A stretch of 64,000 nucleotides of DNA from a phage. The notes beneath the pieces were generated by a model. The model did no database searches and was not told the DNA's origin. It saw only the letters and a program-made list of their open reading frames with translations. Where the stretch lies: sequence record PZ386969.1. One strand, written 5' to 3'. Shown here one piece after another: positions 1 through 64,000 of the stretch (positions are counted from its first letter, which is position 1; every line of letters starts with the position of its first letter). The position numbers and the translations under genes were made by a program.

Positions 1-459
1 AGTAATGTTATCGAAAGCAAATGGCAGGGTCTCAGCAACCAGTAAGATTTCGTTAGTACGCCAGCAGTTGTCATACCCGTCAGTCATGAACGCCAGGTTG
101 TTGACGTAGCCGGGTTTCTTCAGGCCGCGCGCAGTATCCATCGCCAGTTTCAATGGCTCAACAAAACCAGTACAGCCGGATGGTTGCAGGAAACGGTCGA
201 TCAGTTTGTTCATCTCGCTCAGGTCAGATGCTGCACTAACCTGACGGCCAGCGAACACAGTACCAAAGTCGCCTTTGGAGGAGAAATACAGAACGCTCAC
301 AGTGTCTTCCGGCTTCACCAGGGATGGCAGGTTCTCCTTCAGGTGCTTGCGGACTTCAGGGAGCGCGCGGTACATAGAGCCGGAAATGTCTACAACGATT
401 ACATGGTTGGACGGAGCAGCAGTCGCAACCGCATTCTTAAATTCTAATGATTCAATCAT
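1..459 (-). CDS. von Willebrand factor A (vWA) domain protein; 3' end lies beyond the left window edge
   Basis: Minus-strand ORF from ATG at 457-459 running off the edge; N-terminus MIESLEFKNAVATAAPSNHVIVVDISGSMY carries the MIDAS DxSxS motif; ATGA overlap with upstream 71-aa ORF. Confidence 0.6.
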   Translation of the reverse strand, partial: MIESLEFKNAVATAAPSNHVIVVDISGSMYRALPEVRKHLKENLPSLVKPEDTVSVLYFSSKGDFGTVFAGRQVSAASDLSEMNKLIDRFLQPSGCTGFVEPLKLAMDTARGLKKPGYVNNLAFMTDGYDNCWRTNEILLVAETLPFAFDNIT

Positions 460-667
460 TGTTCTCTTCGCCTTGTGCGTAAGGGTTAAGTTCAGACTCA
501 TCAGCGGCTTCGATGCGCGTCTTTACAGAGTCCAGCATATTGTTGATAAACTCACGAGACTGCTCCAGCTGAGCCAAGAGCACATCCTTTGGAGCATAGT
601 TCTGAATGCAAGCCGGAATACTTTCAGACGTCGCCTTCAGGTCGGTAAAACATTCTTTCAGTATCAT
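452..667 (-). CDS. hypothetical protein (71 aa)
   Basis: ORF in track; stop overlaps vWA start (translational coupling); no recognisable motif. Confidence 0.4.
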   Translation of the reverse strand: MILKECFTDLKATSESIPACIQNYAPKDVLLAQLEQSREFINNMLDSVKTRIEAADESELNPYAQGEENND

Positions 668-735
668 TAGATCTCACTTAACAGAGACGACGCCCTGTTG
701 GGATTTAATAGCGGTCTTCACAGACATCAGGTTTC

Positions 736-762
736 CCTCAAAACAGGGGAGTCTCCTCCCCT
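736..762 (-). terminator. rho-independent terminator after the Nampt-like gene
   Basis: Stem AGGGGAG/CTCCCCT, loop TCTC, followed by TTTTG on the minus strand. Confidence 0.55.
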
Positions 763-769
763 TCGGTTA

Positions 770-2434
770 TCAGATTTGTGATGCCAGTTCTGCTACCAGA
801 GGAGCGGCGCGGACACGCGCATCTTCCAGTGTTTGAGTATTGAAGAACTCGCCATCACGATACACCAGCTGGTGCTGGTTGTCGGCGTCTTGCACCTGAT
901 CAAAGGTGATACCGTCAACCAACACTAGTTTACCCTGAGAGTCTTTAATGACTTTAAGGAAACCACGCGCAGACTTTTTAGTCCCGCCTTTATCGGTCTT
1001 CGGCTCTTTGAAGATCTCACGGAATTCACCGTTCACCTTACCAGCCGTGGCTTTCACTGCCGTGCCAGTACTGTCGCGGGTGTTCATCTGGTAGGTGTAG
1101 GAACCGATACCGAACACCACGTTGATGGAAGCGAAGTTCCGGCCAGCCAGACGGCTAAAGATCTGGTCTTCACGTGCCAGAGTGATGGAGTCACCGTAGA
1201 TCAGACCGATGTGTTCGTCCAACAGGAAGTGGCCAGTTTCAGTCTGGGTTCCACCAAAGATCTCCCACAGGCGCTGGATAGAGCCGACTGCTTCAGAACG
1301 GCTGATGATATTACGGTCATCTGCCATCAGAGAGTTGATCGTGCCTTCGCCTGTGATCAGGTGATAGGTGTTCGTCTCTTCGATGTGAATAACTTCGGTA
1401 CTGCTAGACACGCCGCTGATGTTCAGCGTGGCACGGTCTTTGAACCCCTCGATGCGGTAGCCGCCGACGATGTGCACAGGGTCGCCCGAGTCGGGGCGAA
1501 TCACGACTTTACCATTGCGCGCCATGATAATGTCTTTCAGGCGAGGTAGATAGTCGTCGATGACCTGCCAGTAATCCCACGCATCAGACACGATACTGAC
1601 GATGCCATCAGGATACACGTCCTGCACTAGGCGGCGGAAGGTTTCGAATTCACCATCCTTCGTGCCCATACACATCACCGCATGTTCCGTTGCGGCAACC
1701 GACCCAGCAACGACATAGTCTTCGTCGATGTCTGCGCCATAATACTCTTCTACGAAGTCCAGGGCAGGGTTGGTGTCGGTGCCTTTGAAGAACACCAGAT
1801 GACCGGAACCGGAAGACGCCGCGTCATGCCATCCGCTCATACCACGGAAGGAGAAGTCGTGGCCTTGGTAGTCGATGAACCAATGGTCTGGTGATACTCC
1901 CGTAGCGAGGGCAGCTTTCACCATCAGTGCCTTGTAATGCAGAGCTATGGTGGCGTTCGTCATCGGCTTCCAGATCTCAGAGCTGAACACAGTCTCCAGA
2001 TAGTTGGTCAGCCAGTAGAACTCCGGCAGGGTATTGAACATCACATACACCGGAACACCATACGGGCACATGGTGCCTTCAGGCAGCGCACGGACTTCGA
2101 TAGGCAGGTAGCCGAGGTCATGCAGGGCTTCAATATGCTCTGTGCCGACGCGGCCTGGACCCAGGACTTTGTTCATGCGACGGGCATACTTCTTCAGCAC
2201 CTTGGCCTTCGGGCACTGGAAGAATGCTTCGTCAAACAGTTCGTGGAACCAGGTCATGAAGCCCTGGATGCCCCAGACCACCACGCCGTTCTTCGGCAGG
2301 TGAGAGTTGAACAGTTTGTTAGAGCGCGGAGTTCCGTTGGAGAACACCAGCTCACTGCCTTCAGGGAACTGATAGATGTGCCCCGATTTGTAGAAGTCGA
2401 TTGCATGGATTGGGTCTAAGTGGCGCATGCTCAT
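770..2434 (-). CDS. nadV: nicotinamide phosphoribosyltransferase family protein (NadV/Nampt-like; candidate Namat)
   Basis: 554-aa ORF with ATG start and AGGA RBS; Nampt-like sequence recognised from memory; ATGA overlap with upstream Prs-like gene. Confidence 0.75.
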   Translation of the reverse strand: MSMRHLDPIHAIDFYKSGHIYQFPEGSELVFSNGTPRSNKLFNSHLPKNGVVVWGIQGFMTWFHELFDEAFFQCPKAKVLKKYARRMNKVLGPGRVGTEHIEALHDLGYLPIEVRALPEGTMCPYGVPVYVMFNTLPEFYWLTNYLETVFSSEIWKPMTNATIALHYKALMVKAALATGVSPDHWFIDYQGHDFSFRGMSGWHDAASSGSGHLVFFKGTDTNPALDFVEEYYGADIDEDYVVAGSVAATEHAVMCMGTKDGEFETFRRLVQDVYPDGIVSIVSDAWDYWQVIDDYLPRLKDIIMARNGKVVIRPDSGDPVHIVGGYRIEGFKDRATLNISGVSSSTEVIHIEETNTYHLITGEGTINSLMADDRNIISRSEAVGSIQRLWEIFGGTQTETGHFLLDEHIGLIYGDSITLAREDQIFSRLAGRNFASINVVFGIGSYTYQMNTRDSTGTAVKATAGKVNGEFREIFKEPKTDKGGTKKSARGFLKVIKDSQGKLVLVDGITFDQVQDADNQHQLVYRDGEFFNTQTLEDARVRAAPLVAELASQI

Positions 2435-3285
2435 TTTACACGTCCTGTATTTTCAGTTTTGAAAGGAAGCCCGTCGGCGGTGATGTTCTCCCACCAGACA
2501 GTGTCGGCATACACAGCATCATAGATCCCGTCGAAAACAGAGAGACCTTTGCTGAAGATGCCATGGGTAACGAAGAGCGTCATGTGCTTAGGCTTGTGCT
2601 TCTGAAGCTCTTTGCCTAACTCAACGAAAGTGCGCCCGCCGTCGCAGATATCATCAACCACAACCAGATAGCGGTCTTTGATCAGTTCAGGGTTCGTAAT
2701 ACTCACCCCAATGATCTCACCAGTCTTGGTGTCACGGTTCTTGTGACCGTAGACAACAGGAACACCGTCCAACGACAGGCTGAGGGCTTCGGTCTTCTTA
2801 GCCGCGCCGCCGTCAGGGGCTACCAACACAGCGTTGTTCCCACGGATGAACCAGCCCAGATACTGACGCACGATGTAATCTTGCGGGACAACATGGACGT
2901 TGTTGATCAGAGAAGACACAACATGGCTGTGAGGATCTTTGATCGCCACGCGGTCAAAGTTCATGCTATTGATGAACTCAGCCGCCCACTTCACAGACAG
3001 AGGCTCACCGAAGTCACAATGGCGGTCCTGGCGAGCATACGGGAAGTAAGGGATATACGCATGGAATGTCGTCAGACGGTCCACGTTACCCAGACCACGA
3101 ACGGCATTAACCAGAAGCGCCAGCTCAATGAAGTCGGCTGATGATTTGATGTGAGCATCAATCACCACGTTCTGAACGTGGCCGATAGGGATACCAGACT
3201 TTTGAATCTTGATATGTTCCTCACCACCTGGGAAGGTGAAGTGTTTGTAGAACACATCTTGGTCGTTCAATTTCAAACGAAACAT
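2431..3285 (-). CDS. ribose-phosphate pyrophosphokinase family protein (Prs-like; candidate ADP-ribose pyrophosphokinase Adps)
   Basis: 284 aa; FPYARQDR signature and VVVDDICDGG phosphoribosyl-binding loop; GAGG RBS. Confidence 0.7.
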   Translation of the reverse strand: MFRLKLNDQDVFYKHFTFPGGEEHIKIQKSGIPIGHVQNVVIDAHIKSSADFIELALLVNAVRGLGNVDRLTTFHAYIPYFPYARQDRHCDFGEPLSVKWAAEFINSMNFDRVAIKDPHSHVVSSLINNVHVVPQDYIVRQYLGWFIRGNNAVLVAPDGGAAKKTEALSLSLDGVPVVYGHKNRDTKTGEIIGVSITNPELIKDRYLVVVDDICDGGRTFVELGKELQKHKPKHMTLFVTHGIFSKGLSVFDGIYDAVYADTVWWENITADGLPFKTENTGRVK

Positions 3286-3393
3286 AATGCAGCCTCATGG
3301 TGTATTGTACAACCGTATTATACTGTGATGCACAAATTGAAACGTCCAGCATTTACGCTGGACGTTATTGATATTGAAAAGGTTTTGACAAAC

Positions 3394-3627
3394 TCAGGAT
3401 TTGGAGGAAGCGCCCTTCCATGTCTGACGTTTGTAGTGGGAAGCCATGGCCATCGACCCGGCGTATTGCGTTTCACCCCTGACTACCACAGCCACAACCA
3501 GCTTATGTCGCAACAGGAAGTCTAGACCTGACTTAGACGGGATATCGCCAATGCTCAGTGGACCACGATTGTACAGGGCATACATGGTGTCAAGCGCCGC
3601 CCCGGTAAAGATAATCTCTTTAGACAT
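3394..3627 (-). CDS. hypothetical protein
   Basis: ORF 3394..3732 in track; start moved to internal ATG (MSKEIIF) to remove a 98-nt overlap with the upstream gene. Confidence 0.3.
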   Translation of the reverse strand: MSKEIIFTGAALDTMYALYNRGPLSIGDIPSKSGLDFLLRHKLVVAVVVRGETQYAGSMAMASHYKRQTWKGASSKS

Positions 3628-3634
3628 GGCGGTC

Positions 3635-3940
3635 TCACTTAAACGAGTCAACGATGGATGTAAGAATTTCGGGGGTGGGTTTGGCGTCTTGTGGTTCACG
3701 GAAACCCACCTTTGCGATGCGGCCCAAGACATTGTACACTTCGCGCGGAAGGGTGTCTACGACCGTGTCCGACATGAACGCCACGTCTTCTTGGATGGCG
3801 TTGTATTCGGCCAGTTTAGCCAGTTCTGATTCTACCAGGGACTTCAGCTTTTGCAATGGGTCGTTGCAATAGTTGAGACGGTTGCAGTTGGTGAGCGCCT
3901 GAGTTAAATTCTCAAACGCTTCTTGTATTTCCTTTGACAT
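3635..3940 (-). CDS. hypothetical protein
   Basis: ORF in track; start taken at ATG MSKEIQEAF. Confidence 0.35.
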   Translation of the reverse strand: MSKEIQEAFENLTQALTNCNRLNYCNDPLQKLKSLVESELAKLAEYNAIQEDVAFMSDTVVDTLPREVYNVLGRIAKVGFREPQDAKPTPEILTSIVDSFK

Positions 3941-4322
3941 TGATATGTGCCTCGTATTGTTGACAGACAACAACTACTTTACGGCACATGTCGATATCGA
4001 ACAAGCCAATATGACACTCACGCTTCTTTATCCCCAGCTTATGCGCCAGCCAACTGTAAGCGTCGCTCCTGCTCCTCTCTCCGCTTTTCCACAATGGGTC
4101 AAACGATCTATGGGCTTCCTGCTTAGCAGCACGGAGAGCGGCATTCGCCATCCTTCCCAAAGGTTGTCTGCCGTCGCCATGGGCATGGCAACCGACACGG
4201 GCATCACATGGAGTGCATACCCAGAACTTCAGATTGCGGAGGTCAGGGCGATGAGGGTAGAGAACATCACCACCGACGAATTCGGCTGGGAGGCCACAGT
4301 AATCACATATAACAGGTTTCAT
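3912..4322 (-). CDS. zinc-ribbon protein (four-Cys CxxC...CxxC motif)
   Basis: MKPVICDYCG...CTPCDARVGCHAHGD; start at internal ATG 4322; follows a terminator hairpin at 4341-4360. Confidence 0.45.
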   Translation of the reverse strand: MKPVICDYCGLPAEFVGGDVLYPHRPDLRNLKFWVCTPCDARVGCHAHGDGRQPLGRMANAALRAAKQEAHRSFDPLWKSGERSRSDAYSWLAHKLGIKKRECHIGLFDIDMCRKVVVVCQQYEAHINVKGNTRSV

Positions 4323-4340
4323 ATTCTTTGTCCAAAAGAA

Positions 4341-4360
4341 ACCCCGCACATGGCGGGGTT
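4341..4360 (-). terminator. rho-independent terminator
   Basis: Stem CCCCGC/GCGGGG followed by TTTCTTTT on the minus strand. Confidence 0.55.
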
Positions 4361-4382
4361 GCTCAGGCCGAGGCCAACAGGG

Positions 4383-4754
4383 TTATTTCAGGAGTGCTTC
4401 CAGTTCTTCAACAGATTTGCTTTCCAGCTCTTGCTGTTTCTTACGCTGGATCAGCTCCAGGATAACCTGGTTGTTCGCCTTACGCTCTGCCGCTTCTCTG
4501 CTGTCGTCACGTTCTTTCAGCTTAACGCCGATGATGTGCTTGACAACGTCGAAGCGCAGCTGCAGTTCGGAGTCAACGTTGCTTTTGGTACCAATGAAAT
4601 CTTCTTCATCGGTTTCTGCTGCTTTCACCTGACGGCTCAGACCTTTCGCCATTTCGTTCAGGGCAGTCAGGCTCAGGTCCCAGACCTGCTCAACAGACAG
4701 CAGACCTTTGTTAGACTCGAAGCGCAGTTTCATACGGGTTGCTTTATCAAACAT
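4383..4754 (-). CDS. hypothetical protein (charged, predicted helical)
   Basis: ORF in track; followed by terminator hairpin 4341-4360. Confidence 0.45.
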   Translation of the reverse strand: MFDKATRMKLRFESNKGLLSVEQVWDLSLTALNEMAKGLSRQVKAAETDEEDFIGTKSNVDSELQLRFDVVKHIIGVKLKERDDSREAAERKANNQVILELIQRKKQQELESKSVEELEALLK

Positions 4755-4798
4755 TTTACTATCCTCAATGATGAATGGGTTACAATTTCAAATCAGGT

Positions 4799-6817
4799 TT
4801 AGAACACAACTTTCACAGTGCGGTTGAAAGAACCGCTCACCTTCACGAACACGTGGTTGCGTTGGGTGGTAGAGAAGCCCAGACCGGACAGCTGCTCAGT
4901 GCTTGGCTGTACTTTAATCTTACCACCTAACATTTCAAAAACCTTGCGGTGTTTATCAAGTTCCGGCTTCAGATATTCGTTATAGAAACCACGGGTGCCG
5001 ACAGGGTTAGCACAACCTTCCAGGATGAAGAACACGTGCTTGTTGCCAGTCTGCTCGCCGTCCCAATGGTTTGGTGAGTTCAGAACCAGCTGTACCTTCT
5101 GGAAGACGGAGGTCTTGATGCCCCAGATTTCCTGAGAGCGAGCGTCGTCTTTCAGGGTAGAACGGATGTCTACCACTTGTCCAGCGCGGACATCAATCAC
5201 AACAGCCAGAGTGCGATCTTTGTGCTTCAGGCCAGGATGCGAAAAACGCTTGGTCTGGCCTTTGTATTCAACTTCGATTTCGAAGCCCATATCACAGGTT
5301 TCACGCTGGCTGAAGTTAGTGACATAGAACTCGTACAGACCATCACGCAGCTTGCGTTCATCGCTGAAGAAGATGTTCTCCACCGGACGGCGGTTTGGAT
5401 CAATGCCGTCCATACCGTTCATGTCGATGTCTAGAGTTGCGCCAGTTGTCGAACGACGGTTGTGATAATACACGTGGTTGTGAAGAGGATCGTTCAGGCT
5501 CAGATCCAGGTCGTCGTTGTTATGCCAAGCCAGTGACACACGGAGGAAGCTGTCGACATTGCCGCCTGCGGTCTTCACGCGCTCTTTGATGGAGTCGGCC
5601 ACTTCGCCATTGTACGACCAGCTGAAGCCGTTGTTCCACTTGAACAGGTTAGGAGCGCCTGCGGTGGCCGGAGCGATCAGGGACATCAGGTTGCCAATGT
5701 GAGAGTTTTCGACCAGCACTTCCAGGGAATGCGCCTTTGGCAACAAGTTGGTCAGGAAGTCGTCGATCGTGATCTCTTCAACCTTGTCCAGGGACTTGGT
5801 CGGAGTCTTCACTTCAGACGCCAGCTGAGCAAACGGGTCCATCTTCTTCTGAGCTGCCAGATCGGCGAACAGAACGTTGTTGATGGTCAGATCGTCATAC
5901 ACGGCATAACGGCGACCCAGTGAATCAGTCAGACCCAGCGCTTCGACTTCTTTCTGCGCGTTTTCAATCATCGACTTCGTGACCAGCGCGGTTGGGCGCT
6001 TGTAGTTCGTCGGAGCGACTTTGGCTTCAAAGGACTTCACGGCGGTTTCCAGATCCCGGCCTTCATTGAGGTCTACCAGCAGAGAGCCAATCACGGTATT
6101 ACGAATGCCGTGAGGGGTATGACCGTTTGCACGGTAGCCAGTGCGCCAAGCCCACAGAGCGCGTTTCTCTTCTGCAGTTTGTTCGTACAGGGTCTTGTTC
6201 ACCACGAACGCCTGCACTGCCGCTTTGTGCTCTTCACCGCGATACAGAGAATTCTGGTCAATCAATTCCAGAACGATTTCAGCCGATTCCAGAGACAGTT
6301 CACGCAGGCCGCGCTCAAACACTTCAATCGCCTGGCGGATTTCACCCTTCTTAGAAGCGATGGTATCTGCCCGCAGAACATAGCTGCCCAGCAGGTCGGT
6401 GTGGAAGTGGTTGTAGGTGCGGACAATACCATCTTTCATTTCGTGATTCGACTCAACACCAACTTTCTTGGTGTCGTTGAAGTACACGTCGACGATTGCG
6501 TGCTGCTTAACGTATGCTGACAGCGCCGCAGCGACAACGTCGTATTCGTTACCCAACTGAATGTTATCCCAGATAGAGATCACGTTCAGGTCGGAGTCGA
6601 TGGTGACCACACCGCCGATGTTACGGATGAATTGTTTACAGCAGGTGCAGTCGTGCTCGGTACGCTCACGATAAAGCGGGTTAGTGCCAGCAGGGAAAGA
6701 AGACAGATACAGATCCCACAGAGCATCTTTATCGATGTTGGTCATGAACAGACCAGTTGCTGACATGGCCAGCACGTTATTGTTGACAGCTACTGCGAAG
6801 GGCTTAAAATCTGACAT
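4799..6817 (-). CDS. large hypothetical protein (672 aa) with N-terminal Cys cluster
   Basis: ATG start with AGGAAG RBS; HDCTCCKQF motif; no P-loop or other catalytic motif recognised. Confidence 0.6.
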   Translation of the reverse strand: MSDFKPFAVAVNNNVLAMSATGLFMTNIDKDALWDLYLSSFPAGTNPLYRERTEHDCTCCKQFIRNIGGVVTIDSDLNVISIWDNIQLGNEYDVVAAALSAYVKQHAIVDVYFNDTKKVGVESNHEMKDGIVRTYNHFHTDLLGSYVLRADTIASKKGEIRQAIEVFERGLRELSLESAEIVLELIDQNSLYRGEEHKAAVQAFVVNKTLYEQTAEEKRALWAWRTGYRANGHTPHGIRNTVIGSLLVDLNEGRDLETAVKSFEAKVAPTNYKRPTALVTKSMIENAQKEVEALGLTDSLGRRYAVYDDLTINNVLFADLAAQKKMDPFAQLASEVKTPTKSLDKVEEITIDDFLTNLLPKAHSLEVLVENSHIGNLMSLIAPATAGAPNLFKWNNGFSWSYNGEVADSIKERVKTAGGNVDSFLRVSLAWHNNDDLDLSLNDPLHNHVYYHNRRSTTGATLDIDMNGMDGIDPNRRPVENIFFSDERKLRDGLYEFYVTNFSQRETCDMGFEIEVEYKGQTKRFSHPGLKHKDRTLAVVIDVRAGQVVDIRSTLKDDARSQEIWGIKTSVFQKVQLVLNSPNHWDGEQTGNKHVFFILEGCANPVGTRGFYNEYLKPELDKHRKVFEMLGGKIKVQPSTEQLSGLGFSTTQRNHVFVKVSGSFNRTVKVVF

Positions 6818-6847
6818 GATGTAATCTTCCTGTTTCAGTTCAAATGT

Positions 6848-6868
6848 GCGCCCCGTTTGCCAGGGCGC
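6848..6868 (-). terminator. terminator-like hairpin
   Basis: Stem GCGCCC/GGGCGC; weak U-tract. Confidence 0.35.
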
Positions 6869-6931
6869 TTCGTTTAAGTGAGGTTAATATACGCTGGATT
6901 GAGTTATTGAAGAACGAAGTAAAGGGAATCT

Positions 6932-8155
6932 TTATTCAGGTTTCTTCAAACGGTCCAGCAAATTGACGGAACCACGTTTGAGCACGACTTCATCACAACG
7001 TTGCTTATACGCACTACCATTCCCGTCATACCCCACCTTTCCTCGAGGTTTCTCCCCGCGCATCACTGCCTCAACACAGCGGGTATATTTCTGAAGTTCA
7101 CAGAACATGTTCTCCAGCTGCATAACATTCATGCAACGATCTTCCGGTTCTTCTGCCGACCAAAATTCATTACGTTTATACCCATACTGAGCGAACAATT
7201 GATCTTGATGATCACGAACCCAGAATATGCATTCTTCATGCGTCATGCCGTCCTTGTCCAAAAATAACAGATCGATACCAGCACGGCAACCTGGACCAGC
7301 GATAGTGAAGTGGTTTTCACTGAATGGATATTCATCGATGTATGTAAAATCAACCCAAATCTGGTATGCCAAGAATGGTCCAAGCCCCTCAATGTCGTCA
7401 TACATCGCCTGGTAAACAGAGTCGGGACGGCTAAATTCCCTGAGGCGATCAAAGTAATGAGGGTGTTTGTTGACGAATGCCTTCAGGGAGCGGATGACAC
7501 GCATTGGCATGTACGGTTCCCAACCTTCGATGGTGTAGAAGTCCGGCTCTGCTTCAGCGATGGCCTTGGCTTCCTTGTAATCCATGTTCTGGGTTGAACC
7601 GTCTTTACAGATCAGATTCACCATCATCCCACCGAAGCGCTGCTCCTTGTGGTTGACAACTAGTTCGGGGAAAGCCAGGCATTGTTTCAGACCGCCTGTA
7701 TTAAACGCATTGGTGAAAACTTTGCCACCTTTAGATTCGAATTCCTGAAGAACACTTCGACACCATTCAAGATTTATGTTTCCGAATTCTTCGATCGTCC
7801 ATGGACCACCCAAAGCCTGTATAGGTTCCCACATGTTGTACATGCGGAACAATACACAGTTGAACATTTTGTCAGATAGCGTGAGATCCTGATTGAGGAT
7901 GATATTATTGATCAAATTTCGAGACTGTCTATCGTGCTCTCTCCGCACGTTACAAAACTTGACTTGGCGTAATACCGGATTATCCGTCCATGGCGCTGGA
8001 AGGCATTGCACGTCCTTCTTGACATGTATCGCATAACGATCCCTCATCCATTCATATGCCAGCTGACGGTGGAATGAACTTAACATAGGATGGGCTGATT
8101 TGATTTTGGTTTCACGGACACCGCAATATGGGATGTCATATGGTTTATCTTTCAT
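6932..8155 (-). CDS. hypothetical protein (407 aa)
   Basis: ATG start with AGAGGA RBS; flanked by terminator hairpins 6848-6868 and 8179-8199; function not recognised. Confidence 0.6.
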   Translation of the reverse strand: MKDKPYDIPYCGVRETKIKSAHPMLSSFHRQLAYEWMRDRYAIHVKKDVQCLPAPWTDNPVLRQVKFCNVRREHDRQSRNLINNIILNQDLTLSDKMFNCVLFRMYNMWEPIQALGGPWTIEEFGNINLEWCRSVLQEFESKGGKVFTNAFNTGGLKQCLAFPELVVNHKEQRFGGMMVNLICKDGSTQNMDYKEAKAIAEAEPDFYTIEGWEPYMPMRVIRSLKAFVNKHPHYFDRLREFSRPDSVYQAMYDDIEGLGPFLAYQIWVDFTYIDEYPFSENHFTIAGPGCRAGIDLLFLDKDGMTHEECIFWVRDHQDQLFAQYGYKRNEFWSAEEPEDRCMNVMQLENMFCELQKYTRCVEAVMRGEKPRGKVGYDGNGSAYKQRCDEVVLKRGSVNLLDRLKKPE

Positions 8156-8178
8156 GGTATCCTCTTAGAATACGAAAA

Positions 8179-8199
8179 CAGAGGCCATTATAGCCTCTG
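8179..8199 (-). terminator. rho-independent terminator
   Basis: Stem CAGAGGC/GCCTCTG followed by TTTTCG on the minus strand. Confidence 0.5.
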
Positions 8200-8223
8200 T
8201 TGTTTAGTGAATAACCGTATATC

Positions 8224-9096
8224 TTAATCGATACGGGTCAGTTGGGTGATAGATGATTGCACTGGGCTGGCCACATAGATACGGACGTTGGCTTTCCATT
8301 CACCCCAGATCAACGGTAGAGTTGGGAAGTTGTCTTCATTGAAAACAAACACGGGAATGTAGCTCTCGACTGTTTCGCCAGAGAACGCCTGGAAGCCCAT
8401 CTTGGTGTATCCCATGATCTCGTCAATAAAATCGAACGGAGCGAAGGCAACACCAGCGTGTTCGTTAGAGCCGAGCTGGCCTGGAATGGCCGTACCCGTC
8501 AGAATGATTTCAGTGATCTGGCGCTTAGGCTCGGCAGTCAGCATATCAGAGAAGTCAGGCTCTTTGAAGGTTGCCATGTTCTTCAGGAACTTGCCAGCCG
8601 GGTATTCTTTGCCGTCGACGGTGATGGTGTCTACCACTTTGATGCACGCCTGAGGGAATTCCCCTTCGATGCGCAGACTTTCGCGTGGGAAGCCTTTGTT
8701 GTAGTAGTAATCCAGTGCAGGCACAACTTCACCTTCATTGCGAATGAACTTGCTCATGTTAGACGCATACACGCGCTGTAGGCATTCGTCGCCGTCGAAA
8801 CCAGCAATATGAGCCAAACCGTCGTTGACTGTTGTGATGTCGCCCTGGGCATCCATGATCTGGCGCATGATGCCTTTGATGTCCACAACGGCAGGTTCTT
8901 TCAGGACTCGTGGAGTTGCAGTGAATTCCACCTTCACATCATGGTCAAAGAACACCGCTTCCAGCAGTTCGCGGGTCTCTTCCAGCACCAGTTTCGCCTG
9001 ATTGCGGATCTTACCAAAGTCAGGCGATGTGACGTCGCCCTTTGCATTACCGAAAGCCAGATTCAGATTCACGTTCTTAGAAAATGTAGTTGTCAT
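8224..9096 (-). CDS. hypothetical protein; N-terminal segment weakly resembles MazG/HisE-type pyrophosphohydrolase helices
   Basis: 290 aa; LVLEETRELLEAV segment; GGAG RBS; weak call. Confidence 0.45.
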   Translation of the reverse strand: MTTTFSKNVNLNLAFGNAKGDVTSPDFGKIRNQAKLVLEETRELLEAVFFDHDVKVEFTATPRVLKEPAVVDIKGIMRQIMDAQGDITTVNDGLAHIAGFDGDECLQRVYASNMSKFIRNEGEVVPALDYYYNKGFPRESLRIEGEFPQACIKVVDTITVDGKEYPAGKFLKNMATFKEPDFSDMLTAEPKRQITEIILTGTAIPGQLGSNEHAGVAFAPFDFIDEIMGYTKMGFQAFSGETVESYIPVFVFNEDNFPTLPLIWGEWKANVRIYVASPVQSSITQLTRID

Positions 9097-9112
9097 GATT
9101 TAGCGACTCCAG

Positions 9113-9577
9113 TTATTCGCTCTTGGCCTTCGTAGGCCGGATAATGTATTTTGGGACCAGCTTCCATTCAGGAACCTGATCGTGTTTAACCACTTTAATG
9201 CGTGACATATCGGCGGCTTCGGTGACCTGCTCGGGATGAATGACCTTCACCATGTTCCACTGCTCCAGCAGCTTGATGATGCGGTTCATCCTCAGGACAT
9301 CTTCGCGGTTAAATCCGTTGTAATGCCCGTCCAGCATGAATAGATGCTTAAAGTGGACGATATAATACTTACCACACTTATGAAGAATATGGCAAGTCTG
9401 ATACAGAGTATTCGGCTCTTGGCGCGTGTTTACCCCAATCCGGCTCAGTGTTTCCTTGATCCCCAGGAATATTCCTGGCCGATCTTGGTTCAATTGAACT
9501 TCAACCATACAATCAACGATGCTGGCCTCATCGTTGACGGCTGAAATGTTCAATATGTCTAGCGTATTGCGCGCCAT
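9113..9577 (-). CDS. regA: translational repressor RegA
   Basis: LYQTCHILHKCGKYYIVHFKHL and EWKLVPKY match T4 RegA (LYQSCHILQKKGLYYIVHFKEM, EWKLVPKY); AAGGAG RBS; about 25-aa N-terminal extension relative to T4. Confidence 0.8.
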   Translation of the reverse strand: MARNTLDILNISAVNDEASIVDCMVEVQLNQDRPGIFLGIKETLSRIGVNTRQEPNTLYQTCHILHKCGKYYIVHFKHLFMLDGHYNGFNREDVLRMNRIIKLLEQWNMVKVIHPEQVTEAADMSRIKVVKHDQVPEWKLVPKYIIRPTKAKSE

Positions 9578-9606
9578 GACTCATTCTCCTTTCACAATAG
9601 TTTGAA

Positions 9607-10029
9607 CTACTTAGCCTTGCGCGGTTTCGCTTTGGCGTTCAGCTCAGTGCGTCTCATCTTCTCGCGTATTTCGGCCAGGACTTCCTTCGGCAAGAAACGG
9701 ACGTACTCGGATGCCTTCTCCATGCTGATGTAGAAGTACTCGGAGAGTAACTTCACGTCAGGATCAATCGGACCTTTCTTAGACCATTTGTCGTAGCGTT
9801 TCCGCGCCGGAATGGTGTGAAAGGCATATGACCATTGCATCCATGGAGTAACAGCATGCAGTTTGTTCATCTGCTGAGCGGTCACTAGAGTGTCTTTGCT
9901 CTGAGCTAAACCACGCCGCGTCATAAACGGGTCGAATCCTTTCAACACTTCTGGGTCATCAGTCCGCAGAAGGTTTTCTTTGCTGCTGTTCAGAGCAGAC
10001 AGGTAATCGAACAATCCAAGGGCGGCCAT
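9607..10029 (-). CDS. gp62: clamp loader small subunit (gp62-like)
   Basis: TIPARKRYDKWSKK resembles T4 gp62 AVPRGKRYGKWAKL; position between gp44 and regA as in T4. Confidence 0.7.
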   Translation of the reverse strand: MAALGLFDYLSALNSSKENLLRTDDPEVLKGFDPFMTRRGLAQSKDTLVTAQQMNKLHAVTPWMQWSYAFHTIPARKRYDKWSKKGPIDPDVKLLSEYFYISMEKASEYVRFLPKEVLAEIREKMRRTELNAKAKPRKAK

Positions 10030-10033
10030 AGTA

Positions 10034-11023
10034 TCACTTCCACTTGATGTTGAGCATGACGTTGGTCAGGAAATACACAGCATGCAGCCAGACATCGCCG
10101 ACCTGACGGTGTTCAATCTGAGACTGACCACACACGCATACCAGATCAGGGATAGACTCATTCTGAACCAACATTTGCTTCTCTTTATCCTGTGGTACAC
10201 AGAACTGGAAGAAGCGGGAATAGAAGTCTTCAGTGATATAGTTCTGGTTGTCGGTCACCCACTGCTTCATCCCAGCCCAGTCATTATCCTTCAACATATT
10301 CACCAACATGCCCATATCGGCCGATTTTAACACAGCCAGTGCACGTTCGTCGATCTTGCCGTAAGTGGTGACGTTATCCTGTAGAACACCCATGATGCGG
10401 CGGTTATCAGGGAAATGGCGCTTGACAATAGCAGCCAACACAGGAGGGTCATACTCAACACCTTCGCAGCGAAGGATTTCAGCACAGCGGCGCATGAACT
10501 GAAGTTTTACCTCATCAGCCTCAGCCTCATTCCAGATAAAGTCGATTTCACGGCAACGAGAGCGCAGAGGTTCGTTCACACGTTGCTTGGCGTTGGTGGT
10601 CAGGATGAATGAACAGTTCTTGGAGACCTTCTCCACAATACCCTTCAGCGACTCCTGTGCCGCCATAGACAGACGCTCTACTTCGTCGAGGATAACGACT
10701 TTGCGACCACCGAATACGCTCACACCAGTAGAGTACTGAATCACGCGGTCACGGATAACGTCGATGCTGTTGTCCAGGGATGCGTTGATCATCAGTGGTT
10801 GCTTACAACCGATTTCATTACACACGGCCAGGGCGGAGGTAGTCTTGCCAGTACCAGGCTGAGGGGAGTAGAACAGCATAGACGGGATGTTGCCGTTGCC
10901 GCTGGTGATGTAGCCATGGATTTTAGCGCGGACGTCTTGAGGGATGATAATCTCGTCCAGGTTGTCAGGGCGGTACTTGTTTTCCCATGCGTACTGGTCG
11001 GAAACGATAGTGATATTAGACAT
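10034..11023 (-). CDS. gp44: clamp loader large subunit (gp44-like AAA+ ATPase)
   Basis: ENKYRP and SPQPGTGKTT Walker A match T4 gp44; start moved from track alternative start (11080) to ATG MSNITIV with GAGG RBS. Confidence 0.85.
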   Translation of the reverse strand: MSNITIVSDQYAWENKYRPDNLDEIIIPQDVRAKIHGYITSGNGNIPSMLFYSPQPGTGKTTSALAVCNEIGCKQPLMINASLDNSIDVIRDRVIQYSTGVSVFGGRKVVILDEVERLSMAAQESLKGIVEKVSKNCSFILTTNAKQRVNEPLRSRCREIDFIWNEAEADEVKLQFMRRCAEILRCEGVEYDPPVLAAIVKRHFPDNRRIMGVLQDNVTTYGKIDERALAVLKSADMGMLVNMLKDNDWAGMKQWVTDNQNYITEDFYSRFFQFCVPQDKEKQMLVQNESIPDLVCVCGQSQIEHRQVGDVWLHAVYFLTNVMLNIKWK

Positions 11024-11103
11024 TTCAGCCTCGTGTAGAAGAATCATTTCAAATAGGCGGGGAACGCCCCGCCCACACATTATAGCATCAGGCTGGAGAT
11101 TGA

Positions 11104-11772
11104 TTACTCAATCTGTGCGCCGACGAAGTAATTGATCGTCGCGTCGGATGATTGGAAGTTCACCATCTGTAGATCAGCACAGGCACGCAGAGTGTAGTTG
11201 CCTTCGATCATTTTCAGGTTGGCAACATCCAGCGGCATTACGAAGTCCGGCAGCGCGGTTTCGCCCAGCTCAACAGTGTAGTTGTTGGAGTTGTCCAGGG
11301 TAGTGGTGGTTGCAACCAGGCGAGTTTTGCCACCCTGAGCAACCAGGCGCACAGTCTTGTGTCCGAGGGTAGAACAGGCGCGGGTCAGTTCTTTCATCTT
11401 CTCTGGAGTGATGATCGCTTCAAAGTCGACAGACGGCAGTTCAATGGTGTCAGCCGGAACAACAGTGAGTTCTTTAGCAGAACGCCAGAATTGCAGCTGA
11501 GAGTTTTCGCCTTTCAACAGGATGTAGTCCTGATGGAATTCGGCTTTACCACCTTTGAAGGAAGGCAGGCGCTGGATGGCCAGAAGTTTGGTCAGGTCCA
11601 GGATAGGGAACTCAAACGGGAAGTCTTCTTCGATCTGTGCCACGGCGATAACAGTAGACGAATCGTTAATGCTGCGCAGCATCTTACCCGGTGTCAGGAC
11701 GATAGATGGGTTGATGGTCTCAAAGTTGGCCAGCAACTGAAGTGTACGTTCGGAGAGAGTGATCTCTTGCAT
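11104..11772 (-). CDS. gp45: sliding clamp (gp45-like)
   Basis: N-terminus LQLLANFETINPS resembles T4 gp45 ALLKNFATINSG; 222 aa; GAGGATA RBS. Confidence 0.8.
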   Translation of the reverse strand: MQEITLSERTLQLLANFETINPSIVLTPGKMLRSINDSSTVIAVAQIEEDFPFEFPILDLTKLLAIQRLPSFKGGKAEFHQDYILLKGENSQLQFWRSAKELTVVPADTIELPSVDFEAIITPEKMKELTRACSTLGHKTVRLVAQGGKTRLVATTTTLDNSNNYTVELGETALPDFVMPLDVANLKMIEGNYTLRACADLQMVNFQSSDATINYFVGAQIE

Positions 11773-11904
11773 TTGTATGTATCCTCAAAATATAGTGGGG
11801 GTTCAAGTCATGTTTGACGCAATCTAGTATCGCTGTGTTTTGTTTATAGAACAAGTGGCAAATTGCGCTACGCGTTATTAATAAATGCCTTCGGCATTTA
11901 TGGA

Positions 11905-11951
11905 CTTTATTAAAGATAATAACCTTTATTAAAGATAATAATCTTTATTAA
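11905..11951. repeat. AT-rich tandem direct repeat (19-nt unit CTTTATTAAAGATAATAAY, about 2.5 copies)
   Basis: Direct reading in the gp45 / plus-gene divergent region; hairpin AAATGCC-TTCG-GGCATTT just upstream at 11883-11900. Confidence 0.6.
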
Positions 11952-11980
11952 TCCTATTCGCTTCGCTCATAAAACAAATA

Positions 11981-12008
11981 CTCGTTGTTCGTTAACACTC
12001 ACAACTCG
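11981..12008. repeat. 28-nt motif CTCGTTGTTCGTTAACACTCACAACTCG, second copy at 52651-52678
   Basis: 27 of 28 identical between the two copies. Confidence 0.6.
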
Positions 12009-12014
12009 TATAAT
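11985..12014 (+). promoter_or_regulatory. sigma70-like promoter TTGTTC-N18-TATAAT
   Basis: -35 at 11985-11990, -10 at 12009-12014; about 120 nt upstream of plus gene 12136. Confidence 0.4.
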
Positions 12015-12135
12015 ACCACGCCATTGTTCAACAGGAAAGCAATTTTTTATTCAACAGCAAAATTAATTTAATTTGGTCTAAACATGCATGCGAAATAATA
12101 TGTATGTCAGGTTAACCAACACACGAGAGTAATAT

Positions 12136-12507
12136 ATGAAACAGTTCGTAGGATTATATGCGGTCGGATGCAGTAAGCCAGACGCCATCCTCACCGCAGG
12201 GCAATTTGTCACAGGCACCCCAGTTTATCTGGCACAGCTGGCGTCAGACAAGAACTTACCATCGGAGCCGCGATTTGTCCCTCTTGGCTTGATGACAGGC
12301 CTGAAAGTTGGTCTGTATGTCGGTGTTGTGACGTTTGAAAACGGCATCGAAGCGAAGGTTCTACCATTCAAAATGGGCAGCGAACAAATGCTGAAGGATA
12401 CGATCAGTGAACACCTGAACTCACAATGTCTGGCTTCTCTGGACAAATTGTTCGGCGTAGTATCTGATGAAGGCGAGGCCACCCCCGCCTATGTGAATCA
12501 AGATTAA
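12136..12507 (+). CDS. hypothetical protein (123 aa), plus strand, divergent from gp45
   Basis: ORF in track with ATG; 4-nt convergent overlap with UvsW 3' end; sigma70-like promoter about 125 nt upstream. Confidence 0.5.
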   Translation: MKQFVGLYAVGCSKPDAILTAGQFVTGTPVYLAQLASDKNLPSEPRFVPLGLMTGLKVGLYVGVVTFENGIEAKVLPFKMGSEQMLKDTISEHLNSQCLASLDKLFGVVSDEGEATPAYVNQD

Positions 12508-14012
12508 TCGTGATTACCCAGCGCCACCTTCATGAATTCCACAGGGTGGCGCTCTGCCAGGTAAAACTTGTAACGCTCGTGAGAGTGCCTAAGAGCGTGG
12601 TTCGTGCTGGCGTTGTACGATGCATCATCCACTAAGTCCCATATCCACGCGACGTCCTTAGAGGAGTGCTGACGCATCAGACGACCCAATGTCTGTATGA
12701 CGCGGATATATGACTTGCTCGGGTGTGCCAGTACAAGGTGGTGTAGCTTCTTGATCGACACTCCCTGCTGCATTGTCCCGTATGATGCCAACAGGGTGAT
12801 GTCCTCTCCATCCTCCATCGCTTTCTGTATGCGGCGGCGGTCTTCGATCTTCACTTCCCCGTTGATGACAAACACGTTGGGCTTGACTGCGCTCAGCATA
12901 TCATACACGACCATCATGTGACCATCAATACGTTCGAACATGATGGCCACGTTTCCTTTCAGATTCAGTGCCATCTTGGCGATCAGTTCGTTGCGGGACT
13001 GGTGTGTGATAAGGTATTCTATTTCCTTGGAATAATCCCCGTCTAGACCAACAGCATCCGCCGGAGTGTGCTTCAGCTGAATCATCTTCACTTTGATGTC
13101 AGTGGCGTACCCGAGATTGATAAGATCGCGAGCCGTGATGATCTTATGGTACGCCCCGAAGTGAGCCACCACCTGAAGCCCGGCAACTTTGGTATTCGCC
13201 AGCGTACCTGTAACCCCCAGGCGCTGGTCGGCATAGATGCAGTTGTTTAGGATGTAAGACAGTTTCTCAGACTTGGAGGTGTGCACTTCATCCACCACGA
13301 TATCACCGAACTGGTGGAACCATTCCTTCGGCTGGTCTTGAATACCCTGCCATGTACTGATGACGATTGGTTTGCTGATTTCCTTTGTCGCGCCCTCAAA
13401 GATCAATTGAGTGTTGACAACGGGCTTCCAATCACTGCCGTGTGCGTACTCTTCAAAGTTGTCGTACAGCTGAGTGACCAGGTGAATTGACGGAACCACG
13501 ATAAGCGTCTTCAGAGGACTTTCGAGAGCTTCTCTGCGCTGCCTGTAGTACCGCGCCATGACATACAGAATAAAGGACTTACCGGCACTCGTAGCCAGTT
13601 CACAGACGCATCTGGTTTGACGCATAGCCTTGGCGATGGTGTCGTACTGGTAGTCACGAGTCTCGGCATCGATATATTCGTGATTTTCGGTGCGGATCTT
13701 TGGATGCAGACTGTTGATGAAGTCATGGATTTCTTGGTCTGGGATGTCCTGAATGTACTTCAGAGCCGGATCCAGTTCAATGGTGTAGTTGTTGTTCTTG
13801 CAGAACTTGAACACCTCAAACAGTAGGCCGATATCAATCAGGCCGGATGACTTGGTGAACAAGCGAACAACCCCGTCCCATTTAGAGAAGGGGTTGGGAA
13901 CGAAGTTCGGGTCTTCGAATTTGAAGTAGTCATTCAGTTCTTCCCTGATAGAAAGATCTGCGATGCAACGCATGCGGACTTCGTTAACCTTAACAATCTG
14001 GATGTCTGCCAT
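12504..14012 (-). CDS. uvsW: UvsW-like SF2 DNA helicase
   Basis: ATSAGKS Walker A, DIVVDEVH box, and extended similarity to T4 UvsW (WQGIQDQPKEWFHQFG vs WQTVVKQPKEWFSQFG; KKLHHLVLAHPSKS vs KNLHHVVLAHGVKS); start at ATG MADIQIVKV with GGGAGA RBS. Confidence 0.85.
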   Translation of the reverse strand: MADIQIVKVNEVRMRCIADLSIREELNDYFKFEDPNFVPNPFSKWDGVVRLFTKSSGLIDIGLLFEVFKFCKNNNYTIELDPALKYIQDIPDQEIHDFINSLHPKIRTENHEYIDAETRDYQYDTIAKAMRQTRCVCELATSAGKSFILYVMARYYRQRREALESPLKTLIVVPSIHLVTQLYDNFEEYAHGSDWKPVVNTQLIFEGATKEISKPIVISTWQGIQDQPKEWFHQFGDIVVDEVHTSKSEKLSYILNNCIYADQRLGVTGTLANTKVAGLQVVAHFGAYHKIITARDLINLGYATDIKVKMIQLKHTPADAVGLDGDYSKEIEYLITHQSRNELIAKMALNLKGNVAIMFERIDGHMMVVYDMLSAVKPNVFVINGEVKIEDRRRIQKAMEDGEDITLLASYGTMQQGVSIKKLHHLVLAHPSKSYIRVIQTLGRLMRQHSSKDVAWIWDLVDDASYNASTNHALRHSHERYKFYLAERHPVEFMKVALGNHD

Positions 14013-14015
14013 ACA

Positions 14016-14044
14016 AAATCTCCCAAGAATTATGGGGTATTTAG
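14016..14044 (-). promoter_or_regulatory. late promoter motif CTAAATACCCCAT with imperfect inverted partner TGGGAGATTT upstream of uvsW
   Basis: Minus strand reads CTAAATACCCCATAATTCTTGGGAGATTTTGT then ATG. Confidence 0.5.
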
Positions 14045-14787
14045 TGATCTGGCCAGACTCCGTTCTGTTCTTTATCCATGCGATGGTACAGACGAACACG
14101 CTCAAACATCTTTGTCAGGATGTCATCACGGTTGAACTCAATGACGGTTGGTAGAGGGGAAGACTCGTTGGCGATCACATTGATGAGGCGGGTGATCTTG
14201 ACACCGAACATCTGCTGGAACATGACCGAATATAAGCACAGCTGGATACTGTAGTCCTCGATCATTCCCCGCGTCTTCATGATGTTCGATGTCTTGAAGT
14301 CGATGATAGCAGGTTTACCCTCATAAATCCCAATAAGGTCCACTCGACCTGCAAGACCAAGCACCTCGCTGTATAATGGGATCTCCTGAGCATAGATCTT
14401 TGTCATCTTGTTCAGATAGGGGAACAGCTGCTTGAACATGAACATGTATTCGCCAGCCGCTTCCAACACTTCTTTCATTGGGCGGTTCTTCAAATACAGT
14501 TCGCATGCAAGGTGCAGCTTCTCCCCTCGGTCAGCGCAACGCATGGTCTCAAGGTCGGCGGCCTCTGCACCTAGCTTCTTCCTCCAAGCCTCAAGCCATT
14601 CATGATCACCAGTACGCCCCAGCATAGTCGTGACGGATGTCAGCTTGACGCCAGTCGGCGATACATAATGACGACCGTTTTCCGTCGTCACACACTCCAG
14701 TTCCTTGTAAGGAAGTTCGTACTGCTGGAATGTGTAATGGCGGTTTTCGAAGTCATTCAGCTTGCGTAGATCCTGGAGAGATGCCAT
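14041..14787 (-). CDS. PD-(D/E)xK nuclease-like protein (Cas4/RecB-type motifs)
   Basis: GRVDLIG, IIDFKTS and QLCLY motifs in canonical order. Confidence 0.5.
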   Translation of the reverse strand: MASLQDLRKLNDFENRHYTFQQYELPYKELECVTTENGRHYVSPTGVKLTSVTTMLGRTGDHEWLEAWRKKLGAEAADLETMRCADRGEKLHLACELYLKNRPMKEVLEAAGEYMFMFKQLFPYLNKMTKIYAQEIPLYSEVLGLAGRVDLIGIYEGKPAIIDFKTSNIMKTRGMIEDYSIQLCLYSVMFQQMFGVKITRLINVIANESSPLPTVIEFNRDDILTKMFERVRLYHRMDKEQNGVWPDH

Positions 14788-14802
14788 TATGTGTGATCCT
14801 TG

Positions 14803-15255
14803 TTATACACCATCGAGATACTTTCTCCATTCAATAGCATTTTTCACTTCGTATCCCAGTTTGTTCAGGCGATCCAAACAAGTCTCTATGAACTTGACTT
14901 TTGCTTTTTGTTCTTGTAACAGAACAGACAACTCCACATAGTCATCGTCTGCTTTGACCCATGTATCCAGGTCAGACTTCAGGGGGCGAACCTTCAGGGG
15001 GCGCTCTGCGTAGATGTTCGGGGGTAACTCCCCTGCATAGTAGCGGCGCAAATAGAGATCTATCTGACGGAAGCGCCCATTGAGGAATTCAAGATAACGC
15101 CCCTCGCGCAGATAATGCCGCTGTACAGCCATCCAAGAGTGCCCGATTTTCAGCGAGATCTGGTCAAGGTTCATGTCTTCTGGGTCCACTGTGATCAGTG
15201 GCTCCAGTTCGTTCATGATGTCCTCGGTAGCCATTGTCTGTAGTTGTTCTTTCAT
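14803..15255 (-). CDS. hypothetical protein
   Basis: ORF in track; start moved from GTG (15303) to ATG MKEQLQT. Confidence 0.45.
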   Translation of the reverse strand: MKEQLQTMATEDIMNELEPLITVDPEDMNLDQISLKIGHSWMAVQRHYLREGRYLEFLNGRFRQIDLYLRRYYAGELPPNIYAERPLKVRPLKSDLDTWVKADDDYVELSVLLQEQKAKVKFIETCLDRLNKLGYEVKNAIEWRKYLDGV

Positions 15256-15299
15256 AAAATATCCCAGCTTGTCAATGTCATAGAGAATTATACCGCATT

Positions 15300-16103
15300 T
15301 CACTGATTAGAATCAATCGCCTTCCCACCAGATAGTGGAACCAGCTGTTGGAACTTGAAGGTCACTGTCGTCACCAGCTGAGGTACAGCCGCGTCTACGT
15401 CCACCAGTACGTTGTCCAAAGCAGTCGGGCGGGCTTCCTCCAGCACTAGAGTGAGGCCAATCGGTCGGTTGAGGTTATCCAGCAATTCAATGGTAATGTC
15501 CTTGCTGACAGGCAAATCCTTGCCGACGTTGCTGGTAATCCATTGGTGGATCTGTAACCATGATTTCCAGTCCTCGTCTATAACGAAAGTAAATACGACG
15601 GGATCATAGGTTAAACGTTCTGAAGGAATAGAAACCAGTACGTCTCCTGGCGACGGACCATCGATGCCTTCGGAGTACACCCCTGGTATACTGAAGTCGT
15701 GGATGTTACGGGTTAGGAGTACAAGGTCTCCGATAGTCAGACGCCACTTATCGGACGCCGCGAAATTAGGGTTTTCGTTCTTGAATTGTACGTTGGACAT
15801 AATAGCACCTTTGCTGTGGAGATATTTTGTGACCCTGATGCGCGGGATCAGTAGATTGTTGTTGGCATGCTCGATGCTCTTGTTTACGAGCTGTCGTATC
15901 TTTGTCACGCCAATAATTTCTGTTTCCGAACTCTGGACCCCGGAAGTGCGCACCGTACCTGTGATGTTGTCGGCCAGCGTTCCCACTTGTAACAAGGGTA
16001 TGCTGGACATCATCGTGCAAGAGTTCCAGCCCTTCCAGAAGCTCGTACCTTTAGGTTGCTTTGATGAGAACATGAGCACCCTCAAGCCATACTGGAAGAC
16101 CAC
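15300..16103 (-). CDS. hypothetical protein (start uncertain; internal ATG at 15800 also possible)
   Basis: GTG start with GGAGAGG RBS; C-terminal two thirds look protein-like; N-terminal 100 codons ambiguous against an opposite-strand ORF. Confidence 0.45.
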   Translation of the reverse strand: MVFQYGLRVLMFSSKQPKGTSFWKGWNSCTMMSSIPLLQVGTLADNITGTVRTSGVQSSETEIIGVTKIRQLVNKSIEHANNNLLIPRIRVTKYLHSKGAIMSNVQFKNENPNFAASDKWRLTIGDLVLLTRNIHDFSIPGVYSEGIDGPSPGDVLVSIPSERLTYDPVVFTFVIDEDWKSWLQIHQWITSNVGKDLPVSKDITIELLDNLNRPIGLTLVLEEARPTALDNVLVDVDAAVPQLVTTVTFKFQQLVPLSGGKAIDSNQ

Positions 16104-16479
16104 AATTCCTCTCCTGCGGCGTGGCGATGAAGGGAAGATTCCATACCTTTCAGCCAGTATTTATTACTCTCAGAACAACAGCATCATTATCACTTTTAAT
16201 CCATCATTCTATGCCAAGCTGAAGCAACGCATGGTTGGACGACTGGGTACAACATCGGATATAATCGTGACGTTCAAGATCATGAATGACTCAGATAAAC
16301 CAGTACGAATCGCAACTCAGGGTGTGTTCGTTAACAACGACGCGGTTGGAAATGGGATGAGTATCTTTGAAGTTAACCCAGGGGGAACGATCTTGATCAG
16401 ACTGAGTAATGTGGGTGTGAACTCCCTGCTGTTGGATGGCATCGAACCAGTGGGAGTTCTTCCGGCGCGGGAGCACTGA
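16072..16479 (+). CDS. hypothetical protein (135 aa), plus strand, embedded in minus-strand block
   Basis: 3' part of plus ORF 15664..16479 fills a 376-nt gap with no minus ORF; protein-like composition; weak RBS. Confidence 0.3.
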   Translation: MSTLKPYWKTTIPLLRRGDEGKIPYLSASIYYSQNNSIIITFNPSFYAKLKQRMVGRLGTTSDIIVTFKIMNDSDKPVRIATQGVFVNNDAVGNGMSIFEVNPGGTILIRLSNVGVNSLLLDGIEPVGVLPAREH

Positions 16480-17250
16480 TTACTTCAGTGCGTTCTTCAG
16501 ATTATCGGAACCAATGCTGTTGATGACACCTCCGGCGCAGATATCTTTCGCCCACTCTGAGATCACGTTGGCAAAAGAGAAGTTAAGACACTTACCAACC
16601 ATGTCTTGGATATGGGCTAACTCTGCTGCAATACCGTTCGTGATGTCCTGAGCAATAGAGGCTACTGATGCGACAGCAGTGTCGATGGCCTGAGTAACTT
16701 CAGCAGCCAGTGCCCGAATAGCATCAAGACCAGCACTGACACCCTGAGCTACCAATTCAGCCAACTCATTCATCTTGTTTGTGATAGTTGTGAGAACACT
16801 TTGCATGGTATTGATCCACTGTTTGCCGAGGTTCTGAATAACCCCAAATGCATTATTGATCAGGTCACAGTTGTTCGGTTCTCGACCTATAGACTTCAGA
16901 GCGGACTTATAAGACACAGATGTACCGATGCGGGAATATGCCTCGTTCACTGACTGGTCGCCATAGTTGATCAGCGTGGTGATGCTGGTGTTTGCTGAGT
17001 CGAACATCGCCGTAGATTCGTTGAGTTTGGCTACAGTCAACCCACCTGCCGTCAGCGCTTCCTGAATCTGCGTATTTCCGGTGTTAGCCAGTGACGCTGT
17101 AGTCGCCTTACCACTGGTGATTAACCCCTGTGAGGCGCTGCTGAGGGACGGGAGAGGATTGGTAAAGGCGTTGCCCTGCGATAGGGCGTCATAGATCTGT
17201 GCGTTCATAAGAAAATACCCCCATGGATGATGGGGGTATTTAGGGATCAT
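16480..17250 (-). CDS. hypothetical late protein (Ala-rich, helical); alternative start at 17208
   Basis: ATG at 17250 overlaps the stop of an upstream small ORF (ATGA); second ATG at 17208 lies just after a late-promoter hairpin. Confidence 0.5.
   Translation of the reverse strand: MIPKYPHHPWGYFLMNAQIYDALSQGNAFTNPLPSLSSASQGLITSGKATTASLANTGNTQIQEALTAGGLTVAKLNESTAMFDSANTSITTLINYGDQSVNEAYSRIGTSVSYKSALKSIGREPNNCDLINNAFGVIQNLGKQWINTMQSVLTTITNKMNELAELVAQGVSAGLDAIRALAAEVTQAIDTAVASVASIAQDITNGIAAELAHIQDMVGKCLNFSFANVISEWAKDICAGGVINSIGSDNLKNALK
17213..17243 (-). promoter_or_regulatory. late promoter CTAAATACCCCC as 5' arm of a 10-bp hairpin; 3' arm GGGGGTATTT 9 nt before ATG 17208
   Basis: Perfect inverted repeat AAATACCCCC / GGGGGTATTT with 9-nt loop. 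Confidence 0.55.
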
Positions 17251-17417
17251 GGTAGTTTGTAAACGAAGTTGGACCAGAACTTACGAACAAACTTCTTGAC
17301 ATAAACCATTCGGTTGGCGTATTCCCCATCCTTCAGGTCATTGTAGGTCTCGATCCATACCGCGCCCAAGAAGTACGCCGTGAAGATATAGCAGAACAGA
17401 TTGATGACGACAAACAT
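17247..17417 (-). CDS. small membrane protein (56 aa), absent from ORF track
   Basis: ATG with GGAG RBS; MFVVINLFCYIFTAYFLGAVWI hydrophobic helix; stop overlaps next start. Confidence 0.35.
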   Translation of the reverse strand: MFVVINLFCYIFTAYFLGAVWIETYNDLKDGEYANRMVYVKKFVRKFWSNFVYKLP

Positions 17418-17458
17418 GATGTATCTCCGCTGTGTGTACTCAAATTATTTATGATATG

Positions 17459-17881
17459 TTACAAAAGGCGCTTGGTCTTCGGCTTACCCATTAGAGTGAT
17501 ATCCACAGGGAGGCCAGCTTTCTTGCAACGGTTGATCATGTCCAGGGTGCCAGTGGACGAACCATCCCACATCGCAATCGGATACACTTCCAGCTTGGTC
17601 TGCCTGACGAGATCCAATGCCTTGTCTAACATGTCCTGATTGCGTTTGTTGCCCATCCCGTTCCCATACTTTTCATAATAGCTCGGAGGGATCGGCATGG
17701 GGGTGATATGAACATAATTGATTTCAGCCCAATCACGGCAAATCGTGTCGACACCCGTGGCCTCACCCTCGATCAACGTATAGACTTCATGAGGATCGAG
17801 GAGTTCGTCCAGCTTGGCGAATACCTTATCCCGCTCGGTGATTGAGCGGGAACCCGTAATGAGAACGATATACTTCTTCAT
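17459..17881 (-). CDS. hypothetical protein
   Basis: ORF in track; start moved to ATG MKKYIVLITGSR. Confidence 0.45.
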   Translation of the reverse strand: MKKYIVLITGSRSITERDKVFAKLDELLDPHEVYTLIEGEATGVDTICRDWAEINYVHITPMPIPPSYYEKYGNGMGNKRNQDMLDKALDLVRQTKLEVYPIAMWDGSSTGTLDMINRCKKAGLPVDITLMGKPKTKRLL

Positions 17882-17886
17882 AGAAC

Positions 17887-18231
17887 TCACAGCGCCCCAA
17901 GATTGCCGATTACGTACAGGGAGCACAGAGGAGTGCCTGACGAACGAGGTTCGATCGTCATCCCGCTCAGGCGGATCAGTTCCAGTAAGCCGTCAGTGGT
18001 CTGATACGCGCGTGTCGAACCGTTCGGTCGATATAGTTCCAGCTCAGTTCGCCCTTCCTTTAATGCATTTCGAATGCGCGTGAACACGCTGTGGTCGCCG
18101 AACTTCTGTTTCAGAATATCCAGTTTGGTGACCAGGCGACGCGATTTGCGTGGCTTACGCTCGCTCGGCTTTTCGAATTTGACGATGTGGGGGATCTCCA
18201 CGGATTTGTTCAGTTTGGTGTCTGCTGCCAT
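17887..18231 (-). CDS. hypothetical protein (basic)
   Basis: ORF in track with ATG. Confidence 0.45.
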   Translation of the reverse strand: MAADTKLNKSVEIPHIVKFEKPSERKPRKSRRLVTKLDILKQKFGDHSVFTRIRNALKEGRTELELYRPNGSTRAYQTTDGLLELIRLSGMTIEPRSSGTPLCSLYVIGNLGAL

Positions 18232-18300
18232 GGTAAAGTCCTCTATTTGTAGGGGATAGGGTATGCGGTTAACATACCCTGTTCAAAGGTTTAGAACAAA

Positions 18301-18630
18301 TCACAGATCCTGACACTGATCGCAGTATTCATCGTATGTGAAGGACTCATCACACAGGCCGTCCACGATCATAGCCGCTTTTGCTTCAGAGAAGATCGCG
18401 AGAGTGATATCATTGTCATCCAAGTCTTGACGGATGAACGGTTCATCTTCAGGGCGATTGAAGAAGACTTCAGCAGGTTCGATATAGAACTCCGCTTCAA
18501 GATCCTTTCGGGTTTGATGGCCAGTGATCCCCATCACCCACTGGCGCATTTCAGAGATGGTTTCCAGCTGCGGGTTGCTCAGCACGTTGGTTTTGGTTGC
18601 GTCGAATGCTACAAAGCCTTTAAAAGTCAT
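18301..18630 (-). CDS. hypothetical protein (acidic)
   Basis: ORF in track with ATG; early-type promoter upstream. Confidence 0.45.
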   Translation of the reverse strand: MTFKGFVAFDATKTNVLSNPQLETISEMRQWVMGITGHQTRKDLEAEFYIEPAEVFFNRPEDEPFIRQDLDDNDITLAIFSEAKAAMIVDGLCDESFTYDEYCDQCQDL

Positions 18631-18679
18631 GATATATTTCCTTCATTTCAGAGTCAATGTTGTGCTGCTTATGGAATGA

Positions 18680-18708
18680 AGTATACGGGGTTTATTGAAG
18701 AATTAAAC
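18680..18708 (-). promoter_or_regulatory. early-type promoter GTTTAA-N17-TATACT (minus strand) with AT-rich upstream region
   Basis: T4 early -35 consensus is GTTTAC; element shares about 75 percent identity with 60352-60414. Confidence 0.4.
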
Positions 18709-18714
18709 CCCGTA
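18683..18714. terminator. terminator hairpin overlapping the early-type promoter
   Basis: Stem TACGGGG/CCCCGTA with long loop. Confidence 0.35.
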
Positions 18715-18733
18715 TATTGAATAAATTTAAAAT

Positions 18734-18970
18734 TTATTTGAAGCGGTCGGGAAGGGTGTCGTGAACCTCGGCGCTCAGCACCAGAAACTTACCATCCGTC
18801 GTTGGGAAGCAATAGTCTTTCTTGATGTGTCGCAAGTGTTCAGCTACAGCTGTCACGCAGTCATCTGTCACGTCGGTCTTCTCACCAACCCACATGCTGG
18901 TTTTGGTGTTCAACCTGCCCTGGAATATAGTACCAGTGAGAGGACTTGCGCCGATCTTTTTGATAATCAT
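18734..18970 (-). CDS. hypothetical protein
   Basis: ORF in track with ATG; terminator hairpin downstream. Confidence 0.4.
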   Translation of the reverse strand: MIIKKIGASPLTGTIFQGRLNTKTSMWVGEKTDVTDDCVTAVAEHLRHIKKDYCFPTTDGKFLVLSAEVHDTLPDRFK

Positions 18971-18978
18971 GTTTGACC

Positions 18979-19422
18979 TCAGTTGTTAATGCGGAACAGT
19001 TGTGGATAACCACCTGGATGCCCTTCTCCGGTCACGAAGACCTCGTACCGGGCACCTTTAACCAAACCGGGCAAATTGCCTGAGTCGAGAAGATAGCGGA
19101 TTTTATCCATAGTGTCCATCCAGGACTTAGCAGGTTCAGCTTCAGCCTCTCCACGATTGAGGACGAGTTCACCTTCAGAATAATACTTCCCGCTGTCCTT
19201 CATGTAGTACAGCTTGATATGGATATACTGAGGGGATGGGACCAAACGCCAGCCGTCATCAATCAGATCCTGGCGATCATTATCCAGGGACTGGTAATCG
19301 ATCTCACCAGACGCCAGACCATAGCTGCGCATGTAGCGGAACTTCTCAACACGGTCTTTCACGTCAGAGATGAAGAACTCCTTCGTGGCTGGACTGATAA
19401 AAATGTATTTCTCTTTTGACAT
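18979..19422 (-). CDS. hypothetical protein
   Basis: ORF in track; start moved to ATG MSKEKYIF. Confidence 0.45.
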   Translation of the reverse strand: MSKEKYIFISPATKEFFISDVKDRVEKFRYMRSYGLASGEIDYQSLDNDRQDLIDDGWRLVPSPQYIHIKLYYMKDSGKYYSEGELVLNRGEAEAEPAKSWMDTMDKIRYLLDSGNLPGLVKGARYEVFVTGEGHPGGYPQLFRINN

Positions 19423-19439
19423 GATATAGTTCCTTCCTT

Positions 19440-19664
19440 TCAAAGAATGATGTGTTTGTCGATATCGGACTGCGTTGCAATCTCCCAGCGGACGATGTTC
19501 TCGGTTGTGATGAAATCACGGTTCAGGTGAGAGGCTGGCACATACACCAATGTGTTGACCATGAAGTAGCGCTGCTCATTGTTCCAGGAGTCAACATAAG
19601 CCTCAATAAGGCACACTTCGATCACTTCGCCTTTCGGCTTCTTCACAGTCTTTTTCAGGTACAT
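19440..19664 (-). CDS. hypothetical protein
   Basis: ORF in track; start moved to ATG MYLKKTVKK. Confidence 0.4.
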   Translation of the reverse strand: MYLKKTVKKPKGEVIEVCLIEAYVDSWNNEQRYFMVNTLVYVPASHLNRDFITTENIVRWEIATQSDIDKHIIL

Positions 19665-19724
19665 GGCACAACCCTCGGATAGTAGACGGGGCAATAATAC
19701 CTCTCGCCCCGTTATTGAAAACTG

Positions 19725-19925
19725 TTATCCTTCTTGTTCTTCCCAACCCCATTCATCTTCCCAAGACTGGCGAGGGGTCTTGCCTGCTTCGTAATCATCA
19801 CGCCAGGCGTCGGCGTCGGCGGCTGAACCGCCCTGGCTTTTCGCGACTTTGCACAATACGTCGTGCCACTCACGGAAAGTGGAGTTGGCGACTGTGGTGT
19901 TTACAGAATCTTCTTTCAGGCTCAT
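19725..19925 (-). CDS. hypothetical protein (66 aa, acidic, Trp-rich)
   Basis: ORF in track with ATG. Confidence 0.35.
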   Translation of the reverse strand: MSLKEDSVNTTVANSTFREWHDVLCKVAKSQGGSAADADAWRDDYEAGKTPRQSWEDEWGWEEQEG

Positions 19926-19977
19926 ACACGTTATCTCCGGTTAAGTTTGGCACATCATATAACGAATCCCCAAAATG

Positions 19978-20003
19978 AAAAACCCCGCCGAAGCGGGGTT
20001 TGT
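19978..20003 (-). terminator. strong terminator after the major capsid gene
   Basis: AACCCCGCCGAAGCGGGGTT flanked by A/T runs. Confidence 0.65.
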
Positions 20004-20026
20004 CAGGGTTAAGGACAACTATTCGA

Positions 20027-21361
20027 TTAGAAAAGTCCCTTAATTAACCCTTTGCGGAAATACACGTTGGTGTCCTTGGCGATACCATCCGCAGTCACAT
20101 AGACCTGTGGATCCTGGTTCGCTGGGATCTGAACGAACGGGTTGGCACAAATCCCGTAGCGGGTCTTGAACGCCATGCGTGGAGCGAAGGTGGTTTCACC
20201 CTGGGTGCGGTACATCTCCAGCGGAACGTATGGGGCGAAGAAGATACCAGCATCCAGCGCGGTTGCGCCTTTGTATGCCAGGGTGATGTACTCTGCTACT
20301 GCATACGGGTCGATGTAGACACGCATACCATTAGACAGCACACCAGCGAAGGTCTGGCCAGTCGGATCAATCGCCAGCTTGGTGTTTTCCTGCAGCGCCG
20401 GAGCATAATCCAGCATGCCGGACATCGCCAGAGCGGATGCTACGTTCGGGGAGCACAGAACACGGTTGCCTTTACCACGACGGGTGTCAACACCGATGCC
20501 GTTCGCTTCGACTTCCAGCATGAAAGTCATGTACTTCCATTTTTCCAGCGCCCAACGACCGGAGATGTCAGTGGAGATATCTACGATACCGTTGGTGCCG
20601 AATTTTTTGAAGCGTACTGCGCTGAAGTTCATGGTGCGGATAAACTCACGGTTCATCTCTGCCTGAATTTCAGTTACCATCACGTCGGACAGGATGCTGT
20701 CAACGTCTTCGCCGTGGATCGCCATCATGTCCTGGCGCAGTTCATGGCTGTAGTCAGCGTACAGGCCGCGAGACTTCGCAGTCACGGTTGCTTTCTGAAC
20801 GGTGATACCAACACGTGCCCATGGGTTAGTGGTGGTGCCCAGCAGTTCAGCGTCGGAAGTTGACATGCCTTTACCGATGGTGGTGGTGGCAGCGCCGGAA
20901 CCTTCGATCTCAGTCTGGGTAAAGCCAGATGGGTCGCCAGCCTGAGCAGTGTCGTCACCAGAGTAGCCAGAATCAGCTTCCTGCATGAACAGTTCTTTAC
21001 GGGAATGTTGGGTGTTGGATCCGCCGTCTGAAATGCCCTGGCGAGCACGCAGAGCAAAGATCTGACCGTCAGGACCAGACAGCGGCTGAACGCCGAAGAA
21101 GTCCATCGCGATGTTGACCGGAGCCAGACGTTTGGCCATGTCGATCAGGACTGGCTGCCATTTGCCCACAGAGGCGTTCACGGAGCCAGGAGCGTCGGAT
21201 TCGCCCAGGTTTTTGGCGTTCCACTCAGCCTGGTTTTGCAGCAGACGGACGGCAACGTTTTCGGCAGAAAGCGGCTGGATGCTTTCAGATTCTTTCTGAA
21301 GAACTGGCAGCCACTGCTCGCGCATTTGTTCGGTAACAAGTTTCTTAGCCATGATGGTCAT
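20027..21361 (-). CDS. gp23: major capsid protein (gp23-like)
   Basis: FGVQPLSGPDGQIFALRA, FAGVLSNGMRVYIDPYA and C-terminal FRKGLIKGLF match T4 gp23; strong terminator hairpin immediately downstream. Confidence 0.9.
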   Translation of the reverse strand: MTIMAKKLVTEQMREQWLPVLQKESESIQPLSAENVAVRLLQNQAEWNAKNLGESDAPGSVNASVGKWQPVLIDMAKRLAPVNIAMDFFGVQPLSGPDGQIFALRARQGISDGGSNTQHSRKELFMQEADSGYSGDDTAQAGDPSGFTQTEIEGSGAATTTIGKGMSTSDAELLGTTTNPWARVGITVQKATVTAKSRGLYADYSHELRQDMMAIHGEDVDSILSDVMVTEIQAEMNREFIRTMNFSAVRFKKFGTNGIVDISTDISGRWALEKWKYMTFMLEVEANGIGVDTRRGKGNRVLCSPNVASALAMSGMLDYAPALQENTKLAIDPTGQTFAGVLSNGMRVYIDPYAVAEYITLAYKGATALDAGIFFAPYVPLEMYRTQGETTFAPRMAFKTRYGICANPFVQIPANQDPQVYVTADGIAKDTNVYFRKGLIKGLF

Positions 21362-21412
21362 TCCTTACATTGATATTCAGTTAAGTTGAAATTACTTAGT
21401 AGTTCAAAATCA

Positions 21413-21430
21413 AGCCCCCTTTCGAGGGCT
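21413..21430 (-). terminator. terminator-like hairpin between scaffold C-part and MCP
   Basis: Stem AGCCC/GGGCT followed by TGATTTTG on the minus strand. Confidence 0.4.
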
Positions 21431-21443
21431 GTGGCTGCTAAAA

Positions 21444-21776
21444 TTAGCCGTTGATGCCGAAGCGACGATTATAGTCGGCCAACTGACGCTTGATAGATTC
21501 TTTCAGCTCTTTGTCTGTTTCATCTTCATCGTCATCTTCATCGCCTTCTTTCTTAGGCTTTTTGCCTTCGGCTTTAACATCTTTGTTGTCGTCATCGCCG
21601 TCTTTTCCGCCGACTTTGTCTTGGAAGTCATCGTCATCGTCATCGCCTTCTTTCTTCACGGACTTACCTTCTACCAGGTTGCGGAAGGTGTGTACGCGGG
21701 AAGCGAATTCGCTTTCGGTGGTGAACTGCACAGCTTCCAGCAGATTGACAACCGTTGCTTTCTTGGTGTCGACCAT
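21444..21776 (-). CDS. acidic protein; probable C-terminal part of the scaffold (gp22-like) gene in a shifted frame
   Basis: VVNLLEAVQFTTESEFASRV resembles T4 gp22 VSALVEGMDYSDAFSSKLSAIV; poly-Asp/Glu tail; overlaps the 3' end of the upstream ORF by 106 nt. Confidence 0.5.
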   Translation of the reverse strand: MVDTKKATVVNLLEAVQFTTESEFASRVHTFRNLVEGKSVKKEGDDDDDDFQDKVGGKDGDDDNKDVKAEGKKPKKEGDEDDDEDETDKELKESIKRQLADYNRRFGING

Positions 21777-22294
21777 ACCTCACAGATACGGGCGATCACA
21801 GAGTCACGCAGAGTCGCATTCGCGGCTTCTTTGATTTGACGGTTTTCGCTTTCGGCAATCGCAGCACGTCGTTCTGCTTCGGTCAGGCGGGCAGTCAGCG
21901 CAGCGATCTGGCCGTTTTCGTCGGTGGCAAAGTTGATACCAGCTTCTTTCAGAACACCAGTCAGGCCAGCCAGCAGATTTTCAGCCGCTTCACGTTTGAT
22001 CTGAGCGTCGATGGCAGGAGCGTTCTTGTTAGCCCACTCTTCTACAACCGCGTTCAGGAAGCCATCGACTTTGGTCGCAATTTCCATCAAGTGAGACTCT
22101 TTCAGCTGAGCAATCTCAGCCTGATGAGCTTCAACCAGACGCAGGCGCTCAATATTGGCAGCGTTTTCGGTTTCTTGAATAGCGGTCAGGCGAGCGGCTT
22201 CTACTTTAGATTCCAGCAGACCAGACACTTTATCCAGGAAGTCGGTGCTGAGGCCGTTAACGCCCTCAAACAGTTTTTGCAATTCAGGTTTCAT
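21671..22294 (-). CDS. gp22: prohead scaffold protein (gp22-like), N-terminal part; 3' tail probably out of frame
   Basis: Helical Ala/Glu-rich sequence similar to T4 gp22; last 35 codons Cys/Trp-rich and atypical; late motif ACTAAATA 27 nt upstream; AGGAAA RBS. Confidence 0.65.
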   Translation of the reverse strand: MKPELQKLFEGVNGLSTDFLDKVSGLLESKVEAARLTAIQETENAANIERLRLVEAHQAEIAQLKESHLMEIATKVDGFLNAVVEEWANKNAPAIDAQIKREAAENLLAGLTGVLKEAGINFATDENGQIAALTARLTEAERRAAIAESENRQIKEAANATLRDSVIARICEVWSTPRKQRLSICWKLCSSPPKANSLPAYTPSATW

Positions 22295-22319
22295 GATTGT
22301 TTCCTTCTGAACGATTTTC

Positions 22320-22330
22320 AGTATTTAGTG
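22320..22330 (-). promoter_or_regulatory. late promoter motif ACTAAATACTG upstream of scaffold gene
   Basis: T4 late consensus is TATAAATA; motif 27 nt before ATG. Confidence 0.45.
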
Positions 22331-22339
22331 AGGCTGAAT

Positions 22340-23008
22340 TCAGCCCAGATGTTTCAATGCGATATCGAGGCGGCGCAGGAAGTCGTCTTCTAACTGAATA
22401 TTGGTTTTCACCAATGAATCGACCACATGCCCCTTAATGTCCTTAGGAACCCAGATTCCTGAAGATTCATCAAGCTGCCATTCCACAGATTCGCTCACAG
22501 CCTTTACATAACAAACTTGTCCAGAAGGACGGTCGACTGCATCAACAGCAGTGAGCATAAAGCCGGGTTGAACGTCATCATAGCCGTTCACTGACTTGGT
22601 CTCACCAAGGCCACGTGTAGACACGGCCAGGTTGAAGTCTGCTTCAGCCAGAGCACGAATGATCTGACCTTTCGGTGTATTCAGGATCCGCGCTCGACCG
22701 ATAGCGTTGGTGCCTTCCCAGCGCAAAGATTCGGTTTTGAGTGCAGCGTGTTCGATATCGGGGAAAGGATAATCCGGATGCTTGAGTTCACCGATTGCAC
22801 GACGATCCTGGATATACTCTTTGTCGTATGCTTCGACAGCAGGGATACCCACCTTTTGGAGATCGTAGTTGCGACCATTACGGTTCACCTGGTTACACAT
22901 CACGAATGGACCTTCGATGTACATGGCTTTGCCGCCAGTAGCCGTGGCCGCTTCACCAATCTGAAGGTCTTTCCCTATCGCAGTGATCTCACGCAACAGT
23001 TTCATCAT
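22340..23008 (-). CDS. gp21: prohead core protease (gp21-like)
   Basis: YIEGPF..NRNGRNY, GELKHP and STRGLG resemble T4 gp21. Confidence 0.8.
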   Translation of the reverse strand: MMKLLREITAIGKDLQIGEAATATGGKAMYIEGPFVMCNQVNRNGRNYDLQKVGIPAVEAYDKEYIQDRRAIGELKHPDYPFPDIEHAALKTESLRWEGTNAIGRARILNTPKGQIIRALAEADFNLAVSTRGLGETKSVNGYDDVQPGFMLTAVDAVDRPSGQVCYVKAVSESVEWQLDESSGIWVPKDIKGHVVDSLVKTNIQLEDDFLRRLDIALKHLG

Positions 23009-23015
23009 TCGCTCC

Positions 23016-23321
23016 TTAACTCAGCCCCATCATACGACGGAACTTCATTGCTTTTTTCTTACGACGCTCGATTTTGCGTTGGTATCCCATACCCATGCGT
23101 TTCTTGGCTCGGATCGCCTTGCGGTTGCCCAGCTTGCGGGTACGGCGCTCACTGGCGACCATCACCTCACAACGGGAACCATCCGCAGACAGTTTGAAAC
23201 CAGGAGCACACTGCAGACGGCGACGGCGTTTGCCTTTTGCGTTCACCTTGTCAATGACTTTCTGCTCATCCATGCGGGAAGCCAGGAAATCAGCGAACGT
23301 TGCAACTTCTTCGATTTCCAT
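23016..23321 (-). CDS. basic prohead core / internal protein (gp68 position)
   Basis: 101 aa, Lys/Arg-rich; synteny between portal and protease. Confidence 0.45.
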   Translation of the reverse strand: MEIEEVATFADFLASRMDEQKVIDKVNAKGKRRRRLQCAPGFKLSADGSRCEVMVASERRTRKLGNRKAIRAKKRMGMGYQRKIERRKKKAMKFRRMMGLS

Positions 23322-23333
23322 GATACATTCCTC

Positions 23334-23504
23334 TTACTGGTCGTCGCCGAAAGGACCCATGTCTTGGCTCAGGGAGTTCAAGACATATTCAGTACCCTGC
23401 TGGACCAGTTCTTGGGCGCGAGCGGACAGCTCCATTTCGCATTCAGCAGCAGCGGCATCAGTATCACCAGCGATGATTGCTTTTACCAGATCGATAGCAG
23501 CCAT
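23334..23504 (-). CDS. small prohead core protein (gp67 position)
   Basis: Track ORF starts at GTG 23555; moved to ATG MAAIDLV with AGAGGA RBS; variant motif CTAAGTA upstream. Confidence 0.35.
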   Translation of the reverse strand: MAAIDLVKAIIAGDTDAAAAECEMELSARAQELVQQGTEYVLNSLSQDMGPFGDDQ

Positions 23505-23541
23505 GTTCATATCCTCTAAATGTTTTCTATACTTAGTCGAA

Positions 23542-25236
23542 TTATTCTTCACCACCAGGAGGGTTAGTCGCTGGGATGACGTTAGGTCTGAATTTCAGTG
23601 GACTGACTTCCCCGCTGCCGAAGCCGCCGGACTCATCTGCCTGCACTTCAGGGTATTTGCCTTCTTTCTTCTCTTTCGCGATCTTCTCTTGCTGGTCTTT
23701 GATGTCTTCATCGGACATACGCAGCAAATTGCGTTGAGCAAAATCGATAGAGAAGAGAGTGCCGATATATGGTTCGATCTGACCGAGAGCCGCCATACGC
23801 TGTGACAAGATTTCGTTCTCTTGTTGTTCACGGATGAAGCTGTCAGAAGTGAATTCGAACTTGACGAACGGCTTGATCTTCTCATTCCAGTCAGCCTGAT
23901 CTGTAATGCCTTTCAATATCAGTTGACGGCGCAGAAGTTCCAGGAAGATACCAGAAGAATAACGACGGCGCAGGCTCGCACAGAACTTGTTGAAGCGCAG
24001 TTCTTCCTGGGTGATTTCAGCAAGATTGGAACCACCAATGTTGATGGAACCTTCCTCTTGTAGACGGCTCTTAGGGATCATCAGAGCCTCGTAGAGCTTC
24101 TCGCGGAAGTATACCACATGATCCATTTGACCCAGTTGATCGCCACCGCCTACGTTGGAGATCTCGGTTGCGTTCTGCCCTTCGCGACGTGGTAGCCAGT
24201 AGTCCTCAGCGATACCCATCAAATGAGTGTTGCCAGCCACCTTACCAGTGGTGCGATCATACGCCAGACGGTTCTTGAATTTACCCATCATGGCTTGCAT
24301 GTATTCTTCGGCCGACTTCTTACCCAGCGTACCCACGTCGAGATAGAACGCTCGCTTCTCAGGAGCACGTGTGATCGCATAGATCACAGTTGCATCTTCA
24401 GTTGTAACAAGGTTGTTCAGGGGACGGATAGCTGGGTTCAGCAGGCTTGGTACAACCCCATTCGCCAGAGGCTCTTCACCACTGTCCAGATACACGATGC
24501 TCTCATCGTCGAACACCAGCTCTTGCTGTGACGGTTGGAAGTTCTGAGACGTACCGGACTGGCCAGTGAATTGGTTGCGGTTGTAGTTCGGGTTGTAGTA
24601 GTATTGAAGTTTTACGTCATTGATGACTTCGATACCGTCGCGCATCGCCTTTTGAACGATGTACACTGGGCGGATACAGCGTGAGTCCATCATGATGAGT
24701 TTGGCGATACCCGCTTTCTTGTTCTTCGGGTCCACTACAACGTGGAATGCCTGACGGCCTTCAATATACCATTTGCGGATCTTCTGATACGCCGTGTTGT
24801 CAAAGTCAAGGAGATGCATGATCTCTTTGAATGCTTCAGTGATCTTCTCTTTGACTTCGTTTGTGATGCCATCTACCTTTTCCAGGTTGATGGTTACAGG
24901 AGTCTCGTCCTCTTCACAGGTGACGATGTCGTTGACAATGATATCCACAGCCTTACGAATCTCAGGCTGCTGAGCCATAGACTGGTACTCTTCGACCAGC
25001 TGTTTGACGTTGAGCAACTCATTCTCAACACCAACGAAATTGAATGTGTTCGCGCCGCCCTGGAGGATGATCGAACCATCCTGAGAATCGTCCAGCGCAA
25101 CAACAGTCGCTTTTGAAAGCAACTTCTCTTCTTGGTTCGTGACCATCTTGTCGGTATCAATCGGCGCTTCTACTTTGCCGCCTCTGCCGAACAAGCCGAA
25201 GAACCCATTTCCGAATGCACCATTACCGAATGCCAT
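23542..25236 (-). CDS. gp20: portal protein (gp20-like)
   Basis: ITRAPEKRAFYLDVGTLGKKSAEEYMQ and EDYWLPRREGQ match T4 gp20 RITRAPDRRVWYVDTGNM and EDYWLQRRDGK. Confidence 0.85.
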   Translation of the reverse strand: MAFGNGAFGNGFFGLFGRGGKVEAPIDTDKMVTNQEEKLLSKATVVALDDSQDGSIILQGGANTFNFVGVENELLNVKQLVEEYQSMAQQPEIRKAVDIIVNDIVTCEEDETPVTINLEKVDGITNEVKEKITEAFKEIMHLLDFDNTAYQKIRKWYIEGRQAFHVVVDPKNKKAGIAKLIMMDSRCIRPVYIVQKAMRDGIEVINDVKLQYYYNPNYNRNQFTGQSGTSQNFQPSQQELVFDDESIVYLDSGEEPLANGVVPSLLNPAIRPLNNLVTTEDATVIYAITRAPEKRAFYLDVGTLGKKSAEEYMQAMMGKFKNRLAYDRTTGKVAGNTHLMGIAEDYWLPRREGQNATEISNVGGGDQLGQMDHVVYFREKLYEALMIPKSRLQEEGSINIGGSNLAEITQEELRFNKFCASLRRRYSSGIFLELLRRQLILKGITDQADWNEKIKPFVKFEFTSDSFIREQQENEILSQRMAALGQIEPYIGTLFSIDFAQRNLLRMSDEDIKDQQEKIAKEKKEGKYPEVQADESGGFGSGEVSPLKFRPNVIPATNPPGGEE

Positions 25237-25302
25237 GATTAAGTCCTCAACATTTTCTTGTAATTAGTGAGGGGGAATATAGATCCCCCAGCACTGAGGA
25301 CA

Positions 25303-25836
25303 TTAGAGAGACTTGTCTGAAATGGCCTGGAAGTAACGCAGGTCAACAGTGAACTGAGTATAAGAGTCCATTGCAGACATGTCCAGTTCCAGCTGACCGA
25401 GGTTCTGAGGCCAGGCGCCCTGAAGGGTCCAGGTCTTGGTGACATTGTCATTCGCATCCAGCAGTTCCATGATTACATCACGGAAATAATCATCTGGGTT
25501 AGCAGACGCACGGTTGTTGTTGCTGCCGTTGATGTACTGCTGCCAGACTTCGAATGCGTTGTACGGGGCGTTGTCCACAACGTTGATAAACGTTACAGGC
25601 AGAGCCTCAAAACGACGGTCACCTGGGAATGGAAGTTCACGACCACCCCATGGGACGAGTATCTCCCCGAGCTGGCCTGTTGGGGTATTTGTGGTCACCG
25701 CCAACAGCGAAACATCACGGATGGTATCGCTTCCAGCCACGAAGGAAGGGAAGTTAACAGTCACACGCCAACGGTGTTGGCGCTGAACGCCACCCCCGCG
25801 TGACATAGCTGCTCTGAATTCATTAACTGTAGCCAT
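25303..25836 (-). CDS. gp19: tail tube protein (gp19-like)
   Basis: 177 aa; position and C-terminal similarity to T4 gp19; late motif ACTAAATATTT and GAGGAGAA RBS. Confidence 0.75.
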   Translation of the reverse strand: MATVNEFRAAMSRGGGVQRQHRWRVTVNFPSFVAGSDTIRDVSLLAVTTNTPTGQLGEILVPWGGRELPFPGDRRFEALPVTFINVVDNAPYNAFEVWQQYINGSNNNRASANPDDYFRDVIMELLDANDNVTKTWTLQGAWPQNLGQLELDMSAMDSYTQFTVDLRYFQAISDKSL

Positions 25837-25860
25837 GGTCGTTCTCCTCTGAATAGTGTA

Positions 25861-25871
25861 AATATTTAGTT
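25861..25871 (-). promoter_or_regulatory. late promoter motif ACTAAATATTT upstream of tail tube gene
   Basis: Motif about 25 nt before ATG. Confidence 0.45.
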
Positions 25872-25917
25872 TTGAAATAAATGGGGGTTAAAATACTCCA
25901 AAGTGAGGATATTTATT

Positions 25918-27702
25918 ATGCCATTCCCCGATAAAAATTGTTTATGCTGCCACAAACCGTTCACCCCAACCAGGAAGGCTGCGTTGTATTGTAGTGACGA
26001 ATGTAAATCATTCATGCTGGGAACGATGAAACGTAATCCGGGTTTGTTGGATGACATCCCGACGACCGAAACCGAATGCCGCTCTTGGGTTGATAGTAAA
26101 CTCAGGAAGAAAGATGGTTCGTTGAACTACAAACTTATCTCTCATCCCCTACTCACGGCCCATACTGGGGTTGATGTTGTTGGATACGTGGTGTCACACA
26201 ACGACCTATTAGAAGAACCACAAGCGATAACTGCTTGGCTGTACGATATTCCGAAGTCGCAGTGTGCCACTTGCGGTGCTGACGTCGGCTTAGAAATGGA
26301 AGTCCAACCACCTAGATACAAAAAGTTTTGTTCCGAAGAATGCCAACGAGAATCAATGAAGGTGGGAGGCTCAGAACGGGCCAACCTAGAAAACGCCATA
26401 ACAGAGAAATATGGCGTAGCCAACATATTCCAACTGGAAGAAGTAAAACAAAAGTCACGGGAAACTGCCCTTAAGAAATATGGGGTCGACCACCCTATGA
26501 AGTCTGATGTTATAAAGGACAGAGTGGCTGCTTCCGTCATGGAACGCTATGGCGTATCACACGTCATGAAAATGCCAGAAGTGAGGGAAAGGGTGATTGA
26601 GACTTGGAGGAAGATCTATGGTGTGGATCATCCAATGTTCCTCAATTCCATTATAGAAAAGAGAAAGAAAACATGCGTCTTAAAATATGGGGTTGATTAT
26701 CCGTTGAAGGTAAAGGCTATATGGGATAGAAGCCAGGCCAATATCAGGATCATTTCAAAAGAAAAATACGGCGTACCTCACTATTTCTCTTCTGAAGAAT
26801 ATAGGAACTCTTTCACATACCCCAGCAGTCAAAGCCAAACACAGCCAGAAATAGAAATATGTTCATACCTGGATTCATTGGGCGTCGTTTATGAATCTGG
26901 TAATTTCTCCGTCCTCAGAGGTAAAATGTTCGACGGGAGGGCGACCACACGCCAGATAGACATATACTGCCCAGAACATAAGTTGGCAATAGAATTTAAT
27001 GGGTTGTATTGGCATTCGGAGAAACATCGATACAAAGACTACCATCTTGAAAAGACCATGCACTGTGAATCACAGGGTATTCAATTAATCCATATCTGGG
27101 AAGATGAGTGGCGTGACAAACAGGAAGTGGTTAAATCACTCCTTAAAGCAAAATTGGGGATAGGGAAACCATTGTCATACGCTCGCCAACATACCATTTT
27201 GGAAGGCTCCTATAGGACGTCCAAGGACTTTCTCGACCGATTCCATATACAAGGCGGTGTGGTGGCGACAGATTATATACACCTTGTAGACAAAACTGGG
27301 AATATCCAGGCGGTGATGTTGTTTACCAAACGAGTGCATGGTATTGAATTGGTGAGATTTGCTTCTAACAATTGCCATGGCGCATTCTCACGCTTGCTGA
27401 AATATTATATCGCTCGACATCGGGGTGAGACAGTATATTCTTTTGGTGATCGTTGTGTTGTCAGTCGTCTGAAAAATGTTTACCTGAATAACGGATTTGT
27501 TGAAAAGGAAATCCTTCCCCCTGATTACAAATATGTGACACCAGACTATAGCTTACGTATACACAAATTCAATTTCAGGAAAGAGAAATTCCTTAAACTT
27601 GGATATGATATAGAAGGTAAAACAGAGGATATGCTGTCGGTAGAAGCTGGGTTGGGGCGTATCTGGGGGTGTGGTCTCATCCGGTATGAACTGGAAAACT
27701 AA
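25918..27702 (+). CDS. free-standing nuclease, probable homing endonuclease (zinc ribbon + five KYGV repeats + PD-(D/E)xK Vsr/DUF559-like domain)
   Basis: Plus-strand ORF between minus-strand sheath and tube genes; RQIDIYCPEHKLAIEFNGLYWHSE...IWEDEW nuclease motif; start moved from GTG 25903 to ATG with GTGAGGA RBS. Confidence 0.7.
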   Translation: MPFPDKNCLCCHKPFTPTRKAALYCSDECKSFMLGTMKRNPGLLDDIPTTETECRSWVDSKLRKKDGSLNYKLISHPLLTAHTGVDVVGYVVSHNDLLEEPQAITAWLYDIPKSQCATCGADVGLEMEVQPPRYKKFCSEECQRESMKVGGSERANLENAITEKYGVANIFQLEEVKQKSRETALKKYGVDHPMKSDVIKDRVAASVMERYGVSHVMKMPEVRERVIETWRKIYGVDHPMFLNSIIEKRKKTCVLKYGVDYPLKVKAIWDRSQANIRIISKEKYGVPHYFSSEEYRNSFTYPSSQSQTQPEIEICSYLDSLGVVYESGNFSVLRGKMFDGRATTRQIDIYCPEHKLAIEFNGLYWHSEKHRYKDYHLEKTMHCESQGIQLIHIWEDEWRDKQEVVKSLLKAKLGIGKPLSYARQHTILEGSYRTSKDFLDRFHIQGGVVATDYIHLVDKTGNIQAVMLFTKRVHGIELVRFASNNCHGAFSRLLKYYIARHRGETVYSFGDRCVVSRLKNVYLNNGFVEKEILPPDYKYVTPDYSLRIHKFNFRKEKFLKLGYDIEGKTEDMLSVEAGLGRIWGCGLIRYELEN

Positions 27703-27728
27703 AACCCCGCCGAAGCGGGGTTTGTTTT
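27703..27728. terminator. bidirectional terminator between nuclease gene (+) and sheath gene (-)
   Basis: AACCCCGCCGAAGCGGGGTT with T-runs on both sides. Confidence 0.65.
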
Positions 27729-29622
27729 AAGAGGCTGCAACGATACCACCGCCGGATTCGATCTCACTGAATTCCATGTCTGGTCGAACGGAAGCAAAAT
27801 CCAAAAATATCCAATTTATTGAGTATTCCGGCTTGAGCCAAATGCCCGCGACCATGGTGTTGGCTGCGATAACTTCCGCAGTATTGTTGTCCTCATCACA
27901 CTTCACCATCCCGTCATAGATCGCGCCCATGTTGGCCAACTGGCGGATATATGGGCGGACAGCGTTGCTGAACAACCCACGAGTGAATGCATCGTTGTTC
28001 TCACCAAGGTAGTATTTGGCGATGGCTGCGATGTTTTGCTCTGCCATAATGAACAGACCACGAACGTTGATGCGGTCGAACGCAGATGGGCGGGTCAGGC
28101 CAGTCTTGTCGCCGTACAACACGATGCCTTCGTTGGAGAAGGTGACAATGCTGTTGATCTGGTTGCGATACAGCACAGCACGCTCATCAGAAGACGCAGA
28201 CCACGCCATTCGATTATAGTTGTTGTATTTACCACGGTTGTGGAACGCCGGAGATTTGTAGATACCCGCGATTTCAATGCTTCGCGCCCAAACACCTGCG
28301 GTGCCGCCACAAGCCGGAATCCAACGCATTTTGTCGTTGTACTTGTCGTACACATACGCCCAGTTGTCATCCATGAAGAAGTAGGAGGAGTCGCGAACAA
28401 GGCTTTCACGCCAGGCCACAACATCATCCATCTCACGACCACGGTTCCCGACGACCGCATCGCGAAGAGGAGACACGAAGGACACGGTGTCTTTACGCTC
28501 AGTGGACAGGTCGATCAGCGCCTGCTGCTCAATCAGTTCTTCACAGAAACCGAACACTGGCTTGGCATCATATGCTTCGGCGTTGTTCAGTGCCTGGATA
28601 GCCGCAACACGGTTCCCAGTGTAATCGTCTACACCACCTTCGAGTTCAATGACACCAGCAGCCAGGGTAGTGGCGAAGGTGTACACCCAATTTGAGGTGC
28701 CGTTGATCACGTCTTTGAAGTACGCATTGGATCCATCAGATTTCTTAGAACCCTGAGCGGTCTGCACCAGTTCATACTTCTCGATGATCGTACCGGAAGC
28801 ACCAACAGTGGTGACGGCAGCGGTAGCAGTCAGACCATTCGCGTCTGGAACAATCGCAGTCGCAGCCTGAGGACCGATTGCTTTGTGAGTGACGGTGACG
28901 GTGTTGGACTTCACAACAACAGAAGAATATACTTCAGACAGCTCCGTCAGCGCAGTTCCGATCTTGGTCGCCAGAGTCGCCGGGGTGTCAGCGTCAGTGT
29001 ACGCCACGGCTTTACCAGCAACAGAGATGGAACCAGCAGCGGTGGCAGTACCGGATACAGAGATACGATCAACCTGACTAACAGCGCCAGAAGAGTCGGT
29101 AATGCGCCCTACTTTGTCAACGATGGCGATATGGTACTCGCCATCCTGCGGAGCATATGCGAAGTTGTTACGGAATTCCCAGGTCGGGAACAGCGTAGCA
29201 TCACAGATGTTCACAGCAATGTCGTTACCCAGAGAGCCAGCATAGCGGCCTGTCCAGGTAATAGACGCAGATGGGGACGCGGTTTCGAAGTCTAGTTTGT
29301 TGCGGATAAGGATTGCAGTCTGACCTTTGGTTACAGCGTTGCGTGCCGCCGGACCGACCACACGGGTCACCCATGCAACAGAGCTGTAAGACAGGAAGTC
29401 AGCAATCACTAAGAAGTCGGTGGCAGTTGCATCGTTTGGCTTGAAGAATTTCTTCACCAGACCAGTTTCACCACCAGTGACCAACACAGGGAGTTCTGCC
29501 TCACCCCATTGGAATTTGCCGACAGTCGCACCCTGAACAACAACGGATGGAGACGTCTGAAGCGTGGCATCACGCTCAGTCCACTGTACGGACGGCGCAA
29601 CGCTGAAGCTTTGAGTTGCCAT
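27727..29622 (-). CDS. gp18: tail sheath protein (gp18-like)
   Basis: GKFQWG near N-terminus as in T4 gp18; 631 aa; late motif CTAAATATC about 35 nt upstream; start moved to ATG MATQSF. Confidence 0.9.
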   Translation of the reverse strand: MATQSFSVAPSVQWTERDATLQTSPSVVVQGATVGKFQWGEAELPVLVTGGETGLVKKFFKPNDATATDFLVIADFLSYSSVAWVTRVVGPAARNAVTKGQTAILIRNKLDFETASPSASITWTGRYAGSLGNDIAVNICDATLFPTWEFRNNFAYAPQDGEYHIAIVDKVGRITDSSGAVSQVDRISVSGTATAAGSISVAGKAVAYTDADTPATLATKIGTALTELSEVYSSVVVKSNTVTVTHKAIGPQAATAIVPDANGLTATAAVTTVGASGTIIEKYELVQTAQGSKKSDGSNAYFKDVINGTSNWVYTFATTLAAGVIELEGGVDDYTGNRVAAIQALNNAEAYDAKPVFGFCEELIEQQALIDLSTERKDTVSFVSPLRDAVVGNRGREMDDVVAWRESLVRDSSYFFMDDNWAYVYDKYNDKMRWIPACGGTAGVWARSIEIAGIYKSPAFHNRGKYNNYNRMAWSASSDERAVLYRNQINSIVTFSNEGIVLYGDKTGLTRPSAFDRINVRGLFIMAEQNIAAIAKYYLGENNDAFTRGLFSNAVRPYIRQLANMGAIYDGMVKCDEDNNTAEVIAANTMVAGIWLKPEYSINWIFLDFASVRPDMEFSEIESGGGIVAAS

Positions 29623-29662
29623 AATCTTATTCCTTCTCTGTAGAGTTTCGCTCAATTTGAAA

Positions 29663-29673
29663 GATATTTAGTG
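29663..29673 (-). promoter_or_regulatory. late promoter motif CACTAAATATC upstream of sheath gene
   Basis: Motif about 40 nt before ATG 29622. Confidence 0.45.
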
Positions 29674-29674
29674 A

Positions 29675-31885
29675 TCACCGTCTCAGCCATTCTTCCATAG
29701 ACATACCAGAGCGTTCATCATAAACCTGAATTCCACCGAACCCTGGGATGTTCTCCACAGAGTGAGGATCTGGCGTCGACATCATACCCCCAAATGGTAG
29801 CATCTGAGATTCTTCCATCGCAGACAACCGTCCTCTCATGTCGACTGAGATACTGGAGTTGGTGAGGTCACTAAACCATTCTTGTTTCACCGCCCATGCA
29901 TACAGCACAAGAGGCATTACACAGTCATCATGACAACCATCATCGGCTTCATACCTTGTTCCAGTCCATACGAATGTACTGAGTTCATCTATCGTGTCCT
30001 GGTCATCTATCACCAGCATTTCACGTTCAATCAGGGCTTTCAGGTTGGCACAGCCGTTTGTGCGCACCTTCTTGTTGGTATTGATACCAGGCTCAGGGCG
30101 GCGACCACCGATTCTCTTGCCTGTGCCCTTGGTATCTGTTGTAGTGAAGATGATCTCGGGATATTCAATTTCCTGGTATAGAATTGTGATCACCTGACCA
30201 CCCACGTCGTTGTTAGTCTCGACTAGCATCGGGCACGTTCCATACTTCTCGCCCATATCGGCGATTGTGTACGCGTACATCATTGGAGGTATCGTGTTAT
30301 TTCGATACTTGGCTGCGATCTTGTGAGGATAGTCTGTGATGTCGATAATGGTCAGCACAGAATAATCCCCTTCGACACCCTTGCCTGTATCTGCGATACC
30401 CATATAGATGCGCTTAGGATCGTAGTCGTGATAAATCTTGGTGAACTCGTTCGGCTCCTGATACAGCTTCGAGGTCATCTTGTCCAGACACTTGGCAGGT
30501 ATCAGTGATCCCACAGAACCACGGAACTTAATGCCAAATTCTTGATCGAAACGTGCATCACCCAGCTTCGCCCTTTGTTTGGATTCCCAGTCTGGATCTT
30601 TGGTGTACGTTGGAACACGATACCATGGGACCTCGGTGAGTTTGAAGTCGTTGTATTGTGGGTGTTCTGGGTTCGCCTTGGTGACGATGTCGTAGAACAA
30701 CCCGCGCTGACCTTTCGGCGTACTGGTCAGAATACAACGTGAAGTCTCTGCAGATGCAATCGCCGGGAATGTAGACTCCCAGAATTCAAAGTCGTTTTCA
30801 ATGAACGCCACTTCGTCCACATACAGGAGCGATACGGATCGACCACGGATGGAGTCGGAAGATGTCGCATAGGCGTAGATCTTTGATCCGTTTTCGAACT
30901 CGATCAGCGTGGAACCGAACTTCTCACAACCCTGTTGGAGGAAGAATGGCAAATCTTGATATGCTTTGCGAATACGATCTAGGATTTCAATCGCCTGCTT
31001 CTCTTTGTTCGCCAGTACTGCGATCTCTTTGTCGGAGTGGAACATCGCATACCAGAGCAGGAACGCTGCCACGACTGTCGTGTTGTGGCTGAGGAAGCCG
31101 TTGGTGTAGTAGCGCTGATCACTAGATTTCACCTGTAGGTCATACATGTGATGTGTCTCACCAGTCTGCCAAATCTCACGGATTTCTTCTGGACCTTCTG
31201 ACGTCATGATGTATGACCCAGAATTCAGGTCTTTGGCAAATATCTCCTTCATTTCCGGAGTGAAGAATATATGTTCGTCGGCCACGTTAATTCGCCGCCC
31301 AGTAACAGTCACAATAACGAATTCCGCATATTTCTTCGTCTTATGCGCTGCGATAACCGGAACCCAACCACTATCGGATTGCACAAAGTAACGTTTGCCG
31401 AAGCGGCTGTCCACGAACTTGTCATGGTTGCCAATGGTATTCAGCGGCACAGCGTGGTTGACGTCCTCGAAGCGGCTGTGAAGCTCCCCTATGGTCAGGA
31501 GCAACTGCTCTTGGCTGAGAGTATCGTAAACTGTGACAAGCGTGTCACCTTTTACACATTTCCCAGACTGACGAGCCTGGACGACCGCATTGAATCGATA
31601 GTCCTGGAAGTCATGGAACAACTGCTTCTGGTAATCGTGCATGTCAAAGAGGATGAAGCCTTTATCGATGGTCGTGATCTTGTAGTAGTTGGCGGCGAAG
31701 TAATGGGCGTCCATCGCGCACTCGACGAACTCCGATTCCTGCTCATCTGTTAGCATCAACTCCACACGAGGAGCGCGCACAGACGGCTTGCGCATGAACG
31801 TTTGGTCCATACGCAGTCTGACGTCTTCTGTCTTAAACCCCGTCTTGAGTGGGGCGTATTCTACATCACGCTTCTGATACGCCAT
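29675..31885 (-). CDS. terL: terminase large subunit (gp17-like) containing a mini-intein
   Basis: ARQSGK...TTVVAAFLLWYAMFHSDKEIAVLA matches T4 gp17 [30 protein letters not shown] once the insert is removed; C-terminal HDDCVMPLV; start at ATG with AAGGTG RBS. Confidence 0.9.
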   Translation of the reverse strand: MAYQKRDVEYAPLKTGFKTEDVRLRMDQTFMRKPSVRAPRVELMLTDEQESEFVECAMDAHYFAANYYKITTIDKGFILFDMHDYQKQLFHDFQDYRFNAVVQARQSGKCVKGDTLVTVYDTLSQEQLLLTIGELHSRFEDVNHAVPLNTIGNHDKFVDSRFGKRYFVQSDSGWVPVIAAHKTKKYAEFVIVTVTGRRINVADEHIFFTPEMKEIFAKDLNSGSYIMTSEGPEEIREIWQTGETHHMYDLQVKSSDQRYYTNGFLSHNTTVVAAFLLWYAMFHSDKEIAVLANKEKQAIEILDRIRKAYQDLPFFLQQGCEKFGSTLIEFENGSKIYAYATSSDSIRGRSVSLLYVDEVAFIENDFEFWESTFPAIASAETSRCILTSTPKGQRGLFYDIVTKANPEHPQYNDFKLTEVPWYRVPTYTKDPDWESKQRAKLGDARFDQEFGIKFRGSVGSLIPAKCLDKMTSKLYQEPNEFTKIYHDYDPKRIYMGIADTGKGVEGDYSVLTIIDITDYPHKIAAKYRNNTIPPMMYAYTIADMGEKYGTCPMLVETNNDVGGQVITILYQEIEYPEIIFTTTDTKGTGKRIGGRRPEPGINTNKKVRTNGCANLKALIEREMLVIDDQDTIDELSTFVWTGTRYEADDGCHDDCVMPLVLYAWAVKQEWFSDLTNSSISVDMRGRLSAMEESQMLPFGGMMSTPDPHSVENIPGFGGIQVYDERSGMSMEEWLRR
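31082..31558 (-). mobile_element. mini-intein (159 aa) in the TerL Walker A motif
   Basis: Insert begins CVKGDTLV right after SGK and ends SHN followed by Thr; no endonuclease domain. Confidence 0.8.
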
Positions 31886-32588
31886 TGTCTTCACCTTCTT
31901 CCTTCGGCTGCGGCTCGGCCTGAACGTCGATTACATCTTCTTCGGGATCAGGTCCTTTGGACGCAGCTTTCGCTGCAGCACGTTCTTCAGCACGTTTACG
32001 GGCGTCTTCGATGGTCTTCAGTAGATCACGGGAAGACCTGGCCTGTTTACCGACGTTGACCGTGGTTGTGCCATCAGGGGACGTGGTGACCTCGACGGTT
32101 GTTTCATCTCCAGGAGGTGGCTCTCTGTCGCCCGTGACTGCCTTGATAGTTTTCTGGTTCTCCATCAGGTCTTTGTTCAGACCGCGCATGAGTTCACCCA
32201 ACTCTTTAAAGACTGTGAAGGCACGGGGTGCTTCAGTCGTCGTCGCAAGTTTGGCTGCCTGTCCCATCATGAACATCGTGGCTTCCTGCATGGCATAAGT
32301 CGTGTCACGGATGCGTTTGTAGTCGGTGGTGGCATCAGTGTCTTCGAAGTCTGGAACCTTAGACTCCTTGGGCTTCAGCTCTTCTGGGTCCAATGAAGGA
32401 GGAAACACCACAGGCTCATACCCCGCAGACTCATACCCCGCAGGCTTTTCACCCAACCATTCACCTGTATCCGGATCGTAATCTTTTCCAGCCACAGGCG
32501 AGGTCTTCTCCATGACTTCTTGAGCGACCTCATCTCGCGCTTGGATAGCACTGAGGGTGGATAATAGGCGTTCTGACATAGCACTCAT
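31866..32588 (-). CDS. terS: terminase small subunit (gp16-like)
   Basis: Central region resembles T4 gp16; overlaps terL start by 20 nt; start moved from TTG to ATG with GGAG RBS. Confidence 0.6.
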   Translation of the reverse strand: MSAMSERLLSTLSAIQARDEVAQEVMEKTSPVAGKDYDPDTGEWLGEKPAGYESAGYEPVVFPPSLDPEELKPKESKVPDFEDTDATTDYKRIRDTTYAMQEATMFMMGQAAKLATTTEAPRAFTVFKELGELMRGLNKDLMENQKTIKAVTGDREPPPGDETTVEVTTSPDGTTTVNVGKQARSSRDLLKTIEDARKRAEERAAAKAASKGPDPEEDVIDVQAEPQPKEEGEDNGVSEA

Positions 32589-32590
32589 AA

Positions 32591-33286
32591 TCAATCTCCA
32601 GGATGATGTACACCGTCTTTGTCAACACGGAACCACTCTGGCAGTTCCGTCCACGGTGTTTTCAAATCATTAGACATTTCGATAATTATCTCTTTGATCC
32701 CGTTAGGATCCCCACCTCCACCGTTGTCCACCCAATAGTCATACCCGTAGATGAAGCCACTCAGCTGGAACATGAAGGAGCAGTCGACGTGTGGTGAATC
32801 AGAAGCATCCCCTTCCCAGTTATCGGACATCTGGTGGCTAACCAGTTGGATCTTGATCTTCTGGTCTTGCTGTAGTGTATCGTTGTCCTTGATACCACAG
32901 TCTAGAGAGGGAGTGAATACCGAATAAACCTGCTCTAGCACCTGTAACATCTCAACCAATTTCTTGGTTCGGATATTGTACTCAAAATCGATAATCAGGG
33001 GGATTCGCTGCTTCGCCCCTGCTGTTGGTGTCGATTGTCGATTGTGGTACGTCTTCGTCACCTGTTTGTTGATCTCAAACTGACCAAAAGAGAAAGTCGC
33101 AAATGGAAGCATGTTGGACGGCACGTTCCTGTTGAGGTCATTGCGTCTCCCGATGGCCATGTGTAATGGGACTTCCATAAGTCCACGCTCTGTGTTCACC
33201 TTCAGGTCAGACATAATGGTGGCAAACAGATTGATGTATTTCATCAATGAATCATGGTAGAAGTAATTTTCAAATGGTCTGGCCAT
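32591..33286 (-). CDS. tail sheath stabiliser / tail completion protein (gp15 position)
   Basis: Synteny between gp14 and terS; weak resemblance to T4 gp15. Confidence 0.5.
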   Translation of the reverse strand: MARPFENYFYHDSLMKYINLFATIMSDLKVNTERGLMEVPLHMAIGRRNDLNRNVPSNMLPFATFSFGQFEINKQVTKTYHNRQSTPTAGAKQRIPLIIDFEYNIRTKKLVEMLQVLEQVYSVFTPSLDCGIKDNDTLQQDQKIKIQLVSHQMSDNWEGDASDSPHVDCSFMFQLSGFIYGYDYWVDNGGGGDPNGIKEIIIEMSNDLKTPWTELPEWFRVDKDGVHHPGD

Positions 33287-33288
33287 GA

Positions 33289-33939
33289 TTATTCTCCAAA
33301 GTCGATCTTCATCTTGTCTGTTGCAAGTCCCTTCTCAAGAACATCTGCTAAAGCATTGTCGGTCTGTAGAGAAGAATCCTTGTACACGTCCGGTTCGTTC
33401 TCTTCGTCCAAGATGGACAGACGTTTGTCGATATCGTCGATCTCCGGAACGCCCGTATCGAAGTTTTCGTTGCCGTACTGGAACAACGTGCACGGTAGAG
33501 AGAACGTATACCATTTGCCAAATTGCATGAAGTCTTCATCGTTGTTCGGGTTGTTGACCTTGAAGATCTTGTTCGCCAGTGGTAGATAGATCAGGTCACC
33601 TTCCTGAGGTTGTTGTTCAAACCCAACACCGTTGCCTATCACCTCAGCAAATCGGCGGCGCGAGATAGAGAACGTCACTTCGTCTTGCAATTGGATACCC
33701 CCAAACTTCTCCCACATCTGGGTGTTGAAGCCCTGGTAATCCTGCATGTATGCTTCGATGTCGAACGCCTGGTCGAATCTGTGGTTAGCATCGTTGGTGA
33801 TAGGAAATTTTTCAACGATGGAACGGGGTATATACTTGATGTCTATCCCGCGCAACTCAATCATTTCCTGTACCAAATCTTCAATCAGCTTCTGTGTGCC
33901 TTGGTGATTGGTGGCGTTGAAATATTTAGAAGTGGCCAT
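33289..33939 (-). CDS. neck protein (gp14 position)
   Basis: Synteny; late motif GACTAAATACC about 25 nt upstream. Confidence 0.5.
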   Translation of the reverse strand: MATSKYFNATNHQGTQKLIEDLVQEMIELRGIDIKYIPRSIVEKFPITNDANHRFDQAFDIEAYMQDYQGFNTQMWEKFGGIQLQDEVTFSISRRRFAEVIGNGVGFEQQPQEGDLIYLPLANKIFKVNNPNNDEDFMQFGKWYTFSLPCTLFQYGNENFDTGVPEIDDIDKRLSILDEENEPDVYKDSSLQTDNALADVLEKGLATDKMKIDFGE

Positions 33940-33960
33940 ATCGATACCCTCAATTTTGAA

Positions 33961-33971
33961 GGTATTTAGTC
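33961..33971 (-). promoter_or_regulatory. late promoter motif GACTAAATACC upstream of gp14-position gene
   Basis: Motif about 25 nt before ATG 33939. Confidence 0.45.
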
Positions 33972-33998
33972 GAAGTTTATTCTTTTGAGGAATAGCTC

Positions 33999-34211
33999 AT
34001 GCAAGTGGAAGACATCAAAGAAGTTCGCAGCGGTCGTCGCGTCCGAATCATCTGTGTAGACGCCAAGATTGGAGGTGGTGATTACGACATCGTCGGTCTG
34101 GTGAAAGAAGTAGATGGCACAGACTTCATTGAGTGGTGGAACTCCAAAGACAAGACAGAAGACGGTCTGCTGCGTGGTAGTGGCAACGGAAACCTGGATT
34201 TGAAAATCTAA
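33999..34211 (+). CDS. hypothetical protein (70 aa), plus strand inside the neck module
   Basis: ATG with GAGGAA RBS; bidirectional terminator hairpin downstream. Confidence 0.4.
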   Translation: MQVEDIKEVRSGRRVRIICVDAKIGGGDYDIVGLVKEVDGTDFIEWWNSKDKTEDGLLRGSGNGNLDLKI

Positions 34212-34217
34212 AAGAAG

Positions 34218-34240
34218 GGCGGGTAATCCCGCCTTTCCTT
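34218..34240. terminator. bidirectional terminator
   Basis: Stem GGCGGG/CCCGCC, loop TAAT, T-runs on both strands. Confidence 0.55.
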
Positions 34241-34997
34241 ATCCCATGTAGAAGTCGATAGGGTACTGCTGACCAGTACGCAATTCTTCCTCTAAACGCT
34301 CGATCTCCGCTTCAGCCTCACTGAACATACTATCGCCATCCAGCTCGATACCGCCAGGGAGACGGATGCCTCTTGCCTTCTTGAGCACTTCTGCCCAGCG
34401 GCGCTTGACCAACGCAGTTGCATATGCCTTCAGCCACATATCATTCCATGCTTCTTCATTACCCTCAACCTCTGGGTCGATGTTCTGGAAGCATTTGAAC
34501 GCCAACACCTCGTCCTTTATCAGGGCGAATTGTGGGTAGAGTTTGCGCTGGAATTTCTTGTAAACGAAGGTGCGCTTCACGTTCAGCACACTGGTTATGT
34601 CAGACAAACGCTGTTGCATTGAAACATAGTCGACCAAGCGGATGGAAACGAGGGCGGCCTTTGGTACCAACATGGCTTGGGCCATCTGCCATTGAGGGGT
34701 TGCCCAGTTACCGATCGATTCAATCGGAGGGCCAACGATGACTTCAACCACGTCGTCGATGTCTTTGGGGAATTCGATGTAACCGTTGGTGATAGTTTCT
34801 TCAGTCACCTGGTGAACAAAGAATGCGTCCTGACTGCCATCACGATGATACTCCCAAAACTTCTGTAGAGCATCGTCTACAGCATCCGAAACTTGCGTTG
34901 GGTCAAGGTTGATCTGAATTACAGGTGCCCCCAATTTCTTGAGAATGTAATTCATAAATCCTTTACGATCAACAATAGAATTAACGGCCATTGCCAT
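34239..34997 (-). CDS. gp13: neck protein (gp13-like)
   Basis: KKLGAPVIQINLDPTQVSDAVDDAL matches T4 gp13 [25 protein letters not shown]; C-terminal LPGGIELDG. Confidence 0.8.
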   Translation of the reverse strand: MAMAVNSIVDRKGFMNYILKKLGAPVIQINLDPTQVSDAVDDALQKFWEYHRDGSQDAFFVHQVTEETITNGYIEFPKDIDDVVEVIVGPPIESIGNWATPQWQMAQAMLVPKAALVSIRLVDYVSMQQRLSDITSVLNVKRTFVYKKFQRKLYPQFALIKDEVLAFKCFQNIDPEVEGNEEAWNDMWLKAYATALVKRRWAEVLKKARGIRLPGGIELDGDSMFSEAEAEIERLEEELRTGQQYPIDFYMG

Positions 34998-35343
34998 TCC
35001 CCTTGTTGCTCTGGATATCAGCGACGGTGATACGTAAAGTGCGAACGTCGTCAGATAGACTGTTGCTATTGAGTTTCAACTCAGCAACGTTCTGCTTAAC
35101 GTAGTTGACGTCTGTGTTTAACACAGCAATCTTCTCATTCATATCGTTCACCTTGGTGAGGATTAGGTCGACCTTGTTGGAGTCACGCTCAACCACATCA
35201 AGGCGATTCTCAAATTTACCCATCATCCAAACAACCGAGCCAACAGAGACTATCGTCGCCGTCAGCACCCCGGTGAGGATCGCTTTCACATCGATCACAG
35301 TGTCAGTTTGGGTTGCCATCTTGGCCTCCTGACGGGAGTTCAA
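34981..35343 (-). CDS. membrane-anchored coiled-coil protein
   Basis: Hydrophobic helix ILTGVLTATIVSVGSVVWMMG followed by heptad-like segment. Confidence 0.45.
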   Translation of the reverse strand: MNSRQEAKMATQTDTVIDVKAILTGVLTATIVSVGSVVWMMGKFENRLDVVERDSNKVDLILTKVNDMNEKIAVLNTDVNYVKQNVAELKLNSNSLSDDVRTLRITVADIQSNKGNGNGR

Positions 35344-35551
35344 TCCCGAGGTGTTCTGCCATGAGTTGTACCATCGCTGTCAGTTGATCTATTTGCGCTG
35401 CCTGCGCTGCAATAGTTCTGTCCTTTTCTTCCTGATTTCGACGAGCGTTCAATGCTGCCAAACCGGCAGCATTGTCTGTGCAGATGATAGCCCCAGGGCA
35501 AGAGCTACTTCTCATCATCGATGCATGCCCTTGTACTTTTACACCACGCAT
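35303..35551 (-). CDS. hypothetical protein (82 aa)
   Basis: ORF in track with ATG; overlaps downstream gene by 41 nt. Confidence 0.35.
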   Translation of the reverse strand: MRGVKVQGHASMMRSSSCPGAIICTDNAAGLAALNARRNQEEKDRTIAAQAAQIDQLTAMVQLMAEHLGIELPSGGQDGNPN

Positions 35552-35600
35552 GATAATATCCTCTGTTAATGGCGGGGCAACCCCGCCTTGTTAATACTAC

Positions 35601-38600
35601 TTATGCCAGAGCAATCAAACGGAAATCTTTGAATGACGGCGGTGCTATGCGGTTGCCTCTGACCAGCAGGCGGATCTTCAGGCCAACGAAAGGATTGGTG
35701 CTGTCTACAGTCTTGTCATACTCATATTCGAAGAATGTAGAACCGTCATTGACCAGAGGGGATGTCGGTGCCACAGTTTCCCATGCCACATTATCCATCT
35801 CCTGGCCTGCGCGCAGCAGTTTAACCTGCACAGTCATTGAAGACTGAGAAGGTAGCATCGCGCCGAAGTATTGCTTCAGAGTGGTGCAAGGGTTATCGAA
35901 TCCGATATCCTTGGTCACATAGCTGAACACATCTTCAAACGGATCCACACCGTAGGTGTTGAAGATGATAGTGAAATCATCACCGTCGATCATTGGAGCC
36001 GTGTAGACATTACTCTCGTTGCGAGTCATGGTTGCACGAACCTGGAAGTCGCCCACCTGACGATAGATACCTTCTGTCTCCAGAGACACGTCCGTGTCGG
36101 ATTCGAACTCAACCCAATCAGAGAATGAGTTGGAGGTCGCATCGCGATAGCGGTATTCCAGTTTCAATACAGATCCTTCTAGGGCTGAATTGGTGACGCT
36201 TGCGTAGAACATGTCTACCAAGTAGTTGCCTAGGAAAGAAGCCGCTTCACCACCAATCTGACCGTCGGAGTCGGCGTTGGAACTCAGAACGAATTTGAAC
36301 GTCGTGAACGTCGCATCAGTCACAGTGTGTTGAGCGTTCAGTTGCTCAGGAGTGAAACCGCAACCACCCGTCAACCCAGACAGAGTAACACTTTCACCCG
36401 CAGTCAGGCCATGCCCCGGAGCGTACACAGTAACAGTTGAAGAACCGTTGACACATTTCACGGTGTTCAGACCCAGAGGGCGGATCTTCGGACCGACTTT
36501 AGCATCGAAGGTCACGATGTTTGAACCAGCGGAGAAGTTACAGCGATACACACGGAACTTCATATCGGCAGTCTGGTTTGGAGTCCAGGTCGTACCATTT
36601 GAAGATGTGAAGAACACGCCAGTGTACGGCTGTTTGGCAATGAACTCGTTGGTCAGCAAGTTCTTCTTACCCATCTCTGCGATGTATGCGTTGTAGTCCT
36701 GAGTGTTGGCCAAGAGAACAATCGCGAACTCAGTCTGCGCCTGCAGATACACAGGATAATCAAACTTGAACATCGTCGGCACAGAAGAGTCTGTGGAGAT
36801 GGAAACTTCTGATGGATTCAGAGTCTTACGAGTGACGACAGTCGTCGCTGGCAGACCATTGCTCATCTCACGGATTTCCAGAGTGATCGGGATATCACGG
36901 GACTTGGTAGAGAAGAACACTTCAATACCTTCGATGTATTCGCCGCCGATATTGGTGGCAACCATGAAGGACTGGGCGATAGGATCTTTCCACTTCGCGA
37001 CTTCAACCGTCTCTGTTTTGTTTTCCGTAGACTTGGTCGCAGTGTATCCCAGGACGCGAGTGTTGACATAAGTCTTCTGGATGCCCTGTTTCTTGCCGAA
37101 GGACTTATGAACAGCCTCGGCATTGGTCAGGGTATCATCAGCAGACTTGCTATCCACAGGACTGTCAGTCAGACGGAAGACGTTGTCGCCCGTGTTAAAC
37201 TTGATAGTCTCGTTCTGAGGAACCGCAAACACACCTTTGATGTTGCCGTTGGCATCAGTGTTCAACGCACCACCCAGTACACCACCGTTTGGGGTACAGT
37301 ACGCGCTCACATCACGTCCAGAGAAGAACGGATACACACGAGTGAACGGACGTAGACCTGTGGCTTCGAAGTTGATATTCGTTTTGCGCATGTATGGGAT
37401 TACCTGCGTTTCAACGATCTGCTCGCCAGTCAGGGTAGTGGTCGTCTTGTCGGTGTACGTGTACGTGGTGACGTCACGGGTAGACACAGTCGTGCGGTAG
37501 CGATAGCCCCACCATACACCACCTGCACCATGCGGTTCCCACACACGCTCAGACACAGACACAGTACGCCATGTGCCATACACAGAACCTTCTTTGATCG
37601 CACCACGGGTGTTGATCGTTTCGTTGATCACACGTGGGGTGACATAGTAGTTCTCAAACCAGTAATCAGTAGTCGGGTTCAGCTTCAAGAAGCCTTCCCA
37701 GTTGAACACCGCATACGGGTTCACGTTGATGGTCGTGGTTGCATAGTCCTGGCGGACAGAGATCTCACGGGTGTAGTTGCATACAACCATGCCATCCTGA
37801 ACGTTGTTCCAACCGACTGGCGTCAGGTCAATCGCGTTCTGCTGAACAAACGGGCGTAGGCGACCATTGTCAGTGTCGATTGAACCCACCCAGTCTGCAG
37901 ACAAATCGTCGATCAGACGGAAGTCTTTGAACGGGTCTGCTGCGATACCGTTCTTGAAGCGCGGGTTACCAGTAATTGGATCGAACACCTGTTGTGACAT
38001 CGCCGAGGATTCCAGCTGAGACAGTGAGGTGTAATATTCGACATTGGAGATACGGGTCTCCAGTTTACCGATATCGCGCATCGTGTAGCGGCGGTTGTCG
38101 ATAGTACGAATCTGGATGTCGTCAATGTTGGCCGTGTATGGTGGGATCATCAATTCATACAGGCGCATGCCGTTGTCTGGGATCGCAGGGGAAGCCAGGT
38201 TGTTGGAACTCACACCACGAGCAACGTTGAACACGCCGTTGTCTGCCAGATACACAGCATCAATACGAGGCAGATAGTACTCTGCATCTAGGATGATCGC
38301 GGTGTTCGGACGAACCATGTCCGTGTCAGACGCTCCGCTGGTGATCTTGGGACGGAAATCCAGACTGTCGGCCAATCCATACACAGTACCAGAACTGGAT
38401 GAAACATAGTTCGGGATGTCTGGGTAGTTGATGGACGAATAGGAGTCCGCTGTGAAGAAATCACCAGAGCTGTGAGCGAAATACTGATACACCACCGTGA
38501 ACGTCCCTGAAATGGCTCCTGTGGACGATATGAGGTTAGAAAGGTAGTATGCCGCATCGCGTTGACCACCGTCCAGAGTGAAGTTCGAGGTGACGTCAGC

Positions 38601-40439
38601 GCCATTTGCGTTCTTCACGCTGATCAGCTTGTAACCATCATGGTTCCCAAGTTGTGCGCTGGCCGCCGCAGTAAACGTCACAGTCTCGGTGGCTTCGGTA
38701 ACAGTCTTGGTCTTGATCGTCGCTGTGGTGCGGACCATCAATGCCAACAGGTTGATAGACTGGTTGGCATACCCCGCACCCAGGGAAATCTGCAGTGCTG
38801 AACCAACCGGAGTACCAGCCAGGGACAGTCCCGAAGAGATATCAAACTGAGCTGCAGTGCCATCTGCCTTCGCTGCGGAGTACAGTGAAAACTCAGGGCT
38901 GAAGCTGTAACCCAGAGGAGCAGAGATTGAGCCTGCACCAGCGGCGTTCAACGTGATCTTGTTTGACCGCAGGACGGTGTAGTTGATGTCGATGGTGCCT
39001 GTAGGTGCTAGAGTCTTCACACCAAATACAGGCAGAGGGAAGATCAGGTCAATTGCTGAACTCTGGCTGAACTGATTGGACTCCAGTTCGCAGGAGAACA
39101 TGGTTGTGCCGCTTTCTTCGTATGCAACTTTGGTAACAGTACCCATGTCCCCAGTCACAACCAGGTCGCGCATATACAGACGGAATTCAGTACCGGAGCG
39201 CTCTGCCGAAATCAGCAGGGCGGTGGCCTGCACATCGCTGGATGCGTTCAGGAACTTGTAGCGGATTGTGCGGGAGACAACCGGAACCCCTTTGGAGTTC
39301 TTGGACACCAGATAGTTGCCAGTCGAAACAGCCACAGGGTTGTTGTTCAGGATATCAGTGTCACGGGCTTTGTCAATTATGACCAGCTCTTCGCCGAGGT
39401 TTTCGATACGACGACCACGAACGTAGGAAATGCCTGGCTTCATAACAGCCACGAATTTGCTTTCATCACCACCTTCAGCCGGAGTGTATACGCCACCGTT
39501 GTTGTTCTGTTTCAGATGTTCGCGTAGGTCGATCTGGTGAGTAGAGACGTTGTAGTCACCATTGGTCTCATAGGTACGCTGAGCCATGGCGTCTTCGAGG
39601 ATGTTGTATGTTGACTGGGTGACCATGGACTGAATGCGACCGTCTTTCACCTTCGCCAGTTCGACGAAGTCGGCCACTTCTTCATCATAACCGTAGCGAG
39701 ACAACACGAGGTCGACGCGCAGGCGATGCGCACCAGGGGCTTTAGAGTTCGGAGTACCCTGAGCATTGGAGAACAGACTTTCATCTTCTGCTTCAGTCAC
39801 GATTGTTTCTGTAACTTTGAAGCCAATGCGGTGAGATGTAGAGTTCGATGCGTTGTCTACGATCAAAGTGGTTGGTTCAACATCCAGGAACATACCACGA
39901 ACGAAATAAACACCCTTTGTCATGCGAGCGACAATCGAACCGCCAACAGTATCGGCCACACCATAGCCGACACGGATGAAGTTATCGTTCACGTCATAGG
40001 TGTTGAAGTATAGATTGTCACCAGCTTCGAAACCGTCTGAACTACCACTCTCAGTCATCTCTAAGATGGCATACATTGTATCCGGCTCAGCTGGATAACG
40101 TTCCAAGGACAGGACGCGTGCTTTCGCATTGTTGTCCTTGCCCAGAACATAGAGTTCGGAGATACCTTCCAGATCAGTGAACTCACTACCGCCAGCCAGA
40201 GTGAACTTCATGGACACAGCAGTGTTGGTGATCGTTAGGCCGCCGGGGATAACCATTGAACCGTCTTTGAACAGATGGTTGCCAAGTTTCTCCAGTTGAT
40301 CCTGGAAGATGGTCTGCATCTGGTTCAGTTCACGCGTCTGAACTTTGATAGGTGCCGGACGGAATAGGATGCGCGAAAAACGCTTCTCTGGATTCCAGTC
40401 ATCCCAATATGGGCGGCGGTTGAGGTTCATTTCTTGCAT
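35601..40439 (-). CDS. giant virion structural protein (1612 aa), function unknown
   Basis: Continuous ORF; start moved from TTG 40487 to ATG MQEMNLN with GGAG RBS; late motif ACTAAATATC upstream; Ser/Thr/Asn/Gly-rich. Confidence 0.7.
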   Translation of the reverse strand: MQEMNLNRRPYWDDWNPEKRFSRILFRPAPIKVQTRELNQMQTIFQDQLEKLGNHLFKDGSMVIPGGLTITNTAVSMKFTLAGGSEFTDLEGISELYVLGKDNNAKARVLSLERYPAEPDTMYAILEMTESGSSDGFEAGDNLYFNTYDVNDNFIRVGYGVADTVGGSIVARMTKGVYFVRGMFLDVEPTTLIVDNASNSTSHRIGFKVTETIVTEAEDESLFSNAQGTPNSKAPGAHRLRVDLVLSRYGYDEEVADFVELAKVKDGRIQSMVTQSTYNILEDAMAQRTYETNGDYNVSTHQIDLREHLKQNNNGGVYTPAEGGDESKFVAVMKPGISYVRGRRIENLGEELVIIDKARDTDILNNNPVAVSTGNYLVSKNSKGVPVVSRTIRYKFLNASSDVQATALLISAERSGTEFRLYMRDLVVTGDMGTVTKVAYEESGTTMFSCELESNQFSQSSAIDLIFPLPVFGVKTLAPTGTIDINYTVLRSNKITLNAAGAGSISAPLGYSFSPEFSLYSAAKADGTAAQFDISSGLSLAGTPVGSALQISLGAGYANQSINLLALMVRTTATIKTKTVTEATETVTFTAAASAQLGNHDGYKLISVKNANGADVTSNFTLDGGQRDAAYYLSNLISSTGAISGTFTVVYQYFAHSSGDFFTADSYSSINYPDIPNYVSSSSGTVYGLADSLDFRPKITSGASDTDMVRPNTAIILDAEYYLPRIDAVYLADNGVFNVARGVSSNNLASPAIPDNGMRLYELMIPPYTANIDDIQIRTIDNRRYTMRDIGKLETRISNVEYYTSLSQLESSAMSQQVFDPITGNPRFKNGIAADPFKDFRLIDDLSADWVGSIDTDNGRLRPFVQQNAIDLTPVGWNNVQDGMVVCNYTREISVRQDYATTTINVNPYAVFNWEGFLKLNPTTDYWFENYYVTPRVINETINTRGAIKEGSVYGTWRTVSVSERVWEPHGAGGVWWGYRYRTTVSTRDVTTYTYTDKTTTTLTGEQIVETQVIPYMRKTNINFEATGLRPFTRVYPFFSGRDVSAYCTPNGGVLGGALNTDANGNIKGVFAVPQNETIKFNTGDNVFRLTDSPVDSKSADDTLTNAEAVHKSFGKKQGIQKTYVNTRVLGYTATKSTENKTETVEVAKWKDPIAQSFMVATNIGGEYIEGIEVFFSTKSRDIPITLEIREMSNGLPATTVVTRKTLNPSEVSISTDSSVPTMFKFDYPVYLQAQTEFAIVLLANTQDYNAYIAEMGKKNLLTNEFIAKQPYTGVFFTSSNGTTWTPNQTADMKFRVYRCNFSAGSNIVTFDAKVGPKIRPLGLNTVKCVNGSSTVTVYAPGHGLTAGESVTLSGLTGGCGFTPEQLNAQHTVTDATFTTFKFVLSSNADSDGQIGGEAASFLGNYLVDMFYASVTNSALEGSVLKLEYRYRDATSNSFSDWVEFESDTDVSLETEGIYRQVGDFQVRATMTRNESNVYTAPMIDGDDFTIIFNTYGVDPFEDVFSYVTKDIGFDNPCTTLKQYFGAMLPSQSSMTVQVKLLRAGQEMDNVAWETVAPTSPLVNDGSTFFEYEYDKTVDSTNPFVGLKIRLLVRGNRIAPPSFKDFRLIALA

Positions 40440-40481
40440 TTTGATGCTCCATCGATAGGTGCCATTATAGAGATATTTAGT

Positions 40482-40492
40482 ATACAACCAAC
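40482..40492 (-). promoter_or_regulatory. late promoter motif ACTAAATATCT upstream of giant structural gene
   Basis: Motif about 45 nt before ATG 40439. Confidence 0.45.
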
Positions 40493-40643
40493 CGAGGAAT
40501 AGAAAGAAATAAGCCCGAAGGGGCTTTGATTATCTTTCTGTGGTTATGGTCATGGATTCGAGACCTCTGCCATTCATGGTAGATGGTATTCAATTAGGTA
40601 TGTTTAATATATCAGGTCAGACTATTACCTTAACTGCTGTATC

Positions 40644-40681
40644 GATTAGGGTAATGCAAACAGTAAACTCTATATAAAAAG
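40644..40681. repeat. 3'-flank repeat shared by tailspike cassettes (copy 1)
   Basis: AGGGTAATGCAAACAGTAAACTCTATATAA aligns with 45503-45535. Confidence 0.55.
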
Positions 40682-40696
40682 TATTATTAATAAGTA

Positions 40697-40727
40697 AAAA
40701 CAACCCCATAGAAGTGGGGTTGTTTTT
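40697..40727 (-). terminator. terminator after tailspike 1
   Basis: Stem CAACCCCA/TGGGGTTG followed by T5. Confidence 0.6.
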
Positions 40728-40740
40728 AAGTGATTATTAC

Positions 40741-42657
40741 TTACATAACAACTGCGGCAGATATGTATCCTGAATCTTGATACGATCCAGAAAGGTCAAA
40801 AACTTCTAAGTTAAAAGAGTCAGGGGATGTACTTACGACATTAATTACTAATTTCCCTCCGCTAGTGGTATTGCCAACACTGCATAAAACAGCATAAGCA
40901 GAGGAGGGCATAGTATTAGATAGGTTGACGGTATATTTACCGGTCCCGGTTTTAGTTACAGTTGCTCCATCCGCATACACTGACGACCCCGAAATTCCAT
41001 TAAAATTGATCATTGCCCGTGTACATGCACTCGACCTTTTTGCGACGGTAGACCCAATAAATGCGTATTCTTGGGCCTTGTTAATATAAATCTTATTAAC
41101 AGAAGTGTCAGGTACTTGTAAGACGTTATCTATAACAACATTACAGGCTGTTGCTCCAGATACGGTAGAGCATCTATCTATCTCATAATTGTCGATATTA
41201 ATAGCCCTTACAAAACCTATACCCCCAAATGCTGACCAGTTTTGTTTAACAAGAACACCGGAAATACCGGACAGGAAAATAAGATCGCCTGTCGTATCTT
41301 TGCTAAACGTGTTGTTGGTTATTGAAACAGAAGAAGAACGCGGTGAGTGACTATCATCTGCAACATATACCCTGGCTAAAGAAGAAGCAGTATTCTCTTC
41401 AAAGTAGTTACCATCTACCAGTAACTGCTGTGCACCCCCGGCGACAACACCTACGTCATAGCCCGTGTTTGCTTCAAATAGAGAGTCTCTGACTATGAAA
41501 TTTCGTACACTACTTGCAGTACCTGAGTCTCCGATAAGAACACCGTTAACACCATCAAAGAAAGTACAATTATCAACTTTAACTACGTTGATATCTACTT
41601 TTGACGTTTTTACACCATTTGCACATTTAGCGAAATAGCATGAAGTTAGCTCAGCCACCCCGGAAAAATAGTCTGGGGCGTCGTAATGTAAATAAACACC
41701 GTACCGGGCGTTTCTGACAACGCAATCTTGAAGTTTTAGGTACCAAGCCCCTCCGAAATCAAAACCATCAGACGATGAGTCCTGAATATCCAAGAAAAGT
41801 CCAGAAATCTTAGCTCCTATCGCACCACCTTGAACCCGAATGGCGGGTGACGCTAACCCGGTAAACTTAATTACTGAACCTGTTGTTTGGTCATTAACAT
41901 GTCCAAAACTATTACCAACAATACATAGACTATCAGTGGCAGTTATGATTAAAGTAGAGCTTATAAGATAAATACCATCCGGTATGTATAAACTCTTTTT
42001 CGAATCTATTGCTGCCTGAAACGCGGCGGTATCATCGGTCACACCGTCGCCAACAGCCCCGAAGTCCTTGACTGACACCAGGTCTTTATTTTTATCATGT
42101 AGTGTTCGCTTAATGGAGTTGGCCAGAGGTGACTTAAATCCGACCAGACCAGCGCCATCATCAGATGCAAGATTGATTCTCAAGGCTGCATCACCAACAC
42201 TAACCCACTTGTCTAACCCAGTACCTCCAGCACTTTCAGGAGTTGAGCCAGAAGAAACGGTTTTAGGTAACTCACCATCCCAGCGATACTTACCTGTTGT
42301 ATGGGTAAGCAATTCATTTTTAACATTAAGTGTAGCACCATTGTCAAACGACCCAGACAATGTAACGTATTCTTCACGAGATACGGCTAATTCCCCAAGA
42401 TCTACGGAACCAGCTGAATGTACAAGTACGGCATTAGTACCAAGACTTACAGCAGTCACCCCCGAACCAATGTCAGCAGGCAAGGAATAGGCACGCTGAG
42501 TAGCCTTATCATAAATTACTTTGTAACCACCTAAGTCTACACCTACAGCAAAGTAGACTACCTCATTCTGTTTAACACCAAACTTACGGGCAATGGCTTG
42601 CTTATTGGTAAGAATACCAGTAGAGCCTTTACCACCTTGTGAGAACATTTCGTTCAT
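40741..42657 (-). CDS. tailspike-like protein 1 (638 aa)
   Basis: Gly/Ser/Thr/Asn-rich repetitive body; N-proximal module shared with the other two spikes; own terminator. Confidence 0.7.
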   Translation of the reverse strand: MNEMFSQGGKGSTGILTNKQAIARKFGVKQNEVVYFAVGVDLGGYKVIYDKATQRAYSLPADIGSGVTAVSLGTNAVLVHSAGSVDLGELAVSREEYVTLSGSFDNGATLNVKNELLTHTTGKYRWDGELPKTVSSGSTPESAGGTGLDKWVSVGDAALRINLASDDGAGLVGFKSPLANSIKRTLHDKNKDLVSVKDFGAVGDGVTDDTAAFQAAIDSKKSLYIPDGIYLISSTLIITATDSLCIVGNSFGHVNDQTTGSVIKFTGLASPAIRVQGGAIGAKISGLFLDIQDSSSDGFDFGGAWYLKLQDCVVRNARYGVYLHYDAPDYFSGVAELTSCYFAKCANGVKTSKVDINVVKVDNCTFFDGVNGVLIGDSGTASSVRNFIVRDSLFEANTGYDVGVVAGGAQQLLVDGNYFEENTASSLARVYVADDSHSPRSSSVSITNNTFSKDTTGDLIFLSGISGVLVKQNWSAFGGIGFVRAINIDNYEIDRCSTVSGATACNVVIDNVLQVPDTSVNKIYINKAQEYAFIGSTVAKRSSACTRAMINFNGISGSSVYADGATVTKTGTGKYTVNLSNTMPSSAYAVLCSVGNTTSGGKLVINVVSTSPDSFNLEVFDLSGSYQDSGYISAAVVM

Positions 42658-42681
42658 AACGACCTCTTTGTTTTTCTAAGA

Positions 42682-42705
42682 AACCCCGCCGAAGCGGGGT
42701 TAGTT
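42682..42705 (-). terminator. terminator after tailspike 2
   Basis: AACCCCGCCGAAGCGGGGTT, same sequence as at 19981 and 27703. Confidence 0.6.
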
Positions 42706-45210
42706 TTACGAGTAAGCACTCTCGAACTTACAAAACCAGGTTGCTCCTTCATCAGTTGTTGACAACCTAAAAACTTGTGTTCCAGCTGCTGTCAAAGATG
42801 GGGTATTGCTTGCTAATTTAACATTTGCACCAAATGTTATTGTTTTAGATGTTGTTGAACAGACAGCCAAAAGAACCTCAACATAACCAATTAGTGTATT
42901 TGTTAATACTGCTGGAGTTATTGTTACATCTCCTGTAACTGTAGCTGCGATGTAAGATGCGTCTGAAAAGTCAGGCGCATAACTTGCTGTTGGCGTCTCG
43001 AACTTTGGATTTCTTACCAATACAGGAACTCCAACATTTTTCCTGAAAATTGTACTATTGCAAACCATATCATACTCTATACCAACAAAATTCTTAGCTG
43101 CAAGTATGTTAGTAAATGTCTGGTCCGCAGAGTAAATATGAGTTATCAGCCTTGCCACCCATGCTGGTGAGTTTGAGTTTTCACACTCAATGAATGAACA
43201 GTTGATACTACCAACGGCGAATGGCATTAGTGATGCCGTATATGAAGATAGCCCTGCGTCATTAAACGCATTCATATTCACAAACGTCTGGCATTGAGAG
43301 AACGTATTACCGGTGGCTCCACCATCAATAAAAAAGCCAATCCCGCCGTTAATATAACCATCTACAGGATCTAAATTAGCTTTCGCGTAGTCCCATTTTG
43401 ATGGAGAATCTGCAAAACATTGATTGAAGGAATTGTTTATTGAGTTCTGTACAACAAAGCAGCATTTCATCCTTGAGTTCTGGTCAGTGACTGTATCGTC
43501 ATACATGCCCCAGTTGTGCACCTTACTAATTCTGTTATTGCCACCACCACGAACCCAGGTACCAAATCGGAAATAACGACCTTCACCCATACTAACCTGA
43601 TGATCGCTACCTTCAACAATGTGGGCTGTGCTGAGTGGATTAGTTGGTTTTAATACACCAACAGCATAAAACTTCAATAGGTGCACACCCATACCGCCAG
43701 CAATATGGATGCCATGACCATCAATATTGGCTACGTAAATGCCATCTAACTTGTTGGCATAACCATCAGATATTTTAAATCCATTAACAGTTTTTGCACG
43801 GGCATCAATTAAAAGATTGCTAATGTGCCCAGCGTATTGATTACCTGTACCTTTATCACACTTTACAGCATAACCAGATGAGTCTGCTATGAAGTCATCT
43901 GTCAGGTATACCCCACCGAAACCAGCATCAATGCTAACATCTCCGTGAATGTGTAGTGTCGTACTGATAGGATATTTCTTCCCATTCAGCCTGATAACTT
44001 TGCTTACAGTGTTAGGTTGTAGCCAGTCAGGATGGTTAGCAGCACTACTTGGTGCATGTTCTAAACCTGTTAAAGCTGCCGCAGCATCAATCGCATCCTG
44101 TAATGATGGATACATATCCGGGTTGACATTTATAATTTTCTTAAGCGCATTGCCAACAGTACCAGTTTCGTAATCAATTGACTTATCAAAACCTGAAAAA
44201 CCTGCTCCTGTAGGTTTAGCCAATTCTGACTTCAATGAAGCATCACCAACACTAACCCATGCACCTGTTCCAACACCACCGGTTGATGTAGTGGTTGAGT
44301 CAGCGGGGACAACTTTAGGTAGTGCACCCTCCCACGTATAGCACTGACCACCAGCGATGTGCCAAACAGCATCCGTTTCACTATTAACTGTTGCACCTTC
44401 TTCAAAGCTACCAGCAACGAGAGATAAACCTGCTTCTGCAAGTAAACGTCTCCACAATTCTCTGGTATTCGACTCTTGATGAGTAGGTAACAAAGTAACA
44501 GTAATATTACCTGGATTGTACGTTAACTGCCCATTACTAACGGATGAGATGTATATGTTAGAGGGTAATGAAGGTAACCCATATGACTTCTGCTCACTAA
44601 CAGAGTAGACAATCTTTTTACCATTCAATAATTGCGTAGTGTCAGTGCTAAGAATTACTTCACTGTCCTTAACGTTAGTTGCACGAGCGATTTCTTGAAT
44701 ACTTCGGTCAAACAACGGACTGATATTCGGTTGTTTAACAGACATTTCAGCGACTACCCAAACGCCTGCAGTCAGCGCAGTTTGTAAAGACACTTTCCCT
44801 GTCGTGCTGTCATAGGAATATTCAATTTCGGGTGTTTTGTACTCACCACCGATATAAAGAGATTGGACTCCATAATATGTGTAATCAGGAGTGAACTCGG
44901 TTTCACCTCCTATAGCCTGAAACTTATAGATTCGAACCCCGGTTTTATAATCTTCTGGAGACAGAATCTTATCAAACAGACAGAACACAACGTCACCTTT
45001 GGATAATGCGCGTCCGAGATTCAACGTATTTCCATCGATTTCAAAGTTGTCTAACGGAACTTGCATGCCACCGTTGATTGTGACTATACCAGTGACAGGG
45101 TAGAAAGGGAGGGAGATAAACTTCTCTCCACCCGTTGCTGTGTAAGTGTATGGAATCTGGTGCGGAGCTGTTACGACCGCTCCAAAGATGCTCTCGACGT
45201 TTCTGGTCAT
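42706..45210 (-). CDS. tailspike-like protein 2 (834 aa)
   Basis: Shared NVKD[ST]EV ... GGVGxGAW.SVGDA module; start moved to ATG MTRNVE after a late-promoter hairpin. Confidence 0.7.
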   Translation of the reverse strand: MTRNVESIFGAVVTAPHQIPYTYTATGGEKFISLPFYPVTGIVTINGGMQVPLDNFEIDGNTLNLGRALSKGDVVFCLFDKILSPEDYKTGVRIYKFQAIGGETEFTPDYTYYGVQSLYIGGEYKTPEIEYSYDSTTGKVSLQTALTAGVWVVAEMSVKQPNISPLFDRSIQEIARATNVKDSEVILSTDTTQLLNGKKIVYSVSEQKSYGLPSLPSNIYISSVSNGQLTYNPGNITVTLLPTHQESNTRELWRRLLAEAGLSLVAGSFEEGATVNSETDAVWHIAGGQCYTWEGALPKVVPADSTTTSTGGVGTGAWVSVGDASLKSELAKPTGAGFSGFDKSIDYETGTVGNALKKIINVNPDMYPSLQDAIDAAAALTGLEHAPSSAANHPDWLQPNTVSKVIRLNGKKYPISTTLHIHGDVSIDAGFGGVYLTDDFIADSSGYAVKCDKGTGNQYAGHISNLLIDARAKTVNGFKISDGYANKLDGIYVANIDGHGIHIAGGMGVHLLKFYAVGVLKPTNPLSTAHIVEGSDHQVSMGEGRYFRFGTWVRGGGNNRISKVHNWGMYDDTVTDQNSRMKCCFVVQNSINNSFNQCFADSPSKWDYAKANLDPVDGYINGGIGFFIDGGATGNTFSQCQTFVNMNAFNDAGLSSYTASLMPFAVGSINCSFIECENSNSPAWVARLITHIYSADQTFTNILAAKNFVGIEYDMVCNSTIFRKNVGVPVLVRNPKFETPTASYAPDFSDASYIAATVTGDVTITPAVLTNTLIGYVEVLLAVCSTTSKTITFGANVKLASNTPSLTAAGTQVFRLSTTDEGATWFCKFESAYS

Positions 45211-45216
45211 TTGAAG

Positions 45217-45253
45217 ATACCCCATAGAGGATTTGCCAATATGGGGTATTTAG
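45217..45253 (-). promoter_or_regulatory. late promoter CTAAATACCCCAT as 5' arm of hairpin; 3' arm ATGGGGTAT 6 nt before ATG 45210
   Basis: Inverted repeat ATACCCCAT / ATGGGGTAT with 15-nt loop. Confidence 0.55.
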
Positions 45254-45290
45254 TCTGAACTAATAAATTTATGAACAAAGGTATAACAAG

Positions 45291-45314
45291 AACCCCGCCA
45301 AAGCGGGGTTTGAC
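45291..45314 (-). terminator. terminator
   Basis: AACCCCGCCAAAGCGGGGTT followed by TG-rich tract. Confidence 0.5.
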
Positions 45315-45318
45315 ACTC

Positions 45319-45474
45319 CTATTCCAGACACATTTCAAAATGTATACCAACATCACCCCACCCATCATAAACAGACGACCCCGATATTCTTGATCCATCT
45401 ATGTTGGCGAAATAAAAATACGCTGACCCATCATTGATATCACCTATAAAGTTCTTATACCCGTTTGATGACAA
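45319..45474 (-). pseudogene. possible remnant of a tailspike C-terminus (51 codons, TTG start only)
   Basis: Frame reads ...ANIDGSRISGSSVYDGWGDVGIHFEMCLE stop, resembling the C-terminal end of spike 1; lies between a 3'-flank repeat and a terminator. Confidence 0.3.
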
Positions 45475-45490
45475 CCCGAGAGAGAGCCAA

Positions 45491-45540
45491 CAGCATTATC
45501 AATCAGGGTAATGAAAACAGTAAACTCTATATAATAAAAG
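45491..45540. repeat. 3'-flank repeat shared by tailspike cassettes (copy 2)
   Basis: AGGGTAATGAAAACAGTAAACTCTATATAA. Confidence 0.55.
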
Positions 45541-45562
45541 CCCCCAAAATTGGGGGCTTTTT
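45536..45562 (-). terminator. terminator after tailspike 3
   Basis: Stem AGCCCCC/GGGGGCT flanked by A/T runs. Confidence 0.6.
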
Positions 45563-45568
45563 ATTATA

Positions 45569-48500
45569 CTACCAGTAATACCAATCACCTTTTTTACTTC
45601 TGACTAGAATAGAACAATCGGTAACAGCTACTGTAGACACCCCACCAATCCTTATCTCATACAGTTTACTAGGCAATCTTTTCTTAGTTAGAGAGACTTT
45701 AAAATCTGTACCAGTTACAGTGATATATTCCGTCCCATCCTCACTATCTATCTGTAAATCTAGGCCGCTGGGACTTGCTGGGAGCTTAACATAAAGCTGT
45801 TGTTCTGCTGTACTACCAGCAAAATGACCGATAACTGTAGATGTCCACTCACTTAAAGTCAACCCTGAACGCACAAAGTCTACATTGAGCGGTTCCTTAA
45901 TAAGTGCAGCAGGTGCATTGTAATTATGCCCGTTAAGTACATAGTAGTTGCTGCTACCAACCTCTACTGTGTCTGCTGTGCAGTAAGAGTGGAAGGTTTT
46001 TGCGTTATCAAAGCGATATAGACTTCTGATTAGCACACGCTCTTGATTGCTTCTGGTTAAAATGCCACAACCTGCGGAAAGGTGGAGTGTGGAGATGGTA
46101 AGCGTATGACTTTCACTGTTGGCCTTGGATGACAGCAATGACACCTTGGGTTCACCCTCTTGAGTAAAGTCTTTACTATTACCCTCACAGTACATGACCC
46201 CAATGTCCCACGCAGCAGGGTCCATTGTTACTACCCCAGCACCTGCCGTATTCTCAGAGCAAATCACACCAACACTGGTAGACAAACCACGACCTAAGAT
46301 AATACCAGCACCTATTGTATATTTACTCGCATCATCCGTGATTGGGTCATAACCTAGTCCCGTAGACTTATCAGTACCCCATGCACTAATGTGAGGGAAG
46401 TGTGTAGCATTCACATAGGTATCCCCTTGCTCACCTTCTGTTGAATAACCTAATGCCATACCCCTTGCACAGTTGTTTGCATGGAGAGTGCCCATTTGAA
46501 AATACCAGCAAGCAAACATTACAATGCCATATCTATTAGCATTATATGCATAGATGCTACCCATCTCAGATTCTGCACACAGAAGACGTGCATAAAAACC
46601 ATATGATGCAATATCTGCACAGTCTACGTTTAAGCTACCGATTAAGCGTAATCCTCGCACTTGATTCTCTGTATTAGCCACATCCACTGTTGCTGTACCG
46701 ACAGGAAATTTACTAACGCGTACAACAGCTTTTAACGTAGGCCATACGGAGCCAATTGCTTTAATTGTTGCCCCGTTTAGATTCCCACGTAAGTAAGAAG
46801 GTATAACAACCTCATCCGTTACGTGGTAGGTAGAATTCCCATTCAGATTTAATGTACCTGTGGCTATAGCTAGTTTTATAGCAGGTAAACAGTCAAAACT
46901 AGGGTCATTGGGGATTGCACCAAAATTCTCAGGTGAGTGTTCATTAAACCCTGTTAGCTTACCAACGTTAGTCCAAGAAGAGTCTGGGGCAGCACCATAA
47001 CTAACAGGTAGTGTCCCATTGTACTTGTACCAGAACCCATCTGAATGTAGAACAACCTGATATTTATCGGATACATTCCCACCATCACCGAATACACCGC
47101 TCTTTTTGTAAAGAGACAGACTACCGGAATCAATAAGAGAAGAACCTTTCCAGGAGGCTAAACGTTGCTCTAATCCAACAACACCAACTACAAGCCATGC
47201 CCCTGGACCAACACCTCCTGTACCCAATGGGGTAGATTCTGGAGGGACTACTTTGGGTACAGAACCATCCCAACGATATTTAATATCGTTACTCACAACC
47301 AACTCATTCTTGGTATTAACAGTTACACCTGTATCGAATGAACCAGGTAAGGTCACATACTCCTCACGAGATACGGCTAATGCGCCCAGATCAACACTAC
47401 CAGCAGAATGCACAAGTACAGCCGAAGAACTAAGGCTGACTGCCGTGGTTCCAGTCGGTAGCTCTGGAATAAAATATGATCTCTGTGTTACTTTATCATA
47501 GATAACTTTATACCCGCTTAGCACAGCACCAACACTAAAATAAACGACCTCTGTATCTTTAACATTGGTTACACGAGCCACTTCCCGCAAAGTATGATCA
47601 ATTTGATTATAGATGTTTGGTGTTCCATTGATAATTACAACAACTTCATCTTCTGGTTCCAGTTCTTGCGCCAGAGTGATTTTACTGGTTAATGGATCGA
47701 ATGTGAATCCCAGATTTTTATACTGACGACTTCCGTTTATATCAATGGCCGGAACATCATCAACAACGACGTCCAACGTGATTTCGGTTTCACCGCCAAT
47801 CGCTGAACCCCCATTATAGACCCAAGTAATCGTAGAAGAACTAGAACCACCGCCATTACCCAATTGAATAGGAGTATATTCAATCACCTGAAGTTCTGTG
47901 CTGGCTGGCAAAGAAGGACTGAAAGTGATTACATTCCCATCTAGTGAATATTTGGATTCCGCAAGGCGTTTTCCGTCAGCATACACGTCCACGATTGTTG
48001 GTGGAGTATTGAGAGTGACAGTACTTGTTTCAGACGCCAAAATTTTTGTAAAGATTTCACGACTGTAGACACGGCCTTGGCCAAGACCGACGCCGGATGT
48101 AATAATCCAACCTTGTTCAGGTCCAGACCAAGTGAACGTTGCTGATACGTTATCAGTTGTTATAGCCATGTCTTCAGTGGAGCCATACAAATTATTTCCA
48201 GAAGGAGACACGGTCAATGGGTAAGTGGCAAATTTCCCATAAGCATCACAAATAGTAACGGAATCCCCAATACGCGTAGGGGAAGGGAGAACCACTGTAG
48301 ATGCCCCTGTGGTATTATTAATGAGATAGCCTCGCCCTTCAGTGAGCGTTGCCGTAGAGGCATGCGGAAGGACTTCCCAGCGGATGCCACCGCCACCCAG
48401 CGGCAACCAACCACCATTTTCGTAATAACCTTCGAATTCGTCGGAGTCGGCATTGTAGCGAACGGAAGACGGGAGTCCTGCGCTGGCATTACCCTCGGGT

Positions 48501-48622
48501 AAAGTCAGGACAGCATCTGGTCCATGCTCAATCGTACCCGTGTTGAGGACACCAGCCAAAGTAGACTGCTCTTCAGCCGCCAGACCGAGAGGGAAAACAG
48601 GCTGTGTTGGTTTATTAGCCAT
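45569..48622 (-). CDS. tailspike-like protein 3 (1017 aa) with extended N-terminal region
   Basis: Shared module in mid-protein; start moved to ATG MANKPTQ after a late-promoter hairpin. Confidence 0.7.
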   Translation of the reverse strand: MANKPTQPVFPLGLAAEEQSTLAGVLNTGTIEHGPDAVLTLPEGNASAGLPSSVRYNADSDEFEGYYENGGWLPLGGGGIRWEVLPHASTATLTEGRGYLINNTTGASTVVLPSPTRIGDSVTICDAYGKFATYPLTVSPSGNNLYGSTEDMAITTDNVSATFTWSGPEQGWIITSGVGLGQGRVYSREIFTKILASETSTVTLNTPPTIVDVYADGKRLAESKYSLDGNVITFSPSLPASTELQVIEYTPIQLGNGGGSSSSTITWVYNGGSAIGGETEITLDVVVDDVPAIDINGSRQYKNLGFTFDPLTSKITLAQELEPEDEVVVIINGTPNIYNQIDHTLREVARVTNVKDTEVVYFSVGAVLSGYKVIYDKVTQRSYFIPELPTGTTAVSLSSSAVLVHSAGSVDLGALAVSREEYVTLPGSFDTGVTVNTKNELVVSNDIKYRWDGSVPKVVPPESTPLGTGGVGPGAWLVVGVVGLEQRLASWKGSSLIDSGSLSLYKKSGVFGDGGNVSDKYQVVLHSDGFWYKYNGTLPVSYGAAPDSSWTNVGKLTGFNEHSPENFGAIPNDPSFDCLPAIKLAIATGTLNLNGNSTYHVTDEVVIPSYLRGNLNGATIKAIGSVWPTLKAVVRVSKFPVGTATVDVANTENQVRGLRLIGSLNVDCADIASYGFYARLLCAESEMGSIYAYNANRYGIVMFACWYFQMGTLHANNCARGMALGYSTEGEQGDTYVNATHFPHISAWGTDKSTGLGYDPITDDASKYTIGAGIILGRGLSTSVGVICSENTAGAGVVTMDPAAWDIGVMYCEGNSKDFTQEGEPKVSLLSSKANSESHTLTISTLHLSAGCGILTRSNQERVLIRSLYRFDNAKTFHSYCTADTVEVGSSNYYVLNGHNYNAPAALIKEPLNVDFVRSGLTLSEWTSTVIGHFAGSTAEQQLYVKLPASPSGLDLQIDSEDGTEYITVTGTDFKVSLTKKRLPSKLYEIRIGGVSTVAVTDCSILVRSKKGDWYYW

Positions 48623-48625
48623 TTC

Positions 48626-48666
48626 AAATACCCCTAAATGTGTTCGTTTCATCTAGGGGTATTTAG
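48626..48666 (-). promoter_or_regulatory. late promoter CTAAATACCCCTA as 5' arm of hairpin; 3' arm TAGGGGTATTT 3 nt before ATG 48622
   Basis: Inverted repeat AAATACCCCTA / TAGGGGTATTT with 17-nt loop. Confidence 0.55.
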
Positions 48667-48668
48667 TT

Positions 48669-49859
48669 TTAGAAAGAAGCTACAATAGAATAATCGACCG
48701 AACAAGCAGTTGTTGTATTCGCATTAACAACGGAAACTCTCAATTTACCACCCACCACAGCCCCTGTGAACGTCACTGTACCGCTCGTACTTTTCTGAAC
48801 CAACAACTCCGACTTGATAGTTCCGTCGCGAGTTATGGTTACTCGATATGTATCAACAACGTTACCTGTTCCCCATTGCGCGGTCACCAGTATTTGACAA
48901 AGGTTCACCAAATCAAAATCTGGAAGAGCCGTCGTCCCAGAAGCCGAAACCGTGTAAGAAGACAAATTCGTTTTGGTACGATAAACGGCGTTCCCTAAAC
49001 TATTGTCGACAGAGGTCATCTTGGCATTATACGTTGATACGCTAACTTTATCACTGGAAAGAGAACTGATGCTGTTATCCAGAGATGACATCTTCGTGTT
49101 GTACGTGCTAACCTCGACTTTATTACCCAGAGACGTATTGATATTGGAGATACTCAAATCCAATGACGCCATCTTCGTGTTGTAAGTCGAGGTGTTAACT
49201 TTCCCGTTTAACGATGTGTTGATGTTATTGATTCGGGACTCTAGACTCAGCATATCTGCGTCATACGCTGTCGTTGTCACATATCCATTAAATCGGTTAT
49301 CTGCAAACAACGCATCAAAAAATGCAGTCATTGTCCAATAACGCGCTCCAGAATCTGTTTGTACTGGAATTGAAGTTGGCATCGTTGATCCGGTATACGC
49401 AGACAATCTGGTGAAATCCAAATTGAATTTGTAATATCCGGATGTCAACAACTCCCCAGCCAAACCAGAACCAGGTGGGGTAGTGTCTTCACTGACACCA
49501 TGCTTTCTCAACATGCTCAGGTTAACACCATCTGTCGCTATCGTAGGCTCATCCACGATAGACAGTTTCTTCCCAGCCGGAACAGTCAGGCCGCCGTTGG
49601 CGGTCAACAACGCAACAAAAGTCTTGCTCCCATTGATCGTTTGTTCACCACCGTCGGTGCGGATCACTTTGTTTTTCAGTGTGTCGTAGATATTATCCAC
49701 AGAACGCTTCAGCTCGTATGTCAGATGAGCTGAAGGAGGGAACAACGGATCATCAACAGCGAAATCGTTGACAACATCAGTCTTGCTTATTTTATCGTCA
49801 ACAGAAGAAAGGATTGCATCAATCTGCTGACCTGTGTATCGACTCAGAAAATCGGCCAT
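48669..49859 (-). CDS. tail fibre protein with tandem 20-aa repeats
   Basis: Repeats of the STYNTKM..SISNINTSLGNKVEV type; AAGGAG RBS. Confidence 0.6.
   Translation of the reverse strand: MADFLSRYTGQQIDAILSSVDDKISKTDVVNDFAVDDPLFPPSAHLTYELKRSVDNIYDTLKNKVIRTDGGEQTINGSKTFVALLTANGGLTVPAGKKLSIVDEPTIATDGVNLSMLRKHGVSEDTTPPGSGLAGELLTSGYYKFNLDFTRLSAYTGSTMPTSIPVQTDSGARYWTMTAFFDALFADNRFNGYVTTTAYDADMLSLESRINNINTSLNGKVNTSTYNTKMASLDLSISNINTSLGNKVEVSTYNTKMSSLDNSISSLSSDKVSVSTYNAKMTSVDNSLGNAVYRTKTNLSSYTVSASGTTALPDFDLVNLCQILVTAQWGTGNVVDTYRVTITRDGTIKSELLVQKSTSGTVTFTGAVVGGKLRVSVVNANTTTACSVDYSIVASF
48990..49245 (-). repeat. in-frame tandem repeats (about 60-nt unit, 4 copies) inside the tail fibre gene
   Basis: Protein-level repeats of the STYNTKM..SISNINTSLGNKVEV type. 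Confidence 0.55.
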
Positions 49860-49860
49860 T

Positions 49861-50715
49861 TTAACTCCTTGAACTTTCTAGGAATACAGTAAACCCAGCA
49901 GGATGGAAATGCTGACGGAAGACGCGATCAAACACACCTTCAAAATCAGATACGTTGCCAGGAACTCTTATCACATACGTGAATTCATCATAGTAGTAAT
50001 CGTCACGCATTCCTGTCGCGCCGTCACATTCAAAGTTGTCATCCAGGCCACCAATTTCTTCCTTGGGATAATACACACTCACTGGGCAACCAAAGTAAAT
50101 CCAGAAGAACAATTCAATCGCTTTCTTCGTCCCGCGAATGCGATAAATGTGTTTAAGTAACTTCAACCAGCGTACATGGTCCAGTGTCCGGCGTTCAGTT
50201 CCCTCGACATACACAGAGAGAGTGTCTCCGTCTGAAGTCACCAAACTGTCCGAACCAACTGGCACAAACTTCCCGAACTCCAGGAAGGACTTATCAACCG
50301 TTCTCTGGAATCCAAAATCAGCATACCAATCGTCGATGCGTTCGTTCTTGTCTTCCATTGAGATTAATGGCCGACCGTCCACGTCCAGCAAATCTTCGAA
50401 GTCTAGCGCCATCATGTTCTCAAACGTGCGCGTCAGGAACTTGTCTTCCAAGAAGTCTTTGGCCTCAGTACCTGGCGTCTTGCGCTTCTTGATGTCAATC
50501 AACTGCTCAATAGGAGACTGATCCGTATTTGGGTTCACCCAGCCACCAGTGTCTGCCAGATACGCCAAGATCTCCTCTTCGGTGAATCCCTGCTGGCGGT
50601 ACAACCAGTTGAAGAACGTATCCATAAACTCGATGAATACTGGGAATTCATTCTGGTAAAACAATGGGGTTTCATATTTCACCCCATTGTGTCCGTTATT
50701 AAGATCTTTGGACAT
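49861..50715 (-). CDS. baseplate wedge protein (putative)
   Basis: GGAGG RBS; directly downstream of and overlapping the gp6-like gene; assignment by position only. Confidence 0.45.
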   Translation of the reverse strand: MSKDLNNGHNGVKYETPLFYQNEFPVFIEFMDTFFNWLYRQQGFTEEEILAYLADTGGWVNPNTDQSPIEQLIDIKKRKTPGTEAKDFLEDKFLTRTFENMMALDFEDLLDVDGRPLISMEDKNERIDDWYADFGFQRTVDKSFLEFGKFVPVGSDSLVTSDGDTLSVYVEGTERRTLDHVRWLKLLKHIYRIRGTKKAIELFFWIYFGCPVSVYYPKEEIGGLDDNFECDGATGMRDDYYYDEFTYVIRVPGNVSDFEGVFDRVFRQHFHPAGFTVFLESSRS

Positions 50716-52477
50716 AACGCACCTCCGGCTCCACAGTCACAGCACCGATGCGGAGCACCTGATTCTGTGTGGCCTGAATGTTCTGGTCAAGACCGTCTGG
50801 AGACACAATTATTGTCACACCCTCAGTGTTGTAGTTGGATACTATGATACGCTGGAGTTCAACAACGCCAGTCACATAATCAACCATTCCAACAGCTTGT
50901 ACCAGATATTCCTTGGTCGTGTCTGTTGTACTCACCTTGTACATATTCAGGACACCACTGACGTCGCGTATGTAGTAAGTGAATTCGACCTCGGCCGGAA
51001 GCGGCTTAAACCCACTGATACGCACAGAACCAGACGCAATCGAGCGCCCATAATCGAATGTGAAGCTGTCCAGTACCCCATAGTCTGGCTTGAAATGGCG
51101 CTTATACTTCACAGAAGTGATGTTTGACACTATCGATCTGTCCATGTCGGTGATGGCCGACTGCAACTGCTCTTTATCGAACAGTTCGTCGAATCCTTCT
51201 AGGTTCCCCAAGCCCCAGTTGACAACACCGTTCTTCACGACTGTCTTCAACTGCTCTTCGGTATAGGACGTGGAAGTCGGATCCCAGAACACGCGGGTGG
51301 TGACATCAACATAAGTCAGTTCAGCGTCGACAATCTTGGGTGTGATCGTGCCCACATTGTACTTGTCTAACGTCGCCACGATATCTGCCTTCTCAGCGTC
51401 CGAGAGCGCCTCACCAACAGAAGGTATCACAGCAATGTAAACGTATCCGGAGTCAGGCGGAGAGAGCGTGTCGCCGCCATATGCTTTGGCGCGGGAGACG
51501 TTGGAGAACAGACGCTCGGTCAACACAGCATAATCGACTTCGGCCACTGCCGCACCCTCAGCCTGATAAGCCAGCGGAGCAAGGCGCTTGATGTCCTCAA
51601 TGCTCTCTGGGTCCGCACCGCCGGAAGAACGTTCTGACACCAGCTCAACATCCACAAGGTTGAATCCCCCGATGGAAGACGCGGAGGACAAGGTAGTGAT
51701 GTCATTGCCGTCTGCACCAGCTGTCTCCAGATACTGGAGGTACACGACGTTCCCGTCTTCTACTCGCTTACAGATATACCCATCACCGAATTCGAACGTG
51801 TACATCCCGTCCAACCCCAGCTCAACGAAGTAGAGTTGCGCATACTGGCTCAAATCGAACGGGCTGACATATCGTGAGAAGGTAGACCGCACGTCAGATG
51901 TCTCAGATTCCTGCACCTGCACCACCATATGGTCGATGTCCACGGAAGAAGATGGGATCACATAGGTAGAGATCGCGCTACCTTCCACATCATAGGACTT
52001 GTACAGCCAGTTACCCTGTATGAGTTTGATGTTCTCGAACTTGTAAGAGCCGTCTACAAGAGAGGCGCTCACAGGTTGGTCAACCGTGAAGTTGTAGGAT
52101 TTGCCATCCTTCGCCCCAATGAACATCGCGCGGCGATCCATTATAATCGTGTCCGGAGCCGTGCTGGCGTCATATGGAGTGACTGTGACGTTTGCGTACA
52201 GGTACGCCGCCTGGTAGTTGTGAGGGGTGTACGACAAGAACCCGGCCGCAAGACCGACATTAGAACGCTGTTGAGCAGAGTGAAGATGGCTTTCGCCATT
52301 CAGCATGTTCTGCATGAACCCGATAGAGTTGGCATCCGAGGCCAAGATACGCACGATTGCACTGAGACCAGAACCTTCAAAGTCATAATCCTTGAAAGTT
52401 GGATCAGCTTTCATGCGCTTCTTGATAAGATACTCGAAAGCCCTGACATCGAGTGAAGGGACTGTTTGCGTGGCCAT
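50699..52477 (-). CDS. baseplate wedge protein (gp6 / J-like, putative)
   Basis: 592 aa; start moved from TTG 52528 to ATG MATQTV with GGAGA RBS; late motif GCTAAATATC upstream. Confidence 0.55.
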   Translation of the reverse strand: MATQTVPSLDVRAFEYLIKKRMKADPTFKDYDFEGSGLSAIVRILASDANSIGFMQNMLNGESHLHSAQQRSNVGLAAGFLSYTPHNYQAAYLYANVTVTPYDASTAPDTIIMDRRAMFIGAKDGKSYNFTVDQPVSASLVDGSYKFENIKLIQGNWLYKSYDVEGSAISTYVIPSSSVDIDHMVVQVQESETSDVRSTFSRYVSPFDLSQYAQLYFVELGLDGMYTFEFGDGYICKRVEDGNVVYLQYLETAGADGNDITTLSSASSIGGFNLVDVELVSERSSGGADPESIEDIKRLAPLAYQAEGAAVAEVDYAVLTERLFSNVSRAKAYGGDTLSPPDSGYVYIAVIPSVGEALSDAEKADIVATLDKYNVGTITPKIVDAELTYVDVTTRVFWDPTSTSYTEEQLKTVVKNGVVNWGLGNLEGFDELFDKEQLQSAITDMDRSIVSNITSVKYKRHFKPDYGVLDSFTFDYGRSIASGSVRISGFKPLPAEVEFTYYIRDVSGVLNMYKVSTTDTTKEYLVQAVGMVDYVTGVVELQRIIVSNYNTEGVTIIVSPDGLDQNIQATQNQVLRIGAVTVEPEVRYVQRS

Positions 52478-52515
52478 GATAATCTCCATCACCTGAGTTT
52501 GAATATGGTGTTGAA

Positions 52516-52526
52516 GATATTTAGCC
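52516..52526 (-). promoter_or_regulatory. late promoter motif GCTAAATATCT upstream of gp6-like gene
   Basis: Motif about 40 nt before ATG 52477. Confidence 0.45.
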
Positions 52527-52650
52527 AACGGGAATCAAAACGCTCGCGCGCGTTTAATTTATTCGAATATAACTCGCGAGGGGGCTGACGCCCTCGCTCG
52601 TAACACCGCCCTATGCGGGCAGCACCATTCCACAGCCATGGAGGCTGCTT

Positions 52651-52678
52651 CTCGTTGTTCGTTGACACTCACAACTCG
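52651..52678. repeat. 28-nt motif CTCGTTGTTCGTTGACACTCACAACTCG, copy of 11981-12008
   Basis: Located in the strand-switch region between the baseplate block and the plus-strand block. Confidence 0.6.
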
Positions 52679-52842
52679 AAGGGCACTGCGTTAGGATACA
52701 GTTTCTTGATGTTGTAGAAAAGTAGTTTTTACCTATTAATAATCACTGTCATTATTTTATTGGTCATTCCTGTGTTTATATTCAATAAACATACTCCCAA
52801 TATAATAACGGAGACATTTAATCAATCCAGTGAGGCTCCGGA

Positions 52843-53412
52843 ATGCACATTAACACAGCAATCATGAAACACATTATTCCTTTGTTAGCAAAATACGAAG
52901 GGGAACGCGCCGCGAAAATCCCTTTTGGAACAATTACCGAAGAAGTGAAACGCCTGACAGGTAAAAGTATCAATTTCCGTCGCGTTATTGAATCTGCCTT
53001 AGAGTTGGCTCGTTCTGATTTACGAAATCCAACATTTTCATTTAATATTGACATAACTTCTTCGCTTCGACAAGAAATGGAAGAATCATCACAAGCGCGG
53101 CGCAATCGTTTCCGTCATTTATATGTTCGTAACGAATTCTCTGAAGGTCGTGTTGGTATGAAACTGGAGTCTATTCGTTCTGACATTTGCTTCACTGTCA
53201 ACTATGTTTTAGAGCCAGAAAGCGGGCGCATTTATTTTGGCGCGATTATCGGTTTCTATGGGAACTCCATTAATGGTTGGGCAGAACGCGTTGGATTAAA
53301 AGAAACCCAGAACACTCATTCCACACCTTCTACCCATTATATGACGCATGAAGCTGCTGGCGAATATGTTTACCTTCTGCGTCGTGTTGTGAAGTTAGAA
53401 GTGTTAAAATAA
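52843..53412 (+). CDS. hypothetical protein (189 aa)
   Basis: ATG with GAGG RBS; first gene of the plus-strand block. Confidence 0.5.
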   Translation: MHINTAIMKHIIPLLAKYEGERAAKIPFGTITEEVKRLTGKSINFRRVIESALELARSDLRNPTFSFNIDITSSLRQEMEESSQARRNRFRHLYVRNEFSEGRVGMKLESIRSDICFTVNYVLEPESGRIYFGAIIGFYGNSINGWAERVGLKETQNTHSTPSTHYMTHEAAGEYVYLLRRVVKLEVLK

Positions 53413-53469
53413 CGCTTTATTCAATAAATAATTGCAGTAAAGTTATTTGCATGGAAGGGAGGGAACACT

Positions 53470-53616
53470 ATGTTTTACATGATGTTACTCCTCATCCTTC
53501 TGATCGGGATTACCTTTACTCTCCTGGGTCTACTCGATCAGTCCGGTAAACAGACGCCCACTTCGGCGCATCCGGTTTTGTGTGAAGGTTCGTCCGCACT
53601 GCTGTGGGCAGTGTAG
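53470..53616 (+). CDS. small hydrophobic protein (48 aa), absent from ORF track
   Basis: ATG preceded by AAGGGAGGG RBS; MFYMMLLLILLIGITFTLLGLL transmembrane-like segment. Confidence 0.4.
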   Translation: MFYMMLLLILLIGITFTLLGLLDQSGKQTPTSAHPVLCEGSSALLWAV

Positions 53617-55444
53617 CACAAAGAGGAGAGGACTTTTCAAATTAGCTTGGCTGTAGTAAAGTATTAAACACGAGGCGAATAGCGCGGTGGTAGTAGGGCT
53701 GGAACCCGAAACCAGGAAAGCCCAGTCTCAGGGCACCGTGACGAATAGAGGCGTAATATCAACCTCGCTGGTGTCGGTGGACGCACTGACCGTCGGAGAA
53801 CGAAACTCCCTGTTGTAGCGTGATTAGCTCAGAGAAGAGAGCGCCCCGTTGGCGAGTCGACACCAACACATAGGGGAGGTCGGGTCTGCCAAAATCCATC
53901 ACGCCGACAACATTATGAGTCTTCCATAGAGGGTTCATAATGTTGCGTCAAAGGGCAACACAAAGGTTCCTGTTGGTTGAATTAACTTGATTCATAGTTC
54001 CTACTGATCTTCCCGGATTCGAAGGATCACCAACAGGCGAGGCCGGATGCGTAAGTTCCGGTAAATCGATGGTGACGCCCTCGCAAACAAAAATAAAAGG
54101 TTTTATCAATAACGGGTTACAAAGTATAGTTAACCCACTGAACGGCAAGCTGTTTGAGTCCTGGCCACTCATAGTGTTGTGAGACCAAGACAGGTACGTT
54201 TAGGACTCAAACAGGTTTTCGTTTTCGTTGTGCGTGACTTTGCGGGTTTTTAGAAACTGACCAAGCAAATAACTGCTAATGATTCCGAAGTTCTGATGGC
54301 GGCGTAACAGCCTATAAGTCAGTGAGGTCTTCCGATTCCTCATCACCAAATTCGGCGCACTAAAATAGACGGGAGGGTGTGATTAATAAGCTCCCGTCGA
54401 CAATGCCGTTATATCTGACTGTCCAAAGGGGATAAGCTCCTGAGTAAGCAGAGGTGGGTTGCCTAAGTCAGATGGGATGTAAGGTCAGCGCTGGCCAAGC
54501 ATTTGGGTTCGACTCCTAAAAACGGCTCCACATCTTTGAGGATATTCTCACGAGTATCTTGAAAGATGTGAGCGAAGTCTTGCCATCAGCCCTGATCCCT
54601 GGCAGGTGAAGGGCACACAAATCGAAGTGCCTTGACAATTTATCTTAAACCCAAAGGTTGATCTACAAATTTGGGCGGCCAATCCGGTGGACGATAACAG
54701 CATATTGGGCCATACTGTTGAGTCAGGGCACTTCGATTTGTGAACTTTAGAGAGCATTGGGTGAAATAGACCATGCCTTGCAGATTGCGATGCCTACACA
54801 TTCCGGACACTGGTGGGCACCAAGAAGAACTCAGTAGCAGACGAGCCATCAGGGTTAGCTACCCGGCGCGGCGAGGACTGGGAGGCCGAACTAAGGGGAA
54901 ACCCGAGACAGGCGTAGTATTCTCAAGTTCACAAAATGAAGAGCATTTAAAGAGTTCGATTCTCTTTCAGGCCATTCGTGGTGTGATGTGAGTCATGAAT
55001 GTTCTTCATCTTTGGGTGATTCTATGTTGTCGGGCTATCAACCCATGCTTGCTGGAGCAACCAGCGGCTCTGAATCAACCAGCCAGCCTCGTTTGGTCCG
55101 AGCGTTAGAGGACAAGTTGCTTCTACATGGAAGCTGCGAGTTGCGACATTGGTTGCAACTTTGATGGCTCTGGATTTTATAAACCATGTCTATGGGTGAC
55201 GCGGGATCTTTAGTACCAGAGCTATCAAAGTTGTGTCCAACCCGATCTTACAAGCCCGTATCCCGGTCTGGTTAAGACTTGTAAGTGGAAAGCCCTGGAA
55301 AAATAAACGCCTGTGGCGAGGCTATGGTGCAAGCCAAAGACCCACAGAAGCGCGTTGCCGTGAGGCGCACAAACAGGCATGCATGAACTGATCATGCACA
55401 AACGGGATAAAGGGTTGACAGTCCTTGGTTGGTCACAATAATTT

Positions 55445-55521
55445 GGTCCTGTAGCTCAGTCGGTTAGAGCAGTGAACTCATAATTCATTGGTCATTGGTT
55501 CAAACCCAATCAGGATCACCA
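55445..55521 (+). tRNA. tRNA-Met (CAU)
   Basis: Manual cloverleaf: acceptor GGTCCTG/CAGGATC, D-arm GCTC-AGTCGGTTA-GAGC, anticodon loop CTCATAA, T-arm ATTGG-TTCAAAC-CCAAT, encoded CCA. Confidence 0.8.
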
Positions 55522-55655
55522 TATTGAGGGGCGATAGTTTAATGGATAGCTGTCCGGACAGTGAATCCTCATAGAGAACGGCTGGGCGGCCAAACCCAGC
55601 AGGTGAGGTGAAAAGCCTCAGACCCCGCCAATACAGTTTGTTGTAAAATAAATGT

Positions 55656-55683
55656 TTGTTCAATAAACTTTATATGGTATAGT
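55656..55683 (+). promoter_or_regulatory. sigma70-like promoter TTGTTC-N16-TATAGT upstream of tRNA-Asn
   Basis: -10 ends 9 nt before tRNA 5' end. Confidence 0.4.
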
Positions 55684-55692
55684 GATTTGCAA

Positions 55693-55768
55693 GACGATGT
55701 AGTTCAGTCGGTAGAACGGCGGTCTGTTAAACCGTATGTCGCAGGTTCAAGTCCTGCCATCGTCGCCA
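55693..55768 (+). tRNA. tRNA-Asn (GUU)
   Basis: Acceptor GACGATG/CATCGTC, anticodon loop CTGTTAA, T-arm GCAGG-TTCAAGT-CCTGC, encoded CCA. Confidence 0.8.
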
Positions 55769-56025
55769 GACAATGGGTGTGAACGAAAGTGAATAGGCAT
55801 AAAGTACGCGACCGACAAGCTCCAAGCCTCTGTCCAATAGCCGAACGGAATCCGAAGACGACGATAGTAGCGCCCACCAAATTCAGAGTGTAGAGGCTAC
55901 AGTAGTGCGCACCTCACGGGTTGCTACACCGGACACTCTGATACAAATCTACCGCCGCGTGGATTAGCTGAGGAAGGATGGCCGATGTCCTCGAGCGTGG
56001 CCCAGCACGCAGCGGCAGACCAAAT

Positions 56026-56109
56026 GTGAGTGTGGCAGAGCGGTCGAATGCAGGAGACTGTAAATCTCCCCGTAACAGCGCGGTGGTTCGAATCCATCCA
56101 CTCACACCA
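56026..56109 (+). tRNA. tRNA-Tyr (GUA), long variable arm
   Basis: Acceptor GTGAGTG/CACTCAC, anticodon loop CTGTAAA, T-arm GGTGG-TTCGAAT-CCATC, encoded CCA. Confidence 0.75.
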
Positions 56110-56329
56110 AACACAGTAAGCGTTGCAGCCAGCTGTGTATAAAATGGGGTGACTCCACATCGGAAACGATGCCCCAACTTCCAGAAATGGTCGGGCGCAA
56201 AGTCTGTAAAGTTCCAGGAGATCGAACCAGAAGGCACTGGTCGCCAGTTAACCAATCGGCGCTGAGAAGCGCGGGGAGTTGGGCTACGGCAGATCAAATG
56301 CTCAATCGGGTGTGAAGCCCGTCCAAATT

Positions 56330-56418
56330 GGAAGGTTGCCCGAGAGGTTTAAGGGACTCGACTGCTAATCGAGTGGGGCTTTTAGCCCCCGAAGGTTCGA
56401 ATCCTTCACCTTCCGCCA
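56330..56418 (+). tRNA. tRNA-Ser (GCU), long variable arm
   Basis: Acceptor GGAAGGT/ACCTTCC, anticodon loop CTGCTAA, variable-arm hairpin GGGGC/GCCCC, T-arm GAAGG-TTCGAAT-CCTTC, encoded CCA. Confidence 0.8.
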
Positions 56419-56634
56419 AATTACGGGCGTGACTTCCTGAAGAGTTAGAAGATGTGCATGTCGACTCTCTCGTAATCGGGTGTTTAGGAAGTTAAGAAAA
56501 TCGCGGCGAGGATAGTGAAATGCAAATAGCTTTCTCTACGTCGACGACTTCAGGTTCGACTCCTGACGCGCTCTCCCATAGGGTAGTACCAGTGCAAGCG
56601 TGTAGTCTTTCAACCCATCCCATCGATGTGGTGT

Positions 56635-56665
56635 AGCCGGATATCCTATCCGGCTTTCTTTTTAT
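56635..56665 (+). terminator. rho-independent terminator closing the tRNA cluster
   Basis: Stem AGCCGG/CCGGCT followed by TTCTTTTTAT. Confidence 0.65.
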
Positions 56666-56787
56666 CCCTGTCTTATTATCTTCTTATCGACCCAAGCATG
56701 TCCTCCTTTATCGTAGTTTGTTCAATGATACAAAGGGGGTTTAAAATTTAACCGTTAACCCCCTATCATAGATTTGAGGATACACTA

Positions 56788-57444
56788 ATGCGTAATGTTT
56801 CTATCTGGGAATTGAACGAAGTGATTTCCCGTGACACCCCTCCAATTGTCAGACTCTTCCGATACAAGGGTGTCAAGCGTACTCTGAATGAGTTCCTGTC
56901 GCCTGTTTACGTCTACCGTGATGGCGGGTTCTTCCGCCGCGATAAAAACATCCCGAACCTTGGTATGACGTTTGATTTGAGTATCAAAGGCCAGGTTGTA
57001 TTGATGGGTTATGATAGCCTGGAACAATCTGAGAAAGGCCAGGGCGCTCCACTTATGGTCTTCGGTTCGTTTGAACAAGCCGTGCACTGGCTGATCAGAA
57101 ACGGATATGATTTCTATGGCGAAGAAAGCGCCAATTGGCGTCGTCGCAAGGTCAAGTCTGTTGATCTGGTGGATTTGAATCTGATGTACCAGGCCATGGC
57201 TCGCGAGTACGAAAAGAATCTCGTCAAGCCTGTCGCCCAGGAGAACAATGTTGTTAACGACGCAACTGAGTCTTCTCATCATGACGTGAACATCGTTCCA
57301 GCCTGTGAAACGAAAGCGCCGACACCGCCCACTCCTCCGGCCAGTCGTGTTCTGAATGATCAGGGTGCTCCAGTAAAACAAAAGGTCAAAAAGCCAACTT
57401 TCATGGATAACATGATGAAGTTCCTTCGTCTGTTCAAGAAGTAA
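56788..57444 (+). CDS. hypothetical protein (218 aa)
   Basis: ATG with GAGGA RBS; follows the tRNA-cluster terminator. Confidence 0.5.
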   Translation: MRNVSIWELNEVISRDTPPIVRLFRYKGVKRTLNEFLSPVYVYRDGGFFRRDKNIPNLGMTFDLSIKGQVVLMGYDSLEQSEKGQGAPLMVFGSFEQAVHWLIRNGYDFYGEESANWRRRKVKSVDLVDLNLMYQAMAREYEKNLVKPVAQENNVVNDATESSHHDVNIVPACETKAPTPPTPPASRVLNDQGAPVKQKVKKPTFMDNMMKFLRLFKK

Positions 57445-57513
57445 TCCGAGATTCTCCTTTTCTATATTCCTGTAGATACGCTATGATAAGCCAATGTCTA
57501 CAGGAGAAATAGA

Positions 57514-58707
57514 ATGAACAAGACCATCTTCGATACCCTTTCCCTCGACCGCAACCTGGTCCATTGGGAAGATTATCTCTACAAGCACACCCCGTGCGAA
57601 CTTGTCGTCAACCCCGAAACCAACCAGCAGGTCTGGTTCAAGCGTGAAGATTATTTTGCGCCGCTGTCTAACTATGCCAACGCCAAGCAGGGCATCAATG
57701 GCAGCAAACTCCGCCAGGCCATCTGGTTGATGGTTGAGCACCTCAAGGCCGGAGGCTCCCCTGACATCATCCATGGTACTGTCGTTGGTAGTCCGCAGTC
57801 CCCTATGGCGACAGCAGTCTCTCGGCACTTCGGCGGCAAGACAACCACTGTACTCGGAGCGACCAAACCCACCACCTGTATGAACCACGACATGGTGGCA
57901 ATGTCAGCCTGGTTTGGTAGTGAGTTCAACTTCGTCGGCTCGGGTTACAACAGCACGATCCAGCCGCGCTGTAAGAAGTTGATCGAACAACAGAATCCAA
58001 AGGCGTATTATCTGGAGTATGGTATCACCCTCGACCATACAACCCACTCCCCTGAGCGCATTGCTGGGTTCCATATGCTGGGTGGCGAGCAGGTTGCCAA
58101 CATCCCTGACCATATTACCGATCTGATTATCCCTGCTGGATCCTGCAACTCGTGCACAAGCATCCTGACCGGGCTGGCAATGCATCCGAAGCCTAATCTG
58201 AAGCGTGTGTATCTGATCGGCATCGGTCCGAACCGCCTGGACTTCATTGAGAGCCGTCTGCGCATCATCGGCAAACATGCCAATCTACCGCACATTGTCG
58301 ACTTCACCCGTCGCTATCACGACAACCCAGACTATGTACACGGCAAGAAGGAGCTTCAGCATGCCTCTAAGAGCGTTTCGCTGGCTGGCCTCCTGAGTGG
58401 TATCAGGCAGAAGGAAGAGCCAGAGGTCGTGCTTCCTCGCTTTGAGGTACACCATTGGGATCTTCATACCACTAATTGGGTTCGTTATAATGACCTGATG
58501 GAATATCAGTGGGGTGATATTGAGTTGCATCCTCGCTATGAAGGCAAGGTCATGACCTGGGTTCAGCAACACAAGCCCGAGTTGCTCAATGAGAACACTC
58601 TGTTCTGGATTGTGGGTAGCAAGCCGTACATTGAGCCAATGAAGGCTGCATGCCCTGAACTGGCTATCCCTGAAACAGTTCCTGTAAACGACTTCACCCC
58701 TTCCTGA
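57514..58707 (+). CDS. PLP-dependent enzyme, fold type II (ACC deaminase / D-cysteine desulfhydrase family)
   Basis: TPCELV...FKREDY...NGSKLRQ (PLP-lysine region) and IIPAGSCNSCTSILTGL Gly-rich loop align with E. coli DcyD motifs KRDD, GGNKLRK, VVASGSAGTHAGL. Confidence 0.7.
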   Translation: MNKTIFDTLSLDRNLVHWEDYLYKHTPCELVVNPETNQQVWFKREDYFAPLSNYANAKQGINGSKLRQAIWLMVEHLKAGGSPDIIHGTVVGSPQSPMATAVSRHFGGKTTTVLGATKPTTCMNHDMVAMSAWFGSEFNFVGSGYNSTIQPRCKKLIEQQNPKAYYLEYGITLDHTTHSPERIAGFHMLGGEQVANIPDHITDLIIPAGSCNSCTSILTGLAMHPKPNLKRVYLIGIGPNRLDFIESRLRIIGKHANLPHIVDFTRRYHDNPDYVHGKKELQHASKSVSLAGLLSGIRQKEEPEVVLPRFEVHHWDLHTTNWVRYNDLMEYQWGDIELHPRYEGKVMTWVQQHKPELLNENTLFWIVGSKPYIEPMKAACPELAIPETVPVNDFTPS

Positions 58708-58713
58708 TCCATC

Positions 58714-58747
58714 CTAAATACCCCATACAAACCAGTGTGGGGTATTT
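58714..58747 (+). promoter_or_regulatory. late promoter CTAAATACCCCAT as 5' arm of hairpin; 3' arm TGGGGTATTT abuts ATG 58748
   Basis: Inverted repeat AAATACCCCA / TGGGGTATTT with 11-nt loop. Confidence 0.55.
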
Positions 58748-59212
58748 ATGAAAACCTTTCTTGAATATCTTAAAGAGGCGTCTGAGGCTGAACCCAAGTT
58801 CGATAACATGCGCCTCTTTCACGGCTCCAACGTAGAATTCGATGTCTTCGACTTTGAGCGCTTCGGTCAGACCGACTGTGGTACGATGGGACCTGGGTTC
58901 TATCTGACAGGCAACGAAGAAGAGGCACAGCGCTATGCAGAGAATGCCGTCCGCTACCGCCAGAGTGGTGAACCCCATGTTCTGGTGTTTAACGTCAGTG
59001 TTAAGAAGCCCCTCGAACTTGACTCTAACAATGTCTCGGCCTGGGAAGACGCTATGCGTGAACTTGGTATCGAACCGGGTAAGATCCATGAGAACGCCGC
59101 CGAGCTAATTGCTCAGGGCTATGACTCCACCATCGTGCTGGACCGCTTTGGGTTGCCTATGGTACGTGAGATCGTCCTGTACAAACCAGGCCTGGCAGTG
59201 CGGGAAGCCTAA
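58748..59212 (+). CDS. PARP-like (H-Y-E class) ADP-ribosyltransferase domain protein (154 aa)
   Basis: LFHGSNVEF ... GPGFYLTGNEEEAQRYA ... REIVLY parallels the PARP catalytic signature LWHGS ... GKGIYFADMVSKSANY ... NEYIVY; late-promoter hairpin immediately upstream. Confidence 0.5.
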   Translation: MKTFLEYLKEASEAEPKFDNMRLFHGSNVEFDVFDFERFGQTDCGTMGPGFYLTGNEEEAQRYAENAVRYRQSGEPHVLVFNVSVKKPLELDSNNVSAWEDAMRELGIEPGKIHENAAELIAQGYDSTIVLDRFGLPMVREIVLYKPGLAVREA

Positions 59213-59221
59213 ATACCCCCA
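59209..59221 (+). promoter_or_regulatory. late promoter motif CTAAATACCCCC upstream of acidic protein gene
   Basis: Motif 28 nt before ATG 59249. Confidence 0.45.
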
Positions 59222-59248
59222 TATGGCTAACCCACTGAGGAACCTAAC

Positions 59249-59707
59249 ATGCCAACCTCCAAATTGTTTGAATCAGAATACACCAATGACATCCCTGTAT
59301 GGACTGGTGTTCAAGACGGTATCACGATTGAGCTGTTTAATCGTGAAGAGACAGGCGCGGAAGAGATCTATGCAGGCGTTGAAGGCACTGATGTTGTCCG
59401 CGCCGCCGTAGCACTTGCTACCTTCCTGGAAGATGCACCGATTGATGGTGTGCCGTTCGAGGCGCACGTAGATCCCAAGGATCCGACCTCTATCATCATT
59501 ACAGTGAATGGGGTGCCATACACTTCGTACAGTATCGAGACGGACGAAGAGGGAAGCGGAGCGCTGTATATTGCCACCGACCTGCAGCTGGAAGACGATG
59601 AGATGGATTATCTGATTCAGAACGGGGTGCTGCCACCGTTTACCGATGAAGAACTGGACACGGAACTGGCTGCTGTCGGGGACGACGAAGACTTCTGGGA
59701 AGAATAA
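59249..59707 (+). CDS. acidic hypothetical protein (152 aa)
   Basis: ATG with GAGGAA RBS; CTAAATACCCCC motif upstream; Asp/Glu-rich. Confidence 0.5.
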   Translation: MPTSKLFESEYTNDIPVWTGVQDGITIELFNREETGAEEIYAGVEGTDVVRAAVALATFLEDAPIDGVPFEAHVDPKDPTSIIITVNGVPYTSYSIETDEEGSGALYIATDLQLEDDEMDYLIQNGVLPPFTDEELDTELAAVGDDEDFWEE

Positions 59708-59709
59708 GA

Positions 59710-59740
59710 AAAGGGGCGTTAAGCCCCTTTCTTATTTCTT
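59710..59740. terminator. bidirectional terminator between convergent genes
   Basis: Stem AAGGGGC/GCCCCTT with T-rich flanks on both strands. Confidence 0.6.
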
Positions 59741-59744
59741 CACA

Positions 59745-60302
59745 TTAAAGGCGGGAATCCAGCCAGGCGTTCTTTTCGTTCTGCCACTCCCAAGCGGCCT
59801 GACCGCCTGCCATGATCACTTCCAGGGAAGGAGTATTGTCATCCTCGCCACCGTGAAGGTCAGGGTCGAAGCCGTCATCTTCAGGATCGTCTTCGCATTC
59901 ATTCTGATAAGCGGAATATTCGATGTAATGGGCTTCAGCATCGCAATCCATGTCACCCAGAGCAGCCTCAAGAGTCATTTTACCTTCGGCAATCAGCTCG
60001 GCAGTCGCATCGTCCAGGCCTGCGTCTTTCGCTTCAACGAACAGTTCGTGACGTTTCTGGAAAAGGAAGAAGTTCATGGCTTCAATGCGTGAGTCGAAGT
60101 ACTCTTTGCGGGGAATCATGATTTCACGACCATCGACTTTGCTTACCATCAGCAGGCATGAACCGTATTCAACCAGGTAGCGACCGCCTTTCACTGGGTT
60201 GGAACCGTCAATTGTTCCCAGAGTGGTGATTGCGCGGCCTTCTTCAGTTCCGTACATTACAGTTTTACCAGATTTGGATTGAGTGATAATTTCGATTGCC
60301 AT
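59745..60302 (-). CDS. hypothetical protein
   Basis: Track ORF starts at TTG 60389; moved to ATG MAIEIITQ with AAGGAA RBS; early-type promoter upstream. Confidence 0.45.
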   Translation of the reverse strand: MAIEIITQSKSGKTVMYGTEEGRAITTLGTIDGSNPVKGGRYLVEYGSCLLMVSKVDGREIMIPRKEYFDSRIEAMNFFLFQKRHELFVEAKDAGLDDATAELIAEGKMTLEAALGDMDCDAEAHYIEYSAYQNECEDDPEDDGFDPDLHGGEDDNTPSLEVIMAGGQAAWEWQNEKNAWLDSRL

Positions 60303-60351
60303 GATGTATTTCCTTCTCTTCAGATTGTTGTTTGTTCGTACTACAATTAGA

Positions 60352-60380
60352 AGTATACGCCAGTTATTGAAGAAGTAAAC
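60352..60380 (-). promoter_or_regulatory. early-type promoter GTTTAC-N17-TATACT (minus strand)
   Basis: Exact T4-like -35 GTTTAC; AT-rich upstream block; drives gene 59745..60302. Confidence 0.45.
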
Positions 60381-60397
60381 TTTATTCAATAAATATT

Positions 60398-60610
60398 TTA
60401 ATAAATTTTGAACTCTGCTCCCCTGTACGTCGCCTTCCCTCGTTCTATGAGGCCGTCAGGGACAATTACCTTTGTCGGCCAACCACCATCTGGAGCCTTA
60501 ACAGTCAGGCGCGTCTTGTGATCGCCTAGCTGTGTTTGTTCATAAATCCTTCCGCGCACTATCGTCGCCCCGCCTTGGGTGACAAGCAATCTCTTGTTTA
60601 CCACATTCAT
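60398..60610 (-). CDS. hypothetical protein (70 aa)
   Basis: ORF in track with ATG. Confidence 0.4.
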   Translation of the reverse strand: MNVVNKRLLVTQGGATIVRGRIYEQTQLGDHKTRLTVKAPDGGWPTKVIVPDGLIERGKATYRGAEFKIY

Positions 60611-60652
60611 TCCCTAAACACCAAAAGAAAGGGGAGTTTCCTCCCCTTGAAC

Positions 60653-61225
60653 TTATTTCTTCAGATCAGGCCACGCACCAGAGGTCGCAGTAGACCCAGC
60701 TGGGGGAGCAGACTCAAGATCGGGAGCACCCGACTGAGTAACAACAGTGGGATCTTTCTGTACGACCCGAACCCCAAATTGCTTGAGAGCATCCATAGCT
60801 TGGGCTTTTCGCCTGTTGCTTTTGTAGTGGTTGTAGCCTTTGATACCGAATGATGCACTAATTGCTGTCAATAACGAATAGGTATACCATTCAGGTGCGG
60901 TATCTAGTGCCTGAAGGCCACCGATTACTGCTTTGATGAAATCCCCTTTATGATACTCACCAGGGAACAGAAACAGTTCCACAACCGGAGCAGTCATGAC
61001 GAGGATGGCGGGTATGGCCAACACGATAGTCCAGAATTCGTCTTTCCAAGACCCGCCGACTTCGGTAATCTTAGACAGCTCCCAATCTGAGGAGGACTTG
61101 ATGGCCTCCAGCTTGACGTCGTGTTTGGCCTGTACAACTTCCCGCTTATATTGGATCAAATCAGTCCCGAGGTTCCAGAGTTGCTTGAGCGCCCCTGGGA
61201 TCATACCAACGAGGGGGATTGCCAT
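60653..61225 (-). CDS. membrane protein (two hydrophobic segments)
   Basis: Start moved to ATG MAIPLVGM with AAGGAG RBS; segment FWTIVLAIPAILVMTAPVV. Confidence 0.45.
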   Translation of the reverse strand: MAIPLVGMIPGALKQLWNLGTDLIQYKREVVQAKHDVKLEAIKSSSDWELSKITEVGGSWKDEFWTIVLAIPAILVMTAPVVELFLFPGEYHKGDFIKAVIGGLQALDTAPEWYTYSLLTAISASFGIKGYNHYKSNRRKAQAMDALKQFGVRVVQKDPTVVTQSGAPDLESAPPAGSTATSGAWPDLKK

Positions 61226-61304
61226 AATAAACTCCTTGGTCAATGAATGGCTCTATGGTTAAATATGCCCACGTGCTAACGGCACGGATAACCTGGAGAA
61301 TTAC

Positions 61305-64000
61305 ATGACCGTTTTCTATACGAACGTTGCCCGCAGGGGCAATGACCTGTTGATTCGAATTGCAGATGACATGGGTAATCGCCGTCTGTTGAAAAAGAAA
61401 TTCGAACCCACTCTCTATTTACCCACGGCTGACTATTCAAATGTTGAAAAGGTCGGCCTTCTCAATGAACCCCTGGTAGCCAAGCAGTTCCCTTCCATGC
61501 GTGACGCTGATAACTATCTTGAAGAGTACAAGGAAGTCCAGGGTGCTGCCATTTACGGGCAGACCGATTATGCATACCAGTTCATCGCCCATAGCTTTCC
61601 TGGAAAGATTGAGCCGGATTATTCCAACATCCATATTGCTAACCTCGATATCGAAGTGTTCTCCGCCGGGTGGAAAGATGGAAAGATGACCAAAGGTCCA
61701 TTCCCTCACCCAACCATTGAGCAGCAGACGTTCAAAGGGAATGAGGCGCGCATTCGCCGCTTCCATCAGCAGGTACTGGCCAACCATGACTTCATCCGTG
61801 AGCACTTTCCCAGTTCCTTTATCAGCAACAACGTCACTGATAAGTTCCCTATCATTGACAGCAACGGCAAGATCACCCAAGACATGAATGCGGCGTTCCC
61901 CATTACCCTGATCCAGCTTCAGGACATGGCGACCAATAAGTTCATGGTGTGGGGTATGCCGTGCGCGAAGGATCGTGCGAAGTTCAGATACGATCCAGAA
62001 GACGCGGAGATCGGTGGACTTGAGGTGGAGTACAAGGAGTTTGTCACCGAGCAGGATCTGCTGCGATCTTTCCTTGACTTCTGGTCACAGCGTCAGTTCG
62101 ACGGCTGGACAGGTTGGAACATTGAGACGTTTGATAGTCCTTATCTTGTTGAGCGCATGAATCAGGTTCTGGGTGAGGCTGAAACGTCGCGCCTCAGTCC
62201 TTGGGGCATCATTAAGAAGCGCATCATCCGTGATAAGAAGGGTGACATCACGACGTATCAGTTCGTGGGTTGCCCTATGCTCGATTATATGCAGATCTAC
62301 AAGAAGCACACGTACACCACCCGTGAACGCTACTCTCTTGACTGGATTGCTTACTGTGAGCTGGGTGAGAAGAAGATGGACTACAGTGAGAGCAAGTCGC
62401 TCTTTGATCTGTACTTCAACGACTACTGCAAACACACCCGATATGGTATCAAAGACGTTAAGCTGGTATGGCGACTTGAACAGAAGCTGCGCCTGCTCCA
62501 GCTGATGTTCGTCCTGGCCTACCGCACCAAGTCCAACTATGAAGACGGTCTGGGCACTGTGGCTCCGTGGCTGGCCATGTGCTACTATCGCCTGTACGAG
62601 AAGGGGATAGTGCCTAAGATCCAGCGTGTATACGATGGTCCGACCGAATTTGAGGGTGCATACGTCATGGATGTGACACCAGGAATCTACTTCTGGGTCT
62701 TCTCGGAAGATTTGAACTCCCTGTATCCTCACATCATTCAGCAGTACAACCTCGGTCCTGAGACTATCGTTGGCGACAAACACCAGCGCCGTGAGATCAT
62801 TGAGGCTATGTGTGAAGAGCTTGCTGCTCAGATGAATAACATGGCAACGCCGATGCACAAACGTCGGTTGATGAAAGCCCTTCACGACAAGCTGTTGCGT
62901 GCGGTTGACGAACGCCTGCAGGTTGTTGATGAGTTGGTTGCCCTGGGTGAGTTCCACTTTGAAACCCTGCGCCGCTACAACGTGTCGTTCACGCCGAACG
63001 TTCAATTCTTCAGCAACGAGAAGATGTCGTTCCTGTCTGAAATCATGCGTGGTATCTACAGCGACCGTAAAGTAGAGAAAGCCAAGGGTCTGAAGTATGA
63101 GCAGTGGGCTGGTTGGTGTAAAGAGATGTCGAAGGGCGACTTCCATCTTGAGTCTGCCATGAAGTCTCGCTACTATGACCCAGAGTGGTATGAAGAGCAC
63201 AAGAACATTGATCTTGATGCCCTGACCGAAGTGATGAAGAAGTGGGAAGATCTGGGTGTTGCTCAAGATACCCTTCAGCAAGGTCTGAAGATCTTGATGA
63301 ACGCAGGTTATGGCGCGATCTCAAACGTCTGGTTCAAAGAGTACTTCAACCTCAACATTGCCGAAGCCATCACCACATCCGGTCAGCTGATCAACAAGTG
63401 GAACAAGCGTTACACTGATGACTATCTGAACAAGCTGTGTGGTACAACAGGCCAGGACTTCGTCATCGCAGGGGATACCGACTCCAACTACATCTGTATT
63501 GAGCGTCTTGTCAAGCAGTTGTGGCCTGATGTTACTGACCATCATGCTATGGTTGATAATATCGACCAATGGATCAAAGACAACTACCAGCCGAAGACCA
63601 ATGAGTGGGCACAGCTTCTGTGTAACACCATGAACGGATTTGAACAGCGTATGGTATGGGAGCGTGAGGTCATTGCGTCAGCCGCTGTCTGGCGAGCCAA
63701 GAAGATGTATGCCATGGCCGTGTACGACAGTGAGGGTATCAAGTATGAGAAGCCGAAGATCAAGTTCAAAGGTCTGGAAGCCCGCAAGTCCACCACGCCG
63801 GAATGGTGTCGTGAGCGCCTTGTCAAGTGCTATGAGAAGATCCTACTCGGCACCGAAGAGGAAGTACAGACGCTCATCTCCCAGTACAAAGAGGAGTATA
63901 TGAAACTCTCTGTAGACGATATCGCCAAGGCGTCAGGCGTGTCCGACATAGAGAAGTGTGTGGCTGCTGACGGATCGTTTATATCTGGTGCTCATTTTGC
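61305..64000 (+). CDS. gp43: DNA polymerase, family B (gp43-like); 3' end beyond right window edge
   Basis: Open frame from ATG 61305 with GGAG RBS to the window end; exo I ANLDIEVF, motif A DLNSLYPHII, motif C IAGDTDSNYI; N-terminus resembles T4 gp43. Confidence 0.9.
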   Translation, partial: MTVFYTNVARRGNDLLIRIADDMGNRRLLKKKFEPTLYLPTADYSNVEKVGLLNEPLVAKQFPSMRDADNYLEEYKEVQGAAIYGQTDYAYQFIAHSFPGKIEPDYSNIHIANLDIEVFSAGWKDGKMTKGPFPHPTIEQQTFKGNEARIRRFHQQVLANHDFIREHFPSSFISNNVTDKFPIIDSNGKITQDMNAAFPITLIQLQDMATNKFMVWGMPCAKDRAKFRYDPEDAEIGGLEVEYKEFVTEQDLLRSFLDFWSQRQFDGWTGWNIETFDSPYLVERMNQVLGEAETSRLSPWGIIKKRIIRDKKGDITTYQFVGCPMLDYMQIYKKHTYTTRERYSLDWIAYCELGEKKMDYSESKSLFDLYFNDYCKHTRYGIKDVKLVWRLEQKLRLLQLMFVLAYRTKSNYEDGLGTVAPWLAMCYYRLYEKGIVPKIQRVYDGPTEFEGAYVMDVTPGIYFWVFSEDLNSLYPHIIQQYNLGPETIVGDKHQRREIIEAMCEELAAQMNNMATPMHKRRLMKALHDKLLRAVDERLQVVDELVALGEFHFETLRRYNVSFTPNVQFFSNEKMSFLSEIMRGIYSDRKVEKAKGLKYEQWAGWCKEMSKGDFHLESAMKSRYYDPEWYEEHKNIDLDALTEVMKKWEDLGVAQDTLQQGLKILMNAGYGAISNVWFKEYFNLNIAEAITTSGQLINKWNKRYTDDYLNKLCGTTGQDFVIAGDTDSNYICIERLVKQLWPDVTDHHAMVDNIDQWIKDNYQPKTNEWAQLLCNTMNGFEQRMVWEREVIASAAVWRAKKMYAMAVYDSEGIKYEKPKIKFKGLEARKSTTPEWCRERLVKCYEKILLGTEEEVQTLISQYKEEYMKLSVDDIAKASGVSDIEKCVAADGSFISGAHF

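Follow-up and report, generated by a model that had tools for sequence, protein, structure and literature searches.

Late promoters of the phage studied here double, at a subset of genes, as one arm of a hairpin whose other arm carries the ribosome-binding site (RBS) of the gene downstream. The arrangement is a real and conserved instance, in a ViI-like phage (Ackermannviridae), of a device by which T4 prevents expression of its lysozyme before late infection, and the mechanism is not new. The leaders of T4 genes e (lysozyme), soc, 49 and I-TevI have an RBS-sequestering hairpin with the late promoter in its 5' strand, and repression of approximately 100-fold has been documented for the gene e structure (PMC3014915). 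We consider it likely, on balance, that the hairpins of the window (the whole analysed stretch of 64,000 nucleotides, record PZ386969.1) mask read-through transcripts from translation as in T4, with promoter activity, late starts, read-through RNA and translational effect all inferred from the DNA.

The promoter motif is strongly enriched in the window. There are 6 copies of CTAAATACCCC where 0.03 would be expected, and 13 of CTAAATA where 4.4 would be, a count reached by no shuffle. Every CTAAATA copy lies on the local coding strand, and 12 of the 13 end 23-42 nt 5' of a gene's ATG, bearing out the initial annotation, which had placed the motif upstream of many late genes; the remaining copy (33929) falls within gp14. 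A C/T-rich tract follows TAAATA in 10 of the 12 promoters. The gp45 gene is found in the window region, and genes for gp55 and gp33 in a 97.7%-identical relative. The motifs are probably T4-type late promoters, that is, -10-only TAAATA elements that would be read by gp55, gp33 and gp45. Adriaenssens et al. reportedly described, in Arch Virol in 2012, a ViI-like late promoter consensus CTAAATAcCcc upstream of structural genes, and are said to have treated it as a promoter only, leaving the partner arm unmentioned; it is the same motif, in the same position 5' of structural genes, as in the window. In the CBA120 paper the late recognition sequence was still unknown (PMC3184105), and in the Ag3 paper promoters were searched for with TATAAATA, allowing one mismatch (PMC3121705).

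The segment from CTAAATA to the ATG was folded at each site and compared with 200 shuffles. Strong hairpins were found at 17243, 45253, 48666 and 58714 (-16 to -21 kcal/mol, z -4.9 to -8.1), and at none of these did any of the 200 shuffles match that stability. At all four the 5' arm is the promoter (AAATACCCC...) and the 3' arm is the Shine-Dalgarno (SD) sequence plus spacer (...GGGGTATTT), ending 0-6 nt from the ATG, within the 0-9 nt first proposed. The inverted-repeat coordinates given earlier were likewise correct, the pattern ATACCCC-N3-30-GGGGTAT occurring 4 times against 0.00 expected. The first of these hairpins (17213..17243, minus strand; promoter 17243-17237; -17.2 kcal/mol, z -4.9) precedes a DUF7217/phrog_2114 gene and pairs AAATACCCCCAT (17241-17230) with ATGGGGGTATTT (17224-17213) across a loop at 17229-17225. 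The true ATG of this gene is at 17208-17206, with a full-length PHROG profile match from 17208; another ATG further upstream (17250) lacks conservation. The hairpin is kept in 22 loci, as far as the 46%-identical phiMAM1 ortholog.

Two of the strong sites precede tailspike genes on the minus strand. The hairpin ahead of tailspike 42706..45210 (45217..45253; promoter 45253-45247; -16.3 kcal/mol, z -5.2) has arms at 45249-45240 and 45226-45217, with the ATG at 45210-45208, and of 14 loci examined in relatives, 13 have its cassette ahead of one or two further tailspike genes downstream. Ahead of tailspike 45569..48622, a 16-bp hairpin (48625..48666; promoter 48666-48660; -21.0 kcal/mol, z -8.1) has arms at 48665-48650 and 48640-48625 with two G·U pairs, and the ATG at 48622-48620; in 14 relatives its stems are invariant and 3 of the 9 loop positions vary. 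The fourth site, on the plus strand (58714..58750; promoter 58714-58720; -20.7 kcal/mol, z -5.8), serves an ADP-ribosyltransferase-like gene, the 'PARP-like' assignment of which is upheld by a Pfam ART-PolyVal match (E 2.7e-10). Its 14-bp hairpin pairs 58715-58728 with 58735-58748, including one U·G and the A of the ATG (58748); among 6 variants, 22 stem columns are invariant and 4 of 5 loop columns vary. The other gene names proposed earlier (UvsW, tail tube, sheath, neck, gp6 and tailspikes) also proved correct.

The list of hairpin sites drawn up in the initial annotation was not complete. The neck protein gene gp14, listed there among promoters without a partner, is a clear fifth case (33944..33969, minus strand; promoter 33969-33963), with a 9-bp hairpin of -10.2 kcal/mol (z -4.5, 0/200 shuffles) that pairs ACCUUCAA with UUGAGGGU (33965-33957 / 33952-33944, one U·G) upstream of an ATG at 33939. 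It is retained by most relatives and lost in 5 of 19 loci (L073 group, L082). The gp6 site, also listed as partnerless, is borderline (52482..52524, minus; promoter 52524-52518; -11.6 kcal/mol, z -2.7, 3/200), with an interrupted hairpin, AUCUUCA.CACC/GGUG.AUGGAGAU, made of an outer helix (AUCUUCA 52518-52512 / UGGAGAU 52488-52482) and an inner helix (52510-52507 / 52493-52490) upstream of an ATG at 52477; its whole leader is near-invariant in relatives and therefore holds no covariation information. The same promoter-hairpin arrangement precedes the endolysin gene of the 97.7%-identical relative, and also another endolysin gene and gp13-like neck genes on metagenomic contigs with a perfect TATAAATA.

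Pairing between promoter and RBS is specific. Of 12 sites, 5 have their own RBS region as the best partner of the promoter 16 nt and one has it as the second best, and a permutation test over all 12 gives p < 1e-5. Bases outside the common CCCC/GGGG core are site-specific yet complementary (CAU/AUG, UAGAUG/CAUUUA, AUAC/GUGU), and phiMAM1 (Miltonvirus by its record) has CAC/GUG in place of the window's CAU/AUG. In orthologs drawn from several lineages of the Ackermannviridae, stem pairs either do not vary or merely swap G·C and G·U for one another, next to variable loops. Formal covariation among these near-invariant stems is nil (at site 2, 11 pairs with no compensatory and 1 one-sided change). 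Stem sequences are additionally constrained as promoter and as RBS. On the sense strand a single A·C mismatch stands beside approximately 14 distinct positions with G·U, and imperfections that are nearly all G·U point to a structure of RNA rather than a DNA palindrome. Under a loose criterion, RBS-occluding structure is found in 50-52% of late-promoter genes versus 36-38% of other genes, a non-significant excess (Fisher p 0.2-0.5); the very strong hairpins alone stand apart.

The anatomy matches that of T4 gene e. In the T4 leader AAUACCUUC pairs with GGAGGUAUU (-13.3 kcal/mol, z -4.6), and gene e of a T-even-like contig reads TAAATACCCC...GGGGGTATT-ATG; the counterparts in the window are AAAUACCCC../..GGGGUAUUU and AUACCUUCAA/UUGAGGGUAU, and in the relatives' endolysin leader AAAUACCUCUGCA/UGUGGAGGUAUUU. 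In both systems the 5' arm holds a -10-only late promoter (TATAAATA in T4, NTAAATA in the window) and the 3' arm is SD plus spacer; the window hairpins, at -10 to -21 kcal/mol, are of similar or greater stability; and in relatives of the window phage a lysis enzyme is also a target. The T4 model put forward in the initial annotation, with e, soc and I-TevI as precedents, thus fits in its anatomy, but the uvsW example is weak. There are also differences. T4 belongs to the Straboviridae, and four textbook cases of the arrangement are known there. Its frequency here is much higher: at least 5 of the 12 late promoters within 64 kb have it, as do, by our own count, approximately 8-9 promoters per genome in the close relative. 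Window hairpins also stand ahead of structural genes in late clusters (tailspikes, neck), and each contains one promoter where that of T4 e contains two. No transcript 5' ends, transcription start sites, RNA-seq or reporter results for Ackermannviridae were found in the literature searched.

Under translational masking, the transcribed copy of the promoter would form the 5' arm of an RNA hairpin, closed by the SD of the downstream gene (GGGG(U), GAGGG or GGAG) and by its spacer, as far as the AUG or into it. RNA started further upstream, whether early or middle read-through or late read-through from other promoters, would contain both arms and fold at -10 to -21 kcal/mol, hiding the RBS. RNA from the embedded promoter, with its start assumed from T4 geometry, would have its first nucleotide at the top of the 5' arm, approximately 5-7 nt past TAAATA, could not form the hairpin and would be translated. 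The folding comparison suggested earlier, with the late start placed approximately 6 nt past TAAATA, agrees, the predicted probability that SD..AUG is unpaired being 0.09-0.37 in read-through RNA and 0.37-0.59 in late RNA.

The main rival, which the initial annotation did not raise, holds that the hairpins are mainly intrinsic terminators or attenuators of the upstream unit, the promoter overlap restarting late transcription and RBS masking being incidental or secondary. The GC-rich stem between AAAUA and UAUUU does resemble one, an A-tract, GC stem and UAUUU having the shape of a bidirectional terminator, and several sites lie just 3' of an upstream stop codon. Orthologous hairpins in Salmonella phages Matapan and Mutine are labelled 'terminator' in GenBank, overlapping the RBS; unrelated viral contigs commonly carry the 17-base pattern, in many cases as a perfect palindrome with a T-run behind it; and UAUUUUCU follows both the hairpin at 17243 and that of the relatives' endolysin. 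Against this, a terminator scan called none of the window hairpins, and no T-run follows the full stem. After the GC core U makes up only 3-5 of 8 bases at most sites, and the tract is not conserved (Kuttervirus-type relatives have GGGGUAUUACAA and GGGGUAUCUAUG); loops at the tailspike site reach 13-15 nt. The true terminators of this phage differ (AAACCCCGCTTCGGCGGGGTTT, then a T-run), and a canonical one (45310-45291) is already present approximately 40 nt upstream of the 45253 hairpin. Where a late promoter and a true terminator are combined in this phage group, the loop contains the -10, the hairpin leads into a long T-run and the SD is left outside; the 3' arm of every hairpin family here includes the SD, for which a terminator has no need. 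Termination as the main role is doubtful, though it is the strongest of the alternatives.

Coupling is an unlikely further explanation, in which a ribosome terminating upstream would open the 5' arm and so expose the SD, making downstream translation proportional to that of the upstream gene. At 17243, 48666, 58714 and 14044 a gap of 0-9 nt separates the 5' arm from the upstream stop codon; terminating ribosomes would melt these hairpins, and read-through RNA may thus be coupled rather than silent. At the same four sites, at 59209 and at the relatives' 55-aa gene the stop is inside CTAAATA or 2-9 nt before it, a placement conserved across genera, and the ribosome footprint would cover AAAUACCCC. 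The RNA phage MS2 offers a precedent, translational coupling of coat with replicase and lysis proceeding via hairpin melting. As in MS2, a helix closes the RBS, and at four or five sites the other strand of this helix coincides with or adjoins the stop codon of the upstream gene; unlike in MS2, not all window sites have a nearby upstream gene. An adjacent stop is missing in 4 of 9 hairpin families: tailspike 45253 (a 315-nt gap with a terminator), gp14 (a 270-nt gap with an opposite-strand ORF), gp6 (a divergent junction, the upstream gene not being co-oriented) and the relatives' endolysin (a gap of approximately 185 nt). Coupling also leaves unexplained that the closing strand is always a promoter.

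It is more improbable still that the hairpins are functionless by-products, the pyrimidine tract after TAAATA pairing by chance with a purine-rich SD 25-40 nt downstream, and this reading is applicable to the weak sites only. Its basis is the C/T-rich tract common to most of the promoters, together with non-cognate promoter/RBS pairs among ACCCC sites, which also reach -11 to -25 kcal/mol. The uvsW promoter (14016..14044, minus strand; promoter 14044-14038, overlapping the upstream stop codon), the remaining one of the five sites first proposed, has only an interrupted weak helix (-5.9 kcal/mol, z -1.3), equalled by 22 of 200 shuffles and indistinguishable from chance within this genome; comparative support is weak, the promoter being conserved in relatives and the consensus structure (-3.9 kcal/mol) having a few alignment-dependent covarying pairs. 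Folding against 200 shuffles gave no significant structure at gp18 sheath (29665..29671, minus; UCUUUC/GAAGGA pairing, z -0.9), the giant 1612-aa protein (40474..40480, minus; z -1.0), gp19 tail tube (25863..25869, minus), gp22 scaffold (22322..22328, minus) or 59209, and the first four of these were rightly listed as partnerless. At 59209 (CTAAATACCCC, 59209..59219, plus strand; phrog_3852 gene 59249..59707; z -0.3) ACCCC is retained without a partner, and the persistence of C/T-CCCATA in relatives, again unpaired, shows that the C-rich tract is itself part of the promoter region. Chance pairing is unlikely to account for the four strong sites, which have 10-16 bp, specificity beyond the common core and z from -4.9 downward, an exact mirroring of the promoter by the unusual SD-spacer GGGGTATTT, and conserved stems adjoining variable loops.

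Least probable is a role at the DNA level (a dimeric-regulator site, a cruciform aiding promoter opening, a divergent late promoter or a tailspike-exchange recombination cassette), for although the 3' arm at 58749 reads CATAAATACCCC in reverse complement, which is late-promoter-like, and in relatives the same cassette of approximately 70 nt stands ahead of each of two to three tailspike genes in a row, as possible recombination homology, loop lengths of 4-15 nt disfavour a dimeric protein-binding site, sense-strand imperfections favour G·T over A·C by approximately 14:1, and the opposite-strand TAAATA is present at one site only, is lost in Kuttervirus-type relatives (GGGGTATCT) and elsewhere reads AAAATA, CAAATA or AAGATA.

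Translational masking of read-through RNA is thus the reading we retain. Its targets in the window would be two tailspikes, the DUF7217 putative virion protein, the ADP-ribosyltransferase-like protein and neck gp14, and elsewhere in the genomes of close relatives the endolysin and a 55-aa membrane protein. The tailspike genes, gp14 and gp6 lie among other late genes, where a rationale of keeping the product off early is less obvious. The effect of the arrangement would be to bind translation of the hairpin genes to their own late promoters.

The window derives from an Ackermannviridae (ViI-like) myovirus. Its uvsW region shares 97.7% identity with Enterobacter phage fGh-Ecl02 and 92% with Shigella phage Ag3, and its tailspike region matches Kuttervirus-like phages at approximately 88-94%. 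Gene names and gene order were transferred from fGh-Ecl02. The genome is a mosaic: UvsW (12507-14012, minus strand) has 98% identity to the group of relatives represented by loci L002 and L003 and about 80% to the other group, while the protein encoded upstream of the first tailspike (48672-49859, minus strand) has 85-92% identity to one group of relatives and 64-67% to the L002/L003 group. The gp22 scaffold gene (21444-22294, minus strand) carries a one-base deletion at about 21780 relative to fGh-Ecl02, which breaks it into ORFs of 207 aa and 110 aa that overlap in different frames; a sequencing error may account for this split, as may a genuine or a programmed frameshift.

Many late genes in the window are preceded by the motif CTAAATA, as the initial annotation had proposed. 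Thirteen copies are found against 4.4 expected, all 13 on the local coding strand, and 12 of them end 23-42 nt before the ATG of a structural or late-type gene (uvsW, DUF7217, two tailspikes, ART-PolyVal, phrog_3852, gp6, the giant protein, gp14, gp18, gp19, and gp22). The form CTAAATACCCC is present in six copies in the window, with 0.03 expected. In other genera the orthologous promoters have TTAAATA, CATAAATA or TATAAATA, the last being identical to the T4 consensus, and the promoter core is therefore TAAATA. A gp45 ortholog is encoded in the window region, with RegA close by, and gp55 and gp33 are annotated in fGh-Ecl02, where both genes correspond to positions outside the window. The gp55, gp33, and gp45 system has been reported for Ag3 (PMC3121705) and for CBA120 (PMC3184105); the CBA120 paper states the late recognition sequence as then unknown (PMC3184105). 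The sequence evidence thus far supports CTAAATA well as a putative late promoter of the -10-only type. A literature search on the motif and on Ackermannviridae transcription start site or transcriptome data returned nothing relevant except genome papers. A 2012 paper on Viunalikevirus reportedly gives the late promoter consensus as CTAAATAcCcc.

At several of these genes the promoter is itself one arm of an inverted repeat ending near the start codon. The pattern ATACCCC-N3-30-GGGGTAT occurs four times in the window against 0.00 expected, and the stretch from CTAAATA to the ATG was folded at each site and compared with 200 shuffles. None of the shuffles was as good as the native leader at the tailspike sites 48666 (-21.0 kcal/mol, z -8.1; sites are named by the first base of CTAAATA) and 45253 (-16.3 kcal/mol, z -5.2), the ART-PolyVal site 58714 (-20.7 kcal/mol, z -5.8), the DUF7217 site 17243 (-17.2 kcal/mol, z -4.9), or the gp14 site 33969 (-10.2 kcal/mol, z -4.5). 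Three of 200 were as good at the gp6 site 52524 (-11.6 kcal/mol, z -2.7) and 22 of 200 at the uvsW site 14044 (-5.9 kcal/mol, z -1.3); folding at the other five late-promoter sites was no better than chance over 200 shuffles. The promoter thus lies in the 5' strand of a stable hairpin at four strong sites and at gp14 (z -4.5 to -8.1), and the 3' arm includes the Shine-Dalgarno (SD) sequence, as GGGG(U), GAGGG or GGAG, 0-6 nt from the ATG; the stem at 58714 takes in the A of the AUG as well. Among the five hairpins originally claimed, four stand and that of uvsW does not. Of the genes originally described as having the motif without a partner, gp18, gp19, gp22, and the giant protein are indeed at chance level, but gp14 has a partner and gp6 may have one. 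Pairings seen in minimum free energy folds at gp18 and the giant protein were rejected as no better than shuffles, and pairing at uvsW, gp18, and the giant protein is likely a by-product.

The position of the DUF7217 hairpin relative to its gene depends on the choice of start codon. The longest ORF (16480..17250, minus strand) begins at an ATG at 17250 that overlaps the upstream stop, and the fGh-Ecl02 annotation is identical. This ATG, in an ATGA overlap with the preceding ORF, would place the hairpin within the coding sequence, and it was rejected as the true start. Other genera have CTG or GTG in its place, and both the PHROG and the Pfam profile begin at 17208, for which reasons the start annotated in fGh-Ecl02 is probably wrong. 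The gene behind site 58714 (58748-59209, plus strand) has a Pfam match to ART-PolyVal (E 2.7e-10), the ADP-ribosyltransferase of polyvalent proteins. It follows a PLP-enzyme gene, as a late-promoter gene within a DNA-modification cluster. Its product is possibly an ART packaged in the virion, although homologs of Alt and ModA are described as lacking in ViI-like phages (PMC3184105).

The closest described counterpart is the leader of T4 gene e, where the structure lowers lysozyme synthesis on early transcripts approximately 100-fold and late transcripts begin within it and are translated well, with soc, 49, and I-TevI behaving alike (PMC3014915). Read directly, the gene e leader is TATAAATACCTTCTATAAATACTTAGGAGGTATTATG, and it folds as AAUACCUUC/GGAGGUAUU (-13.3 kcal/mol, z -4.6). 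The likeness suggested by the initial annotation is evident in both pairing logic and stability when this leader is folded alongside those of the window: as in gene e, the SD-AUG spacer UAUUU is the partner of AAAUA and the SD that of the pyrimidine tract, and the window hairpins are of equal or greater stability. At the five sites initially named, the mean probability of being unpaired across SD..AUG is 0.09-0.37 in a -40..+20 context and 0.37-0.59 for an RNA beginning 5-7 nt past TAAATA, a start assumed from T4 geometry, so that the SD..AUG region is predicted to be more open in the shorter RNA. Any longer transcripts initiated upstream are predicted by folding to form the hairpin and occlude the RBS, and co-oriented upstream genes are present at most hairpin sites. 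Late transcripts would begin inside the hairpin and be devoid of its 5' strand, if +1 lies about 6 nt past TATAAATA as T4 geometry suggests. By analogy, the window hairpins most likely work like that of T4 gene e.

Each arm is matched to its own partner. When the 16 nt of each promoter (AAATA plus 11) were paired with the 23-nt RBS region of each gene, the cognate pair came out on top at five sites and in second place at another (permutation p < 1e-5). Outside the common CCCC/GGGG core the complementary bases are site-specific (CAU/AUG, AUA/UAU, UAGAUG/CAUUUA, AUAC/GUGU), which amounts to covariation among paralogous sites. At 59209, ahead of phrog_3852, ACCCC(C)ATA is kept in all relatives without any partner arm, which makes the C-rich tract part of the promoter region and the 3' arm the element fitted to it. 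The hairpin at 17243 is kept in 22 of 22 loci, as far as the 46%-identical ortholog of phiMAM1, in which CAC(G)/(U)GUG replaces CAU/AUG and U·G replaces one C·G. RNAalifold on the orthologs of this site found zero compensatory changes, the pairs being invariant, a result uninformative for or against structure. Stems of the tailspike and ART leaders are invariant and their loops variable (ART leader, 0 of 22 stem and 4 of 5 loop columns variable; tailspike leader at 48666, 0 of 28 and 3 of 9). The covariation signal at uvsW is weak and depends on the alignment. In a genome-wide comparison under a loose criterion, RBS occlusion was not significantly commoner at late-promoter genes than at other genes; only the strong hairpins stand out, at a threshold chosen post hoc, and the claim therefore rests on strong promoter-specific hairpins and not on a general trend. 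The hairpin feature is real and conserved.

The same arrangement recurs outside the window. The endolysin leader of fGh-Ecl02 (locus L052, 15505-15543; record ~102005-102042) reads TTTAAATACCTCTGCA-TTCAT-TGTGGAGGTATTT-CTT-ATG and forms a 13-bp stem (-16.1 kcal/mol, z -6.6). It is kept in 14 relatives (loci L054-L067, at 1460-1503), where the loops vary and almost every other change is a G·U/G·C switch, one locus showing an A·G mismatch; with its internal late promoter this hairpin is a direct parallel to T4 gene e. A gene for a 55-aa membrane protein, following the aGPT-pyrophosphorylase gene, has the leader TATAAATATCCTCGC...GCGAGGATAT (-15.9 kcal/mol, z -6.3; locus L051, 7132-7169, minus strand; relatives L090-L111), in which the promoter is a perfect TATAAATA and its ATATCCTCGC pairs with the SD-bearing GCGAGGATAT. 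An exact-pattern scan of viral contigs recovered TAAATACCCC-loop-GGGG(G)TATT directly before an ATG in several other contigs (L151 at ~6193, minus strand; L125 at 1380; L120, L152, L159, and others). In a 171-kb T-even-like contig the arrangement stands directly before gene e, which encodes a homolog of T4 lysozyme; it also precedes another endolysin in a 40-kb contig and, with a perfect TATAAATA (TATAAATACCCCTAGGAAACTAGGGGTATTTTTTATG), the gp13-like adaptor genes of metagenomic contigs that form a recurring group. The scan also matched many unrelated terminator-like palindromes, and the bare pattern is therefore not diagnostic. The DNA ligase leader of fGh-Ecl02 (record ~129035-129085; locus L053, ~9236-9286) has a hairpin CCAGGGTTATAAT...ATATAACCCTGGAG whose 5' arm contains a sigma70-like TATAAT and whose 3' arm contains the SD (GGAG), and it may represent promoter-in-hairpin logic for a non-late promoter class.

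The hairpins might instead be intrinsic terminators, and a dual role is possible at some sites. Orthologous hairpins overlapping the RBS are labeled "terminator" in the Matapan and Mutine GenBank records (TransTermHP-style), and a U-rich tail follows both the hairpin at 17243 and the relatives' endolysin hairpin. However, a terminator scan called none of the hairpins, the U-tract is weak (3-6 of 8 bases U after the GC core) and unconserved across genera, and a canonical terminator already precedes site 45253. Loops are within the 3-8 nt terminator range at 17243 (5 nt) and 58714 (6 nt) but sometimes long for a terminator, as at 48666 (9 nt) and 45253 (15 nt between arms). The true terminators of the phage differ in appearance, and where a late promoter and a real terminator coincide in a relative, the -10 is within the loop and the SD outside. 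Hairpins with a late promoter in the loop occur at 98851 and 93573 of the fGh-Ecl02 record. In a separate group of strong, terminator-like hairpins the loop contains TATAAT, and a T-run and then a gene start come after the hairpin (window 8177-8201 and near 11084, both minus strand; fGh-Ecl02 record 12033, 76401, 114588, 119583, and 125821), as in AACAGAGGC-TATAAT-GGCCTCTGTT-TTCG, 37 nt upstream of the ATG of 6932..8155; these may be terminators carrying the -10 element of the next unit.

Translational coupling, with a ribosome terminating at the upstream stop codon, is physically plausible at 14044, 17243, 48666, and 58714, where that codon lies 0-9 nt from the 5' arm, and "silent on read-through RNA" may consequently overstate the effect at these sites. 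Four of nine hairpin families are without a nearby upstream stop codon, so coupling is not general. DNA-level roles, or a pure by-product, have a low probability at the strong sites. Imperfections across all families comprise about 14 distinct sense-strand G·U positions alongside single A·C and A·G mismatches and a single conserved A·A, and the G·U asymmetry together with loops of 4-15 nt indicates RNA structure on the mRNA strand and not a DNA palindrome or protein-binding site. A protein-dimer binding site was rejected because arm spacing is variable, as was a divergent antisense promoter, opposite-strand TAAATA being present at one site only and unconserved. On the minus strand, the ART-gene 3' arm and ATG (58739-58749) read as the late-promoter-like CATAAATACCCC, facing the PLP-enzyme gene; Kuttervirus-type relatives have GGGGTATCT in its place, and because of this loss the motif is probably incidental.

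The RBS-occluding hairpin with an embedded late promoter is a known kind of regulation in a new set of cases, notable for its frequency of use, the tailspike cassettes, and the relatives' endolysin. The tailspike, gp14, and gp6 genes are situated among other late genes, and there the hairpin more likely serves to make translation dependent on the gene's own promoter, as insulation of the cassette or as control of dosage, than to silence the gene early. More speculatively, the C-rich tract and the unusual GGGGUAUUU RBSs could be products of joint evolution toward a general "promoter = anti-RBS" system, by which translation of many late genes, each exchangeable tailspike cassette among them, would be confined to the transcript from the gene's own nearby promoter, a proposal we consider doubtful at present. 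The design recurs in phages that use gp55, namely at T-even gene e, in metagenomic contigs (TATAAATA before gp13-like neck genes) and in Ackermannviridae. In practical terms, some records label these hairpins "terminator" and at least one starts the DUF7217 gene upstream of the hairpin, and expression may change strongly when a tailspike swap or reporter insertion retains or drops the 5' arm. If the general system is true, it would represent family-wide insulation of gene expression and not four T4 curiosities. If the window hairpins do work like that of gene e, the device by which T4 times lysozyme and a few other genes would be shared, with identical base pairing, by therapeutic and biocontrol phages of a different family, and far more widely used there than in T4, including at every exchangeable tailspike cassette and the endolysin.

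Follow-up and report, generated by a model that had tools for sequence, protein, structure and literature searches.

A conserved opposite-strand gene in an Ackermannviridae phage encodes a predicted DUF7424 lipoprotein

Gene 15 of phage HK97 is a superinfection-exclusion moron located between the tail chaperone gene and the tape-measure gene (PMC3594210), and Llp of phage T5 is a lipoprotein that excludes phages (PMC9586334). Llp, as well as Cor of phi80, T1 and N15, are outer-membrane lipoproteins that inactivate the FhuA receptor. As cited in PMC3952083 (Bebeacua 2013), the lipoprotein Ltp of the Streptococcus phage TP-J34 blocks DNA entry by way of the incoming tape-measure protein. The gene described here belongs to DUF7424, a family on which a literature search found no paper and no experimentally studied member. 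It is an ordinary, already annotated gene with a family in Pfam, and its orthologues have been on record since 2011: Ag3 orf00172, CBA120 orf170 and LIMEstone1 ORF128 are direct orthologues of 216-217 aa with 61-98% identity, in the same position and orientation. There is no substantive difference from the members of PF24199 and PHROG 3832, whose annotated starts vary (107 to 221 aa). In GenBank, the gene is given in truncated form or with a wrong start in the records of the closest relatives.

The window, the whole stretch of 64,000 nucleotides that was analysed (PZ386969.1), comes from an Ackermannviridae (Aglimvirinae) phage and is 97.7% identical to Escherichia phage vB_EcoM-RPN242. The DUF7424 gene is found on the strand opposite to its neighbours, between gp3 and a gene for a DUF7217 virion protein. 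The gene order exonuclease-UvsY-gp3 followed by the plus-strand gene is kept even in Vibrio and Aeromonas phages, where identity falls to 24-25%. The features of the locus are:

15300-15800, minus strand: gp3-like tail completion protein or sheath stabiliser, true extent, 166 aa from ATG 15800 (phrog_45 and comparison of starts)
15801-15828, between the strands: divergent spacer of 28 bp with two back-to-back ribosome-binding sites (cross-genus comparison)
15818-15822, plus strand: Shine-Dalgarno sequence GGAGA, 6-7 nt upstream of GTG 15829
15829-16479, plus strand: DUF7424 lipoprotein precursor, complete coding sequence, 216 aa, GTG start and TGA stop (homology, conserved GTG, dN/dS)
15829-15894, plus strand: putative signal peptide with lipobox (MTLMRGISRLLLACSMLLFTS-C22), the Cys22 codon being 15892-15894 (PROSITE PS51257-type pattern)
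15892-16476, plus strand: predicted mature lipoprotein, 195 aa, about 21.6 kDa, pI 8.5 (AlphaFold2 and protein properties)
16072-16479, plus strand: the 135-aa reading of the first-pass annotation, which is the C-terminal 63% of the gene from an internal Met (partial profile matches)
16473-16491, both strands: hairpin GCACTGA-ttact-TCAGTGC over both convergent stops (folds in both strands, conserved)
16480-17250, minus strand: DUF7217 virion protein, convergent neighbour (PF23854, 306.6 bits)

The whole protein matched DUF7424 (PF24199) at 189.9 bits (E 5e-56) over model positions 2-196 of 196, that is, above the curated gathering threshold of 27 bits and over most of the 196-position model, by which membership was judged. 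It matched phrog_3832 at 316 bits (E 2e-94, positions 1-214 of 216), and the part encoded by 15829-16071 was sufficient by itself for a match to this profile (E 1e-26). Searches of PADLOC and NCBIfam with the product gave no match. Using tblastn, the gene was found in 292 phage records, with homologues down to 24% identity; it appears near-universal in Ackermannviridae, judged from these 292 records with the number of genomes in the family left uncounted.

When compared with Ag3, dN/dS in the plus frame was 0.12-0.40 in both halves of the gene, with a value of 0.16 for 15829-16071, and the differences were located mostly at third codon positions (3, 2, 11 and 2, 7, 21 by codon position). By these measures purifying selection is acting on both gene halves in the plus frame. 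GTG 15829 is the sole start codon kept across genera, no ATG being present at the start position in Kuttervirus, Miltonvirus and Nezavisimistyvirus, and the GGAGA motif is invariant in an upstream alignment of six genera. The resulting 216 aa is the length called for most database homologues. The first-pass annotation had suggested a possible opposite-strand gene where the minus-strand block has a gap. This suggestion is borne out by the homologues, the conserved synteny and the signature of purifying selection, which show that 15829-16479 (+) is a genuine protein-coding gene.

Bacterial lipoproteins are matured by Lgt, LspA and Lnt and are sorted by the Lol pathway. A positively charged n-region, an uncharged hydrophobic h-region and a lipobox cysteine at positions 15-35 were used to recognise lipoproteins, and the N-terminus of the product, MTLMRGISR-LLLACSMLLF-TS-C22, conforms to the type-II pattern (PROSITE PS51257 type). 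Equivalent signal peptides were found in Ag3, CBA120, Magnus, Serratia 2050H1, Erwinia Bue1, Vibrio K364 and Aeromonas phiA8-29; across eight genera, at identities as low as 24%, the signal peptide is retained, and so are two further invariant cysteines of the mature protein, Cys54 and Cys77. Cys22 is the sole invariant column in an alignment of 62 family sequences, and a lipobox is also present in 70 of 84 distant full-length members. Residue -3 of the lipobox is Phe in the clade of the window and Leu in most relatives. Position +2 is Arg in all 42 close homologues that match the lipobox pattern, out of 52 full-length ones. LIMEstone1 ORF128 carries the annotation "putative signal peptide present", and some Kuttervirus records read "putative lipoprotein".

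The AlphaFold2 model obtained with distant homologues added to the input reached a pLDDT of 87.3 and a pTM of 0.84, an earlier model from 19 close sequences having been poor (pLDDT 63.6). The mature protein is predicted to be mixed alpha/beta with a beta-rich C-terminal half. A structure search with the confident model found no solved structural relative, and in BFVD the matches were to DUF7424 family members alone. We regard the gene model (GTG 15829, 216 aa) and the lipoprotein nature of its product as highly probable. Conserved and, by prediction, exported and lipid-anchored, the protein would act in the envelope of the host rather than in the virion.

More distant loci were searched for using an alignment of a 14-sequence subgroup of the family as the query. 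Distant DUF7424 lipoproteins are encoded by chromosomal genes of diderm bacteria. In Gilliamella, which has tandem paralogues, and in an alphaproteobacterium, they occur amid plain housekeeping genes, so the ancestral role of the family need not concern phages. The family itself is cellular, made up of lipoproteins of diderm bacteria, and phages have captured it more than once.

The DUF7424 gene adjoins the tape-measure gene in prophages of at least five temperate myovirus lineages. At one of these loci (L011, from Pasteurellaceae) it comes with a promoter-like site, a GC dip and a hairpin, and at another (L031) with a promoter-like site and a terminator; the dip, seen in one of these two lineages, is 0.29-0.33 against 0.40-0.45 in the flanks. 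A moron is an independent transcription unit added to a phage operon, for which a promoter and terminator of its own and a composition unlike that of the flanks were looked for; the window gene has a conserved 3' hairpin but no recognisable promoter and no GC deviation. The occurrence of the same family as a self-contained insert beside the tape-measure gene in unrelated prophages provides a lead on its function. A tape-measure-like nature of the DUF7217 neighbour, which would equate the Ackermannviridae and prophage contexts, was rejected, since a comparison with five tape-measure proteins encoded next to DUF7424 genes revealed no real similarity. Weak PHROG matches of the DUF7217 protein (E about 0.004) look compositional, and in most relatives its gene starts at 17208.

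In the mechanism that we propose, the N-terminal 21 residues would serve as a type-II signal peptide, leading to Sec export, lipidation on Cys22 and cleavage. Because +2 is Arg and not Asp, Lol is predicted to deliver the protein to the outer membrane of the infected cell, where its 21.6-kDa mixed alpha/beta domain would lie in the periplasm; Cys54 and Cys77 probably form a disulfide. Superinfection exclusion or entry blocking at the level of the envelope would be the most likely job and is our best guess, held tentatively. When a related phage comes in, its tail tip or tape-measure protein may be intercepted in the periplasm, or, as an alternative route, a secondary outer-membrane receptor may be masked from inside. 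The infecting phage would thereby be spared wasteful reinfection and the loss of progeny on cell debris. The action of TP-J34 Ltp on the tape-measure protein, as that work is cited, provides a rationale for the linkage between DUF7424 and tape-measure genes.

Sequence and fold comparison found no relation to the characterised superinfection-exclusion lipoproteins (Llp of T5, Cor and Ltp). The evolutionary rate of the gene is ordinary and does not exceed that of the neighbouring genes, which is unusual for a factor engaged in an arms race. It is conceivable, if doubtful, that DUF7424 constitutes a large class of outer-membrane lipoproteins, carried by phages and so far overlooked, that stop myovirus infection at its periplasmic stage, the passage of the tail tip or tape-measure protein; the class would be of cellular origin, a core gene in lytic Ackermannviridae and a tape-measure-linked moron in temperate myoviruses of Proteobacteria. 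An exclusion role, if true, would extend the entry-blocking proteins by a new structural class and would bear on the design of cocktails that include Ackermannviridae, phages in wide use against Salmonella, E. coli O157, Klebsiella and Dickeya.

The same gene model could also serve another job in the envelope, either conditioning of the envelope of the infected cell or, in prophages, a host-fitness function like that of lambda Bor. Envelope targeting fits this equally well, and the chromosomal non-prophage copies and the Gilliamella paralogues suggest a cellular role borrowed by phages; core-gene status and the ordinary evolutionary rate also favour a housekeeping-type target over an arms race. 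This reading leaves unexplained, however, why the gene adjoins tape-measure and baseplate-hub genes in independent prophage lineages, and a benefit of the serum-resistance type would make no sense for strictly lytic phages. We consider it possible, though on balance rather unlikely. Candidates for envelope conditioning are stability until lysis, a blocked outer-membrane export or import machine and a countered envelope-based host defence.

A role as a virion or tail-assembly component would be suggested by the position among tail genes. In the window both flanking genes encode virion proteins, and in prophages the gene is embedded in tail modules. The DUF7217 product was found in virions as LIMEstone1 ORF129 and Sajous1 gp166, and the gp3 of LIMEstone1 (ORF127, 18.5 kDa) is a confirmed virion protein. 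The DUF7424 protein, by contrast, is missing from two published virion proteomes in which both neighbours were detected: ORF128 is not listed for LIMEstone1 while ORF127 and ORF129 are, and gp167 is not listed for Sajous1 while gp166 and gp168 are, which is negative evidence only. An exported, lipid-anchored protein would moreover be barred from tail assembly in the cytoplasm, and the gene is oriented against its neighbours and, in two prophage lineages, comes with a promoter-like site and a terminator of its own. A structural role is therefore most improbable.

An outer-membrane lipoprotein, as predicted here, of a lytic phage with Gram-negative hosts could also be a lysis component, either the outer-membrane subunit of a spanin or an accessory. 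The 195 mature residues with a globular alpha/beta fold are unlike the short, proline-rich o-spanins, and the gene is flanked by gp3 and a virion-protein gene, with no i-spanin, holin or endolysin gene beside it. Both the length and the lack of an adjoining i-spanin gene depart from what defines Rz1-type o-spanins, short outer-membrane lipoproteins whose genes lie inside, overlap or adjoin an i-spanin gene in a lysis cassette. In relatives the spanins are encoded elsewhere (Sajous1 gp49 and gp50, compared with gp167 for the DUF7424 gene). We consider this assignment very unlikely.

The remaining alternatives concern the gene itself. The first-pass annotation had placed a 135-aa protein at ATG 16072, facing a long gp3 (257-267 aa, 5' end at 16073 or 16103); the GenBank annotation of RPN242 carries the same error, a long gp3 and a truncated plus-strand gene. 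Much of what was said of the 135-aa product holds. It is protein-like, and by itself it matches DUF7424 (E 7e-40) and phrog_3832 (E 4e-61). Its frame ends exactly where the next minus-strand gene ends, TGA 16477-16479 abutting the stop codon 16480-16482; 16104-16479 contains just trivial minus-strand ORFs of 41 and 61 aa; and the ribosome-binding site, described as weak, is indeed poor, ATG 16072 having no Shine-Dalgarno sequence. The start is what fails. ATG 16072 encodes an internal Met, residue 82 of 216, and the 135-aa part covers just positions 61-196 of 196 in DUF7424 and 81-214 of 216 in phrog_3832, whereas in the 271-aa ORF the family profiles already match from residue 59 on for PHROG and from residue 80 on for Pfam. 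A 135-aa product would lose the lipoprotein signal peptide.

The gene was cut to 135 aa because the over-long minus-strand ORF, extending to 16103, had been taken as the real gp3. Both ORFs are open in the window and in its closest relatives, and the phrog_45 alignment of the long ORF nominally starts at residue 62. The upstream extension of gp3 (about 101-120 codons) is, however, open just in the clade of the window; in Ag3, CBA120, Magnus, 2050H1, Bue1, K364 and phiA8-29, representing seven other genera, it is closed by stops after 1-16 codons. ATG 15800 and its AAAGGTG motif are conserved everywhere, the short form of gp3 keeps 115 of 121 bits against phrog_45, a PHROG search with the 101-aa extension alone found no match, and the virion gp3 of LIMEstone1 is the short form. 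In addition, 15829-16071 is under plus-frame purifying selection and encodes the conserved signal peptide. The model of a 135-aa protein with a long gp3 is thus already contradicted by the comparative data, and we give it hardly any credence.

By the same comparison gp3 starts at ATG 15800 and not at 16103. With the plus-strand gene starting at 15829, both genes therefore diverge from a 28-bp spacer, in which CACCTTT (15806-15812) corresponds to AAAGGTG for gp3 and GGAGA serves the plus-strand gene. The spacer measures 28-34 bp and has the same two motifs in every enterobacterial genus compared. The gap free of minus-strand genes consequently spans 15801-16479 (679 nt), and not 376 nt as had been reported. 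The view that 15664-16071 is antisense to a real minus-strand gene stands for 15664-15800 and falls for 15829-16071, which is genuine plus-strand coding sequence. For the whole clade this gives a corrected gene model, with the GTG 15829 start and gp3 shortened to 166 aa.

The hairpin over the convergent stops recurs at the same position in other genera, and Ag3 shows a compensatory change (GCGCTGAA/TTCAGCGC). Its counterparts in Magnus and in the Serratia and Vibrio phages have GC-rich stems followed by a clear T-run, and in the Erwinia phage the T-rich tail behind the stem is weaker and interrupted; the element is annotated as stem_loop or terminator in Ag3 and Magnus. It is likely to be a two-way terminator-like element, judging from its sequence and conservation. 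When 15000-16800 was scanned with the sigma-70 consensus, no site was recognised upstream of the plus-strand gene; promoters of Ackermannviridae are not known (PMC3184105). TATAAATA was absent from the whole window, and the upstream alignment of six genera displayed just the codon periodicity of gp3, with no promoter signal. TAAATA boxes, annotated as a -10 motif in LIMEstone1, occur at 15590 (+) and 16158 (-), and their wobble-site conservation (rough p 0.06) is merely suggestive. A literature search found no Ackermannviridae transcriptome (RNA-seq), and the review of the family mentions none.

That no plus-strand promoter was found, and that in Ackermannviridae the gene is known from sequence alone, would suit a chance antisense frame or a non-coding gap (regulatory region or RNA gene), but the match to a curated Pfam family at E 5e-56, homologues that keep the same three cysteines at identities as low as 24%, the third-position-dominated substitutions and the confident predicted fold make this negligible, and the RNA gene was rejected, as an Rfam scan of 15000-17500 gave no match.

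Compared with the known systems, the predicted DUF7424 lipoprotein resembles each of them in part. TP-J34 Ltp, as far as the citing paper describes it, differs in having a Gram-positive host, in being surface-exposed and helical, in being encoded in a lysogeny module and in its unrelated sequence and fold. Llp and Cor are, like the DUF7424 protein, phage lipoproteins in Gram-negative hosts with genes beside tail or receptor-binding genes, and T5 is, like the window phage, strictly lytic (PMC9586334, PMC3594210); Llp has about 60 mature residues compared with 195, with no match in sequence or fold. Unlike the DUF7424 protein, HK97 gp15 is a small inner-membrane protein and no lipoprotein, without sequence similarity, and the window gene differs from gene 15 in its opposite strand, its ordinary GC content and its lytic phage. 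The prophage DUF7424 genes resemble gene 15 in architecture, as small envelope-protein genes adjacent to the tape-measure gene that in two lineages come with a promoter-like site and a terminator of their own and in one of these with deviant GC; DUF7424 has cellular homologues as gp15 has YebO (PMC3594210).

A plus-strand reading frame runs from 15664, its first start codon, to the TGA at 16479 (271 aa), within a 2.1-kb stretch that is 97.7% identical to Escherichia phage vB_EcoM-RPN242, 88% to Shigella phage Ag3 and Salmonella phage SKML-39 and 80-90% to Dickeya Limestone-type phages, all Ackermannviridae of the subfamily Aglimvirinae. The genes for UvsW helicase, an exonuclease, UvsY and gp3, all on the minus strand, are followed by the plus gene and then by a minus-strand DUF7217 gene:

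15300-15800, minus strand: gp3, tail completion and sheath stabiliser, ATG at 15800 (relatives' starts and PHROG)
15829-16479, plus strand: DUF7424 lipoprotein gene (Pfam, PHROG and conserved GTG)
16473-16491: 7-bp hairpin at the 3' end of the plus gene, spanning both stop codons
16480-17250, minus strand: DUF7217 gene, virion protein, convergent with the plus gene; PHROG 289 positions 250-500
17247-17417, minus strand: 56-aa ORF, phrog_4845, between both PHROG 289 parts
17459-17926, minus strand: PHROG 289 positions 9-146

The first-pass annotation had placed here a protein-like 135-aa product starting at ATG 16072 behind a weak ribosome binding site. The product indeed matches DUF7424 (E 7e-40) and phrog_3832 (E 4e-61), its TGA directly abuts the end of the minus gene at 16480, and 16104-16479 holds only 41-aa and 61-aa ORFs on the minus strand, so what had been seen is present in the sequence. 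No ribosome binding site precedes ATG 16072, and the 135-aa product covers just the C-terminal two thirds of both profiles. In the 271-aa ORF, DUF7424 positions 2-196 align from residue 80 and phrog_3832 positions 1-214 from residue 59; therefore the gene must start well upstream of 16072. The gene is real and was spotted correctly, although it was delimited wrongly.

The upstream part of the frame (15664-16071) had been regarded as antisense to a real minus gene. This holds only for 15664-15800; 15829-16071 is coding in the plus frame. Compared with Ag3, differences by codon position were 3, 2 and 11 for 15829-16071 (codon-aligned dN/dS 0.16) and 2, 7 and 21 for 16072-16476 (0.12). Against other genera dN/dS was 0.2-0.4 wherever dS was unsaturated, and the N-terminal 81 aa alone matched phrog_3832 (E 1e-26).

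Both starts were assigned by comparing the locus in 10 relatives from 8 genera: RPN242, CECAV_050, Ag3, CBA120, Sajous1, Klebsiella Magnus, Serratia 2050H1, Erwinia Bue1, Vibrio K364 and Aeromonas phiA8-29. In every genome gp3 starts at an ATG preceded by a Shine-Dalgarno motif: AAAGGTG in the window and the other enterobacterial genera, AGGAG in K364 and GGGTG in phiA8-29. A 120-codon upstream extension, giving a 267-aa ORF, stays open in the clade of the window alone; it is stopped after 1-16 codons in Ag3, CBA120, Sajous1, Magnus, 2050H1, Bue1, K364 and phiA8-29. Searched alone against PHROG the extension had no match, the 166-aa gp3 retains 115 of 121 bits to phrog_45, and the gp3 confirmed in LIMEstone1 virions is the 18.5-kDa short form (published proteome); the 267-aa form was rejected on these grounds. 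The GenBank record of RPN242 over-extends gp3 to 257 aa.

For the plus gene, every genome encodes a charged, then hydrophobic leader reaching a lipobox cysteine 19-23 codons after the start codon (LFTSC in the window, LLTSC in Ag3, ALTSC in CBA120, VLTSC in Magnus, LIGGC in Serratia, FVSGC in Erwinia, LISSC in Vibrio, VLISC in Aeromonas). The only start kept in the six enterobacterial genera compared is a GTG, at 15829 in the window with GGAGA at 15818-15822. ATG 15838 was rejected, being absent in Kuttervirus, Miltonvirus and Nezavisimistyvirus. The resulting 216 aa is the length called by most gene callers in public databases; GenBank relatives carry at least five different starts (107 to 216 aa), and calls other than 216 aa remove or shorten the signal peptide. 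The records concerned are, in coordinates of the relatives' loci:

L001 (RPN242), 1599-2778
L003 (CECAV_050), 2299-2778
L005 (Magnus), 1415-2026
L007 (Bue1), 1726-2049
L008 (K364), 1522-2079

With starts at ATG 15800 and GTG 15829, gp3 and the plus gene diverge from a 28-bp spacer, 15801-15828 (28-34 bp across the enterobacterial genera compared). It holds little beyond two opposed, back-to-back Shine-Dalgarno sequences, so each promoter must sit within the opposite gene or at a greater distance.

The literature search found no transcriptome for any Ackermannviridae, and the CBA120 paper did not identify promoters at divergence points. No sigma-70-like site was found upstream of the plus gene, and TATAAATA is absent from the whole window. 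On the minus strand 16158-16165 reads AATAAATA, 7/8 of the T4 late-promoter consensus, within lipoprotein codons 110-113 (AGT ATT TAT TAC). Among 46 codons comparable across five genera six are identical, three of them clustered at 16158-16165 (rough p 0.06). Lying 358 nt ahead of the gp3 ATG, the site could serve gp3 as an embedded late promoter; such a promoter would be needed there if the 16473-16491 hairpin terminates minus-strand transcripts arriving from upstream. A TAAATA box at 15590-15595(+), antisense within gp3 and about 235 nt ahead of the start of the lipoprotein gene, is a weak candidate promoter for the plus gene; four genera share the codons beneath it (GTA TTT ACx), but Erwinia Bue1 does not.

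A hairpin occurs at the equivalent place in other genera, with a compensatory change in Ag3, and is annotated as stem-loop or terminator in two records. A GC-rich stem is followed by a clear T-run in Magnus, Serratia and Vibrio; the T-rich tail is weaker in Erwinia.

In 16480-17926, matches to PHROG 289 ('GTP-binding domain', 500 positions) are divided between two minus-strand genes; the family was assembled from fused forms, or else a single ancestral gene has come apart at this locus. For the DUF7217 half, a virion protein, the 'GTP-binding' label seems to lack support. In Vibrio phage K364 (L008 2092-3417) a homing-endonuclease gene, directly convergent with the lipoprotein gene, takes the place of the DUF7217 gene of enterobacterial Ackermannviridae.

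The plus gene is the orthologue of Ag3 orf00172, CBA120 orf170 and LIMEstone1 ORF128. The last has carried the annotation 'putative signal peptide present' since 2012, and 'putative lipoprotein' appears in some Kuttervirus records; hence the gene was already known and ordinary. What is brought out here is a corrected gene model for the window's clade, the lipoprotein signature across the whole DUF7424 family, and DUF7424 as a tape-measure-associated moron in prophages, the latter a generator of hypotheses and no finding about the window.

The precursor carries a conserved type-II signal peptide and matches the PROSITE PS51257-type lipoprotein pattern, with Arg at residue +2 in all close homologues that fit the pattern. 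The +2 rule, established for Enterobacteria, governs Lol-dependent lipoprotein sorting, and with Arg at this place it predicts that Lol delivers the protein to the outer membrane. Judged from sequence, the precursor would be exported, then lipidated, and probably anchored in the outer membrane with a domain in the periplasm. Cys54 and Cys77 are invariant even in the most distant relatives, which is compatible with a disulfide bond forming in the oxidising periplasm. An AlphaFold model from 19 close sequences was poor (pLDDT 63.6); with distant homologues added (pLDDT 87.3, pTM 0.84) it showed a mixed alpha/beta fold with a beta-rich C-terminal half, matching only other DUF7424 proteins in a viral structure library.

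The product was not found in virions: two published proteomes detected what both flanking genes encode, ORF127 and ORF129 in LIMEstone1 and gp166 and gp168 in Sajous1, and do not list the orthologues ORF128 and gp167. This absence, negative evidence only, is consistent with a protein sited in the envelope of infected cells.

An exhaustive profile search gave 87 representative clusters, nearly all of 190-240 aa. The lipobox is present in 70 of 84 distant full-length members, and its cysteine is the sole invariant column of a 62-sequence alignment. Distant members occur in two settings, next to the tape-measure gene in temperate myovirus prophages and at ordinary chromosomal positions, so that DUF7424 appears to be a family of cellular lipoproteins from diderm bacteria, acquired repeatedly by phages:

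Pasteurellaceae prophage: tape-measure, DUF7424, Dit-like
Mu-like element: tape-measure, DUF7424, baseplate hub
Gilliamella: DUF7424 between ribonucleotide reductase small chain (nrdB) and GlnD
Alphaproteobacterium: DUF7424 between MalQ and SerS
Gilliamella sp. wkB112 (L044), 6001-6645 and 7891-8535: near-tandem DUF7424 paralogues

Three further prophage arrangements place DUF7424 beside the tape-measure gene, and the family extends to Halomonas, Paracandidimonas and Spirochaetia. Several copies lie on the chromosomes of bee-gut Gilliamella, including loci L040 and L042 of Gilliamella sp. wkB308, and at least some of them have housekeeping genes (nrdB, glnD) as neighbours and are not in prophages. 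The Pasteurellaceae gene shows a GC dip (0.29-0.33 vs 0.40-0.45) and lies between a promoter-like site immediately before it and a palindromic hairpin immediately after it; in the Mu-like element a promoter-like site is combined with a clean intrinsic terminator. Morons classically have this arrangement.

The plus gene itself shows no compositional deviation in the window. Its product is 61, 67, 42 and 38% identical to those of CBA120, Magnus, 2050H1 and Bue1, against 61, 65, 47 and 45% for DUF7217, that is, it evolves at about its neighbours' pace. Ordinary composition and pace fit an old, fixed core gene.

PADLOC and NCBIfam searches with the product gave no match, and the literature search found no paper mentioning DUF7424. 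By analogy, envelope-level superinfection exclusion or entry blocking is tentatively put forward as the likeliest single function. Some other conditioning of the envelope is nearly as likely. No similarity of the product to known exclusion proteins was found, and this, the ordinary evolutionary rate and the homologues in housekeeping context count against exclusion. A spanin role is unlikely for this lipoprotein, as is a virion role, given the two proteomes.

Exclusion is suggested because phage lipoproteins of known role in Gram-negative hosts mostly act in this way (T5 Llp, Cor), and because the recurrent prophage linkage to tape-measure and hub genes mirrors HK97 gp15 and, for the tape-measure gene, Ltp. 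In a passage of PMC3952083 citing Bebeacua 2013, the target of Ltp is the tape-measure protein. HK97 gene 15, the first moron described, excludes superinfecting phages and occupies the same position beside the tape-measure gene as the prophage DUF7424 genes (PMC3594210).

Follow-up and report, generated by a model that had tools for sequence, protein, structure and literature searches.

A one-base deletion divides the gp22-type prohead scaffold gene in the sequence record of an Agtrevirus-like phage

The major scaffolding core protein of phage T4, gp22, is present in ~580 copies per prohead and is absent from the list of dispensable core proteins; its assembly proceeds together with that of the gp23 shell, and the gp21 protease cleaves it into small peptides (PMC9958956; PMC9546572). 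Within the subfamily Aglimvirinae, phages AV101 (gp22, WJJ54124.1) and vB_EcoM-RPN242 (gp22, UHS65578.1) have the same gene at the same position, 852 nt long and read in one frame. The copy described here, from a 64,000-nt stretch of phage DNA (record PZ386969.1; hereafter the window), shared 99% nucleotide identity with these genes, whereas it was 851 nt long and split. Overlapping open reading frames (ORFs), of which the downstream one is in the -1 frame, are also found in the tail assembly chaperone G/GT and in dnaX, which use programmed -1 frameshifting, and this layout resembles that of the window. However, those systems share a slippery heptamer that is conserved, in many cases accompanied by a stimulatory structure, and their layout is kept among relatives; all three features were absent in the window.

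The scaffold of the window belonged to the same family as T4 gp22 by profile match (PF25623, T4_CASP). The likeness to T4 extended to the gene order gp20, gp21, gp22, and gp23, with gp20 and gp21 separated by two small ORFs. Scaffolds of this type are abundant in proheads, are cleaved by the prohead protease, and are missing from mature heads. The acidic C-terminal region and the many (L/I)-x-E motifs, as read from the sequence, would be consistent with degradation by a prohead protease. In contrast to these similarities, the sequence relationship with T4 gp22 was distant and detectable by profile only, and the Ackermannviridae protein is known here from its sequence.

In a megablast search, the window was assigned to the Ackermannviridae, subfamily Aglimvirinae (ViI-like phage), and was nearest to the Agtrevirus-like Escherichia phages AV101, LHE287, RPN242, and ZQ1, with an identity of ~99% across the scaffold gene and ~97% across 25 kb. 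The order of protease (Peptidase_S77), scaffold, and capsid (Gp23 family) was shared by the window and all fetched loci. The head genes of the window were located as follows.

25236..23542, minus strand: portal, followed by two small ORFs and then the prohead protease
22340..23008, minus strand: prohead protease (gp21-like, Peptidase_S77), the upstream neighbour of the scaffold
21444..22294, minus strand: the whole gp22-type prohead scaffold (T4_CASP) gene, 851 nt (852 nt in the closest relatives)
20027..21352, minus strand: major capsid protein (gp23-like), 441 aa from the MAKK start, the downstream neighbour

The exact prohead protease of the window was present on 11 public contigs. The 441-aa capsid product starting with MAKK had an exact match in 35 blocks of the public protein collection, and the product of the longest capsid ORF (start at 21361, MTIMAKK..., 444 aa) was absent from that collection; the ATG at 21352 is the probable true start of this gene. 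At 19926..19972, on the 3' side of the capsid gene, the window contained only ~47 nt, where an endonuclease-like gene (490–636 aa) is located in most close relatives. The read-archive contig L020 (SRR10902857) likewise had no endonuclease-like gene after the capsid. The tail tube gene (25303..25836) and the tail sheath gene (27727..29655) were separated by an ORF of 599 aa on the plus strand (25903..27702), with a Pfam match to DUF7487 and weak endonuclease-like matches to MTES_1575 and DUF559. A GIY-YIG endonuclease occupies this site in RPN242 and AV101, and the exchange looks like a homing-endonuclease swap.

The scaffold gene of the window had no continuous ORF of ~270–290 codons and was composed of a 207-aa ORF and a 110-aa ORF, here called ORF A and ORF B; a continuous ORF of this size was obtained after re-insertion of one A. 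The preliminary description of this DNA had proposed a gp22-like scaffold gene split by a frameshift. Both ORFs were found on the minus strand at the coordinates it had given, and they covered consecutive positions of the T4_CASP profile. All points of that description proved right, and its reading of the locus as one scaffold gene split by an indel, with programmed frameshifting unlikely, was supported.

21671..22294, minus strand: ORF A, 207 aa; scaffold residues 1–172 plus a 35-residue out-of-frame tail; TAG stop at 21673..21671
21674..21778, minus strand: tail of ORF A, 35 codons out of frame, Cys/Trp-rich, overlapping the start of ORF B
21444..21776, minus strand: ORF B, 110 aa; scaffold residues 173–283; its ATG is the internal Met173 of the intact protein
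21779..21781, minus strand: lesion; GAG here, GAA then GGT in relatives, with a single A affected at 21780

Residues 1–172 of ORF A were matched to positions 1–168 of the 247-position T4_CASP profile of Pfam PF25623, with an E-value of 1.5e-30 and a score of 107 bits. This agreed with the earlier account of ORF A as gp22-like for ~170 aa and then Cys/Trp-rich, as the match ended where the 35-residue tail began. ORF B was matched to profile positions 170–238 with an E-value of 2.9e-5 and 24.2 bits, which alone was below the curated cut-off of 27 bits that defines membership of the family. PHROG 237, 'head scaffolding protein', was likewise matched by both ORFs, and there too the two matches followed each other along the profile. 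ORF B contained a conserved segment, an acidic tract, and a conserved C-terminus, and its computed frame relative to ORF A was -1 (22294-21776 = 518 = 3x172+2); the expected acidic C-terminal part had indeed been assigned to the -1 frame. The tail of ORF A, VWSTPRKQRLSICWKLCSSPPKANSLPAYTPSATW, contained 2 Cys and 3 Trp residues, whereas the repaired protein has a single Cys and a single Trp in all its 283 aa, and this excess fits a stretch that is read out of frame.

The junction of the two ORFs was aligned with four annotated relatives, AV101, RPN242, Shigella phage Ag3, and Dickeya phage LIMEstone1, in which gp22 is annotated as one CDS of 852–873 nt. An indel near 21776–21790 had been suspected, and the junction alignment, together with the indel lists against RPN242 and AV101, placed the missing base in GAA, the codon for Glu172, where one A was absent at window position 21780; this corresponded to a change from TT to T on the plus strand. 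The relatives had TGT GAA GGT ATG where the window had TGTGAGGTATG. When extended through the next codon, the junction was TGT GAA GGT ATG GTC (Cys-Glu-Gly-Met-Val) in the four relatives and TGTGAGGTATGGTC in the window, and the longer aligned string was TGTGAAGGTATGG in the four relatives and TGTGAGGTATGG in the window. The comparison with related gp22 genes that had been recommended thus gave the same result throughout: every relative examined had one more base and a single frame.

When the A was re-inserted at the lesion, a single ORF of 852 nt encoding 283 aa was restored, which corresponds well to the ~280 aa previously estimated for the two parts combined; T4 gp22 has a length of ~270 aa. 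The repaired protein was aligned with T4_CASP in one stretch (profile 1–237 of 247) with 147.3 bits, a higher score than both fragments combined, and it differed from AV101 gp22 by one residue (A109 vs T109).

The locus is best explained as the ordinary gp22-type prohead scaffold gene, present in single copy, of an Agtrevirus-like member of the Ackermannviridae, with one base lacking in the sequence as given. With an A missing from the Glu172 codon, the frame slips after codon 172, and 35 nonsense codons are read up to a stop. Residues 173–283 surface as a separate ORF B in the -1 frame because the first codon after the next Gly happens to be an internal ATG.

The stretch downstream of the deletion was intact. 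Over the 112 codons 3' of the lesion, the protein was 100% identical to those of AV101, RPN242, and the loci L016 and L017, and all nucleotide differences from these four were synonymous in the ancestral frame, with synonymous/non-synonymous counts of 2/0 against AV101 and 1/0 against L016. The loci L013 and L015 each showed one non-synonymous difference 3' of the lesion, at codon 251. The L016 gene was distinguished from that of the window by two substitutions and the deletion, and nothing more. Since the encoded protein was intact and its changes only synonymous, the lesion has no evolutionary age. Judged by this pattern, the stretch 3' of the lesion is free of decay, and the deletion is either not biological or extremely recent.

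The deletion was located on an I-C-E motif formed by residues 170–172 of the repaired protein (21779..21787, minus strand). The (L/I)-x-E sequence is the cleavage motif of the T4 prohead protease. A connection between the lesion and this prohead-protease-like motif was considered and was taken as coincidence, as motifs of the type [LI]-x-E occurred 14 times in the 283-aa repaired protein.

The deletion was unique to the window. In 22 of 22 related loci that were read, from isolates, metagenomes, and read-archive assemblies, the junction was unsplit. Beyond the four annotated relatives, these comprised 18 loci retrieved through exact matches to the protease and capsid proteins of the window, which included NCBI isolates, a JGI metagenome, ENA metagenomes, and Logan read-archive assemblies, and the junction was GAAGGTATGGT in all 18. 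A single T4_CASP gene of 280–284 aa separated the protease gene from the capsid gene in 8/8 of the matches listed for contigs with the identical protease and in 10/10 of the matches listed for contigs with the identical capsid protein. The closest public sequences were 97–99% identical to the window, and the deletion was in none of them.

The deleted junction was also searched for directly. A 61-nt query containing it gave no 61/61 match in 50,697 phage records; the best matches were 61/62 and covered 62 bases in their records. Exact-pattern scans of IMG/VR, GTDB (one genome per species), and JGI metagenomes did not contain the deleted junction, and the intact junction pattern was present in IMG/VR. 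Neither the truncated ORF A product nor the ORF B product was among ~15 billion public proteins, and the exact repaired protein had no public record. A prophage copy was ruled out, with no match in complete E. coli genomes.

When the repaired protein was used as a tblastn query, matches were obtained in 531 phage records, of which 60, evenly spaced along the ranking, were inspected. All 60 consisted of one aligned piece, with identities from 99.6% to 24% and extending to cyanophages (~25%). In 53 of these rows, the alignment started before residue 20 and ended at 201–209, hence crossing the junction at residue 172; the other seven started at residue 47 or 71 and likewise crossed residue 172. 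Masking of the low-complexity acidic tract by BLAST is the reason why the alignments extended no further than about residue 209. Labels of the form 'prohead assembly (scaffolding) protein (x2)' on several records were considered as a sign of a conserved two-ORF scaffold and rejected, the CDS pair being gp21 and gp22, each intact.

Recoding and independent translation were evaluated from the following elements of the gene.

22302..22306, minus strand: Shine-Dalgarno sequence AAGGA, 7 nt upstream of the gp22 ATG, read from the sequence
21780..21782, minus strand: TGA stop in the frame of ORF B, restricting a frame-restoring shift to 21779..21674
21758..21761, minus strand: tetramer A_AAG, a weakly shift-prone -1 site and the only one in the overlap; not a canonical heptamer

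Programmed -1 ribosomal frameshifting, or another form of recoding, would fuse ORF A and ORF B into the full-length scaffold, and the position of ORF B in the -1 frame with a ~105-nt overlap with ORF A is the geometry that such a mechanism requires. However, an X_XXY_YYZ slippery heptamer was absent not only at the junction, as had been noted before, but in the whole of ORF A, and the gene had no homopolymer longer than 5 to support transcriptional slippage. The 126 nt downstream folded no better than shuffled sequences (MFE of -31 kcal/mol against a shuffle mean of -30.97, z = -0.01), which gave no indication of a stimulatory RNA structure. The stop just upstream in the acceptor frame, mentioned in the preliminary description, was the TGA at 21782..21780. 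Furthermore, the relatives examined were single-frame with identical flanks, so a recoding signal had no chance to evolve. Programmed -1 frameshifting, already judged unlikely in the preliminary description, was effectively refuted by the heptamer and homopolymer scan and the RNA folding, and recoding of any kind is highly improbable at this locus.

It is equally hard to credit that ORF A and ORF B are two genuine genes translated independently, the former into the N-terminal core protein of the scaffold and the latter into an acidic C-terminal protein. ORF B does have an ATG start and the conserved C-terminal part of the family. However, this ATG is the internal Met173 of the intact protein, and the last 35 residues of ORF A are an unconserved out-of-frame read-through. 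A GAGGT sequence directly abutted the ATG of ORF B with no spacer, leaving ORF B with no spaced Shine-Dalgarno sequence and no usable ribosome-binding spacing. The stop of ORF A was 105 nt downstream of the ORF B ATG, so that termination-reinitiation or coupling is not possible. Independent translation of ORF B was rejected on these two grounds. Relatives with the same two-ORF layout were looked for and none was found, all those examined being single-frame across the junction. Among the three causes left open in the preliminary description, two separate genes can thus be dropped, while an indel error and a real mutation were both retained.

The sequence quality of the rest of the window was assessed by listing all gaps in the alignments of the window to RPN242 and AV101, of which ~55 kb could be aligned, and by a tblastn search of the window with 124 annotated proteins from the corresponding stretches of these two phages. 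Apart from the gap at 21780, gaps of a length other than a multiple of three were either compensating adjacent pairs in diverged patches or intergenic. Matches were obtained for 109 of the 124 proteins, and only gp22 was split over adjacent frames, into query residues 1–179 in frame -1 and 155–283 in frame -3. The remaining cases flagged by tblastn were exchanged tailspike modules, homing endonucleases that the window lacks, and genes truncated by the window ends. A generally error-ridden assembly was rejected, as gp22 was the sole uncompensated frameshift in a conserved gene in both the gap list and the search with 124 proteins. The isolation of the lesion argues against an assembly that is error-prone overall; a single consensus error stays compatible with it.

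Several features of the same comparisons were observed away from the scaffold gene. The tailspike and tail fibre genes (about 41800..48650) matched RPN242 and AV101 over their N-terminal parts only, with 30–88% identity, a pattern of receptor-binding module exchange that is typical of Ackermannviridae. A patch of ~1 kb (7065..8145) in a conserved hypothetical gene (RPN242 gp121 / AV101 WJJ54102) was much more diverged than its flanks, and its alignment was crowded with compensating gaps of 1–2 nt; this divergence suggests a mosaic replacement. The small terminase gene carried a 15-nt in-frame insertion (CTCATACCCCGCAGA, resembling a tandem duplication), and a 6-nt in-frame insertion was located near the overlap of the small and large terminase genes, each relative to RPN242 and/or AV101.

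32415..32440 and 31910..31917: terminase insertions, from the gap list

We infer that the missing base is rather likely to be an error of the sequence record, introduced by sequencing, assembly, consensus calling, or later editing, and not a property of the living phage. A record error is favoured over a fixed mutation mainly because of the need for the full-length scaffold, which is argued by analogy with T4. By this analogy, hundreds of full-length scaffold molecules would be needed for each prohead, and the sequence provides no means of making them from this template. Loss of residues 173–283 would remove the acidic tract together with a conserved segment and the conserved C-terminus, and would be expected from the T4 system to abolish or severely impair prohead assembly. 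Two points speak against a record error. The window was otherwise clean, although several lesions in 64 kb would be expected from an error-prone platform, and the lesion site was a run of only two bases (AA), an atypical context for homopolymer errors.

A genuine mutation would give exactly the same sequence as a record error. It is possible, though on balance unlikely, that the deletion is real and very recent, arising either spontaneously, as a frameshift in the phage stock used for sequencing, or in a defective genome recovered in a metagenome. Such a deletion could be tolerated through residual function, provided by the N-terminal 172 residues alone, by both fragments together, or by occasional -1 slippage, or it could be carried by a fraction of the genomes that is sustained by complementing wild-type phage. 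The window showed no other sign of poor sequence quality, the lesion was outside any long homopolymer, and the downstream part was perfectly preserved, as expected for a mutation without evolutionary age. If the record came from Illumina reads, a lone deletion in such a clean assembly would be unusual and would count towards a real mutation. In addition, the A_AAG tetramer at 21761..21758 could in principle permit rare -1 slippage and yield a full-length protein with six altered residues. However, gp22 is essential at very high copy number, if T4 is taken as the guide, and the allele was in no other public genome or contig of the collections searched. The ORF B start had no usable ribosome-binding spacing, and termination-reinitiation was out of its reach. 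That the deletion is real and the phage viable, living on a 172-residue coiled-coil core with a junk tail together with a 110-residue acidic fragment from Met173, or on low-level slippage at A_AAG, is very improbable.

The gene itself is already known, and the locus is most likely an isolated lesion in a well-known gene, with no new feature or biology. In annotation, the locus should be entered as a single gp22 scaffold gene flagged for a suspected single-base error, or as a frameshifted pseudogene if the deletion is confirmed by reads; neither two proteins nor a recoding site should be listed. Nothing in the sequence points to a real deletion in a viable phage, which would provide a modest natural experiment on the dispensable parts of a T4-type scaffold. 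If the two-fragment or slippage-rescue reading were true, the scaffold would be modular, or would be needed in far lower amounts than assumed.
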